This document shows, in pieces, positions 1 through 64,000 of a stretch of 64,000 bases of DNA. The notes under the pieces are model-generated. The model searched no databases. It was not told where the DNA came from and worked only from the letters and a program-made list of their open reading frames with translations. The stretch lies in contig CM059427.1 in NCBI GenBank assembly GCA_030390025.1, positions 3,720,001-3,784,000 on the forward strand, in the 5' to 3' direction. This stretch comes from Squalus acanthias (Eukaryota). The number at the start of each line of letters is the position of its first letter. Position 1 is the stretch's first letter. The position numbers were made by a program, and so were the translations under genes.

Positions 1-1285
1 AAACACTCTCTTCCTCAGGCGACCGAAGGCTGCACTGGCACACTGAAGGCGGTGTTGGACTTCGTCATCAACGTCTGCCCTTGTTGACAGTAGGCTCCCG
101 AAGTATGGAAAGTGGTCCACGTTGTCCAAGGCCTTGTCATGGATTTTGATAATCGGGGGGCAGTACTGTGTGGCGGGTGCAGGTTGGTAGAGGACCTTTG
201 TCTTACGGATGTTTAGTGTAAGGCCCATGCTCTCATACGCTTCGGTGAAGGTGATAACGATGGTTTGAAGTTCGACCTCCGAGTGTGTGCAGACGCAAGC
301 GTCGTCTGCATACTGTAATTCGACGACAGAGGAAGGGACGACCTTGGATCTGGACTGGAGGCGACGGAGGTTGAACAGTTTCCTGTTTGTTCTGTAAATT
401 AGCTCCACTCTGAGGGTGAGATGGAGCATTGTCGCAAGGAAGATCGAGAAGAGCATTGGTGCGATGACACAGCCTTGCTTGACCCCGGTCCGTACATGAA
501 TTGGGTCTGTGGTGGAACTGTTGGTCAGGATCACGGCTTGCATGTCATCGTGAAGCAGGCGGAGGATGGTGACAAACTTTTGAGGGCAGCCGAATTTGAG
601 GAGGACACTCCATAATCCCTCATGGTTGACAGTGTCAAAGGCCTTTGTGAGGTCAAAGAAGGCCATGTACAGCGGTTGGTGCTGTTCCCTGCATTTCTCT
701 TGTAATTGAAGTGTGGTGAAGATCATGTCCATTGTGCTCCTTAGTGGGCGGAATCCACATCACGACTCTGGGAGGAGCTCTTCAGCCACTGGGAGAAGGC
801 GATTGAGGAGGATTCTTGCGATGACTTTCCCTGTGGCACAGCAGGGAAACTCCTCTGTAATTACCGCAATCGGACTTGTCACCTTTCGTGAAGATGGTCA
901 CAATTACGGCGTCTCTGAGATCCCCTGGCATGCTCTCCTCCTTCCAGATAAGAGAAATGAGTTCATGAATTCGCACCAGTAGTGCTTCTCCGCCATGCTT
1001 TAGTGCCTCGGCAGGGATTCCATCTGCTCCTGAGGCCTTGTTGTTCTTCAGTTGTCGGATGGCCTTTTCAACCTCATGCCGGGCTGGGGTTGTGCTGAGG
1101 TGGTGGTGGCTTGCCTGCTGCGGGATGGAGTTGAGGACACTCGCGTCGAAGACAGCGTCTCGGTTAAGGAGATCTTCGAAGTGCTCCTTCCAGCGGGCAC
1201 TGACTGCCTCTCTGTCCTTGGTGATGAGTACCTCTCCGTTCTTGGCCTGCAGTGGGGTAGGACCTTGGGTGCTTGGGCCAAAGTT
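1..1285 (-). mobile_element. RTE-clade LINE fragment (reverse transcriptase region, frameshifted), runs off window start
   Basis: Minus-strand translation gives RWKEHFEDLLN, AIRQLKNNKASGADGIPAE, KGDKSDCGNYRGVSLL, then after frameshift(s) FFDLTKAFDTVN, GVKQGCVIAP and catalytic QYADD (~299-316). Confidence 0.9.
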
Positions 1286-1935
1286 GCCAACGACATGATC
1301 GGTGTAAACTTGCTGGTTACGCCGTTGCAGGAAATTCTGGGCCATTGTTCGAGCCTTAAACTATAAACCAGAACCTTGCATATACATTGCGATAAACTAA
1401 ATACATATGAATATAGCAGGGGGCATTAACCCAGCCTTACAATCGTAAGGGACGCACTTGGACTGTCTGTTGCAGGCATTTTTGAAACTATTGTGGCACT
1501 CCTTTTTGAAGATGATGTTCTGTTGCTGGCAGACTCTCTTGGAGATCTAATGAGCTCTACTGTCTGTCTTGAACAGTGAGATATGCCGCTGATTCCCCCC
1601 TCATATGGCATTATGGCCCTGCACAATTCAAGAGAAGATCTGAAATGTATTGATTGGAAGATTGTTGATTCAAATTGGTACCTATGGGTCCTGGTGGATG
1701 CTAACTGCAGCCTAGACTGAGCTGAGAAAGGGCAAAGAACATGTTGGTCTTTGTTGTCTTTCTGCAATAACTGCAAAGTCCCAATGCAGGTTCAGGTTGC
1801 GTGTCCAAACTGCTCTTGTTCACGGTTCAGAATTCATAGGCATGCAACGGAAGGGCTTCTTCTGGACTTTTTGTGAGATCCAGGAATAATCTTTGAGACG
1901 GTTTGTGGCAAAATGGTTTGCAGAGCAGGAGTACT

Positions 1936-3927
1936 CCAGACTATACCAACCTGTTACTGAGGGCCCCAGACTATACCAACCTGTTACTGAGGGCCTCAGA
2001 CAATACTAACCTGTTACTGAGGGCCCCAGACTATACCAACCTGTTACTGAGGGCCTCAGACTATACCAACCTGTTACTGAGGGCCTCAGACTATACTAAC
2101 CTGTTACTGAGGGCCCCAGACTATACCAACCTGTTACTGAGGGCCTCAGACTATACTAACCTGTTACTGAGGGCCCCAGACTATACCAACCTGTTACTGA
2201 GGGCCTCAGACTATACTAACCTGTTACTGAGGGCCCCAGACTATACTAGAAACATAGAAACATAGAATCTAGGAGCAGGAGTAGGCCATTCGGCCCGTCG
2301 AGCCTGCTCCGCCATTCAATACGATCATGGCTGATCATCCAAATCCAGTACCCTGTCCCTGCTTTAATCCCCACAGTACACATATCCCACCCTACCCCCG
2401 TAACCCCACGTATTTAATTCCCCCTAACATATCCCATCCTATCCCCATAACCCCACATATTTAATCCCCCCTAACACTAAGGGTCAATTTATCATAGCCA
2501 AATCAACCTAACCCACACATTTTTGGACTGCGGGAGGAAACTGGAGCACCCGGAGGAAACCCACGCAGACACGGGGAGAATGTGCAAACTCCACACAGAC
2601 AGTCACCCGAGGTCAGATTCGAACCCGGGTCTCTGGCGCTGTGAGGCACCAGTGCTAACCACTATGCCACCGTGTTGCCCACTAACTAACCTGTTACTGA
2701 GGGCCTCAGACAATACTAACCTGTTACTGAGGGCCCCAGACTATACTAACCTGTTACTGAGGGCCTCAGACTATACCAACCTGTTACTGAGGGCCCCAGA
2801 CTATACCAACCTGTTACTGAGAGCCTCAGACAATACTAACCTGTTACTGAGGGCCTCAGACAATACTAACCTGTTACTGAGGGCCCCAGACAATACTAAC
2901 CTGTTACTGAGGGCCCCAGACAATACTAACCTGTTACTGAGGGCCTCAGACAATACTAACCTGTTACTGAGGGCCTCAGACAATACTAACCTGTTACTGA
3001 GGGCCTCAAACAATACTAACCTGTTACTGAGGGCCCCAGACAATACTAACCTGTTACTGAGGGCCTCAGACTATACTAACCTGTTACTGAGGGCCCCAGA
3101 CTATACCAACCTGTTACTGAGGGCCCCAGACAATACTAACCTGTTACTGAGGGCCCCAGACTATACTAACCTGTTACTGAGGGCCCCAGACTATACCAAC
3201 CTGTTACTGAGGGCCCCAGACAATACTAACCTGTTACTGAGGGCCCCAGACTATACTAACCTGTTACTGAGGGCCCCAGACAATACTAACCTGTTACTGA
3301 GGGCCTCAGACAATACTAACCTGTTACTGAGGGCCTCAGACAATACTAACCTGTTACTGAGGGCCTCAGACTATACTAACCTGTTACTGAGGGCCTCAGA
3401 CAATACTAACCTGTTACTGAGGGCCCCAGACAATACTAACCTGTTACTGAGGGCCTCAGACTATACTAACCTGTTACTGAGGGCCTCAGACAATACTAAC
3501 CTGTTACTGAGGGCCCCAGACTATACTAACCTGTTACTGAGGGCCTCAGACAATACTAACCTGTTACTGAGGGCCTCAGACAATACTAACCTGTTACTGA
3601 GGGCCCCAGACTATATTAACCTGTTACTGAGGGCCCCAGACTATATTAACCTGTTACTGAGGGCCTCAGACAATACTAACCTGTTACTGAGGGCCTCAGA
3701 CTATACTAACCTGTTACTGAGGGCCCCAGACTATATTAACCTGTTACTGAGGGCCTCAGACAATACTAACCTGTTACTGAGGGCCTCAGACTATACTAAC
3801 CTGTTACTGAGGGCCCCAGACTATATTAACCTGTTACTGTGGGCCTCAGACTATACCAGCCTGTTACTGAGGGCCTCAGACTATACCAGCCTGTTACTGA
3901 GGGCCCCAGACTATACTAACCTGTTAA
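1936..3927. repeat. 30-bp minisatellite (~52 units; CCAGACTATACTAACCTGTTACTGAGGGCC and variants), split by a SINE
   Basis: Exact 30-nt periodicity at 1936-2248 and 2685-3927, with mainly three biallelic positions. Confidence 0.97.
2248..2680 (-). mobile_element. Full-length HE1-type V-SINE (tRNA head, V-domain, CR1/HER1-like tail)
   Basis: Minus strand: GGGCAACACGGTGGCATAGTGGTTAGCAC..GGGTTCGAATC (A/B boxes); V-domain GTGTGGAGTTTGCACATTCTCCCCGTGTCTGCGTGGGTTTCCTCCGGGTGCTCC; tail ATGGCCTACTCCTGCTCCTAGATTCTATGTTTCTATG. Confidence 0.88.
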
Positions 3928-4322
3928 TGAATCCCCTGGAAGGGGAGTCAGCCTTACAGTAGACATGCCTCTTTACCTAAATCTCGCACATAAGGACCTA
4001 AGTAAACAATTGGTGATGAATAAGACTGGCACATGCCATTGGACTTGGACGTCTAGAACATCAAGGTGGTTGGCATGTCGCAAACTGCCCTGAGTATGTC
4101 CTTCCACCATGCTAAAGGCAGGCATCCATTATGTAGCTGATAAGGAAACTCTGAGACTTGGAATGGCAGCTGCTGGTGGATGTTAACCTGGAGACTGGGT
4201 ATAAGAACACACACTCATATATCCAGGGAATGGTGCCTACAGATCATTGGGCTACAGAGAGGCGAGCAGCCTCTGCTGAAGCTCTGCACTTCCAACTGCT
4301 GAAATCACCCAGTGTTGTTTTA

Positions 4323-4733
4323 AATTCATTCTCAGGATGTGGTTGTTGATGGCAAAGCTGGCATTTATTACCCATCCCCGGGTGCCCTGAGAAGGTGATG
4401 GTGATGAGAACCTTTTCTTGAACCGCTGCAGTCCGTGTTTGTAGAGGTTTGAGACAACCGAGTGCTTGAGGCTTGTGAGGCAGTTAAGAGTCAACCACGT
4501 TGGTGTGGACTGGAGTCACATGTAGGCCAATCCAGGTAAGAATGGTAGGTTTCCTTCCCTTAAGGACATTAATGAATCATTTTGTTTTTTAAGACACTTT
4601 TATGGTCACTTTTACTGCTACCAGCTTTTAATTTCCAGATTTTGTAAGCTGAATTAAAAATTCTCAAACTGCCAAGGTGGGATTTGAACTTGTTCTCTAG
4701 ATTGGTAACATAACCACTTACACTACTGTGCCC
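4323..4733 (-). mobile_element. tRNA-derived SINE sharing its 3' tail with the LINE at 18071-18600
   Basis: Minus-strand head with A box and GTTCAAATCC B box; 4323-4435 matches the LINE 3' UTR (CTTCTCAGGGCA..GGATGGGTAATAAATGC); related copy at 21690-21950. Confidence 0.7.
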
Positions 4734-5601
4734 CAGTTTGTGCACAGCCACGCTGTGGTCAGGAAGATAGTGGCAATACACTCATACATTTACTAGGAAC
4801 ATAGGAACAGGAGTCGGACATTCAGCCCCTCGAGCCTACTCTGCCATTCAATTAGATCATGGCTGGATGGTGAGTTGTCCTGCTAACCATGCCAATCATG
4901 AAGAGCTTGTGATACCTGCAGCCTACCTAGCTAGGAACTATCCTCCTGGGCTGAAGTTTGGACTTGGTAATGCAATAGTTGAGAGCCTAACAGCTCCACA
5001 GTATTCTAGGGCACTGTTAATGATCAACCAGCCAAACTGGCTCACTAATGGATCCTGCAGGGGTAGACTTGTTACTTGGGGCTGGGATTCTTACCACTGA
5101 GCCAGGTGTAATATCTTGCCAGTTATGATAAGGTAATGATGTTCCTACTATCCTACTTGTACTACTTTATGCCACATGTACTGGAACAAAGGTTATTCTT
5201 AACCAACTCTGCACTCCTAAAGAGAAGCCTCACCCATCAGCCACGTGCTCTCCACGGTTTTCCAACCATAATCTCAGCTCCCTTTCAGCAACGCAGATTT
5301 GTAAAATTATCATGTCAAGGTGAATAATGTGAACAAATATAAGGTTATGATATGTACAGCAATGTACTATCACTATCAACTAACTTCAGACAATTACAGG
5401 GTGGATAAGGATCAAATTGCCCATTAGTCCCACTCCACCCATCTAGATATTAATAGTGATGCTGAAGGACTAAATATTCATACATGTCATTACTTATACT
5501 CAAAGGCTGAATATTCACAGCTATTATTATACTGGTAAAAAAAGGCTGAATATTCATATCTATTAATAATGGTACTGAGAGGCTGAATGCTCAGAGGATG
5601 G

Positions 5602-5734
5602 GACAAAAGCAAAATACTGCAGATGCTGGAAATCTGAAATAAAAACAGAAAATGCTGGAAACACTCAGCAGGCCAGGCAGCATCCGTGGAGAGAGAAACA
5701 GAGTTCACGTTTCAGGTCGATGACCTTTCATCAG
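5602..5734 (-). mobile_element. PLE terminal fragment (family B) with degenerate hammerhead
   Basis: Homologous to 15677-15783; minus strand CTGATGA-A-AGGTC-ATC-GACCT-GAAA-CGTG; cleavage triplet is GUG (non-canonical) and the 5' strand of stem I is missing. Confidence 0.7.
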
Positions 5735-6149
5735 AGTTCTAACAGTTATGTCCTTCAGGACTCGGCCAGCTCGGTAAGGACAGCAGATTTCCTTCCCTAA
5801 AGGACATTAGTGAACCAAATGGTTCAGATACGTTTAATAAATACTACTTTAAAATTCCTTATGTATTGTTTTCAAATATTGTAATAAGCCCTTTGAAGAC
5901 AACCCCTATTCCTGCTCAATATGCAGGAACACCAGATGGTGAGAACAAGAAGTGCTGTGTCTGATGCATTAGACGTTTTAAAGCAAGCCAGCCTGTTGTC
6001 TAGCACATCACCACACACACTTCTAATGGCTAACAATGGGCACGCAAGAAAGCAGAAGAAATCCATCTTGCTCCAGGCTGTATCTTTGTTCTGAGGTATT
6101 CGTTCTTTGTTCTGAAATTTCTTGGCAATGGGTCTGCATTTTTTTTCCA

Positions 6150-6498
6150 TATCTCTCCCCTTTACTCTCCTCTCCTAAAGGTGCTGACTTCTGCTGAGGT
6201 CCAGCTCCACAGCTGTCTGCTACTCAACAGGCCATACTTCATGTACGAGCCTTGACAGGTAGTGGTAGTATTAGACAGAGGCCATAGCAATCAATCTGAT
6301 CTGACCCGATGTCCACACATGTGTACTTTCCAGCACGGGTCATTGGATAGTGGTCGGGGGTAAGAACTCGGTCTGATCTTTGCCTTCCCTCGCCCAGGGT
6401 CACGGTTACTAATTGTAGTTGCAATGCTGAGATCAGCTAAATCAGTGTAGACCAAGGATCAAAATTGCAACTTTCTTGGTTTGCTATGTTCAGTACCA
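6150..6498 (-). mobile_element. Old SINE-like repeat (second copy at ~14095-14271 on +, split by a MITE)
   Basis: Two diverged copies share GGT/AACTGA..ACCA..GGTCT..TAGCTGAT..CCA.T/CTA.TGACCC blocks. Confidence 0.5.
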
Positions 6499-6499
6499 T

Positions 6500-7108
6500 A
6501 CAACAACAACTTGCAATTATATAGCACCTTTAACGTAGTCAAATGTCCCAAGGTGGTTCACAAGAGTGCTATCAGACAAAATTTGACACCGAGCCACAAA
6601 AAGAGATAATAGGACAGGTGACCAAAAGCTTAGTCAAAGAGATAAGTTTTAAGGAGCGTCTTAAAGGAGGAGAGAGAGGTAGAGCAGTGGAGAGGTTTAG
6701 GCAGGGAATTCCAGAGCTTAGGGCCCAGGCAGCTGAAGGCACGGCCACCAATGCTAGAGCGCTGAAAACCAGGGAGTCGCAAGAGGCCAGAATTGGAGGA
6801 GCGCAGAGATCTCGGAAGGTTGTAGGGATGGAGGAGGTTACAGAGATGGGGGGGGGGGGGGGTGGGTGCAGGGGGAGGCGAGGCCATGGAGGGATTTGAA
6901 CACAAGGATGAGAATTTTTAAATCGCGGCGTTGCTGGACTGGGAGCCAATGTCGGTCAGTGAGCACAGGGGTGATGGGTGATTAGGACTGGGTGCGAGTT
7001 CGGAAAAGAGCAGCAGAGTTTTGGATGAACTCAAGTTATACAAAGGGTGATAGGTGGGAGGCCGGCCGAGGAAAACATTGGAATAGTCGAATCTGGAGGT
7101 AACATAAG
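6500..7108 (-). mobile_element. L2-clade LINE 3' fragment
   Basis: VTSRFDYSN, LRSSNSGLL, GGRAFSCLGPKLWNSLP, FKTLLKTYLFD; ends in GGTGCTATATAATTGCAAG(TTG)n. Confidence 0.88.
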
Positions 7109-7340
7109 GCCTGTGCTGCATTCATCAACTAACCACTGGGACTTCCGCACTTTCAATCCCTGAAGATTAAATAAAGAAGAAGGCTTTGAAGGTTTCAAAG
7201 TATATTAATCATTCACTCATTTGTTTTCTACTGGCCTATATTGCACTCTGAAGGCATAAATAATGTATTGAATGACTTGTCCCATTAGCTATGTGATTTA
7301 AACCAGCTCCAATAAACTACTTCTTCAATGTGCGCACTGG

Positions 7341-7854
7341 GGCCTAGAAATTGAATTGCATCTGAATCAGGGGGCGATCTCCGTGCAGCGCACACTGCAC
7401 GCGCATAATGAGGCCGGGGGCAGGACCACAGCACATAGGTCCACCGGCCTCATTAGGGCAGAGGGTGCCAGAGGAAGCTCGCTGATCATGGAGAGGGAGC
7501 AAATTCGGACAGCTCAGATGCCGGTCAAGAGCCTCAGGAGAGTCCCGGGGTGTGGGAGGGAGCGGTGATCCGTGGTTTTAATGTAGTGTGGGGAGGAGCT
7601 CCACATTGAGGTAAGTAATAAAAACTTGAAACTTACTTTTGGGTGATAGCTCCCGCTTTGGCTGCTGTGCGCCTGAAAAAACTGTCCGCAGCATTCACGG
7701 CATATGCTGTGGTCAGTCGCAATCAAATTTCACAAAGGGGTCTGAAATATGTGTTAGCCCCCTTCCGTCGCAGAATGAGAGCATGTCTTATTGGGTCCTG
7801 CAGTGCTGGTTTTTCTCCCGATAAACTGACACGGCACAATCTAATTTCAAGGCC
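7341..7854. mobile_element. PIF/Harbinger-type MITE
   Basis: TIRs GGCCTAGAAATT / AATTTCAAGGCC (11/12); flanks TGG/TAG. Confidence 0.6.
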
Positions 7855-8242
7855 TAGGATTGTTTATCCCATTTGGTTGCCACAGTTGAAATCATACAGG
7901 GGAGTCAAAAGCCAGAGACCTTTGTTCACTTTCACTTTGCTGGCAATGTAGCATTAGGACGTTTCGGAGCTGGCAAATATTTGAGGGATTAGGAACAGCT
8001 TGATTTTATTTGTGAAGATGATAAGCAGCAGCTATCAGTATTAATTCACCCGACTAGTGAAAGATCAGCTTTGCATGCTGCATCAACCTCATTATAAAAA
8101 ATTTTCATTTATCGCCACACTTTTTCCTTACATGAGGAGTACTATGGACATTTAAGTTCATCCTACAAAATCCTCTCGAGTGTAGGGGGCAAAGAAGACT
8201 CAGGGAGATAAGAAGATGCACATGTACAGAAGATAATACAGA

Positions 8243-9330
8243 GGCCCTGCATTCGCAGTCGGTATGATGGCATACTCCCGCCTTTGAAACTGACTGCAAG
8301 TTAAATCCCGAACTTGCGATCGGTCAAGTTCCGACTGCACATAGGCTTTGCTGCACGTTTCACCTCCTCATTCAAATGAGCGAAAAGTTGGGCTAATTGG
8401 TCACCTACTGCGCATTAATTAACCTGAAAAATTTTATGGCTGGTGCAAACAGGCGCAGGAGCCTGTTGCACAGCGTAAGGGGAGGGGGGGATGAGAAAAT
8501 TGTATTAATGTTGAGCTAGGTTTATGCTGCAGCTCATAACAATGAGGCACTGGTTCGAGTCTGAGCGGATACAAATTTTGAAAGAAACTTTAATTTGTTC
8601 CAGTTTGAAAACAGGGCCTTTTGTGTCACCATCATTGCTGCCCAAAAGCCTTTTGTAGTTTCAGTTTAATTATTTCTCAACTTCGATTTAGATAGGATTT
8701 AATTCACTTTCATGATTTCCTCATGTTAACAAACATTTAAACTCTCAATTTTAGATTATTTAAAGTTAATTAGTCTAATAGAGGATAAACAAATTCGCTC
8801 GGACTTTAAGACTGTAATTATAGGTTTATGTTGTCCCGGCCCAGAATTAAAGGGCCGATGTTAATTCTGCTGTATGCTTTGTATAAAAAGCATCCTAATC
8901 GAGTTTTATGGTTTTACGGACACCTTCAGTAAAAAGTATCTCAAGACTTTTCAGTGTTTGATCGAATTATATTAATGTTGAAATCTTGGTTTGTGTATTA
9001 AATATTATTGCAATGTTCGTAATTTATTAATAAAATAGCATTTCTGGCTGCTAACTTATTTAAAATGAGTTGTGGGCAAATCAGCAATCACCTCTGTTTC
9101 CTGATTGGCTAAGAATCAAGAAGTGAAAGGAGCACCGCCCCACGTGATCCTAGGTTGGCAGACGCACAACGGTGCGCCCCTGGGATCAGCGGGGCCACTA
9201 CACCGCGCACAACTCTGCAGCGTTTGAAAGCAACTTCTCGAAGGGGGGGTTCACACGAGGTAAGTGTGGATTTCGTTCAGATGTCGGAGGTGTACTCCTT
9301 AGCTACTCCGCCGACCACGAATTCAGGGCC
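8243..9330. mobile_element. PIF/Harbinger-type non-autonomous element
   Basis: TIRs GGCCCTGCATTCGCAGTCGG versus revcomp GGCCCTGAATTCGTGGTCGG (17/20); flanks AGA/ATA. Confidence 0.65.
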
Positions 9331-9899
9331 ATAGAGTTTATTGTCCTGTCCCCAGGGCCAGCTGTGCCACACAGCATCTGCCAGCCAAAATGGGCAAGGG
9401 TGTCATTTAAATATGACAACTTATATTTCAATTAAGCAGAGTGCAATTTTCTGTCCACTCCTTTCGCCCATCTGGAGTGGGCCAAAGGGAATTTCCCTCT
9501 ACAGTGGAGCTCTTAAAGAGCAAGGCTTTTTAGGTCATTTCTTCTAATTTTGTTTTACAATACTTTTCTAGTTTAACCCTTTTTATGATTGGGAGATTTT
9601 TTTAATCATAAGAGTAGGTAATGTTTGTGTGGAATCTAAACTAGGTGAATATTTACTGTCTGCTAAGTCACTGAAAAGTTGACTGTAATTGAAGCATTTA
9701 GAAGTCTTCAGCAAAACAGGGAAAAGCTGAAAAAAGCAGGGACATGAAAAAGCTCTAAGAATACAAACATTCACAGGAACTCAGAGAGAAACAAGGCATC
9801 TAAGTGCAAGCTAGAGAGCTCTGTGACAGCCAGCAAGTCAAGCTACAATTAGTAGGCGGGTTAGTTTTAAAGTGCTTCAGGTACAGTATTTTATGGTTA

Positions 9900-11400
9900 A
9901 ATTGTGCAAGATGTAAGGCATGGCAGGGAGATCAGCGGGCACCACAGCCAGACTGCCCATATCTGCCACCAACCATATCTACATGTCCTGGCACACTTAC
10001 TTAGCAATGGCCATGGGAGCTGGCTCCACAGGTCTAGGTCAGTATGGGGCTAATTACACAGCTGTTCCATATGTTGTAAGGACACTGGCAACCAAAGCCC
10101 CACCATAGGGTAGGCACAGCCAGTGCTGGTCAAGGTCACCTCCTACCTCAGCTCTCTTGCTGCTGCCTCCTTTCCAGGCTAGCATTGCGATCAACTGCAG
10201 TATTATGCTGCCCACATACACGTATCAAACAGCTGATTGATGCACACAGGCTAACACTGCTACTTTCTATTACACTGAACAGCAACAGAAACATGACTGG
10301 CTGCCCAATGTACCACAGTCTTGCATTTCCCGAAGTGGAAGGGTTGGACAAAATTTTCTTGCTGTCTTTCTGTCGCCATCACTAGGTCCTCCTCACCTGC
10401 TCACTGTGACCCACCCGCTATTACAGCTCACTAACTGAATCCTCTGTGCTGTGTGTAGCTATACCGCTGCTTGCAAATTTTGATGAGATGAGCACAGACT
10501 ATTTTGGACCACGGTCAGTTGTGGCAGACTGCTCTTTCAGGCCTGTACTCAGCCCTGGGACAAATGGTAGAATGTTGGCTTTAAGAGACACCTTCAAATA
10601 GAGCCCAGAGTACAAGATGTTTGTGTGGTTGTGCACATCACTGTGTGGGAGAGTGAGAAGGGGAAACCATACATAAAAGCTGCTGGTACTAGCACTAAGT
10701 TTGGGGGAGGTCTACAGCAGCACCTTCCCTGACTCCCAGGAATCTCAGGCTCGACATTTATGAGCCCTCCTCTTGTTTGGGTCTGTTCCCCTGTATTATG
10801 AACACCTTTGTCCTGCAAAAGAAAGAAGTATTCTTGAGATGTTCTGAGATGATGTAGCGCAAACACAGTGACAGAAGCTTGCCCAACCTACAACCAATCC
10901 TGGGTATTGTAAGTGACTTCAGCTATGTTTTGTTCAATAAAATGGCAGTATATGTGTAGACTTTGAGGATGTGAGTGTTCCAAAACTTTCAATAATTTTC
11001 AGCTTCAGTAGATTAGAGTATGGGAATATATGAGAAGTAATGAAAGAGCTATAGGGTTGAGTGAGGTCTTTGCATGGGCCAGGAGTAAATGTGGAACTGG
11101 GTGACAAGCAACATTTTTCCAGCCTGCACACTTGGACCATTTACCTGCTAAATAGTACTGATGGATTGTCAGCTTCCTAATGGTGTGCCATCTACTTCCA
11201 TGTCTGTTCCCAGGTCATCTGGGTAACATACACAGTGTGGAGCCTGAGCATCACCTCTCTCTCGGGCATTGTGGAGAAGGCCTTGAAGTGCCAAACCTGG
11301 CAACCTTCCTCGCACCCACATAATGCAGCAGCAACTCCATCAAATAGAGGGTTCGACAACTGCGCCAACCCACCGCTTACCTCCTGACACCAGTTACCAC
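9900..11400 (-). mobile_element. Decayed Harbinger Myb/SANT-gene remnant (boundaries approximate)
   Basis: Minus-strand acceptor CTTTCTTTTGCAG at ~10813 followed by DKGVHNTGEQTQTRGG, resembling the xKxAHNxRExxxTGGG motif of Harbinger Myb-like proteins. Confidence 0.4.
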
Positions 11401-11583
11401 CTCCACGTTAGTTTTATCTTCCCCCTTGATTTTTGCCAGCTGCTTCTTTCCCCTGCCCCCACCTGGTCTTTGGGAAGGCTGAAAAATACATTACAAATAT
11501 TTGCAGCAGTTGCAATGGCTGAAACCATTTTTGACCCTCATATGTGGTCATTTACCTTTCAGTAGCCATGTCCAATTAAATAT

Positions 11584-12158
11584 AACCCTATAGCAGTCAA
11601 GGACATTCAGCCTCGGATCTGTGGGTTAGCGTTCTCCAAGGCGGCCTTCGAGACACACGACAACGCAAAATCATCGAGCAGAAACTGATAGCCAAGTTCC
11701 GCACCCATGAGGACGGCCTCAACCGGGATCTCGGTTTCATGTCACGCTACATGACGTAGAGTCATCCAGACTCGAGTCGTCGTTGGCTTGTTCACAGATG
11801 TGATTTCCAGTAAAAAAAGTAAAAAGTTTAAAGTTTATGGTTTTCCATACAGACTGCATTTGACACATTAGACCCCCTGTGACCCCACCTCATTGTCTTA
11901 GTTGTATCTTGCTATGTCTTTGATGTGGTGCCTTCCTGACTGACCTGATTGTCTCTCTGCCGAGGTGTGATAAAAGGCAGTCAGAAAGATTAACTGTAGT
12001 CGTCTGACATTGTACGCTGCACAGGCATTGTTCTCTATCTATATATGCTTTGCCGATTCGTATTCCTTCACTTCACCTGACGAAGGAGCAGCAGCTCCGA
12101 AAGCTTGTGATTTCAAATAAAACTGTTGGACTATAACCTGGTGTTGTGCGACTTCTCA
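11584..12158 (+). mobile_element. PLE 3' end (family A): GIY-YIG endonuclease C-terminus, 3' UTR and hammerhead
   Basis: 11592-11759 encodes SSQGHSASDLWVSVLQGGLRDTRQRKIIEQKLIAKFRTHEDGLNRDLGFMSRYMT*; TSD CAATTAAATAT at 11573-11583 and 12159-12169. Confidence 0.88.
12073..12110 (+). ncRNA. Minimal type I hammerhead ribozyme
   Basis: TCAC-CTGACGA-A-GGAGC-AGCA-GCTCC-GAAA-GCTT-GTGA: stem I TCAC/GTGA, stem II GGAGC/GCTCC, palindromic AAGCTT stem III, CUU cleavage triplet. Confidence 0.85.
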
Positions 12159-14274
12159 CAATTAAATATTGACTGCAGCCCTTTAAGGTCTGATGTTTAC
12201 CCACCCCCTCCTTGACAAGCTCCAAGCACCAGGTCCAATACAGACAGTGAGCTGACCATGCCTGGCTAATTAGGCCCAACCTCACCTTTAACGCTGCAAC
12301 CAGAAAATCAGCCCGACATTTTTTTTCCCACTTTGTTTACATTGCTTTCTCTATCTCACACTCCAGTGACCATTTGGAACAGTGTAGAAATTATCTCTTG
12401 CTTCTAACAGCTGGATCTAGCCTTTGAACGGCTCCCCTCCCCCACCGCATGTGTTCACTTAAACACAGCATTCTGATCCGATCTGGCACGCTCGCAAGTG
12501 ACGGCACTGACATCCATCATCAGTCACCTGCCGTAACAGTGAGTAAAGGTCAAAACACACTGCAGTCCTTTCTGTTGTGAGGCTGGTTACATCACTCTGG
12601 CATACAGCTCAAGAACTGCTTGTATCTGGCAAGAGAATTGGCAGCTTCAAGAGTGATAGCTGATGTGACTCCTCAGATGTTTCTGTGCACTGTAAACACC
12701 CACATCCATAAACCCTACCTGTTCTCTCTGACAGCTGGAGTGTTCTTTTTGGTTGCTTATTAGTTGCAGCTGTAGCTGGAAAGTGTGCAGACACTGGCCT
12801 CACTTACTTTCAAGTGTTCCCAGGGAGTTGAAGGACGTGATAAGCTGTTATGTGCAAAGTATGCATTAAACATCTTTCAAAGCACTCCAGATAAAATACC
12901 CTCATTAATCCCTTCAAATTGAGCAAGCAGATAAAATGTGCTAGGAATAAGCAGATAAAAGCAGTAAAGAATGACATAATTATACATTAAACTTTATATC
13001 CAGGAAACTTTATGATTATACTGTCCTTTTAGATAATTCAGACGAATTTTATGACAGAGCTATTATTATTTACTACTTTTCTATAATTTTAACAGTAAAA
13101 TGGCTGTCATAATGAAGTGATGGTTTTTCTTGATCACTCTGTAATAACAGGGCTTTGTGAATTACTGACACTTCCAGTATGTACGACAATGCAAGTCCAC
13201 AATTAGATTTCTGGATAGTTAATATACTGCTCATGGCATGCTGGTGAAAGCGGCTGAAGATCGAGTGATGTTGAGCAGCTAACTAGAAATAAAGCCAGCT
13301 CAGGCCCCTCCTTTTGCTGCTTTCGAGCCAATAATTTGGCGATAACTGGGAATGCTTTAAGCTGACTTGCTGTTCAACTATTTCTTTCCTCTCTCCGGCC
13401 TTTCCCAGATGGTCTGAGAGCTGAGATCAAGAGCTGACCCTATGAGGATTCATTAAGACAATTTTCTGTGCGTCTGCATGAAAATACACAAATATCAAAA
13501 GAAAGAAATACTTGCATTTATATAGCGCCTTGCACGACCACCAGACGTCCCAAAGCGCTTTACAGTCAATGAAGTAATATCCTGTATCATCAAGTCACTA
13601 ATTCTTTATATTGATACCTTAAAAGATAAATACCATAAATCATTACTGTTGGGGCACTCCAATGGTATAATAGGGTTAGAAGTAGGATGGGAGGAGGCTC
13701 ATGTGGAGCATAAACCCCAGCAGAGAGCGGTCGGGCCGAATGGTCTGCTTCTGTGCTGTAACATTCTATGTAATACATTCCTGTAGCAACAATGTGCAGC
13801 ATAGAGGAGCAAGTGGTGAGTTTGTCTTCACAACAACCGATACAGAGCGTTCCTGACCTCTACTGAGTAATCAGAGGTAGTACTAACCAAATGCAAAGAG
13901 CTTCTCCCGCAGGAATGAAGAAAGAATAGAGACAAGTTTGTTGTCATTCCCATCCCTCCACTGACAGGTCTGGTGCAGAGCATCTTCACGCGCCTTCAAG
14001 TAGGAGGTGGTATCTAGATGCTATAAAGAAAAAAAAATACTACCTTTACAATGTGAATGTGAGCTCCCCAATGGAACAGTTGGTAAAGGAGCTGGAGCAG
14101 TGTGGAACTGAGCCATTAAGACCAGGTTGGTCTGTGCTGGGTGAGCTGATTACAGCTGCGGCAATGATTGGGGTACTACGATTGACTTTAATGCCACTGT
14201 GCAAAGGAGAGGAAACCAATCAGGTAGGGTTCCCACTCCTGACAACCATCTAGTGACCCTGCTATGAAGTCTAA

Positions 14275-14932
14275 GGGCTGGATTTTCATTGACCCGTGGA
14301 GGCGGGTTTGGAGGTGTGTGGCGGGTTAAAATTGCAAAAAGTGGCGGGCGGGCACAAGTCCGCCTCCATCCCGCCTCCACGCAATTTTGATGAAATCGTG
14401 TCTGCTGGTCCCGCCTGCGTCCCGCCTTTAAGAGACGGGATAGGCTGTTAAGGCCCTTAACAAGCACTAAATTGGCTCTATAATGTCATTTTGAAAGGCC
14501 TTTGTGATTTTAACCCTTGTTCTATGTGAAGCACGCCTGTTCTGAACCACGATTGTGAAACCTGGCGGGAGCACATGTGGATAGCTGAATATCAGTGGCT
14601 GCGCTGAGTATCAGTGAGTGGCTGGCTGGAATCTGGGAATGGTGGAGCAAAAAAAAATTCTCTCTCTCTCTCTCTCCCAGACTAGAGCTGCTGCTCATTT
14701 TGCATCCAGGTCCTCTCACAGCAAAGGCCAGGCAGTCTCTGACCTTCAATGCAGCATCAATGATGACATCATCAGAGGCGACTTTCAGACTGAAAACACT
14801 AATTGGTTCATGGGTTCCCACATGCTGGAACTCAATTGCCCAATTAGGTGAAAATTGCATCAATCTCCCACATCCAATTGCAGTCGGGTGGATAACACGA
14901 CCCCAACCCGCCCCAGTATCAAAATCCAGCCC
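14275..14932. mobile_element. PIF/Harbinger MITE inserted into an older SINE
   Basis: Perfect 12-bp TIRs GGGCTGGATTTT/AAAATCCAGCCC with TAA duplication at 14272-74 and 14933-35. Confidence 0.88.
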
Positions 14933-15676
14933 TAAGTGTGTGAATGTTGGGTGAGGACAAGGCCAACCTTGGCTCCAATGAATAGCATGCCAATTAGGTG
15001 CCGTTTTTTAACTTTCGCCCAAAGCGGGCACAAAGTGGGCGGCCTGTCTGTTGCGCCCGCCCGATGGCTGTAGCGAGAGGCCAGAATAATTTTCATGATC
15101 AGGTCTCGTTTCCATACCATCGGTGAGCTGCTCATGCATTTCGGGCAGCTCGCTGATTGGTGAAGGGACGGAAATCCGGTGGCTCCAGCGTAGAGTTCAG
15201 GTAAGTGGAATAGGGGACTAGGGTGGGGGGGTTGGGGCAGGTGGGAGGTGATCCTGAGGAAGGGCCGGGGAGGGTCAGACACCATGGGGGCTTATGTTTC
15301 ATTTTTACACCTGAAACGTACCTGTTTCTGAGCGGCCTGCTGCGGTTTAAGGATTGCTGGTTAGTCCGGTCCTCGCCCAGTACCACTGGGCAGAATGTAG
15401 ACTTCACCCATTGGGACTGAAAATTGCAAATGGGGCACAATTTGCAGAGGCAATTAGGTGGGAGCTCTGGCCACCCATTTCAAGACTCGTCTGGAAATCA
15501 TATTGGGCGGCGTTCAGGCGTATAATGGACGGGTGATTTCCCCCACCCCCCCCCCCCCCCCAATTTTCAACTGCCTGCTGGTGTTTAAAGGGGCAATGGC
15601 AGCAGTGGAGGTGATAGACAACCTGGGGAAGAAGGGTGGCAGTCGGGGCCTAAAGAAGAGCAGCCAACTTTGTGAA

Positions 15677-15950
15677 CTCTGAAATAAAAACAGAAAATGC
15701 TGGAAACACTCAGCAGGTCCGGCAGCATCTGTGGAGAGAGGAACAGAGTCAACGTTTCAGGTCGATGACCCTTCGTCAGAACTGGACAAAGCTGGAGATG
15801 GAACAGGCTTTTAAGCAAGTGCAGGGGCAGGGAAAGGCGGGAGGGGAGAAAAGAACAAAAGGGAAGGTCTGTGATAGGATGGAAGGCAGGAAAGATTAAG
15901 AGACAAAAGGGATAATGGTGCAAGGCAAAAGGAGATGGTAATGGGACAAC
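15677..15950 (-). mobile_element. PLE 3' fragment (family B)
   Basis: Shares ~100 bp with 5630-5734; pyrimidine-rich UTR upstream of a hammerhead on the minus strand. Confidence 0.7.
15747..15783 (-). ncRNA. Minimal type I hammerhead ribozyme (family B)
   Basis: Minus strand AGTT-CTGACGA-A-GGGTC-ATC-GACCT-GAAA-CGTT-GACT; palindromic AACGTT stem III; GUU cleavage triplet. Confidence 0.8.
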
Positions 15951-16639
15951 TTGTATACGAGCTGGAAGTACACTGCCTGTCATACTGGTATAGGCAGAAA
16001 AATAGGCATCCAGGGCCTGCGCCTGAAACAGACGTTAGCCCCTTTGCATATGCAAAACTTTCAGATGTCTTCACCAGCGAGCTGCCTGGGGACACCCAGT
16101 GGGTGTCGGCAGCTCGCTCATCTGATGTCAATGAGGCCCAAGGCCCAATATCAGGTGGGTCTCAGGCCTACCTGTTCCCTGTGCTGAGTTTGTGTCGGCG
16201 GGCCAGTGCAACGAATTTCTAGGCCTTTGAATCAGAAAAGATTTTAGTGTGTTCCAATAAAGAACAGTGGATGGCACTGCCTGACAACAGTCATTAGAAT
16301 GGAAAAAACATTCTTTCAGATCCCATTGTTCTCAGTACCTGACTGTTCTCCAAACCTGTATGAGCAGATAAATAAACAAAGTGTACCAGCTACCTTCAAT
16401 GAATTACAGCACTGAGGAGTCCAGGTGATCTAATCATAAGTTATGAGAGCAAAGATCAAGCGGCCTGGAATGCATCCCATAATTACATTCTCACCGATTT
16501 CACCACTCCTTGTTTGAGTCCTGCCAATCAGACTAAAGGCCCGCTTCAGTCTCTGAGACCACGCTGGTCAAAGTCATAAAACACATCCTGTGTGCCTGGG
16601 ACCACATCTCATTGTCCCTCTTTGACCTCTCCAATGCCT

Positions 16640-17742
16640 TGGAGACCAGGAAATCTCAGCTTATATCTCCTCCAGCAGCTTCCCTCCTCTGCCCACATCG
16701 TCACTTCTGATGTATACCAGGGTCTATCCTTGGTCCCTTGTTCTCGATCATATACATTTAACCCCTTGGGGACATCATCTGGGAACATGGAGTCTGCTTC
16801 CACAGGCTTGCTGACAACACTCAGCTCTACCTCTTTGCTCCTCCAACACCCAAGGCTATTTTCTTTCCCTCCAACTACCCACCAGATATTTAGAAAGCTG
16901 TCCTCTTCAGTGCCCACAGCACTAATGCACGTCCGCCCTTGATTCCATCTGTTTTCCCACATCCCACCTCAGGCTAAGCCCAGAGGGGCAAAGTCTTGGC
17001 GTACTGCTTGGCCCTGAGTTCAGCTTCCTCCCCTGCATGTGATCTGTTATCAAGACTGTTTCATTCACCTTCATAAAATTGCCTGGCTCCACCCCTTCCT
17101 CTCCACCATGCTTTTCTTATATTGAAGCTTGATTATTCCAATGTTCTCCTTGATGGCCTCTGCAGTTCCACCGTCACAAACTACAACTCACCTGCACAAA
17201 GGCCTGAGGGCTTGGGTGTAAAGGAACACCTGGACAGAGTACATAGAGCAAAATTGGATTGGGGAGGGGGAGGGAATCACATGTCCGTTATAGAGCCCGC
17301 CTGATTTTCATGTGCTTTATGACAGCTATGCGACCTCCTGGCACAATTTTCCTCTATGTGCTCCAAGTGCTACAAGAGAAAAATCCGTCTCTGGACTCCC
17401 GTTAGCCCATCCTCATCAAACTCCACAGGCTCCCTGTGTCTCAGAGAACCGACTTAGTCAAATCCCTTCATGCCTCATCTCATCCTCCCTCAGTGATTTC
17501 CTCCAGCTATACACCATCTTCTCTTTTAGCCTCTATCCCCTGCCCTTTGGAGCTTTCTGCCTCGCCAACTCTGCCTTTCATCTCCCTCACTGCTTTCAAC
17601 AACTTACTAAAAACCCATCTCTTCAACCATGCTTTGCCCACCAGCCTCTCTTTTCCTTTTCTCCCATGCTGGGCGTCCACTGCCTTGTAAGGTACCCTTA
17701 GATATCTCTCTGTGGGGGGACATAAAAATGTAAGTTATTGCT
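16640..17742 (+). mobile_element. Highly decayed L2 LINE
   Basis: Remnants QGLSLVP, ADNTQLYL, KLDYSNVLLDGL, LLKTHLF and tail AAATGTAAGTTATTG. Confidence 0.65.
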
Positions 17743-18070
17743 TATCTTCACGAGCTGAGTCATGAGATTGGATTAGTGCCTGATGCCCTTGTTATACTCC
17801 AGGCTCCAATGTGAGCAAGATGCACTAAATAACGCTGCCTCTTTCTTACTGCATTTGCTGGATTTCACTTAATTGGAAACTCAGATACCACTGTATATAT
17901 GTAAGGATGTACGCACAATGCACAATATCGCACTTCGGTGCCTGCACATGCGCAACGCTGTTCTGAGTTTTAGAGCAAACTGGAGCAACCAGTTTGTGCA
18001 GCCATACAAGTGTGCACACTTAAATCTACTTAGCAAGGTGATTCAACCACCCTAGTTGGGGAAGGGGAGT

Positions 18071-18600
18071 TACAAGGCACAAGTCAGGAGTGTGATGGAA
18101 TACTCTCCAATTGGCTGGATGGGTGCAGCTCCAACAACACTCAAGAAGCACAACACCATTCAGGACTAAGCAGTCTGCTGAATTGGGAGCCCATCCACCA
18201 CCTAAAACATCCACTACCTACACCACCGGTGCACCATGGCTGCAGTGTGTACCATCTACAGGATGCACTGCAGAAACTCGGCCAAGGCTTCTTCGGCAGC
18301 ACTTCCCAAACCCGCGACCTCTACCACCTAGAAGGACAAGGACAGCAAGCACATGGGAACACCACCACCTCTAAGTTCCCCTCCAAGTCACACTCCATCC
18401 TGACTTGGAAGTATTTCAGCATTCCTTCATTGTCACTGTGTCAAAATCATGGAGCTCCCTACCCAACAGCACTGTGGGAGTACTTACAATGCACGGAATG
18501 CAGCGGTTCAAGAAGGCAGCTCACCACCACCTTCTCAAGGGCAACTAGGGATGGGCAATAAATGCTGGCCTTGCCAGCGACGCCCACATCCCATGAACGA
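18071..18600 (+). mobile_element. CR1-group LINE 3' end (distinct from the HER1-like family)
   Basis: YKAQVRSVMEYSPIGWMGAAPTTLKKHNTIQD..CSVYHLQDALQ; 3' UTR shared with 41175-41603 and SINE tails. Confidence 0.8.
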
Positions 18601-19585
18601 TTTTTTTAAACTCGTGCTGGTAAGCAGTGAGCTTCCTCGTATTGTGACACCATGGTGCATTATGAATTGCGATCCCTGGTACTCATTCAAGCTGTTAAAC
18701 TGAAGCCGACACTCTGATGCTGTAGTGTACCTGGAAACAAAGCAGTTGAACTGGAATGTGATTCGACACCACTACGCTTGCAGTTGCTACCAGCATAAAT
18801 TCAGCAAGAGAATGAATTAACTAGTCTAGTATTATTGAAGATACACAGTGGATTGAAAATACTTTTTGGAAAATTTTGTTTTTTTTGTTTTTAGCAATAG
18901 CACCGTGTTAACAAGGTTGATTTTCTTTTCATGTTCTGTATTCTTTGAAGAACAGGGTTGCATAATATAGAAGCTAAAAGAACGCAAATACTTTTGTCAT
19001 TTTGCAGTATTGGCAAACATTTTGAAGAGCGAACCACTGCCCATTGTATCAAAAGCCCTGGGTGTTTTCGAGGTATCTGATTCACAGGGATGTAGGGTAG
19101 GATTGATTCCTAACTTGAAATCATTCGTTGCAAAGACTGGACCTGAAATCAAAGAGTCTGCACATCTTGACAGCCACCTGCCCTGGAAAGTGCGGGATTC
19201 AGTTCACTGCCTCAGTTGCCTCTAGCCTGAAATGTTTCCCAGTTGTAAAATACAAGCCAATCCCACCTGCAACATGCCATTTGCAATGTGTCAAGTTTGT
19301 GAATGCCTCTAAAACCCATTTCAGTATGTACAGTCCCATCTAATTAGTGCAGCAGAATAGACAGGAACTATCAACGCTATGCACAAGGAGTACCATGGGA
19401 GCAGATAAACCATCAGATTTATTACTTTACTACATCATTCTTTGAAATGCATTGCCAAATAGAAAGCTTTAAATTTTCAGTCAGTGAATGGTAAAAATTC
19501 TACAGGGAGAAATTGGTTCCCCTGAAATAGAAAAATCTCATGAAAAAGAGCAAGCCATGTAGTTGGAGAACATTCCTGAAACAAT

Positions 19586-21556
19586 GGCCACGATTTTCAT
19601 CCTACCCCATCCCTACCTCAACAAGCGGGAGAGGGTCGTGGTAGGGGTTTAAAATATCAGGCTCGGACAACGCGACACCAACTCAACCCCATTCCCGCCT
19701 GTTTAAATTTTAAAATGCAGATATCAGGCCATGGACAAGGCTCTCGCAAAAGGCACCGCAACGTAAATTTAACCGTAAGCGAGGGGGAGGCACTACCAGT
19801 TGTATTCCCGACAGCTGACCTAAGGTGAGAACTGCCGGCACACCAAGGTAAGTGGCTCTTTTAGCACTCCTTGTCGGCCAGGAGGAGAAGGCGTGCTTTC
19901 TCCCAGGCTCCTCAAGGAAGCCCTCCCAATCGCAGCCTTCCCCCAGACCTCCTAAGCACCAGCCTCCTCCAGCCCCGATCTCCAGCCTCCCCTCAACCCC
20001 GATCTCCAAACTCCCCTCAACCCGATCTCCAAACTCCCCTCAACCCCGATCTCCAGCCTCCCCTAAATCCCGATCTCCAACCTAACCTCAACCCCGATCT
20101 CCAACCTCCTCAACCCCGATCTCCAACCTCCTCAACCCCGATCTCCAACCTCCTCAACCCCGATCTCCAACCTCCCCCCAACCGAATCTCCAACCTCCTC
20201 AACCCCAATCTCCAGCCTCCCCTCAACCCCGATCTCCAACCTCCTCAACCCCGATCTCCAACCTCCTCAACCCTGATCTCCAACCTCCTCAACCCCGATC
20301 TCCAACCTCCCCCCAACCGAATCTCCAACCTCCTCAACCCCGATCTCCAGCCTCCCCTCAACCCCGATCTCCAACCTCCTCAACCCTGATCTCCAAACTC
20401 CCCTCAACCCCGATCTCCAGCCTCCTCAACCCCGATCTCCAACCTCCTCAACCCCGATCTCCAACCTCCTCAACCCCGATCTCCAGCCTCCTCAACCCCG
20501 ATCTCCAACCCCCTCAACCCTGATCTCCAGCCTCCCCTCAACCCCGATCTCCAGCCTCCTCAACCCCGATCTCCAAACTCCCCTCAACCCCGATCTCCAA
20601 CCTCCTCAACCCCGTTCTCCAACCTCCACAACCCCGATCTCCAACCTCCCCCCAGCCCTCCTGCTACTGGCCACCCCACAGCCCTCGCGATCACCGACGG
20701 GCTGAGAGAGGCTGATGTTCAGGAGGGCTGGGGGGAGGCTGTGATCGGGAGGGCTGGGGGAGGCTGTGATCGGGAGGGCTGGGGGAGGCTGTGATCGGGA
20801 GGGCTGGGGGGAGGCTGTGATCGGGAGGGCTGGGGGGAGGTTGGTGATCGGGAGGGCTGGGGGGAGGCTGGTGATCGGGAGGGCTGGGGGAGGCTGTGAT
20901 CGGGAGGGCTGGGGGGAGGCTGTGATCGGGAGGGCTGGGGGAGGCTGTGATCGGGTGGGCTGGGGGGAGGTTGGTGATCGGGAGGGCTGGGGGGAGGCTG
21001 GTGATCGGGAGGGCTGGGGGAGGCTGTGATCGGGAGGGCTGGGGGAGGCTGTGATCGGGAGGGCTGGGGGGAGGCTGGTGATCGGGAGGGCTGGGGGGGA
21101 GGCTTTGATCGAGAGGGCTGGTGGAGGCTGCGAATGGGAGGGCTGGGGGTGGCTGGTAATCAGGATGGCTGGGGGGGAGGCCATAATCCATGAGGCTTCC
21201 TTGAGGGGCCTGAGGGTGGGGGGGCACTCCTGCTCCTCCTGATCCACAGGGAGTGCTAAAAGAGCCGGCAGCTCCCACCTAGGATAAACTGCCAGGAGTC
21301 CCACATGTTAGGCCTCCCTGTCACTTACAGTTAAAGTTAAGTCGTGGCGCCAATGATGCGACTATGGTATGTTAATTAGGTCCCTGCCTGCCTTTTGGGG
21401 AAGCCTCGTCCATGGCCTGATTTCTGCGCTTTAAAATTTAAAGGGGAGGGAATGGGGTCGGGTTGGGGTCGGGTTGCCCAATTCTGATATTTTAACGCCC
21501 CTCCCCCCTCACCCCGACCATGTCCTGCCCATCAGGGAGGGATTAAAATTGAGGCT
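19586..21556. mobile_element. Foldback-like non-autonomous DNA transposon with inverted internal C-rich and G-rich tandem arrays
   Basis: Ends GGCCACGATTTT / AAAATTGAGGCT; 19856-19925 is the inverted homolog of 21192-21267; arrays at 19970-20650 and 20720-21125. Confidence 0.65.
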
Positions 21557-21689
21557 ATTGTTTCCGAAGAGATTAGTTTATGAATTTACCGCCCTTCAAG
21601 CGCGGACCATGTCCTGTGGTTCTATTGTTCTGACAAGGTGAAATAGCTTGTCATGGCTTTCTATAACTGACTTTTAAAAAATATCTATT

Positions 21690-21950
21690 TGTTCTTGAGG
21701 CGTGGGTAGCACAGGCAAGGGATTGGAGTGATATGTAGGCCAGATCATGTAAAGGTGGCAGGTCCCTTCCTGAAGGCTGGTCATGAACTAGTTGGGTTTT
21801 TACAGCAATTCAGCTTTTTTTTCCTTCTTTTACCAGTGCTAGCCCACAAATTACTGGATTTATAGAACTGAATTTCATAATTTACCATGGTGGGATTGTG
21901 AACTCGAGCCCCAAAGTTGCCAGTCTATTACTATAACCACTAGGCTACGA
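21690..21950 (-). mobile_element. tRNA-SINE copy (family of 4323-4733), internally deleted
   Basis: Shared TGGAGT..ATGTAGGCCA..TAA.GGTGGCAGGT..CTTCC..CCATGGTGGGATT blocks. Confidence 0.6.
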
Positions 21951-22826
21951 TATCCACTATGTATAGGTGCATGCATAGTCTATTTGCTTTATTAATACCC
22001 CAAAAAGGCTTATATTGCATTACGAAAGAGGAAAATAGACAGTATATTTGTTCTTTAAAATATAATTATTATCTCAATGACAATGTTGATGGATCCCCCA
22101 GGAACAACAAGTAATTATTTTCTTGCCTTTTAAGTCGTTGTGGTTCCATTGAAATGCTCTCAGACACAAATAAACACAAGATGAAATATTTCTGCAAAAT
22201 ACAGAAACAGATGGCAATTTTTACGTTATTATTCTATTGTGGTATTATGTTTGTAAGGTTGAGAACCCTTACATTCCTCCTGGATAAGGGAGTGTTTTAT
22301 CGTTTGCAAGTCTGAGCATGCATTTACTCTACAAGTTTAGCTTTGGTGCAAAACAATTTTAGCTTTACACTGGCACTAAACTTGTGCCGTATAAACGGGG
22401 TGTTAAGACTCAAACCAACTCCAAAAGGCAGTGGAATAAGACTCTCTGCTTGAGGAAATCTCACTCCATTTCGCTAAGATGTCCACTCCAGTCCTGACTT
22501 TGGATTCAGGCTGTATTTTCTCTTTATCTGCTGTATTACTACGAAGTAAAACCACTTTGCATTAACACTACAGTCGTAGTACAAAGTCACCAGTTATTGG
22601 AGAATGGAGAACATGGTTGTACAGGTCCATGGATGGCTCACGTTAATATGGGCAAATAAATCATTGGAGGCTTGCAGTTCTCACCAAGACTATACCTCCC
22701 ATAGGAATTGTCCAAGTTTGGATACCAACAACTGGTTAGGTTCTTGGTATACAGAATCTTTTTTACCATTCAGAGCTGGTAGTTGTGTCAATTTTGTCTT
22801 CTGCCCTCTGGGTCTTTGACACCCAT

Positions 22827-23581
22827 CAACAACAACAACAACTTGTATTTATATAGCACCTTTAATGTAGTAAAACATCCCAAGGCACTTCACAGGAGTA
22901 CAAAAGACAAAAATTTGTCACTGAGCCACATAAGGAGAAATTAGGGCAGGTGAAAGAGGTAGGTTTTAAGGAGCATCTTAAAGGAGGAAAGAGAGGTAGA
23001 GAGGCAGAGAGGTTTAGGGAGGGAATTCCAGAGCTTAGAGCCTAGGCAACAGAAGGCACGGCCACCAATGGTTGAGCAATTATAATCAGGGATGCTCAAG
23101 AGGCAGAATTAGAGGAGCGCAGATATCTCGGGGGGTTGTGGGGCTGAAGGAGATTACAGAGATAGGAAGGGGCGAGGCCATGGAGGGATTTGAAAACAAG
23201 GATGAAAATTTTGAAATCGAGGCGTTGCTTAACCGGGAGCCAATGTAGGTCAGCAAGCTCAGGGCTGATGGGTGAACGGGACTTGGTGCGAGTTAGGACA
23301 CGGGCAGCCGAGTTTTGGATCACCTCAAGTTTACATAGGGTAGAATGTGGGAGGCCAGCTAGGAGTGCGTTGGAATAGTCAAGTCTAGAGGTAACAAAGG
23401 TGTGGATGAGGGTTTCAGCAGCGGATGAGTTGAGGCAAGGGTGGGCGATGTTATGGAGGTGGAAGTAGGCGGTCTTTGTTATTCTGCGGATATGTGGTCG
23501 GAAGCTCATTTCAGGGTCATATATGACATCAAGGCTGCAAACAGTGTGATTCAGCCTCAGACAGATGTTAGGGAGAGGGAT
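22827..23581 (-). mobile_element. L2-clade LINE 3' fragment
   Basis: ORF 23096-23509 AYFHLHNIA..LIHTFVTSRLDYSNALLAGLP..IQNSAARVLT..LHWLPV; (TTG)n tail; same family as 6500-7108. Confidence 0.92.
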
Positions 23582-24150
23582 CAGTTTAACAAGCTAAGTT
23601 TTAATTATATGTAGAGGAAGTTCAGATGTTCTGATCCATCAACTCAGAGGGAATGAATGCTTACATTCCTATTGCATGTTTTGCTCATGATCACTATCTA
23701 AGTTAGAATTTCAAAATGCAACCAATCCCTTTTCCCTGTCACGTCGATCACATCTTTTGTTTGTAGGTTTTCTAAACATCAATTTCTTATTTCTGGAAGG
23801 ACATGCATTATTCCGATAGTGAGAGACTCCCCATGGACTGACCAAATTCCTTATGCTGGAATTAAAGGTGCTATTAACATTGCCTTGCCTGTTTAATTAA
23901 GTTTCTACGGGATTCAGCTCCCACCCGCCAGCAATCCCTCCTGTGCGACTGCTTAACACTTGATCTCTGCTACAGATGGTCCCCTTCAGGCCTGTTAACC
24001 CATCACTTTGCTCTTTGTTGTTCATTTTTCAGACTTCCCCAGAGATTGTCAACTAAGATCATGAGGGAAGCCCCCTCCTCTCCTCTTTATAGCTCCTCGG
24101 AGTTGTACAATGACATATTACTGTGTTGTTCCCCTTCTTTGGTTTATAAA

Positions 24151-24538
24151 AATGAGAAGTCGCACAACACCAGGTTATAGTCCAACAGATTTATTTAAAA
24201 TTACAAGCTTTCAGAGCTGTCGCTCCTTCTTCAGGTAGAGTAGCTGTGAGAGAATCTCCCAGAATTCACAATATAAACACAGAAAAAATGTATTCAAATC
24301 TTTCCCTACATCAAAGACACACTAAGAGCATAGCCAAGACAATGAGATGTGTCCCAGGGGGTCCAACGTGTCAAAACACCTGCTGGCCGCATATCCTCTC
24401 CATTTGGGTTTGGTTCTTGTGTTAGTTTTTTTTTAAATCCTGGAAAGACCAGCCATGATGTCAAGTCACGTTCTGTATCGTGACATGAACCCGATATCGC
24501 GATTGAGGCCATCCTCATGAGTGCGGAACTCCACATCA
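24151..24538 (-). mobile_element. PLE family A insertion with short inverted 3' tip
   Basis: Minus strand FRTHEDGLNRDIGFMSRY plus hammerhead (24201-24238); + strand CTCCACATCA tip at the right end; TSD TTGGTTTATAAA at 24139-24150 and 24539-24550. Confidence 0.85.
24201..24238 (-). ncRNA. Minimal hammerhead ribozyme
   Basis: CTAC-CTGAAGA-A-GGAGC-GACA-GCTCT-GAAA-GCTT-GTAA; G-U pair at the base of stem II. Confidence 0.7.
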
Positions 24539-25117
24539 TTGGTTTATAAAGGCAGGGATCTTGTTTTATACCATTAGTGAATTTATTAGCCTTCTTTTGC
24601 AAAGTTTCTCACTATTGATTTATATCTCAGCCCTGTCTTGGTCTATAGTTAATATTTTTATCCCATTTCTGTACTTCTATTTAGTGCACTAGGTATTTTC
24701 ATTCAGAACTGCATTCTAATCTTCTTCTTTATGGATATTTTCTCTCATCTACTGTAGACTAGCCACCCCTGATTCTCAATTATTACAATATTAGGACTAT
24801 GGAAGGAAGGTCCTCATGATAGATGTGGTGCGTTTCTTTGACTATTATGTCTTTGACATCAGCATTTATTTCTAATCGAACCTCTCTACTTTCCATCTAT
24901 GCTTTCCAGAGTGCAACTCTACACTGAGATGTTAGTTGCAATCTGAAGTCTAGATCTCAGGGATTAGACCCCTTTCCATCATTTCGCCCCTATGTGTATC
25001 ATGCCTGTGTAATCTTATCCCTTGTTAATTCATGATCTCCAGGCTCCTACTTTTCTTTTCATGGTGAGGAATTGGAAATTTCTCATACTCAATCCTATGG
25101 GAATTTTTGAACTATCT

Positions 25118-25926
25118 AAAAGTGTGAGGTGATACATTTTGGTGGGAAGAATGAGGAGAGACAATACATGCTAAATGGTACAATTTTAAAAGGGGTGCAA
25201 GAAGGGAGATACCTGGGGGTGTTTATACGCAAATCTTTGAAGGTGGCAGGACAGGTTAACAAAGCAGTTAACAAAGCATATGGGATCCTGGGCTTTATAA
25301 ATAGAGGCAAAGAGTACAAAAGCCAGGAAGTTATTCTAAACCTGTATAAAACACTAGTTCGGCCCCAGCTGGAGTATTCTGTCCAATTCTGGGCAGCACA
25401 CATTAGGAAGGATGTGAAGGCTTTGGAGAGGGTACAGAAGAGATTTACTAGAATGGTTCCAGGGATGAGGGACTTCAGTTACGTGGAAAGACTGGAGAAG
25501 CTGGGGTTGTTCTCCTTAGAGCAGAGAAGGGTAAGAGATTTGATAGAGGTCTTTAAAATCATGGGGGGTTTAGACAGAGTAGATAGAGGGAAACTGTTTC
25601 CAATGGCTGAAGGGTCGATAACCAGAGGGCACAAATTGAAGGTGATTGGCAAAAGATCCAGAGGCGACATGAGGAAAAACTTCTTTACACAACGAGTGGT
25701 TAGGATTTGGAATGCACTGCCTGATAGGGTGGTGGACACAGATTCAATAGTAGCCTTCAAAAGGGAATTGGAGAAATACTTGAAGGAGAAAAAACTGCAA
25801 GGATATGGGGAAAGAGCCGAGGTGTGGGACTAACTGGATTGCTCTTCGAAAGAGCCGGCACAGACTTGACGTGCTGAATGGCCTCCTTATGTGCTGTACT
25901 ATTTTATATTTCTATGATTCTATGAT
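25118..25926 (+). mobile_element. CR1 (HER1-like) LINE 3' end with uninterrupted ORF2 C-terminus
   Basis: LYKTLVRPQLEYSVQFW..LERVQKRFTRM..RDLIEVFKIM..FFTQRVVRIWNALP; (TTCTATGA)n-like tail. Confidence 0.95.
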
Positions 25927-28254
25927 ACCTGACAGCATTCTCATCAATTAACTTCTTCTTTTAGGAATATATGGGTATCCATATTTTTGTCCCTTTGAGC
26001 ATGGTATTGATTTTAGTTAAATTCTTCCTCCATTTTATCATGGGTTGAGAGGTACATCTTGTTTCAGTCCACTTTACCTCCATTTTTCTTGGATCAGTGA
26101 TGTTTCCCTTGTTTGTCCACGCACCTTATTCCTTGGGTTGTCACTTGTGTTATGCATGACATCCTGTGAATTTGGATATCGTCATCCTCCTTCTCTACTG
26201 TTCCACTTACACACTTTTCTTTTTCTTGATATGTGGCCAACCTCTAACCCATCTGCACATTTAAAAATTATTTTTTCACCATAGAACTAACTGGGTGGAT
26301 TGATTTGAGTAAGTCCACCACTGTCACAATGGTCTGAGTTCACCATCCCTGCAGCCAACTCATTTGCGTGCTCCCTTGCTAACTCTTCTTGCCTGCACTG
26401 TAAAATGGCTTGTTATAAAATATGCAAAACTGAATAATCCAGTTTCTAAAGTAGACTGAGACTTTTAATTGTGAAAATCCCTTTCAAATGTGTGGGTGGG
26501 ACCCACTGGAGTGAAAGCAAGTGGATATATGGACAGTAGCGATTATAATTAAAGTTGCGTTAAACTTCAGTCTGGCCATGTCTAACCTTCAAATAAACCT
26601 TTTAAAAAAACAACCTTTTGCGAGTTGCATTGGAGGAATGAATTAAAATGGAACATCAAGCTCTCAAAGGAAATATTGTACTATCAAAACTAAAATGAAA
26701 AACTTAGGTACAAGTTTTGGTTTCGAGTGGACCCATCTGCCCTAGTTGAAGGACAGATTTCGCCTGGCAAATAAGAATCTCCCTTTGAGATTAGAAAGCA
26801 CCGATATTGTAGATGTAATTTTGAAATCACAACTCAAATGGACCTGGAACTCTAAACCAGCCAATTCCATAGCCAGATTTTCACTCACCAGCTGCCAGGA
26901 TGAGTAGGTATAGATATACAGTAGCTACCAATTTAGGAGGCAAGGATAAAGCCCCTTTTTCCTCAATAGTATTGTTTGTAATGTCACAACTATGTTACAT
27001 CACATGTTGGTAGTAGTGACAATGTCTTTGGTATTGTCACTGTATAAAGGCAGAGCGAGCTTAGTGTATAAATATTTATATAAATTTATTGTGTGCTGTA
27101 CAAATGTAGAGCTAAGGATGTGCATGGTCTAAAATGGCCTCTCAGCATGCCTAACTTCCAGAGGATGGCTTTTGTCTTCAACTTCCATCCAATTTTTTGT
27201 CTGTTTTTTAAGCCAGGAAGACATCATTTGAGAGGAGTGAACACCTACTTATAGATCATTCAACCTGGAAATGGAACCATCAGAGGAAACATTAATCCAT
27301 TAACTGCATTTCAGGCAGTTCAAAATCTAATGAACCATTTCAGCCAGCGATCACTAAGACTGAGGGAGAGAGGAAAACTGGAGCACAAAAGCATAGGAAC
27401 CAGGTGGTCCTGGGTGAAGTCGAACTGAAAGCAGGTATTATAGATTGCTGCTGAAGAGACTGGCTACATTCTCTGTTGTCAGGAACAGAGCATAGTTTTT
27501 TAAAGATCAGGCCATTTACTGCAGTCATTGTACATAAGCTAGTGCTGTTTGTATGGTGTTTAATTTCTGTAAATAAATCTACATAATTAATGTGGAATCA
27601 GAGCCCAGCTCGAATGTGGTGTGTTGACACTGCTATCTTCCAGAATGGTTTAGAGAGGAATAAAGTGCAGTAAGTGTTAGCAATCTACGATTGTGTGAGT
27701 CTTAAATGGTGTGAGGTCTCTGCAGGAGCAGTAAACTGTAAGCTGACACTTCTGGTTCATACAGGATCTGAGGTCTACTTACAGGAAGTACATTGCAAGA
27801 AGGAATTGCTCTTTTCAATAACCTGAAATTACATCAAACTAATGGCAGCAGGTTTTGAGAGATGTCTGTGCAGTCAACTACGCTTTTACATACCATTTTC
27901 AGTCTGTAATGGCTTTGAGTAGTGTATACTTTATGGTGTATATGTATATTTGAGGTTACTTTTTGACCAAGATCCACTGACAGTCATTGAACAGTAGCTA
28001 TATACTCTGATTCCTACTTCTTCTCAAACTCTCTTCTACCCCATTTTCTAAAGGGTTTTTCTGCTTGTTTATGTTACATGTGCTCTGTACAGATTAGTAA
28101 AGATTGCTTATCATCAGTACAGTTGTAGTCCTTATCTCACCTGGACCTCATATGGATCTTGGATCTGTGCCTCTGTCAGAATGTCCAGCAGTTAAAATGC
28201 TTGACCCATCTCATGTGCTCATAATTGCTTCTTCTAATTGCTAAGTAGAGCATC

Positions 28255-30350
28255 TGGAGCTCAATTGTCCTTCTAATTACAGCCCGTTTTCGGGCAGTTT
28301 TGGGATGCTAAAAAGAGTCAAATGGAGTGGTAAGATACACTGCCTCAAATCCGCCCCAAAAATTGCACCATAATTCTCCTTAAAAAAAGGAATTCCTCTT
28401 TAACACCCGCTTGGAGCCTACTTTGACACATTTAAATGGGATTGGTTGGGTGTGGTTAATATTTCCACTTCATTTCTCTAACTTCTGCTCCAAATCTGAC
28501 ACAAGTTGAAACCACCACTATATGAGTGGTAACCCTGAGCTGGATACTACATTAAGGAACCCATTTTGTTCGCTGGAGCTGATGGTTTGTGTGACTTTGC
28601 CTGCATATTGAATTTAGCTTTTTGCTGCTCTGGAGGTTCTATTAACATTTTTCCTGGCATATTTAGTCAGCACCATAGAAAGTATAGGTTCCGACTGGAG
28701 ACATGTTTTCCCAATGGGAATTGCTCTAATTCTATGTTTTGAAGAGGCAGATGATGACAATATGGAAGAGTCTAAGTTGGAGGTATTAAGAGTGAGACAT
28801 CACAGAACATATTTGGTTCCGATATATGGATACCCACTCCACACGACTTACTGACCTAGAAGGACTTACTTAGATTTCTCTGGACGTCACCACTTTAGAA
28901 GGATTTGCTTCCCCTCCTTTCCCTCGAGGCAATTAGGGAGATATGTCAGCTGCTTACTGAAGACCTACAGCCCACTTTTCCTAAGAGAACAGCATTGTCT
29001 GTACTTGTCAAAGTCATTGCTGCTTTGAATTTCTTTCTAATTGGATTCTTCCAGGCACCCTGCCACCCTCACAAAGTCCTTCACTTTCAAAGACTTCTGC
29101 CTATTTCCTACATAAGATAGAAGTTCAAATTTTACACACCTTGATCCAACTCCAAAAAGTTGCAAGCATGCACAGAAATCGACTCTGAGGTCTATGTGGT
29201 CAAGTTATGTTTACTTTCCGGCACAACATTCACCAAAAGATGGCAACATTCTATAGATAACTGGTTCTAACTGCTGTGTCTACCCTTTGTGCCAGCTACC
29301 TTAATTGCTGTAGCTCCTAATCTACTACTTCTATGAGATACTCCTTGGGTGAGATGAGGTACAGCGATGGTTGGCTGGGCAAGTGCCCCTGGAGCCTTAG
29401 ATCCCTGAGGGGACTTTCATTTCAGGGAAGCAGCTGTCCCAAAGGGGCCAGCATCCAAAGCCTTTCTCTTGCAGTGTTAAGGATTGCCAAGCCCCTGTCT
29501 GAACCTCCCTCATGTGCAGGCTTTGGAGCTGGCTTTGAGGAATTAGGCTTACTGCCAATCATTGGAGAGACAGCAGCATCTGTGATTACTCTTTGCAGCT
29601 TGCTAGTGCAGGGCACAAACTCTGATGTGCTATTGGTCAGTCTGATGGCAAATCTAATAGTCCCAATCCAGGTCTGGAAGCCCTGTGAACTGGTGCTGTT
29701 CAGACTAACCCTCAAGGCATGTATTGAAGCAATGGTAACTGCCACTCCCAAAGCCACCAATGTCTTTAATGCACTTTGCTGTTGCAGAAACCTCATGAAC
29801 TGTCACTAGGGTTTTTCTGCATAGCGTGAGAAATTTCCTGCAAAGTGTTGCAGATGCTTGTAATGAATCCTCCCGCTTCTTCGTCATCTCAACCATATGC
29901 ATGGAAACCCTTTCCACTGTCTGCACAGGAGATCAATACTCCCTTAGCACTGTTCTTTTGAAGACTGGGCTCTGAGATCTGGGACTCCTTGGCTCCTTAG
30001 CTGAGGGCAGTTGTTTCTTCACTATATGTGGAGGAATGGTACTCTCCCTCTCTACCACTTCCAGGTCCTTACTAATTCTCAGTGCTTCACCTAGTGAAAA
30101 CCTTTCTGACTCTTTAAATATTTCCCCCTGAACGGGTGCCTCTGGACTGGTGCTGGAGTAGGTGAGAAGCCATGTCGGAGTTGATGAGGATGTGGCAGAA
30201 GTTCTGTATCTGGACAGGGCAGCAGTTATGGATCTGGAAGTCCCTGGGCGGTAATTTCAGTGGCTGGCCTCTTCCTCCAAGGCACTCCCTATGATGTCGA
30301 AAACAGAAAAGCTTATTTAGCTGTGCCACTGTGATATTTAGTTGAAGAAA
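28255..30350. mobile_element. Decayed autonomous-type Harbinger (transposase N-terminus on +, Myb-gene remnant on -); boundaries approximate
   Basis: 28905 ORF SLEAIREICQLLTEDLQP..RTALSVLVKVIAALNFFLIGFFQ matches the HARBI1-like transposase N-terminal region; minus-strand decayed ORF at 29400-30310. Confidence 0.65.
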
Positions 30351-30779
30351 TAGTGGCTAAGTGTAAGGGCACTGCAATACTTTCAGAAAACACATGAAGC
30401 TGACACTACCTGTCCCAGCCTTGCCCAGACTTTATCAACCTTCCCTTGCCACCTCACCTCCAACCTTACAATCTCTCACAGACTTTCCTGTCTGTCTACC
30501 TATTATCTGATGCTCCTTCAGACATCAAGAGCTATCCAGTTAGTTTCATTCTCCTGCCAATCCCCTGGTTCCTATTACATTTTTATTTTTCAAAGTATAT
30601 CCAATTCCCCTTTAAAAGCAATTATATATTATAGATTCTGAAAAAAAATCTTCAGCTCCAGTAGGACTCATTACTGTTTAAATGAAGGTCATGATGTGGA
30701 GATGCCGGCGTTGGACTGGGGTGGACAAAAATGAGAAGTCGCACAACACCAGGTTATAGTCCAACAGATTTATTTAATT

Positions 30780-30817
30780 TTACAAGCTTTCGGAGCTGTC
30801 GCTCCTTCCTCAGGTAA
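30780..30817 (-). ncRNA. Minimal hammerhead ribozyme
   Basis: TTAC-CTGAGGA-A-GGAGC-GACA-GCTCC-GAAA-GCTT-GTAA on the minus strand. Confidence 0.82.
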
Positions 30818-31366
30818 GTTAGCAGTGAGAGAATCTCCCAGAATTCACAATTTAAACACAGACAAAATCTATTCAAATATTTCCCTACATCAAAGACACA
30901 CTAAGAGCACAGCCAAGACAATGAGATGTGTCCCAGGGGGTCCAACGTGTCAAACCACCTGCTGGCTGCATATCCTGTCAATTTGTGTTAGTCTTTTTAA
31001 AAAAAAACACCTGGGAAGACCGGCCATGATGTCAAGTCACGTTCTGTATCGTGACATGAACCCGATATCGCGATTGAGGCCATCCTCATGAGTGCGGAAT
31101 CCGATATCAATCGCGATATCGGGTTCATGTCACGATACAGAACGTGACTTGACATCATGGCCGGTCTTCCCAGGTGTTTTTTTTTTAAAAGACTAACACA
31201 AATTGACAGGATATGCAGCCATCAGGTGGTTTGACACGTTGGACCCCCTGGGACACCTCTCATTGTCTTGGCTGTGCTCTTAGTGTGTCTTTGATGTAGG
31301 GAAATATTTGAATAGATTTTGTCTGTGTTTAAATTGTGAATTCTGGGAGATTCTCTCACTGCTAAC

Positions 31367-31404
31367 TTACCTGAGGAAGGAGCGACAGCTCCGAAAGCTT
31401 GTAA
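31367..31404 (+). ncRNA. Minimal hammerhead ribozyme
   Basis: Identical to 30780-30817 in the opposite orientation; stem I TTAC/GTAA. Confidence 0.82.
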
Positions 31405-31959
31405 AATTAAATAAATCTGTTGGACTATAACCTGGTGTTATGCGACTTCTCATTTTTGTTTAAATGAAGGTAGTCAATCCCCTGCAGGATCACATATCTT
31501 AGCACTGGCAAGGTCTGGGGCCTTTTCTGGTGCCTCTCAACAGGAGCAGCTCTCAGCTGGAGAAAGTTCCGCTGAGACCTTTTAACGGTGTAAAGAGCGG
31601 AATTCTTGGAGTAGCCGAGGAACCCCCGGGTTCCACCCACTTGATATAGGGGACAGATGGAAGAGCCGTCATCGGCTCTCTCAACAGAAAATGGCAGAAA
31701 GAAAAACACAGAGCAGAATCCCAGCAGAGCCAGGCACTCACCACATCTTCCGGACCCTTGTCAGGCAATCCTCCCAGGGTGCATCATCATTTGGAGCCCT
31801 CAGTTCTTTTTCAAATGAGCAGGTTTGCCTTACAACAGATGAGCGGCTTTCCTGAATACAGCAGGAAGGAAGGATTACTGGAGAGGCGTTCTACAGGTAA
31901 CTCCTGGAATGTGATCTAAATATCTTACCTTGCTGCTTTGGTAAGGTGGAAAGAGAAAC

Positions 31960-32711
31960 AATATATTAAATAGCAGGAGAATCCATGAACTTATTGGGCC
32001 AGCTGGATGCTGTGTAAGAGGAGAGGAATTTGGGCGCTCAGGTTCACAAGACATTTAAAACAGTATCTCAAGTAGATAAGGTGATTAAAAATAAAACTAA
32101 TGGAATATGGGGTTTATGGCAAGAGGTATAGGACATAAAAGTCAAGCTGTGCTGGTGAATCTCTATAAAAACATAGTAAGGAGTACGATGTGTAGTTTTG
32201 GGCTCCATACAATAGGAAGGATGTTGAGGCAATGGAGAGGATACAGAGCAAATTCACCCGGGTGCTGCCTGGGTATGAGGCAATACAAATACAAAGAAAA
32301 ACTTGAAAAATCAGGGCGGTTTTCATTAGAATAGAAAAGATTAAGAGGTGATTTAACAGGGGTGTTTAAAATGATTAAAGGATGGGACACAGTAGATAGA
32401 AACAAACTGTTTCCAGTGATTGAGATGATAAAAAATTAAATGTAAGAATTTCGGACAGAGAGCAGGAGAAACTCGCCTTACACAGAGGGTTGTGAGGCTG
32501 TGGAATGCACTACCGTAGTCATTGAAGCAGAGATCGTGCCAACATTTAGAGTAGTTTAGATAGGTGTTTGAAGAATAGGGAAATAAAGGAATATAGGAAT
32601 AGGACAGGCACATGGGTTTAGGGCTACTGCTCGTGTGGAGGACAAACACCAACACAGACTGGGTGGGACGAATGGCCTGTTTCTGTGTTGTAATTTATAT
32701 GTAATTCTATA
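31960..32711 (+). mobile_element. Decayed CR1 LINE 3' end
   Basis: GFMARGIGHKSQAVLVNLYK..RLRGDLTGVFKMIKG..RVVRLWNAL remnants; CR1 tail GAATGGCCTGTTTCTGTG..TAATTCTAT. Confidence 0.85.
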
Positions 32712-34046
32712 AAGAACCTTACAATGTCTGATAAATGATTTACCGGTTTTATGTGTGACACTCCTTCTAACGCATTTTTTATGAGTTTTTATATTCTTTA
32801 CTTAATGTATTCTCATGTTCTTATTCCTGGTTCACTGATGTTGGCAGCTATTTTAGGCAGCAAAGCCTTTTGGCATTGAAAGCCTTCTGCTAGGGCTTAA
32901 GTGTGTGTAACATAGGAACAGGAGTAGGCCATTCAGCCCCTCGAGCCTGAACGGGCTGTAACCTAGATACTCAAGTGAAGCATCAACAATTTTCAAGCGA
33001 TAAAATGAGTGATGCAGTGCGACAATGCAACAGTACCTTCTTGAATTATGTGAAATAATGTTTCAAGTTAAAATGTTATACCTAAAATCTTGATCTAATG
33101 TGTAGTTAAGATTAATGTGCATTATATAAAAGCCACATTTTAATCCCATCCATTTATATGAATAATGGAATCACGCAGCAGCAAGGATTGTGTGTGAAAA
33201 AGATGGAGAGTATATATAATAAATATATATAGATACACACACACACACATATATATATACATACCCGGACAGACAGGAAATGTGAGTGACATGGCTGAAT
33301 CAAGGATTGTAGCTATTACTTTTTCCGTTTTTCCTAGCCATTTTAAGATCACTAAAAATAAACCTAATTTGCCAGTGTGAAATATTACTTTATGTTGCTC
33401 TCTTCACTTTAAAATGGCTCAAGAAGAAAAGGATTAAGAGCACTCTATTATTCCTTTCTTGCTCTAAAATCATTCAAATGAACCCAATCGTAGACATAAT
33501 GGCCTGGGTTTTATGCTGCTCTCTGCCGAGGGCGGAGTGGGGGGCATAAATCCACATGGGGACACGCTCCGCTAACACCAGGCCTTTTTATGTATCCCTC
33601 CTGCTTTACGCCGGCAGTTACGCCGGGAGCCCGGAGCACCTGCCCAGTGTGTCCAGCAACAGCCCGCAACTGTTGCGGCAGTTTGATGTCACACATCACA
33701 ACTTTTTCCCAGATGCCACTCTGACGGCCTGAATGAAACAGGCTTCCCCCCTTATCAAGATGCACTGAGTAAAGGGAGAAGTGGTGTCGTTGTTAACTAA
33801 AGCCACAACCAGAGTGCTGTCATTCGGAACTTTACAACTCTTTCTTAAATGCTTTTTCTTTCACACTCTTTTTCTGGGAAGTCAATCCGTCAGCCAAGGA
33901 GAAGGCTCCGCAGTGAGTTTATCCCAAACAGCTCCTCTCCCTCCTCACAAACCACTGCAGCGCCTGCAAGGCGATCGCTTTCCCCAAAGGGATTCTCCTA
34001 TTCCTGGCTGCAATGGAAGATGAAGAGAGTAAACAACAGAAAGAAA

Positions 34047-34210
34047 TGATGTGGAGATGCCGGTGTTGGACTGGGGTGGACAAATGTGAGAAGTCGCACA
34101 ACACCGGGTTATAGTCCAACAGCTTTATCGTCAGGTCAGACTTCACCTGATGAAGGAGCAGCGCTCCGAAAGCTTGTGATTTCAAATAGAGCTGTTGGAC
34201 TATAACCTGG
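34047..34210. mobile_element. PLE family A short inverted insertion
   Basis: Antisense 3' terminus followed by sense hammerhead segment; TSD AACAGAAAGAAA at 34035-34046 and 34211-34222. Confidence 0.88.
34143..34179 (+). ncRNA. Minimal hammerhead ribozyme
   Basis: TCAC-CTGATGA-A-GGAGC-AGC-GCTCC-GAAA-GCTT-GTGA. Confidence 0.85.
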
Positions 34211-37200
34211 AACAGAAAGAAAGGAGGAGAATGAAGCTTTACCAGAGAGTATGTTCCCCTCCTTGCTGTACTCAGCTACAAGAAAGTAACAATACCATCA
34301 GAGTTTCAGAAACCTTACCCAGGAGCAGTGTGTCAAGAAGCTTTGCTTTACCCAAGGAAGCAATCCAGGAACATTGTGATACGTTGCGCTTGAACCTCAG
34401 CCCCACTTCCTGAACTCCCAACTACCTTCCCTGTGGCGGTAAAGGAAACATTCGCCATCATTTTTATTGCCTCGGGTTTATTCCAGGCTGGCAACAGAGA
34501 CGCTAGTAATGAGAACACACACTCTGTAGCAGCTAGCCAGAAAACCCGACTCATGCCTCTGGGTGGGAAATTGACGTACGATATATCAAACTACCACTCG
34601 CTACACTACCAATCACTGTTCACCAACATGGTGCATCCCGTTCATGCCTCTATGCGTTCCTCTAAATGCTCCTAACCTCCTGTCTCTTGTTGGTTCCCCA
34701 CTAAGCTTCCCTCGTGCTTGGAGATGGTAAGGTGGTTGGTTGCCCAGCAATATCATGTACCTCTTGGTCCTGGAGCGGCCTTCCTCTCATGTTGCCTATG
34801 TCCTACAATTGACCAGTATGGTATCTGTAACTGCAGACCTTCGATGTGGGCAGCTTGACCCTGCCACGTGTATGTCCCCTATGAATGACTCGGTGGTGAC
34901 TCATCAGATGTGTTGCTTGCTATACTGTCCTGAGTGACATTATGATCAACCAATCAGCTCCCTGCCAATTCACTGGCTCATGGCATTGCCTCTATGAGGC
35001 CAATGGACTGAGAGACTGTAGTCACAATGGTCCATGTAAGTTCAGTGAAGCCATGGCTAATGGCTCTCTTCATCCTGTTACCAACTTCCAATAGGGCTGT
35101 GGAGAAGCCTCGTCACCCAAGGTCTACATGACAGAATTAAGGCTTGCCACGCAGCATCCTACTCCTGACCCTTGAGCCTCTTGAATTGCAGTGTCCTCTG
35201 CAGGCATACTGGGAGCAGCCATTTGATCAAGGAATGCCTCCAGTACTCTGAATCAATCCATCATGGTTGGATCCATGTCAGCCGTGGACTCCTCCAACTG
35301 AGCTGACAAGTGCTGAACATGGTGGGAAACCAGCCTTGAAGCCTCCATATAGGTTTGATGCTCTGTGAGTATCTGTCTCTTGAAGGTCACGCCCGCAAGA
35401 TTTCGGTCCAACGGTTCCTGAGGGCTTCCATCGCTTCACCCTCTGGCCAGGAACTGCAATATAATTTTCTTCCTTGTCTCCCTCCTCCTGACAACTCAGT
35501 GTATCACCCAATGCTATTCCTTGCTGGAAACTATCTAGTGGCCCCTGAGTGCATGTCCCATGCTGTGCTTGGCCAGGAGAAAGTGCATGATGGCGGTGGA
35601 AGCTGGTAAACTTCCTCCACATCCTCTTCTTCTTCCTCTCCACTACTTTTTGCAACACCAGGTGGCACAGGGCAAGAAGAGGGAGGTAAAATGACAATGT
35701 GACATGCAGGCTTATCTATTGACTTGCACAATAGGCCTCAGCTTGATTGTGCTGTGAAATTTGCTTTTGAATTCTATATAAGCAGCACCAGGTGGAGAGT
35801 CTGGGAGTAATTTGACGAACTTTGAACTGGCACCTGCCCTCCCACTTCAGCACGCCTTCAGCCATGGGCCCTCCCAGGATTTCTATGGCCTCCTCTAAAG
35901 ACGCTGTAGGTTCACTTGCCCACTTCCAGTTGCCTTATTTTCCCTCAGGTAGTGGAACATCTTTTTTCCTGCAAGCGTAATGTAGGATATGTGACAAACA
36001 TAATGGTGTTTCATCCTACTTAGTGCTGGACATGCTGATCATTCAAGTGAGTGAGTAAGGATTTTTGTAATAAGTAACATGGCCACTTTCAAGTGGGAGC
36101 AGGCAGACAGGTCTGAAGGACAAATGGCATGTGCTGGGCTGTGGGTAAGGTGGTGGGGAAATTGGGAAAGTACTGAAGGCATTTCAAAAAGTTCTGAAGT
36201 GTCCAGTGGCTAAGTAGTGGGGAGCCTACACGCCTGGCAGCACAAATGTTTACGTTGAGCTTCAAGCGCCCACTCTTACATAACCCATCCTCTTCGGGCT
36301 TGTTGACCACAGGGTCTTGGATGAGACATTCAAAGTCTGTGACACCTCCCTCCAACATGCTGCCACTACCAATCTCAAGGAACTTCTTTACCTGTCCACA
36401 AAAAGGGTTTCCCGCCTCTTTCTGACTTCCTGAAGGATCACCTGTAGCTGCCCAACAGTGAACTTATTTGAGGGGCATCCCATTTGTACCTTTGAAGCCA
36501 TTCCTGAAAACCTTGCATTTCTCTCCTGCTCTTTTCCTTCTCTACAGGTTCCTCATTGAACTCTTATGCTGCACAGTCTGAACACAGCCACCTTCTTTTC
36601 TTTCTGTCTTGTTCCTCTTCCTCCAAATGCAGCCACAAACTCTCAGGAAACTCCACAGATCATCCCAGTCCCAGCGGGACTTTAAGTCCTGCTGCACTAC
36701 TATGACATCCACCTTCATAGTGCCCGTGCCCAATCTTGGGTGGATCTCCCATCAGAGGTCCACCCTTGCTCATGCAAATGAACTGACCCCGGAAAACACA
36801 GTGGGATCAGCGGCACACATGTTGGGCGGAAGCCACTGCATCGGCCTCAAGGAAATCCCAGGCTAGCGTGTATTTATGTAAACAGCATTCAACCTTGTAT
36901 CTACTACCTGCAGCACATCCTATTCAAACTAACACATGGGTCTCTGCTTGTGAAGGGGTTACGCCTAATAATATCATACAGCACTTAAATGGTCTGTTTT
37001 TAAATACTTTGACTACTTTAAGTCTGCAGTTTAGTTTCTTCTCTACCCAATATGCTTTTATGTTGATTTTTAAGTAAATGTAAAGAAATTTAAAGTGGCA
37101 ATGATGGAATATAAAAATTCTCGCCACGATACACATTTTGGCTGAGGCCACCTTCCATGACTCTGTTACCAAGCCTTAGGTTTAATTTGGTGAGTTATTT

Positions 37201-39191
37201 TAAACTAATTCAATTTTGCAGGATTGTTAAAAAAAGAATATGCTGATGATGGCGCTTGTATTACAATACATTGCAAGAGTTATTAAAATATTTATAGTTC
37301 CCAGAAACCATCTCCCTTCAAGAAGTGCAAGTATACCTATTTCTATGTTTCCAACCTCCTACAGCCAACATCCCCAGCAGGTTATTTACTTTTATGGCAC
37401 AATACACACCCTATTTACCTTTCTTTGTTTCCCTTGTGTCTAAGCTAGAAATGTTTAATTAATCATATCAACATGACATATTTCCACATTAAAAATGCTA
37501 CTCATTTCCCCTGAAGGAACTGAGTACAATTTGAACAAACTAGAATGACTGAAGATAGGCTTGTACTTAATTCAGAACCTACTGCTTGTTAGAAGGATGG
37601 GGACCTTTTCGTAGTTGCATGTCCCAGATCAATATGGTCTTAATGAAATGAAGTAACTACCAGAAGTGTCAGAAATAATTCTTTTGGGGATCTATGTGCT
37701 TTAAGTTGAACTGGAGTGCAGTGAGGACTAGGAAAACAGAAACTGATTACATGAAATATGGAATAAGATTGATTGTGGTAAGTTACAAATGACTGATTTG
37801 CTAGGTTCAGGAAACAAGTGGCTTAAGTTTAGGCTAGAATGTCTTTTGATCCAGGTTTCAGTGTTGTGCAGCTAACTTAGTAGGTTTAATGATTTGTTGG
37901 TATTTCCAAAAGCTTCTCTCAGCAATACATTGCTAGATAAACATTTATGGAAAATAAACCAGCACAAGTGGTATTGGTTGCCTTGTGATGCTTTCTATTT
38001 GTACAATGCCTCTGCACTACTTTAAGTAATTTTTTTGAAGTATCTTAATTTTGTGTGTCAGTTTTGCACCACACTTGGGTGCACAGTTACTGCAAGGTAT
38101 GTATGAATCTCTACATATGACTGGTGTTCACATCAAATATTTTGGCATCTTGAGAAATCATGTCTATTCTTCTGTGATGCAAAGCAGAAACCATAAGGTG
38201 CTGGGCACTGGTGCATATTGTAGAAGTAACATTTTTTCCAGAACTGATCATTTCCTAAACTGGAGTTTAATTTGTGTTAAGAATGATGGAAGTGATTGTC
38301 TGACTGTTCATATCAATGAATATTTATAAGCTCAATGTGATTGCATTTCTGTTTGGCAGTGTTTAGTAATTTGATTTGCTTTAATTATGGTAAGTAAAGG
38401 TCAAATAGCTGCGTCAATGTAATGTTACTGCCCAGTTTCCCCTTTCAGTTAAACCTGTGTGCATCTGCGATGTGTGCAGATCTCTGATATATGCAAATTA
38501 TCTCCAGGTCCCTATTCCTCTGTCGTAATATACACTTTGCCTCTTAATAGGAAATCTGATTATAGCTGACATTTTTGTCCTATAATCTACAGCATATAAC
38601 AAAGATCCACTGTATATATATCAGTTTGTATAAAAAGTGTCCCCTTGTGAGGGCGTTTCTTTCTGATAGTTCAGTTCCTGGTGCTACAAAATTGTGCTTG
38701 CCTGTAGTAATTACATTTTCATTGTACCATTGCCAAAGCTTTTCAGTAAGGATTTCAATTTTTTGTCATAAGTTAATGCTAAAAATATATTATACCAGAA
38801 GTGATTAAGAAAGTAATTGCATCATCTGATTGCTCACTGCATCATTGCATATTTTGTGTCTAAGCATGTTTCTCAGTGCTGACATCGCTGTATAATATTT
38901 GAGCCCCCAAAGCCTTTCTGGAATACTAATGAATTTCCAGTGGTGTTGCCCACAGTACATAGGTTTTTCATATATATAAAATGGTGATGGAGTTGGGACC
39001 AAATCTTCAGAAACTCGGTCCACAGAGCCACCCAGTGGACACGGACTACACCGTGACAGTTGATGTAGCAAAATCAAATGTGAAATGTTGACATAGCAAT
39101 TTACAATGGTAAAAGTTGACAGAAAACCATGACCAAAATTCATGAAAACAAGAAGTACGTTTTGTGGACTGACAGAAAATTTTTAATAATA

Positions 39192-39586
39192 TGTAGATTA
39201 CGTATGTAAGGATAGGCGCTTATAGATTAGTAAATAGAATGAGCTAGTTGGCATTATATAGAATTATATAATATTGAGCTAGTGTACTTAGGTTAAAACA
39301 CACTTCAGAAAGACACATAGATGTAGCAGACAGACTTTTAGCACAACAGGGGGAAACTTCTATCTAGTCTTGCTGAGGCTAGTATAAGCAGCCAAGATGA
39401 CATGCTTGCAATCTCCTGAAGGAGTTCTTGGTATGTGAGTATAATTCGTACCTATATTTCGTATACACTGCATGTAAGGGGTTGTGTATTATTATCTCAT
39501 TGACTGGATTTAATAAAGAGTATTAACCAGACTTTTCAGTGTTTCCTAATCCTTGAACTTGTCTTAGAGGTAAAGGACGTATGACA
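39192..39586 (+). mobile_element. Possible solo LTR
   Basis: TGTA...GACA ends, TATA-like GTATAAG (~39382) and AATAAA (~39513); TSD not clean. Confidence 0.25.
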
Positions 39587-41174
39587 ATATCCTATAATAC
39601 CTCCACATAATGGCAATAGGGATATATGACAATATTCTATATAAACCCAACAATGCGCAACAGGAAAGGCGTTGCAGGTTCATCAATCCCCACTGCAGAC
39701 ATTCTAGTTTTAGTCAAAACATGTAAGCTGTTTCTCAGTGGGGTGCCTTAATGCTTTACTGTTGCATTGCTCTAAATGAAGAGTTTCTGCAAAAGTGGTG
39801 ATGTAATTCCAAAGTCGGGTCCCCTCTGATTCTGGAGTGTATGGATTGAAACTCCAGTGTGGTGTCCAGCCGAGTTTAAAAAGTGCTGAGGGATTCCGTT
39901 TACCTGTGCATATTATAAACTGAAGGGGAAGGTTTTTTTTAATGCTTTGAGAGTTTGGGAGCACCTGCCCACTTTCAAAACTTTTCAACTTTAATTTCTG
40001 GCAGCAGAGCCATGCATATACGTGTAACCACGCCTGCACACGGTGCTACTGGCAGCACCAATGTTGATTTATAGCCATGCATAGTCCACAGTAGAACTCC
40101 GATGCTCCCACTGCAACTATCAATCCCAGACCATTAATGTCGTAAAACTGCAGTCCGTGTCTCCGTGAAAGTGAACAGAATTTCAGACAGATTAACTTTG
40201 CAAAAGACTTTCTGGGAGTTTGGGACTTGTTACTTCATTGGGAACACATCAGCTATAGTTTCAATATCATGTGTTTCAGTGACCAATGAACATGAGTGCC
40301 TTTTTGACTGGTCGGTGTGATATTAATCACTGTCACTCAGAGTCATGCATCGGACAATTTTAGAGAAAGCACAAGTTCGTACCCATATTGCAGAAAGTCT
40401 TCAGGCTTCTGTGGGATACAGAAAAGTTGATCTATAATCCAGGATGTCAGTAATTGTAGGAGTTTTGCATTGTCTGGCAGTTAAATTGGTTTGGTAAACG
40501 TGTCTTGTTCTTTCATTCCCACAAAACCTCACTTCCAACAGACCTCATCATAATATGTAATTAAGCACAAATAGGCAGTTCTAAAAAAAATAAGAATTGT
40601 TACAGAGAATTATGGCCCTTATTGTTGAATCTTAGTGTTACAGCAAAGAAACAGCCCATTCAGCCTATTAAGTCTGTGAACTGTTTTTCTTTCCATGAGC
40701 CACCGAGAGTGCATTCACACTGCAACATTAACCTTGATCATTACTTCAAAGTAAACCAAGAACGTCTGACCAGATGACATTAATAGAAATGAATGAGAAG
40801 TAAATTTTGAACAGACACTAGGAAAAACGTCTTTACTCAAAAAATGATAAATTGTATTATTTAAAATACAATTGGTTATCATGTTGGGGAATCAATGTAC
40901 TAGAGGGACGAGCTAAATAGCCCTTTTCATTCTTTGACTTTTCTTAAATTCTTAATGAAACTAAGTTTCTGTAGACAACAAGGCAGGGTTATTTAATACT
41001 TTATTATATATCAACTTATTGTTTTTAAAATTCTCAAATTCTAAGTCTAAAAAAATGTTCAAATGAAAGCATGTGTGTGGCACTAATCAGGGCTTGGCAT
41101 TAACTGGAAAGAATCATTTTCCCCTCCACAAGAATGTACTTCTATGAATTTACCAAGGTGGGTGACAAGTTTTT

Positions 41175-41603
41175 TTAATCGTTTATGGGTTCAGGGCGTC
41201 GCTGGCGAGGCCAGCATTTATTGCCCATCCCTAGTTGCCCTTGAGAAGGTGGTGGTGAGCTGCCTTCTTGAACCGTTGCAGTCTGTGTGGTGATGGTACT
41301 CCCACAGCACTGTTAGGTAGGGAGTTCCAGGATTTTGACCCAGCGACGATGTAGGATCGGCGATACACTTCTAAGTCAGGATGGTGTGTGACTTGGAGGG
41401 GAACTTGGAGGTGGTGGCATTCCCATGCGCCTGCGGCCCTTGTCCTTCTAGGTGGAAGAGGTAACTGGTTTGGGAGGTGCTGCTGAACAAGCCTTGGTGA
41501 GTAGCTGCACTACATCTTGTAGATGGTACACACTGCAGCCACGGTACGCTGGTGGTGGAGGGAGTGAATGTTTAAGGTGGTGGATGGGGTGCCAATCAAG
41601 CAG
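41175..41603 (-). mobile_element. CR1-group LINE 3' end (family of 18071-18600)
   Basis: Reverse-complement homology to ~18170-18600. Confidence 0.85.
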
Positions 41604-42005
41604 GCCAATCAAGTTGTGCCTACAAGTCATTCAAAATGTCTGTCAAATGATGTTTGAGGGCCCTGCAACGAGTTCTCTGTTATACAAACGCATGGGGAGT
41701 AATTCCAAGGAACTGGCACATCAGCTGCTTTTGAATCAACCCTTACGGACATGTCCGTTTTATTTACACGCTTTCTGCACGCGGTGCACCTTGAAGAATA
41801 CATGTCGGTGGCGAGTGAGGTAAATAACGATGCAGGCGGGCTTGGCAAACTCCTTTGAAGTGGCAATGAGTGCTGTTTATTTGACTGACTCCGGGTTTGG
41901 GGGGGGGGGGGGGGCGCCCTCTTTTGTTTCCGAATAACTTGCAGCAACCGCGCCCGCTGCTCGCCGCCTCGCCTCGCCCCACAGCCGAGTGCAGAGGCTG
42001 CGCAG

Positions 42006-42407
42006 TGCGGCGCCTCGTGGCCCGTCACCCCAGCCAGCGCCCAGCCCGGAGCGCGTGCGGCGCCTCCTGGCCCGTCACCCCAGCCAGCGCCCAGCCCGGA
42101 GCGCGTGCGGCGCCTCGGGCCCGTCACCCCAGCCAGCGCCCAGCCCGGAGCGCGTGCGGCGCCTCGGGCCCGTCACCCCAGCCAGCGCCCAGCCCGGAGC
42201 GCGTGCGGCGCCTCGGGCCCGTCACCCCAGCCAGCGCCCAGCCCGGAGCGCGTGCGGCGCCTCGGGCCCGTCACCCCAGCCAGCGCCCAGCCCGGAGCGC
42301 GTGCGGCGCCTCGGGCCCGTCACCCCAGCCAGCGCCCAGCCCGGAGCGCGTGTGGCGCCTCGGGCCCGTCACCCCAGCCAGCGCCCAGCCCGGAGCGCGT
42401 GCGGCGG
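42006..42407. repeat. 49-bp GC/CpG-rich minisatellite (~8 units)
   Basis: Unit TGCGGCGCCTCGGGCCCGTCACCCCAGCCAGCGCCCAGCCCGGAGCGCG; first two units are 50 bp. Confidence 0.95.
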
Positions 42408-44064
42408 AGTAACCCGCTTTCCAGCGCGCGCCACAACACCTGGTTGCAGCCTGACGCTGCTCGACAGCTGCATTGCATCTCAGCAAAACACCCCAATAAA
42501 TCTCACCGAGATACTGGGTATCACAGAGAATTGTATATATATTGGCACTAATGAAGTCACCGCGGATAGTGACCTGCTCTTCATTTCCATTGTATCCCTG
42601 ACATTGAAACACTTTGTTAATGATCCAACCATTAAGAGTAATCATTTGAAGACTGTGACCAGCTTTGCATCGCCAAGGTCACTGGTCCCTAGTATCCAAA
42701 GCGAAGACTCACAAATTGACAAATATGGCGTCTTATATGGCGTTAAGGATTGGCCAGGTGATTTGGAGCCAATAGGTCAGGTGTAAAGTTTTTGTGTTTA
42801 CTTTGCTTGATTTTGTACTTGAAGATTATTCAAAATGCAATGATGGCGGCTTTAATACGAAGATTGCTTCTAGAGCGACATGCAATATATCGAAATGAGG
42901 TGAGCATGAACAGAAGTTTGTGCATTTTGTACCTCCTGCAAGAAAGACGCGCCGCAATACTTAAACATTACACGCAACTTTCATCTCTCTCTTTAATTCT
43001 CATCGTTTTCCAGTTACTGGTAGCTGTTTTAATCTTTATTTTTTAAAACTTTCGTTCACACAAAGTTCAAAAGCCAGTACAAATAACATGAACTTCCCAT
43101 TCCGAGCGAATTGGTACAAAAGTAACTATCAAAGTGGCGCGCGTTCCAATCATTTCTGCTGGAAATTTAGGTTTAATTGTGTGTTTGGAGAGTGAAGCGA
43201 ATAAGTGGGACGATATTTACTTTCAAAGTTCTTTTTCACGCTTTGTTTATTGACTCAATTTAAGTAAGTCAAGCGCACGCAGCAGCGCAATTCCTTTTGG
43301 CAAAAATGTAAGAGAATTACAAATTATTGGAGCGTTTACAGGTGGCCCTGGCTGTCACTGCTGGGGCTCGGTGACAAATCGCAGAGATTTCACATCAGCA
43401 GCTCCCTGCACAGATTTATGTAAAATGTCCAGAGTGTTGTAATGTCTAGGATTTATTCATAAAGGCAATGCAATCACTTTGCATGCACTTCATGAAAACA
43501 CAACGTGAAACTGCTTGAACCATTGTAAGTAAACAGCAAGCGTTATAGCGACCGTTCGGCGACTATCTGTTAATAAAAAGGTTTTTACTGAGAGAAAAGG
43601 TGTCACCGAGAATGCTATACGTTTTGAGTTGTCTATGAAATAATGTAATCAAATATTTGGTACACTATGGTTATATTTCATAAAGAATGCTCTTTGCAAT
43701 AATGTATCAACAAGTGTAGCCAAGTGTGAAATAAAACAGGCCGGTGTTAAGGGTCAGATGACAAGTGTTAGGAACCTTTCCCAGCTGCTGTAACTAGGCA
43801 CTGCAGGAACTGGCCGTGCCCGCTAACTGCAGCTTCACCGTACTGATGGTGCCTGGCTGCAGACGTACAGTGCGAACATCCTTCAGGTGTTTGAAGGAAA
43901 GCGACGGAGTATCAGCCAGTAATTCAGCCGCATTTTTGTGCTTGGTGTCGAATGAGTTAGTTTTAAGAGACGTACAAACTGAATAGCTTCTAAGGCCGTC
44001 GAGAATGGTGATAGAAGTCTACATGAATAACTATACATAGACATATCTATCGATAGAAAGATCA

Positions 44065-44300
44065 GAGACATTGAATTTTACAGCACCGAAGGAGGCCATT
44101 TGGCCCAACTCGCCTATAGGGCTTTCTAAATGAGTTGTCCATTTAGTCCTATCCCCATGCCATTTCCCCATACCCTGTCTCCTTTTTCAAATATGTATCC
44201 TCTTCTCTTTAAACCTATTGTGGATTCTATATCCATCATTTTTTCTGGTAGGGTCGGCCCTGACCTAGTGAACCACTTAACAATTCTCCAAACCTCTTCC
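44065..44300 (-). mobile_element. Decayed CR1 3' end
   Basis: ACAGCACCGAAGGAGGCCATTTGGCCCA is the reverse complement of the CR1 tail. Confidence 0.6.
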
Positions 44301-44314
44301 TTTGGTTCTTTTGT

Positions 44315-44462
44315 GAGAAGTCGCACAACACCAGGTTATAGTCCAACAGCTTTATTTGAAATCACAAGCTTTCGGAGCGCGGCTCCTCCGTCAGGTGAAG
44401 TCACCTTGTGATTTCAAATAAAGCTGTTGGACTATAACCTGGTGTTGTGCGACTTCTCACAT
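44315..44462. mobile_element. PLE family A short inverted insertion (56-bp arms, hammerhead core in the loop on the minus strand)
   Basis: Arms 44313-44368 and 44405-44460; TSD TTTGGTTCTTTTGT at 44301-44314 and 44463-44476; hammerhead 44362-44398 has the core variant CTGACGG. Confidence 0.88.
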
Positions 44463-45297
44463 TTTGGTTCTTTTGTTAATAATCTTAAATTGTCTTGTCT
44501 TTTACTTACTGCCTCGCCCCCCGAGAAAATAGTTCCCTCTGTTTATGTTACCAAAACCGCTCCCATAGATAGATAGAAACAAAACGCATTAACAAGTACC
44601 AATAAATTGTGTAGTTCTATTTTAAGAAAAAGTGACCTGGTCCGCTGTAAAGGTATTTCGTTCCACTGAAGCATCGCCCGAGTCACCGAGCTAAAGGTGA
44701 AACTGGTCCCCAGTCCGGCTGACACTCACACTTCTCTCAGGATATGTGTCATTGTATAAGAAAAAAGACCGAAAGTCCCCGTTTTGCTTTTAACGGGACC
44801 AAAATAAAGGATTATTTAAAGCCAATCCATTATTAAAGCGTGTTCGGTACAGAAACGTGTCGATGAGAGAAGCAGAATGAGGCAGTTCGGGTTGGTCGGA
44901 ACAATGTTCTTACTCTGTGTTCTGTATAGGATTTAATTGGTGCTTAATTAACAAGAACCCCCCGAATGAATGAATTGTGCAAGTGCCGTTTACCACTAGT
45001 TTAGATCAGAATAAAGAATGCAGACATGGTCCGTCAGCATTAGGGATTCGTTCGGAGGACAGAATGGTAAAGCTGACTTGGCTGGTTTTGGGCGGGGCGG
45101 GGCGGGGGGGGGGGGTGGTTATGGTGGTGTCACACCTCTTGAGAGGAAGACTTCTTTGAAATCCGAAGGTGTCATTTGCCCATCTTTGAATCTGGTGTAA
45201 TTCACGTCCTGCGCCCTGTAGCCACCCCCCCCCCCCACCCCCGCCCATTACCTGAGCTATGCTTTCGCCAAGGTGATGCCACATGGAATTAGATCAA

Positions 45298-45402
45298 TAC
45301 TGCAGGGCTCTGGGGAAAGGGCAGGGGAGTGGGACTAATTGGATCGCTCTTTCAAAGAGCCGGGCACAGGCACGATGGGTCCGTGCTGTACCATTCTCTG
45401 AT
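45298..45402 (+). mobile_element. CR1 3' tail fragment
   Basis: GGGGAAAGGGCAGGGGAGTGGGACTAATTGGATCGCTCTTTCAAAGAGCCGG matches 25806-25860. Confidence 0.75.
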
Positions 45403-48400
45403 GTCTCCCATCATTGTACCCGATCCCATTAAAAAACAGGGATCAATTCACGCAGTTCTTGGTTGAAGCCAGAAGCGATCCCATAACAGAAACGGTTACA
45501 AGTGTTGGCATTGCGGTACTTCAGGGCTTCCGTTTCAGTTCTGAGGTTTCGACTAAGTACAGGGCGAATAGCTGGCGATAATTGAAAACGAACGGAATTA
45601 AACGCTAACCCCCGCCTCTTGGATGTTGTGTAAAGTCTGCTGTAAATCCCAACTAAGTGGGCATTTTCACACCGATGAAACCTTTCAGTGCTGTGCACAG
45701 CACCGATTACTGATAGGCCCGCACTGTGTTGTGCGGGGACAGCTATTTGGTCATGATCGCCTATACCACAGTAAATGCATCATGTAGTTGAGATTCTTTT
45801 TTTTTAATCCGCGGTTTAACCGGAGTTAACAGCACTCCGCAATCTCAACCCACAGCGGAGCGAACACCTCGCTGGCCAAGAGTCAGCGGCCGGCCAGAGA
45901 TGGTTTGCGAATAGTTGCAAAATGCATCATTTAAGGCGTTTTAATCCCTACCTAACACGGTACAATTCATAAAGACGGAAAAAATACAGGTTTAATTAGT
46001 TATCGATTAGCCTTTATCACTTTAACAAAAAGTAAACGATTCACATCCAACAATTGAATTATTAGGTGTCGTGTTTTATAGAAAATTACTAATAAAAAGA
46101 TTCGTTGAGGATTTTGTTTTACTTTGCAAGCTTTACTTTAATGCCACACAACATTATTTCAAATCAAGTACTGAAGATCAGTTTGCTATGAGAGTGTAAA
46201 ACTCGCTCGGGACCCTCCGCTTGCCATTTACCCCTGACAAGGGATCCTCTTCATATTCTGCACATATACTGAGGCACCGTTGTATTCCTGGGAAATCACA
46301 TACCCACCGTGCAAAGAACAAGCAGCAGTTGTTCACGAAGATAAGACAAGAAGTTTGAAATGTTTTGCTTTACCAAATGTACCGCAAACGTTCCCATGTG
46401 GCATTCGGGAGCTGTAATGATTTCTTCTGTTTTGGGGCGGATGTTCTGTCTGACTTGATCCTTTCGGAATATCGATTTCAAACAAAGCTGCTGCTTTCAG
46501 AACGGCTCGGGGAAGCCTTGAACCCTGGGGTTCTGCTCGGAGTGTCCCAAGCGCGGCTTTAAACCTAGATTGGTCTGGTTGTAAATAGGTTAACTCGTGA
46601 ATTTTGTTAAGATCCATTTTCAAATTGTGATTATATCTGTTGTTTGGGGGAGGGGGGGGGTACATTAGTAAAAAGAAAACAAGCTAGAACTTGGAGTTCT
46701 GGAAAATAAAGAACCGCGAGCAAACGGAATAAAGGCTTGGTAAATAAATCTCAAGGTGTCTGCCGCAGAACGACACTCCAAGCAAACATTAATCCTTTCT
46801 ATAGATCGGTGTTTATTTGTTTAATACAAATATTTTAGACTCGTTAAGACGTCAGAACAATTCGCTTTGAAAAGTATAATGCCCTGACTTTTTATGTGCT
46901 TTGAATCAATCTACAAAAGTAAGTGGCGGTGTTTTATCGAGTTGGTCAATAGCAGCACTCTCCATCGGCACAAGCTACAGCACTGGGAGATTCCTCTCAA
47001 CCGGTACAGATCGTTTGCAATTGGATTCCTGCAGTTTGGGGACATGGGGAGCATATATCACTGTAAAAAAGGGAAGTTTCTGTTGTATAAATCCGATTGC
47101 TGGATGATTGAAAGGGCTACACTTGTGAACTACCCAGGCCGCTTGTTTCAGTCGAGTCTCCTGTCAAGGTGCAGCGCGGCTGTTGGAGGACCCCCGCTTT
47201 GTAATGGGATTACACTTACAGAGCGAATTGTTCTGAAGTCTTGACGGGTCTAAAATACTTTTATTAAACAAATACACTAAAGTATGAAACCATTCCAATG
47301 AAACTTTATACCCGATGGTAGAAAATTCTAATTGTGCCAGGAACTCAGTGATCGTATTTTCCCAGCCTCGTGTGCCAGAGAGGCACCGCCAGAAGTGTAA
47401 CCAGATTACACTTTCGATTTTAAAGGCTTTTGCACATGTAAAAGATTCTACTGGAAACGGCGAAGGTACAGCACTTGAACTAGTAGATGTGGATTACATT
47501 GTATTCCCATAACACAGACAAGCTGTTTCATTTACCACTGCTGTTAACTTCAGTCCAGCACGACAGCTCAAACACAGCCGCTGGCTTCAGTATACACTGA
47601 CTGGATAGATCCTCATACAGTTGGGAGTTTGGCATTGTGTGTTTAGTATGAACCATTATTCCGCGCAGTTAACGCAGGTTGCCATTATATTTGCATTATT
47701 TGGTCGACAACCAGCGAATTTACTGCTATTCAATCAAACATTTTTATATACGGTGCCATAAGCGTTTATATATTCCAAAATGCTGAAGAAAATCATAGTG
47801 TCTGGATGGTACATTTCACGGGGATGCCTGTTTGTGGTGTAAGGGAGATTTGCCCCGAGTCCCGGGCAGGTAACCATCGACTTCCTTTTCTCACTGTGCT
47901 ACAGGTGTGCGAGTGAAGGAGCTGCGTGTCTTTGAGAGACTTTACCCGAGACAAGCTTTCGTTTCCAAATAAATAAGAACTACGACCTGGAAGCGTGTGG
48001 CTTTCACATTGATCGTTACACAAATGTCTCAGTATATACTAAATGTTGTTAAACGACACATCTGTTTTTCTCTGGGTGGTGGTGGTTGGGGGGGGGGGGG
48101 GGGGGGGCGGTGGAGGTTGGAGGAACGAAATGTTAGCGATTATTGCTGAATACTAATTCTCCCCTCTGGTCATAAATAAGACCATTGAAGTTTTCCAGTA
48201 AGCATTTATAAAAATAAGTACCAGGTCGGGTAATATTTTATGGCATATAATTAAGTTTAAATTCGGTGTAATTGGCCGTTTATATAAATATCCTCAGTCA
48301 TTCTTAAATAGCCGTGTGATTTATGAAAGTTACTAAAAAGATAATCGCTCCTTGACCAAGCCCGGTTGAGTAAAAGTGACGTCTTTGCCATTTCTGTGTG

Positions 48401-48877
48401 TGGCACAGTTTTCAGGATTATATTAATATTTTAAAGATCTATTTCGCTTGCGCGTTTCTTTGCCAGAACATATGATATCGTTTCTTTACTGAAAATAGCA
48501 AACGTTGTACTGAAAATAACTAGAAGACGGATGTTTTAGAATTACTGTCGCTCTCTGTTTTTTATTCGGTCATTGATTTCTCGTCCTGCTGAAATGTTTG
48601 ACACACAGTCATTCTCACTGATGGTTATGAACCAAACATGCCCATTCCCTTGTCACAGATGCCTGGGCTACAGATAAACCCGTGGGCACCTCAATATTCG
48701 CATGGTTTGGAAGACAGAAAAAAACTTCCAAACAGAAATGAGGAGAAACAAACTTGGTGCACAGACTTGGTAAATAGCAATAGTAAATGACAAAGCTTCC
48801 ACCGAAAAACCGCACAGCGAGTCGCGGCGCCACTGAACCGATAATTGGGAGATTGAGTTGAATTTGGTGCAGTTAAA

Positions 48878-48973
48878 TGTGTGTGTGTGTGTATATACAG
48901 TATATAAATGTGTGATATGTTTGTGTAGATAGACAGAGAGACAGACAGATGATAGATAGACTGACAGATAGGT

Positions 48974-49014
<41 letters not shown>
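48878..49014. repeat. (GT)n and (GATA)n microsatellites
   Basis: Direct inspection. Confidence 0.95.
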
Positions 49015-49015
<1 letters not shown>

Positions 49016-49970
49016 AAGCAGAACAATGCTTGTGCCCGTCAATAAACGAGAGAAGGGTGACACGGAGAGGCTTCTTTTTCTATTCATGTTTAAGTACTTC
49101 TGTTTTGTTTTGACATTCGACAGATGTGCTGCTTCCTCTAAGAATGTGGGTTTAGGACTCAATTATAGTATGACAGGTTTTGTTGTGGTATGATAGTGAT
49201 TACAGGGACAGTGCCAATTCTGTGCACACGCACAACTCCGAGTTCCAAACTCCACAGAACCCTTTATCGCCCGCTCCAATACCTACTGCCCAGGATTTAA
49301 TATTCTAAGACCGCGCATTTGGAAACTAATCAATGAAAATGACAAGGAAGCATTCGCATTGTTAATAATTTATTGTAACAACAGAAAAAAAATTGTTGCG
49401 AAAATGTCTGAAAATAATTTGACTGATTTTAAAGGAGTGTATTAATACAAAGCATTCTAATTATTCTAGAGGTAAAGTACACATGCATTATTTCAATAGA
49501 CTACAAGTTTGTCACCATTTATGTGACCAATGAACAGTTTTGTACCGAATGAGGCGTTTTGTCCACGAAGGTCGTGTTTTAACATTGGCAGAGGTAAGTC
49601 GAGCTCCCTTTTATTTATTTTTCATAACTTCATGTAACATGTAAATGCTAAGTCGTGCTTTTATAAAACATGCCTGAAAGTGTAATATTTGGTGCAAGAT
49701 ATGATTTCAAACTACCTTAACACCTTAAAAAAACATTGGTAATATGTTACAACCTTAGCCAGCTTTGCTGGCGGATCACCCAAACTTGGGAAAGCCACGC
49801 GTGATATTTTATACAACCCTATTTAGACTGAAGTGTATTTGTTAAGTTGAATTGAATGACTTAAAATAACACGTTTCACGATGGTAACACAACTGTTTCC
49901 CTTTTATGATTCTTGATTTATTTTAAAAAGTGTTTCTGACATTACTGTTAAAGTGCTGTAGTCACTGCAT

Positions 49971-49989
49971 GATCCACTAGATGGTGCTC
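49971..49989 (+). promoter_or_regulatory. Candidate CTCF site
   Basis: GATCCACTAGATGGTGCTC closely fits the CTCF core CCAC[CT]AG[AG][GT]GGCGC. Confidence 0.55.
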
Positions 49990-52900
49990 TGAGCAGCGGC
50001 TGTCCAGTAAAATCAAACTTAACAGTAGAATTGGAAGAAGTAAGGAATCGTGACATTACTCCAGCCATTTCAAGAGCTGCTCAGAAGGAATACGATTTAA
50101 CCGGGCGGGGGAGTGCACAAACTTGAATATCGAATACATAGATTTCTACTAAATTTACTAGTTTTAATCATACTTTTTACAGTGTATGTTGAAAGTGATA
50201 CAGTAGTTAATTATAACAGAGGTCCTGTGAGGGAACACTTAGGATACGGAGTTATTCATTACATGCTTTAAAAGACCAGCATTGTCGTGTACTGGGCAAA
50301 ACACCATGGACTAAAATGATCTTTAAGTTTCAGTGAGTGTTCTCTAGTCGGACTTCTGCTAGTAAATTCGATCTGATACATTATATAAACAGTAAAGGGA
50401 AAACATGATCAAGTCTGCGTTAAAATAAATTGGCAGTTCTTTAATATGTTTGGAAGCAGCCGAATTAAAGTTTAAATGTATGAGAAAGAAGTTTTTAATG
50501 ATGATTCGCATTCTACTAAAAAAAAGTGCAAAAGTGAGGGCAAAACAAGATGTAGTGAGAGTTGGAGCGTGCGGCGTCCCGATCGCCCTGATAATTTGAC
50601 CGCGTCTCTACATGTTTTGTGGCTTGTGTCGGAGTTTGTTATGACAGGTCCAGTAGACACAACCAAGGCCACCGACTGAGATGAGAAAAAGTTAACTTTT
50701 TGCATGGACAGGAGTGAACCGTGTCATACAATTCTTCAAGATAAACTTAGTGGCGTGTCACCGAGTTGCTGTGAATTGGGTTCAATCACCGTGTACTTAA
50801 TGTCATCTCACCGAGGGGCACCAGCAAACGGCGTTGGGGGCAAATTTTTCATCCCTCAGAAAAAAGGTGAAAACTTATTTCTGGAGCCATTTACTCCAGA
50901 AAAAAGACCCGATTTATTAGCTTCGTGACCTAGAAGCGAGGGACGGTGTTCGGCAGAGTGTGCCCCCATCCAATCTGAAATAGATATTAAATAAACTGGC
51001 TGCAGTTGTGAGCTTAGCACATTTTAATGCAAAAGTTAATAAATAATCTTTATAGGCCATTTCTGGAGTTTTAAGTTCTATGCATGACCGCCTATTTAAT
51101 TAAGCGTATTATTCGATACAGTATTAACAAAATTCAACGGAACCTGTTGATCTGAGAGCTTTCAAGGTGGATTAATAGATCGTCGGTGTGACTTTAAATG
51201 TTAAGCCTAGAAGTTCTTTAAGGTATCGTATTTTAATCAATCCCAAAATATTGTGGTTGATGAAAAATTTCATTTCTTTTCCCTGCTTTTTAAAAAACTT
51301 TATCAAATAACCCAACTAAACCCCAGGTGTTAGCAGCTAAAATCAGACGTCACAGAAGCGACTTTCAATTTCAAAATGAATGTCGGAGTGTAGACTTCTG
51401 ATATAAAGCAGGGGGTAACGTTTTTAGAGTCTTATTCTACACATATGAATGCACACACAGGTAAATGTATGCATACCACACGCATCTACAGATCGGTGCA
51501 CATAGTGATATATATGCAGGCATACTTACATGTATTTAAGCAGACATCTACACAGATACATATATATATGTCATACGTGTCTAATACCTTATACCTCCAG
51601 GCAAAGCAAATATATTCAGAACGGTCTGTCCGACTGTTTCCTTTTAATTAGAAGCAAAGCGCTTCGATTTCTCCCCCTTATATATGATTATGTGGACCCT
51701 ATTCCTATTCCAGACAGTCATACACTTAACAACAAGTAAAAGAACAGGACTTCGTGCTGTGTTTCGGACCTTCCTTATGGGAAAAAATTGAGAACAGAAA
51801 CACATTAGGTGAGCGCGAATTTATAGTAAATCGCATAACCGGGTTTTGCACACAATGACCCTTTTCCAGTGGTCATTGATGGCTCCATTCGGGGCACCGA
51901 ATTTCCTCCTGGGGAATCCCATAAACAAAACACAGCAGAAGTCTTCTGGACCTCTGTTTGATGTCCGGCTTTTTTTCCTTTTACCAGTTTGAAACTTAAC
52001 ATTTGAACTTCATAAACACAAAATCACATCCAGATTAATTCTTCAAACTTTTATTGTTAAAATGTCAACAATAACTGAATATCAACATATATTTAACATC
52101 GATTACATCGTGTATCATACGTGCGATGAAACGAAACAGTAAGGAGATTCGAAATATTGACAACCTTAAAAAAAAACTAAAGGCCGTTTTCATGGGCCTA
52201 TTGAGATTCAACTCCACTAAAATGCACTTTTCAATGAGTTGGGAATTGTAAGCAGTTGCTATGTACCGTCTCCCCGGAAAAGGTATCCTACATTTCAGTT
52301 GTGACAATCGGTTCACCGCATCTCCTCTCCGCAGTAATCCTGGGCACACAGACACATCATTTAATTCTGAATTTATGAAATCGACCGTAAACTGACAAGT
52401 TGTCCTTGAAGAACATATTGCAGCTTCTTTGCGCATTAGTTATGTTACAGAATATAATCCTGTATTGCCTTTTTAAAAAGTTTTCTCTATTACTTAGACT
52501 GCCCCACAAGGCTGTAACATCACTTAACCTCACTGAGACCTTGTCGCCAGCGGTGTGGAAAGCCGTGCATAGAGCACATTTGTTATTCTATTGAAAATCA
52601 ATAGCAATGGGGATGCTTCCTTTTACTGACGTTTTTGGCTGTTGACAGAATTGTTTGTAGGTCTGTAGCGATACTCTTAAGAATTATTAAGTACATCTGG
52701 AAAACTACAGCATTTTCTAACCAACTATAGAGTTTATGTCATTTTATAGTCAGCCTCGTGAATTCAAAGTATAATTTGAATGATTACAATTTAAAAAAAC
52801 ATTTATTTTTAAGAGAAAAATCACGAGTATTTACAAAAAACACGAGGCGACGGGTGTCCTTTAATCGGTTGCAGAGTCTGGCCTGTGAAGGGTCTGCGAG

Positions 52901-53625
52901 TGGCCAAACTGTCACATCGAGCGACCTTTACTACTTTTTAAAAGGCGTGACGTTCAGATCCTTTTCTTAATTTTTCCTCGCTGTCTCTCTCCTATGAAAT
53001 ATCTGTTTTCAAAACTGGAGTCTGACAGGGACTGTCACCGAATGCTGGGGTCATGCTGCCTAAAACAAATCCAGCCCGAAGCGACGCACTCGCCTGGGTT
53101 CAAAATCGCCAGTGAGAGATACAGTTAAATGTAGGATAATAGCAAAGGAATAATCCTAGTGGTCTCTCAAACCGTCTTCCCTCAATTCAGTGAACTGCAT
53201 CTTCATTCGTGACAGTCTTACATGTGGAATAAATATATTTTATTTACACAATTGGCTCTTCCGATTTGGCTGTAGGTTGGAGCAGATTAATTTCTGAAAG
53301 ATTTGATCGTTTGGAGGGGGGAGAGGAGGGAGGGGGGGGGGGGGAAAGAAAAACACAATCCAGACAGATTACTGTTTTTTTTTACATATTTGCTTCAGAC
53401 AGTGGCAAATAAAACAGAGAACTGCTCACTCTGTCTGACTTAACACAGCCGAGTTGTAGGAAGAGCCGGCCGTGCTGGGGAGGGGTGAAGCTGCTCGGTG
53501 AAAAATGATCCAACTTTCTATTACAATCAGTTACATCTGCGGGCTTGTCAATTTCAGGGACTTTTTTTTCTGGATCCTCGAACTTCCGCCACTTAAAAAA
53601 AAAACCTTCTGTAATTAATTGTCGC

Positions 53626-53798
53626 CATGATGCGGAGATGCCGGTGTTGGACTGGGGTGGACAAAATTGAGAGGTCGCACAACACCAGGTTATAGTCCAA
53701 CAGTTTTATTTGAAATCACAAGCTTTCGGAACTAGTTCCGAAAGCTTGTGATTTCAAATAAAACTGTTGGACTATAACCTGGTGTTGTGCGACCTCTC
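53626..53798. mobile_element. PLE family A insertion forming a perfect 138-bp palindrome
   Basis: 53665-53802 is self-complementary about ACT|AGT; TSD AATTAATTGTCGC at 53613-53625 and 53799-53811. Confidence 0.92.
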
Positions 53799-56159
53799 AA
53801 TTAATTGTCGCACCATGGAGTCAGCCGTCATATTTTATGCATCAAATAGTTAATAAATGATACCACACTGGAGATAAACACTCAGACTTCCACCGCCGCG
53901 TTATATAAAGAAAGATTGTGTGGAGGAAAATGCAAATCACTGCGAGCTTCAATTGGAAACTACTCAATATCCAACCAGTGTGTCGGCAGATGCCATCCGA
54001 TGGGCATTAAACTGCCGGTCTAAAAATAAAACCAATTATAATGCAATGAATATCGACCGAGACCGTATTGAACGCAAACACGCTTATCATTCTGGCGATA
54101 GATATTATCAGGCTATTGATGTGTGCTTTCTGAGGGCTTTACTCACTGACTCTTCGGCGTCTGCGGCCGGGTCACTTCACACAACTCTCCGGGACTGTTT
54201 GACATTTATTTCGGAAGATCCCTGGTTGCTTCCAAGTTTTATTTCTCTTCCTCGTCCTGCGATTGTTCCAGTCTATTCGTCTGTCCCGAAAGGTAATGTT
54301 TGCTCTTTCTGCTTCGTGTTCCCCCCCCCCCCACCCCATCCAAATCCCGATTGGCCCTACTTTATTTTATTTTCGAGGTGATGAGGGCGATTGACATGTG
54401 AATGGGTGGCCGGGGCAGGCCAGAGCAAGCAGGAATTTCGAGTTGTGCGATCCGGTTACGCTTTGCTGCTCGTGTATGGCACAGTGGCGCCACCGTACGG
54501 GCAGCTCTCCCACCTGAATTTAAGGAGGATTTGTGTCGAAGGGACTGGGGAGAAGGGAAGCATTATCATTAACCTTTTATTGTTTGAAAAATGCAACGGA
54601 ACAGTCTCAAAAAGAAAATAACAATCACTTGCAAACATCTTTAATTTTGCTCCCGGGGAAGAAATATTATACTGCAATCTCTTAATAGACATTTTGCATC
54701 ATTACAGAAATGCAGCTACAGTATTCGAATTAGTGTTTGGAGATGAACCAAAGTTAATAGATAACACATTTTGTCGGGTTTCTTTCCGTATTCAGAGTCA
54801 TGGTGGTACAAAAGAATGTGGCTGGATGCTTGAGAAGCCGAGTGTTGTAGCTGGGTGCATGTTACTGTTCAGGGAGGCAGGAAATTTGGCTTGTGGGTTC
54901 AGAGACTGAGTTAAAATAACTGTATTGATTTTTCTTTGGCATCTAAAATGTTGGTAATTAGTCTGGGGTAAAATCAAGCTTAAAACCCGTGGTTAATTTT
55001 AAAGATAGATGTTTCATTTAACTCTTTAAGTCCTGACCAGCACTTTTTTTTAGTATTCAAATAAGGAGTTAAATAATGTGGAAATCAGAAATCGCCGCCG
55101 TGTACTTTTTAACTCGGCGTTTAATCGGTTTCATTCTGCACTTTGCTTCCTAAAATGGAGCAAATTGGTTTTTTACGGTTACGAGCCACCTTAAACAGAC
55201 AGCCTCTTTGACTGAGTCACCAGCACAAGCGAGTAACAAAATAATGCCAGCAAGTTTCTGTCATTTGGTCACAGCGAGTGTGCTAGCGTCGTGTCGCTAG
55301 ATGTGCTCAGTCCCAAATTGCATAATTCGTGATGCAGGGACCCTGGTAAATAAAGGTTCAGGAGAACAAAGATATTAAGAATTTTTTTTCTTTTCCCGGA
55401 GGTTCTCTGCATTGGGGTTAAGAGCAGCGGACTAGCTGGCTGGTGTCAAATTTGAGAACAGAACCAGAAAGCGAGAGCGAAAGAGAAATAAGAGTCTCTT
55501 CACTCCCACTTTCCCAGATACCGAGCTCCTCCGACGCGTTGCAAAGCCCAGAAACTCCCGGTGCGCTCCTCAGCCAGGCTAAAACCCTTCAGCACACACA
55601 CAGGACTTCTTGACATTTCCAGACATTCGGCTTTCATAGACAAAAGAAGCGGAAAGAGAGAGGGGCTGAGAAAAAAAGGAACTTGACTTTATTAAATATT
55701 CAACACAGGCTCTAGACAAATTTACGTTCACTCTCATAAATTATTAAAAGCCGAAAGCATCTGTCTATCAAGAATGCAGTTTATTATTAACTAATTTCAC
55801 ATGACAGTGCACTTGTTTTATTTATACAACGCCTCTTTGAAAAATAAAAAGCAGAGCAGTACTATAGCTTTTGATTGTCCATTAACGCCCGGGGGAGAAA
55901 CTGCGTGTGATAAACGCATCTTCCCTTTACATGAACTTCTGTGTGTGTATATAGTATAGTACGTTGGGTTTTGTAAGGAGCGTGCGCTCCTGTATATATA
56001 TACGTATCTCTGTGGGTCTGTATGGCTACATGTGTGAATTTGTATCCGTGTGACTGCACATGTGTATCTCAATCTGTGTATGTCTGCATGTGTGTATCTG
56101 CATCTGAGTGTGTTTGTCTATGTGTGTGTGTGTGTGCAATGTTTGCTGTATTGCGTGCA

Positions 56160-57170
56160 TCTATTCAGAGGGCCCAGCCAGCCATCTAATGATCTGATCA
56201 TGTGGTGTTATTATCTGTAATAAATGCGAACCGTCTTACAGTAATCAAGCTGATTAAAAATTCTTGCGCGCCAAGGACGGGAAGAGGGTGGGGGGCGATT
56301 TTCTCCCGTGTTAGTTCTTTAATCAAACTGAGCGCCGCCGTCCGAGCGACCAGCAGCAAGAGCGGCAGCGAGACTCTGCCGCCCTCCCTCTCTCCCTCCC
56401 TCCTTCACCTTGGGGGCTCGATCACTCTTACCTTTGAATGCAAAAAAAAAGTCTCTCCCGGACCAGGAACGGAAGCGAGCAGTGATATGGAGAGAGGAGG
56501 ACAACCCCGAGGAGTGCTGATGAGTCAACGCAACTAATAATTTCTCTCTCATTCTGTCGCTGTCAGTCCCAACGTTTCGACCGTGGAGATATGATCAAAG
56601 TGACACCGGGCTATCCTCCCCCTCCTTCTGCATTGGATCGGCAGCTCCCCTGAAAGTTTTTTTAAAAATATATAGAATTTTCGAAGTGATTGCTTTCAAT
56701 CCGTTTCTTTTTTTAAAAAAAAATAGTTTTTTTTTTACTATTATTGATTTGTGACAAGGAGTGACCGCTTGAAGGGAATCCTCTGGAGTGGAGTGTATGT
56801 GAGTTCCACTTTCTTTCGCCCCCACCCCCGCCCCTCTCTCTCCATCCACCCCCCTCTCTGCCAGATCGGACAGGAGCCGTCATCACCACAGCGGGAGATA
56901 CAGAGAGGATCTGAGTCGGTGACTAAGATCCAGCCTGCTAAACTTCCAGACCTGGATCCCCTGCTTCTCACACATGGACAGAGTCATACTTCAGCACATC
57001 CAGCCTACAGGCACATCCTAGATAGTAAGTCACAGGGACACAGTGGGAGAAATTCTTTCAAACTGCAGGAGGGAGAGAGAAAGGGAGAGAGAAAGGGAGA
57101 GAGAGAGAGAGAGACGGCCTCGTCTCCAGCGAGCGAGCTACCTAAAAAAGAGAGGAGCAGTTGTTAAAAG
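56160..57170 (+). promoter_or_regulatory. Likely promoter / non-coding first-exon region of the SATB gene
   Basis: Repeat-free; TAAT/TAATCA-rich block followed by CpG- and CT/GA-rich tracts; candidate donors GTGAGT (56799) and GTAAGT (57025). Confidence 0.45.
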
Positions 57171-57901
57171 TTGGATTTAAACCAAGGGAGATGGTGACAG
57201 AAACACTCGATTTGGTTACGATGTCATATTAAATCACTTTAATCTTTCCGAGCGTGGTATTGCTACGTTTTGATGCATTTAAACGGCGGAATTCCCCCAA
57301 GTGTTGCAGAAAAAAATGCTCTTGTCAGAGTTAAAAATGTCAAACAGCTGTTTAAAGCGTTATAAAGTGACAAGTTCGTTTAAGCGAAAGCTTCTATATA
57401 ATGCATTTTGATGCCATAATTTTCGTTTCCCGCAGCCCATTAAAAGGATTTAGCGTTTGTTTAAGTTGACAAAGTCTTAACTTTCAGTCAGAGTCACATT
57501 TACAGCAGGCTGAAATTATTGGCTGCGGATTTTCTAAGATATGAGTTTTTAGGAACAGTTTTGGGTCGGATGAGTCAATATATATTTGTGTAGGTATGTT
57601 TGCATGTGCCTGTGTGTGAGAGAGAGTATCTTTCATTCAGGCTCCACTTTTACTACAACTGTTGTTCGTAAGAATCAAAGCGACTTAATTTGAAAGCTAC
57701 ACTTAACAAGGTCTGTCTGTGCGTGTGTGATCTGTCGAAATGCATCGGTAGATATTTGCTTTTCGAGGTCGGGCAAGTTCGTGCACTGTGATCATAGCAG
57801 ACTTGACACATATTCGATTCTTCCGATTGTCTTTCTTTCTAGGTCTATGCACTCTCCACGGTGATCTGCATTCGGGAGCTCTCACACACTGGTGGCGGAG
57901 A

Positions 57902-58079
57902 ATGGAAATGAAAAGTGCGAGCCCCTGCCCCTACCCCCGAGACAGCCCAGAAAGAAAGAGCAGCAGCCCCGAGGCGCAGGGTCCACCTCCCGGTAAGAAG
58001 GCCAGGCTGGAGCCGAATGGTAGCCCGACAGACGGAGGCAGACGGAGATCCACTGGCTCCCCTGTCAAGGCGCTGGGAG
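57902..58079 (+). CDS. SATB2: SATB2-like homeobox protein, first coding exon
   Basis: [46 protein letters not shown] resembles human SATB2 [40 protein letters not shown]; acceptor CTTTCTTTCTAG at 57842; phase-1 donor G|GTACGA at 58080. Confidence 0.85.
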
Positions 58080-61000
58080 GTACGATGCAGCAGCCTGCGA
58101 ACTGACAGCAGGGCCACATTCAGACTGGGTGTCAGGGTTCATGTTGATTAAACTTTCTGTGTGCTTGGTGTAGGATTACAGGAAGAAGCTCGGCCGATTT
58201 CCAGCTCATTGATGCCCTGCCCAACACCAGCAGCACCTATCAGCCCCCTTGTCACCATTCAGTGGAAAACGCCAGGCTTTCCCCGGAGGGGGGACTTCAT
58301 GGGCTCCTCGCCACTTGAGTGGCTTCCACGCCGCCGCCAGGTTCATGTCCTAGCTGTCTAGTTCCGTCTTTTGTTTTTAACTTACCAGAAGTGATTCTCA
58401 GTCCGTTTAAAACCGGTCCTCACGTTGAGAGAGGGTCCAAGCGCACAACTTGAAAGGGAACTTTAGTATTTTAAGGGTTGGGGGGTGGGGTGGGGGGGGG
58501 GGGGGGGTGGTCTGTACGTAGTGACATGCACACCAAGATGACACTAAGTTCCAAAGCATGGAGCTGTCCTCAATCACCAGTTCAAAAGCAGAAACAAAAT
58601 GCAGCTCGACTCCCTGACTGAAGCCCGCTAGTAAATTAAGGAGATTTACCTAATGCCGATATTAATTGCAATATTTAGCAATTGTGATATTAATATCTTG
58701 TTATCACAACTTGTTTGCTATTTCTCTTTGGTCAGTATCCTTTCAAACACTATGTCGCGCACAAGCAGTTGTTTAAAACATCGCACAGTCCCTGAGGAGG
58801 TGTAGAACATGAGTTGGAACCGAGCTCTCGAAACAGCACAGACCCCCTCCCCACCCAGGCTGCCCCGACTGCTGCATACAGTGTAAAATGCCCAATTTAT
58901 TTATACTATTCTGCTAATATAGATAGTACCGCTGAACGTGCGTGTGAAAATTACTTGTCTATTTTTTGGGTCTAAGAGTTTTTATAGGAGCCGGGGGACG
59001 CCAACAGGGATTGTACTTTCTATATTTAGAAGAGTTGCAAAGCAGGATTATTAAAACCAGCAGTTTTAACCATTAATAGTTACATTTACTTTGCCAACCA
59101 GACCGAGAACACAAAACATGTCACCTGCTAAATTAAAGGTTAATATTAGTTTTAAATGTCAGTCCTGTCCACTGAATAATTAATAATTAGGCAAAACTCA
59201 AAATGATGTAGTTGTTCTCAAGTAGGACAAAGGCGGTATGTAGTGTTATAATCTCTCCAGGAGACCCGTGTGCTCTTAAAATATGTCCAATATATGTGTA
59301 ATCGTGTTCTTTTGTGAATCTGGCCAAGAGAATAACTAATCTCCCATGTGCATGGGTTGTTATTAGGGTGTTTATTTGTTAGCAGTCAATATGCCTATGA
59401 TACTCCAGGACCGTATTCTGTTTGGAGATATTTAGATGTCAGCCCTCGCAGTGTGGTATTCTTAGTTTAACCGTAATCTCTGTCAAAAGTCTGAACAAAT
59501 GAGGCGTTGATTTGACCCCACGATAGTGACAGGTTCAGGTCATAGGTTTTTAGAGCAACTAAAAGATTGCAATCTTGTTACTCTAATTAACATTACTCCA
59601 GTTAAATAAAGAAAAGATGAGGAAATAACCTCCATATAAATTTTTAAAGAATCAAATAAATTTCAGGAAAGAAGGTTAATCTCCAAGTGACAACTTGGTA
59701 ATCAAACCACACTTGGTGAAGGCAAGGTTTACAGGTTAATAAGGAGCACTGGATGAAGACGCTGTTATGTATGATGACTGCACTATTAAGATTTTTGGAC
59801 TGAGAAACTTGGAGTGAACATATTGACACTACTGTAATGTGCTGGAGTTGTGGATATGCGATATCGATTGTTGTTGCACTTGTTGAAAGGATATGCAAGT
59901 GGTTTGTTGCATTGTAAAGTGTTGTGGATATAAAAAAAATTAAGAGAATTTGCAAAATAAGTCATAAATATTCATGAGGAACAAAGTGCATGTAAAACGG
60001 AGACTCAGTAATCAAATTCCATTTGTCACAAGAGCATTGTGCCATATACATAGGTCAAATTACATTATAATATGGCACAAAGTGTCAAATATGTTGAACT
60101 TTCAAGGCTGATGGATTAACAATCTTTCAATTAGCAAATCACTAAGGTTCTGTAATCACATTTTAGGTTTGCAAACTGTAAGGTTACAGGAAAGTAGGGT
60201 TTAAATGTAAGTTTATATTTATAAGCATATTTTTATAAAGCTTACCTACAGACTGCATTTATCATCTTCCAACTGGCAATGGATGTCCCCTCCTCCTCCA
60301 GTGCCTCATAAGAATATATAAAAACAAAGAATGAGAAAAGGTCATTTGGTCCATTGAAGTTTATCCCATTCTCGCACATTCACTCGCCAATCATGGCATC
60401 TGATTGTATTTTGTAACTGCAATTTATAGAATGGGACTGTTAAATTCTCTTTGTAAATTTATTTGCTAAGGATAAATTATTAGATGGAAAAGTATAGCCA
60501 TACACAGTTATTGTGCTGAGTACACTCTATAAACTTACCAGTGAGTTTTCAGTATTGAATATTCTTGCTTTCTGCTGATCACATTTGCTTAGTAATGTAT
60601 TTATTGAAGGAAGTCCAGACTGGCCTGACTAGGATCACCTATCGCCTTCTGGTTTGATTGCCCCTATTTGTTTTTTGTATCTGGCATCTTAATTGAGTTG
60701 GTATTTAGAGACAACTATCACCAGCAGGGGCCCCTTAAAAATCAGACTTACAAAGAACTATAATCAACTTTAGAATTCATATTTCCTTTTGTTTTTGTCC
60801 CTTTGGTTTTTTTGAACGTTGTTTTAAAAATCAAGAGACAGGAATAAAGTTAAACTGAATGAGAATATTTTGCAATGGCTTGAATTTTTTTAAATGAGGT
60901 CCTAATGGGGATGCAACTTCTTAAAAAAAACTGATCGCTTCCTTCTCGAAGAATGTTAATTCCTCCTGTTTAAACCGTTGGGAAGTGTAACAGGATTTTT

Positions 61001-61442
61001 TTGCAGCTGAATTTTGCAGCGAATGTTTTCTGTTTGCTCAGAGGACTTTGCAAATACAGATTTGTTCTGAGATCTCATGCATCTAATGCGTTTGTTGTGT
61101 ATATCATCACAGTTTCAAAGGAAATTAAGTATAAGTATTTTTTGGTCGTACAAAAACTAAAATGTCGTTAAAGCAGTGACTTTTGGAGCTTGTCACGGGC
61201 AAAGGAAAGGACGGTGGCAGTAGTGCATAGAGCTGAGGGTTACAATAAAGACAGTCTCTGAGTTCTGAAATCTGCTCTGTTTACCAAAACCAATGGTGTA
61301 CTGCTAGTATTAATAAACAAATCAATGACCAAAATCTACGTGCTGTCAAACAGCATTACTGGTGATTGGGCTGTGATCAGATCTGACTGTTTCCGAAACA
61401 AAAGCCGGTGTATTATTTGGATTTTGTTTTCCCCCCATTCAG

Positions 61443-61619
61443 GATCAACCCTGCCAGTGTTTTGTGTGGTGGAGCAATCAGACAATCCTGTAGAATGTGA
61501 AGGGAAAGAGGAGCATGCCGAATTTGTGCTGATCCGTAAAGACGTGCTGTTCAATCAGCTCATCGAGACAGCCCTTTTATCCCTTGGATATTCCCACAGT
61601 TCTGCAGCACAGGCTCAAG
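61443..61619 (+). CDS. SATB2: SATB2-like protein, second coding exon (ULD/CUTL N-terminal domain start); gene continues beyond the window
   Basis: [49 protein letters not shown] is clearly SATB ULD; 177 nt, phase 1-1; acceptor TTTTCCCCCCATTCAG, donor G|GTAGGA; paralog identity uncertain. Confidence 0.92.
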
Positions 61620-62989
61620 GTAGGATCCATTTTTCTTTACTTGGCCACTGTATTTGTGTTCTGATTTGGAGAACAATTTCCTAATTAAATCTAGCATCAG
61701 AAACTTGCTATAGAGTGAAGGTAAAAAACACAGTGTATGTAAGGGTTATACAGTCGGTTTTCATTGCGATGTAAAAATGTCTTAGCAATGAGAGGTTGGT
61801 CACTATTTCTGTGAAGTGTAACCTCACAATGGTAAAGTCCCACAGAATTCATATCAATAGGACCTCAAGCGGTTTGGGGATGACACAGTATTGTAATCAT
61901 TACAATATTATTATGTCTTATGGCATCAGAAATCATCTGTTAGTAATTTTATGTGGAAGAGTTCCTAATTTTATACTTTTTGGTTGGGAAATAAATGTGC
62001 AGTATCACGAACAACAAGATATAATGACATTTGACTGAGGCGTTGTAATTTCCCAAAAGTTGTGACATTAAGCAATTTGTTTTAATGGTGGCCCATGCAA
62101 TGGAAAGCAAGATGCTGTGATATGTCTATAACCATATAATGAATCATGTTTTTGAAATACTTGGAGAGTGTTATGGTACTGCTGGGCAGGTCAAACTGTT
62201 TTCAGCAATTATATTTTTCCACCGACCTAGGAGGCATGTACACTAGAATTGCAGTGTCAGTGTGAAGGTCTGCAGTTATAATGTAAATGAAGCCTGAATC
62301 TAGAGTCAGAGCTTGACCCTAACACAGGAGCAAAGCTTTGCTTTGAAGTCAGTTTGGACCTTAAAAACCAATATACAAAGCACAAATTTAGTAGCAGTGT
62401 GAAGCCAAAAAAAGGCTTTGTGTCAATCGCATAAACACATCCTAAGATACTTTTTGTATTGTCCCATAGAGTTTAGAATTCATTTCAATACATTAAGATG
62501 TGTGTCAGTCTACATACAGAAGGATATGCTTTGTTCCTTCACTTTGGTTTGTTTGAACTGGGCTGGACTGTGTGTGGGGTCAGTCCATGTGCGATTTGTG
62601 TGTTTTGATACTGAGACAGACACAACTATGCCGTTCATGGCAATTTGCATTAATAGATTGGTTTAAAAAAATGCTCAAGACAATATTAAAAATTCTGTAA
62701 TTGGGGACCTGAAGACCATCAAAGGATTTCAACTTACCTTGTCCCTAATACAGCATATGATCATTATAACCATAAATAAGATTCTAGGTGGTCTAATAAC
62801 TCCAGCAGTATTTGGGGTGAGCTAGATTGGCCTTTTACCTGTTCGTACTGCCTTACGTGCAATAAAGCACTGAACCGCCATTCTAAGAACCTGGGTTTGA
62901 ATTCCAGTCTTGGCTGCCACTCTAATTCTGTTCATCACAATGAACGAGTTTCCTGGGCTTTCATCCTGGTTTCCAAAAAAAGAAAAAGC

Positions 62990-63430
62990 AAAGAAAGACT
63001 TTCTCCAGCGCCTTTCACAACCTCAGGACGTCCCAAAGCGCTTTACAGCCAATGAAGTACTTTTGAAGTGTCGTCACTTCTGTAATGTAGGAAATGCAGC
63101 AGCCAATTTGCACACAGCAAGCCCCCACAAACAGCAATGACCAGATAATCTGTTTTAGTGATGATTGTTGAGGGATAAATATTGGCCAGGATACCAGGGA
63201 TAACTCCCCTGGCTCTTTCTTCGAAATAGTGCCTTAGGACCTTTCACATCCACCTGAGAGAGCAGTACAGGGCCTCAGTCTGAAAGATGGTACCTCTGAC
63301 AATGCAAAACTCCCTCAGCACTGCACTGGAGTGTCAGGCTAGATTTTTGTGCTGAAGTCTCTGGAGTGGGGCGTGAGCCCATAACCTTCTGACTCAGAGG
63401 CGAGAGTGCTACCCACTGAACCAGGGCTGA
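62990..63430 (-). mobile_element. DeuSINE (SacSINE1-like), intronic; tail fragment also at 13501-13575
   Basis: Minus-strand tRNA head, then Deu domain GTCAGAGGTACCATCTTTCAG..CTCTCAGGTGGATGTGAAAG..GGCACTATTTCGAAG..CCTGGCCAATATTTATCCCTCAAC, then L2-like tail. Confidence 0.8.
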
Positions 63431-63546
63431 CAGAGTTCTCCTCTGGTGTCTGGCCCTCTAGCTTGATGGGAGGAAAACCCAGGCTGCAGAAGCACATCTT
63501 CAGTGGGCGCTGCCACTGGCCATGGAGAAATCCACACCCTGACTAT

Positions 63547-63696
63547 CAACTACAACTCGCATTTATATAGCGCCTTTAAGGTAGTCAAATGTTCCAAGAC
63601 TTTTCATGGGAGTGTGATCAGAAAAAAAAGTTAACACTGATCCTAAGAAGGAGACATTAGGACAATTGATCAAAAGCTTGATCAAATAGGTAGCCT
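63547..63696 (-). mobile_element. L2 3' tail fragment
   Basis: Homologous to 6500-6650 and 22830-22960. Confidence 0.75.
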
Positions 63697-64000
63697 TACC
63701 TCTTGGATGAGCCAAGAAACAAGGGAGAATCAAGCAACAGTGAAGACAAATGGGAAAAAAAATTCTAAATTTAAACGGTGGTCCCTATGTTATGTGAATG
63801 AGATCAGCTATTAAGGTTGGGTTCCAAGAAGAATTAGTCCATTTCCAATCGCACTCCATTCCATCCCACATATTGAAAGTAGGTCTGTTTATGGACCATC
63901 ATAGGGAGCAAACAGGCGCGTGGGGGGGAGGGGAGGGGGTGGGGGGGAGGGAGGGGGGAGGGAGTGTGGGGCTTGTTTGCCTCACAGGGGGCCCTGGGCA

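What the first reader, a model, noticed from the sequence alone, without database searches (positions are those of the whole stretch)
11573..53811. Six PLE insertions with 11-15 bp TSDs, five inverted with both 3' ends facing outward
Seen: insertions at 11584, 24151, 30690, 34047, 44315 and 53626 each have an AT-rich TSD (11, 12, 15, 12, 14, 13 bp). Four have one end at the element terminus (..CTCCACATCA[TG]). The opposite end usually stops ~35-40 nt inside, after GAC[TC]TCTCA, often with 2-4 nt shared with the target (TGT, GT, AATT, CA). Known: PLEs encode RT plus GIY-YIG, carry hammerheads, and often show inverted termini. Inference: both nicked target strands prime cDNA near the RNA 3' end (a twin-priming-like route, one terminal and one internal by microhomology), and the two cDNAs are then joined. 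That would make this family a routine generator of DNA palindromes. The regularity of the two priming points may be undescribed for this family.
Basis: partly seen in the sequence, partly recalled or inferred. Interest (0 to 1): 0.75.

Follow-up and report, generated by a model that had tools for sequence, protein, structure and literature searches.

The report
Two-ended Penelope retroelement insertions in shark
These are six real, short insertions of a Penelope-like jumping gene in a shark-like genome, five laid down head-to-head in a pattern already described for this class, and their ends suggest that both cut DNA strands likely start a copy, the inner start likely helped by 2-4 matching bases.

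Summary
Observation confirmed. Six 148-767 bp insertions carry exact 11-15 bp target duplications. In two related species, sites B and D are empty with one duplication copy; C is empty by indirect evidence. They are 3' ends of a Penelope-like element (94% to a shark RT + GIY-YIG protein with a Neptune/Nematis-type linker motif; minimal hammerhead motif). Ten of 11 element ends fall at two sites 35-43 nt apart. Most of this is published: inverted pseudo-LTRs, target duplications, a 30-40 nt 'tail' at one end, and two RT start sites with both strands nicked and extended in vitro (PMC11167929). This scan already noted the pattern in other shark genomes (e1-7858806, e1-7789271). Two small additions: six of seven inner ends share 2-4 nt with the target (P about 0.001-0.012; one family, n=7), whereas the in vitro paper calls its start non-homologous; and insertion B has non-overlapping arms (10 nt plus 380 nt) that fold-back cannot make, which favours two priming events. 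'One terminal, one internal' is not a rule (A and E break it). No genome-wide tally was possible. Known kind, modest mechanistic interest.

The parts
11573..11583 (.). A: left target duplication copy (11 bp); right copy 12159-12169
11584..12158 (+). A: single 5'-truncated sense arm, ends at the inner site 40-42 nt short of the terminus
11589..11753 (+). C-terminal 55 codons of the RT + GIY-YIG ORF, 93-94% identical to P0001 residues 589-643
12073..12110 (+). Minimal hammerhead motif in A (predicted; no Rfam hit)
24139..24150 (.). B: left duplication copy (12 bp); right copy 24539-24550; one copy in relatives
24151..24530 (-). B: long antisense arm, 3' end at the inner site pointing left
24529..24538 (+). 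B: 10-nt sense piece of the element terminus; 2 nt (CT) shared with the long arm at the junction
30675..30689 (.). C: left duplication copy (15 bp); right copy 31457-31471
30690..31099 (-). C: antisense arm with full tail; 7-nt filler 31100-31106 resembles a reverse copy of nearby arm sequence
31107..31456 (+). C: sense arm ending at the inner site; 349 of 353 nt complementary to the left arm
34035..34046 (.). D: left duplication copy (12 bp); right copy 34211-34222; one copy in relatives
34047..34136 (-). D: antisense arm with tail, with an internal jump to an 8-nt piece of the hammerhead core (34129-34136)
34137..34210 (+). D: sense arm with hammerhead motif (34143-34179), ending 59 nt short of the terminus, no shared bases
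44301..44314 (.). E: left duplication copy (14 bp); right copy 44463-44476
44315..44404 (-). E: antisense arm, inner end
44405..44462 (+). E: sense arm, inner end; starts 3 nt before the predicted ribozyme cut
53613..53625 (.). F: left duplication copy (13 bp); right copy 53799-53811
53626..53733 (-). F: antisense arm with full tail
53734..53798 (+). F: sense arm, inner end; perfect palindrome with no spacer at 53733/53734

Best explanation
These are six independent 5'-truncated insertions of an endonuclease-bearing Penelope-like retroelement, and the five inverted ones likely arise because both strands of a staggered 11-15 bp cut each prime a cDNA on element RNA from one source copy. Each priming likely starts at one of two fixed sites about 40 nt apart (terminal or inner, in any combination); the inner start likely uses 2-4 base pairs between the target's 3' end and the RNA; the two short cDNAs would then be joined head-to-head by host end-joining with 0-2 nt of microhomology or a short templated filler. 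Shown here: duplications, empty sites, end positions, shared bases, arm identity, junction sequences. Shown for another PLE in vitro (PMC11167929): both strands nicked and extended, two start sites. Inferred: order of events, dimer, pairing at the inner site, joining pathway.
For: Empty alleles with one duplication copy and no extra letters at B (24138 to 24539) and D (34034 to 34211) in runs X16 and X17, indirect at C. 10 of 11 ends in a 9-nt and a 3-nt window; P=0.0005 if uniform over 61 nt, windows chosen after seeing the data. B: the 10-nt terminal piece is absent from the long arm and from the empty allele, and contigs 24502-25147 of both samples of the window's species cross this junction, so neither arm can be a fold-back copy of the other. 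A (one arm) and E (two arms) end at the inner site, so inner starts occur without a terminal one. Shared bases 17 nt over 7 inner ends against 0.7-1.1 per end expected; P(sum)=0.0007 random sites, 0.0021 AT-rich, 0.0011 the other real target ends, 0.012 AT-rich sites starting ATT/TTT/AAT/TTA; terminal ends share 1,0,1,0. Arms within an insertion differ at 3 of 195 core positions, arms of different insertions at 6.4% with 0 of 41 pairs identical. PMC11167929 main text: top and bottom strand cut and extended, tail equals the stretch between two RT starts, dimer predicted.
Against: Only six insertions; no genome-wide tally (loose-end table swamped by other repeats). D-right ends at a third position with no shared base. 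Near-identical arms and F's spacer-less centre are also what fold-back copying gives. [quoted passage not shown] For A, B-left and E-right the element's continuation was taken from another copy (D or C), for two terminal ends (C, F) it is unknown. An endonuclease taste for T-rich sites raises chance matches (P rises to 0.012). Empty sites come from two species of one study, as contigs; A, E and F were not tested.
Confidence: 0.65

Rival explanations
1. Fold-back: one nick primes cDNA from the terminal site, the cDNA snaps back and copies itself, and the new end is joined to the other target end by microhomology.
For: Arms 349/353 (C), 57/57 (E), 73/73 (F) identical; F centre is a perfect palindrome; C centre has a filler like a local reverse copy. 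The 2-4 shared bases would be end-joining marks.
Against: Cannot make B (arms do not overlap). Does not explain why second ends fall at the same inner site as the single arm of A and both arms of E. May still act in part of the copies (F, D).
Confidence: 0.15
2. Published older views: palindromes arise by self-priming on an antisense template (PMC3846280, Discussion) and the tail by endonuclease resolution of an intermediate (PMC8557442, passages); the inner end is then a cut site, not a priming site.
For: Head-to-head arrangement and palindromic junctions are as described there; fixed inner ends suit a sequence-directed cut.
Against: PMC11167929 maps genomic inner ends to RT start sites in vitro; inner ends here vary over 9 nt and track target sequence; every inverted copy here has its own centre, with clean duplications.
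Confidence: 0.12
3. The shared 2-4 bases are a by-product of T/A-rich cut preference meeting a T/A-rich stretch of the element; priming is two-ended but needs no pairing.
For: PMC11167929: ATT preference and non-homologous start. With an ATT/TTT/AAT/TTA-start null the sum is reached in 1.2% of draws. An earlier scan note (e1-9979726) reports target hot spots for a PLE in this genome.
Against: Shuffling among the real target ends still gives P=0.0011; matches include C and G (CA, TGT, ACA) and the stop position shifts with the target.
Confidence: 0.25
4. Assembly artefact or later recombination between neighbouring copies.
For: Palindromes are hard to assemble; no single contig spans C, D or B whole.
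Against: Junction-crossing contigs in two samples for B and D, clean single-copy empty sites in relatives, exact duplications at all six.
Confidence: 0.03

Closest known systems
Canonical EN+ Penelope-like element insertions with inverted pseudo-LTR, target duplication and 30-40 nt tail (PMC3846280 passages and Discussion; PMC8557442 passages; 34-bp repeat in PMC2377424 passages)
   Same: Head-to-head inverted 5'-truncated arms, 8-15 bp duplications, tail at one end only, palindromic junctions, AT-rich targets, hammerhead motif in the terminal repeat.
   Different: Here both arms are stumps (10-410 nt) with no ORF between them; those papers leave the cause of inversion undefined or ascribe it to antisense self-priming.
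PAc (Poseidon, green anole) in vitro system, PMC11167929 (main text and methods read; supplementary figures unreadable as text)
   Same: Two RT start sites bounding the tail, downstream of a minimal hammerhead; both target strands cut and extended; AT-rich targets.
   Different: Different clade (the related ORF P0001 has the CX2-5CxxC linker that Penelope/Poseidon lack); that paper reports no homology at the start site and does not, in the text read, explain inversions.
L1 twin priming and dual priming (PMC2837659, passages)
   Same: B is a twin-priming product in form: short terminal arm, inverted upstream arm, deletion between, 2-nt junction microhomology, duplication. C-F match dual priming (both nicks prime near the 3' end).
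   Different: In L1 the inner primer lands anywhere and arms do not overlap; here it lands in a 9-nt window and arms usually overlap into palindromes.

Membership tests
Canonical EN+ Penelope-like elements | One ORF with RT and C-terminal GIY-YIG endonuclease | tested here: met
   Only the last 55 codons lie in the window; they are 94% identical to P0001 (RVT_1 at 183-309, DKG, YIDD, VY..YIG) and 83% to P0004 (Pfam GIY-YIG above cut-off). No full-length master was found in the window.
Canonical EN+ Penelope-like elements | [quoted passage not shown] | tested here: met
   P0001: C548, C552 between VY and YIG; H572, H588; feature from PMC8557442. Tested on the relative, not on a window ORF.
Canonical EN+ Penelope-like elements | Minimal hammerhead in the terminal repeat (extra base after position 9, G10.1-C11.1, palindromic helix III) | tested here: met
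   Core, 5-bp stem II, AGCU palindrome, 4-bp stem I with a compensatory change UCAC/GUGA to UUAC/GUAA between subfamilies; features from PMC4209133. Rfam gave no hammerhead hit; activity not testable.
Canonical EN+ Penelope-like elements | Inverted 5'-truncated copy, target duplication and optional 30-40 nt tail | tested here: met
   5 of 6 inverted, 6 of 6 duplications, tail 35-43 nt.
Canonical EN+ Penelope-like elements | Partial-tandem pseudo-LTR arrangement of active copies | not testable with these tools
   No genome held; no tandem copy in the window.
Neptune/Nematis clades | CX2-5CxxC linker upstream of the endonuclease | tested here: met
   P0001 residues 505-513, CX4CxxC; definition in PMC8557442.
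Neptune/Nematis clades | Placement in an RT phylogeny | not tested
   No named reference PLE proteins were fetched; no tree built.
Penelope/Poseidon clade | Absence of the CX2-5CxxC linker | tested here: not met
   Linker present in P0001.
Classical twin priming (L1) | Two non-overlapping inverted fragments of one RNA with an internal deletion, inside a duplication | tested here: inconclusive
   Met by B; not met by C, D, E, F, whose arms overlap.
Dual priming (proposed for L1) | Both nicks primed near the RNA 3' end by two RNA molecules | not testable with these tools
   Geometry of C-F fits; one versus two RNA molecules cannot be told from sequence; arms come from one source type.

The most novel reading that the evidence does not exclude
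Double-ended priming is the normal insertion route of this PLE family: a dimer primes both strands of the staggered cut from one source transcript, the inner start is chosen by 2-4 bp of target-RNA pairing inside a 9-nt window, and host end-joining fuses the cDNAs. This would solve the long-open origin of PLE inverted pseudo-LTRs and tails, correct the 'non-homologous start' statement, and make the family a mass source of short DNA palindromes in shark genomes.
Probability: 0.35. Interest if true: 0.6.

Novelty: new member of a known kind. Interest (0 to 1): 0.33.

Why it matters
The insertion pattern is known, but its cause is still called undefined in PMC8557442 and is left open in PMC11167929. 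Young shark copies with empty sites in relatives give clean junctions, and copies like B separate two-primer from fold-back models. The microhomology prediction is directly testable in the existing anole in vitro system and in any shark assembly. It also bears on repeat annotation: such stumps are easily misfiled as MITEs.

Tried and rejected
Pattern scans found no copies in metagenome, viral (31) or prokaryote (32) contigs. Rfam found no family at gathering score in the window and no hammerhead at E up to 10 in two small regions. Pfam on the 55-aa piece gave only a weak unrelated hit. RNA folds of the 3' end were not better than shuffles (z -0.3 to -1.3), so no structure is claimed for the start sites. 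Loose-end and joint tables were dominated by two LINE-type repeats (24 loose-end rows shown, 9857 not shown), so they gave no tally of element ends; summed contig depths over the element (1e5-1e6 against 10-25 in unique flanks) show abundance but are no copy number. The six target sites show no obvious shared motif by eye beyond A+T richness (no statistic). Supplementary figures S1-S2 of PMC11167929 gave labels and logo letters only; they may show target-RNA matches I could not see. A coincidence of 26 nt between an ATG in the hammerhead core and the cut was dropped: that frame stops after nine codons and A and C lack the ATG. bioRxiv 10.1101/2024.12.14.628481 (passages) added nothing specific. 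A MITE or DNA-transposon reading was rejected: arm lengths, centres and duplication lengths differ in every copy.
Full report
Observation. A repeat of 11 bp or more arose in 0.8% of 3000 random position pairs given the same slack. nhmmer with three element queries found these ten long arms and nothing else above chance in the window. The window is vertebrate, shark-like: the best named protein hits are all from sharks.

Empty sites. One laying of four runs on 23700-34700 covered three of the six sites. Runs X16 and X17 (two related species, one study; about 3.4% different in unique flanks) each have a 1171-nt contig that goes from 24138 straight to 24539, and a 1971-nt contig that goes from 34034 to 34211, with no letters between: B and D are absent and the duplicated word is single. 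For C the listed piece starts at 31457, the first base of the right copy including the shared TGT; its other 394-397 nt are not listed, but a variant row at 30510 with the same depths lies 165 nt from a piece end, which puts that end at 30674. I count this as indirect. In both samples of the window's own species (X3, X5) contigs 24502-25147 cross B's inversion junction and right duplication, and contigs from 34181/34189 cross D's right end, so these junctions are not assembly errors. A, E and F were not tested.

Identity. A holds the last 55 codons of an ORF, 94% identical to P0001, a 643-aa shark protein with an RT domain and a C-terminal endonuclease. P0001 has DKG, YIDD, the CCHH residues and a CX4CxxC linker, which by PMC8557442 (passages) marks Neptune or Nematis, not Penelope/Poseidon; no tree was built. 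The terminal repeat has a minimal hammerhead motif with a compensatory change in stem I between subfamilies, matching the features in PMC4209133 (passages); Rfam does not score it.

End positions. Eleven element 3' ends face the target. Four lie within 2 nt of the terminus (B-right, C-left, D-left, F-left), six lie 35-43 nt short of it, one (D-right) 59 nt short. Ten of 11 in a 9-nt plus a 3-nt window had P=0.0005 under a uniform null over 61 nt, with windows set after the fact. The terminus is 94 nt past the predicted ribozyme cut, the inner site 51-59 nt. Combinations are terminal+inner (B, C, F, loosely D), inner+inner (E) and inner alone (A).

Shared bases. The seven inner ends share 2, 3, 3, 0, 3, 2 and 4 nt with the first target bases; the four terminal ends 1, 0, 1, 0, two of these with the element's continuation unknown. 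With forward and backward ambiguity both counted, the sum of 17 was reached in 0.07% (random sites), 0.21% (AT-rich), 0.11% (other real target ends) and 1.2% (AT-rich sites starting ATT/TTT/AAT/TTA) of 40000 draws, D included. For C-right, E-left and F-right the reference is the copy's own other arm; for A, B-left and E-right it is another copy. The signal is real in this window but rests on seven ends.

Mechanism. B is the informative copy: a 380-nt antisense arm from the inner site, a 10-nt sense piece of the terminus, 2 nt shared at the junction, and neither arm contains the other. Fold-back cannot produce that; two priming events, one from each strand, can. C, D, E and F have overlapping arms that are near identical within a copy (3 of 195 core positions differ; C 4 of 353) while arms of different copies differ by 6.4%, none of 41 pairs identical. 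So both arms come from one source type: one RNA read twice, a tandem transcript, two RNAs of one locus, or, for these four taken alone, fold-back. Centres differ in every copy: no spacer (F), 36 nt of one arm (E), a 7-nt filler (C), a jump (D). I put two-strand priming with end-joining at 0.65, fold-back as the main route at 0.15, antisense self-priming or endonuclease resolution at 0.12; separately, about 0.25 that the shared bases are a by-product.

What is known. PMC3846280 (passages and Discussion) describes inverted pseudo-LTRs with 9-10 bp duplications, a 31-bp tail optionally on one of them, head-to-head order and palindromic junctions, and ascribes them to antisense self-priming. PMC8557442 (passages) gives the 30-40 bp tail at one end as a general PLE trait and calls the cause undefined. 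PMC2377424 (passages) gives the 34-37 bp repeat. PMC11167929 (parts 1-3 of 4: main text and methods) shows both strands cut and extended, two RT starts that bound the tail, a predicted dimer, and states that the start is not homologous to the cut DNA; its supplementary figures were unreadable. PMC2837659 (passages) defines twin and dual priming for L1. I did not find an explicit two-primer account of PLE inversions or a report of microhomology at the tail-less end: searches (2 papers listed; 2; 1; 4; 7; 0), judged from listings only. The library lacks subscription papers, among them the 2005-2006 PLE surveys that these papers cite, so absence is weak. Earlier notes of this scan (e1-7858806, e1-7789271) report the same pattern in other shark genomes; they are not independent support.

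Verdict. A real set of young insertions of a known kind of element in its known arrangement. The added value is one copy that discriminates between models and a small-sample microhomology signal that can be tested. New member of a known kind, interest 0.33.

Noticed in passing
window 24529-24530 and 31099: The long antisense arms of B and C, two separate insertions 92% alike, end 5' within 2 nt of each other, about 410 nt from the terminus, inside the last codons of the ORF; this hints at a fixed RNA 5' end or a short non-autonomous subfamily. Their UTR has zero depth in the two relatives at 24357 and 30936, so the subfamily looks lineage-specific.
   Followed up: partly
window 34137-34146 and 44396-44404: D's sense arm and E's antisense arm both begin within about 2 nt of the 5' strand of hammerhead stem I; E's sense arm begins 3 nt before the predicted cut and F's centre lies in stem II. 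Arm 5' ends cluster around the ribozyme motif.
   Followed up: no
window 34047-34095 (minus strand): The two start sites resemble each other (TCTCACAT at the inner site, TCTCCACAT at the terminus, about 40 nt apart), as a repeated binding motif for a dimer might.
   Followed up: no
joints 30811-31369 and 34102-34146: Two inverted junction forms not present in this window appear in both samples of the species at depth 207-241, about ten to twenty times unique depth, and not in the relatives: identical centres may recur or amplify as units.
   Followed up: no
window 11584-11591: About 5-8 nt at A's 5' junction do not obviously belong to the ORF frame match or the target; origin not found.
   Followed up: no
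window 1936-3930, 19959-21181, 42000-42406: Tandem arrays with 30, 22, 25 and 49 nt units; the 22-nt C-rich and 25-nt G-rich arrays abut and are partly complementary.
   Followed up: no
window 1-759 (-) and 25120-25830 (+): Open frames of 237-253 codons that look like LINE reverse-transcriptase fragments (family names not tested).
   Followed up: no
P0003, P0013, P0016, P0019, P0021: Several annotated shark protein isoforms (XRCC5, PPP1R12A-like, FAM210B, septin 5a, FAM204A) contain this element's endonuclease tail: exonisation or gene-model errors.
   Followed up: no
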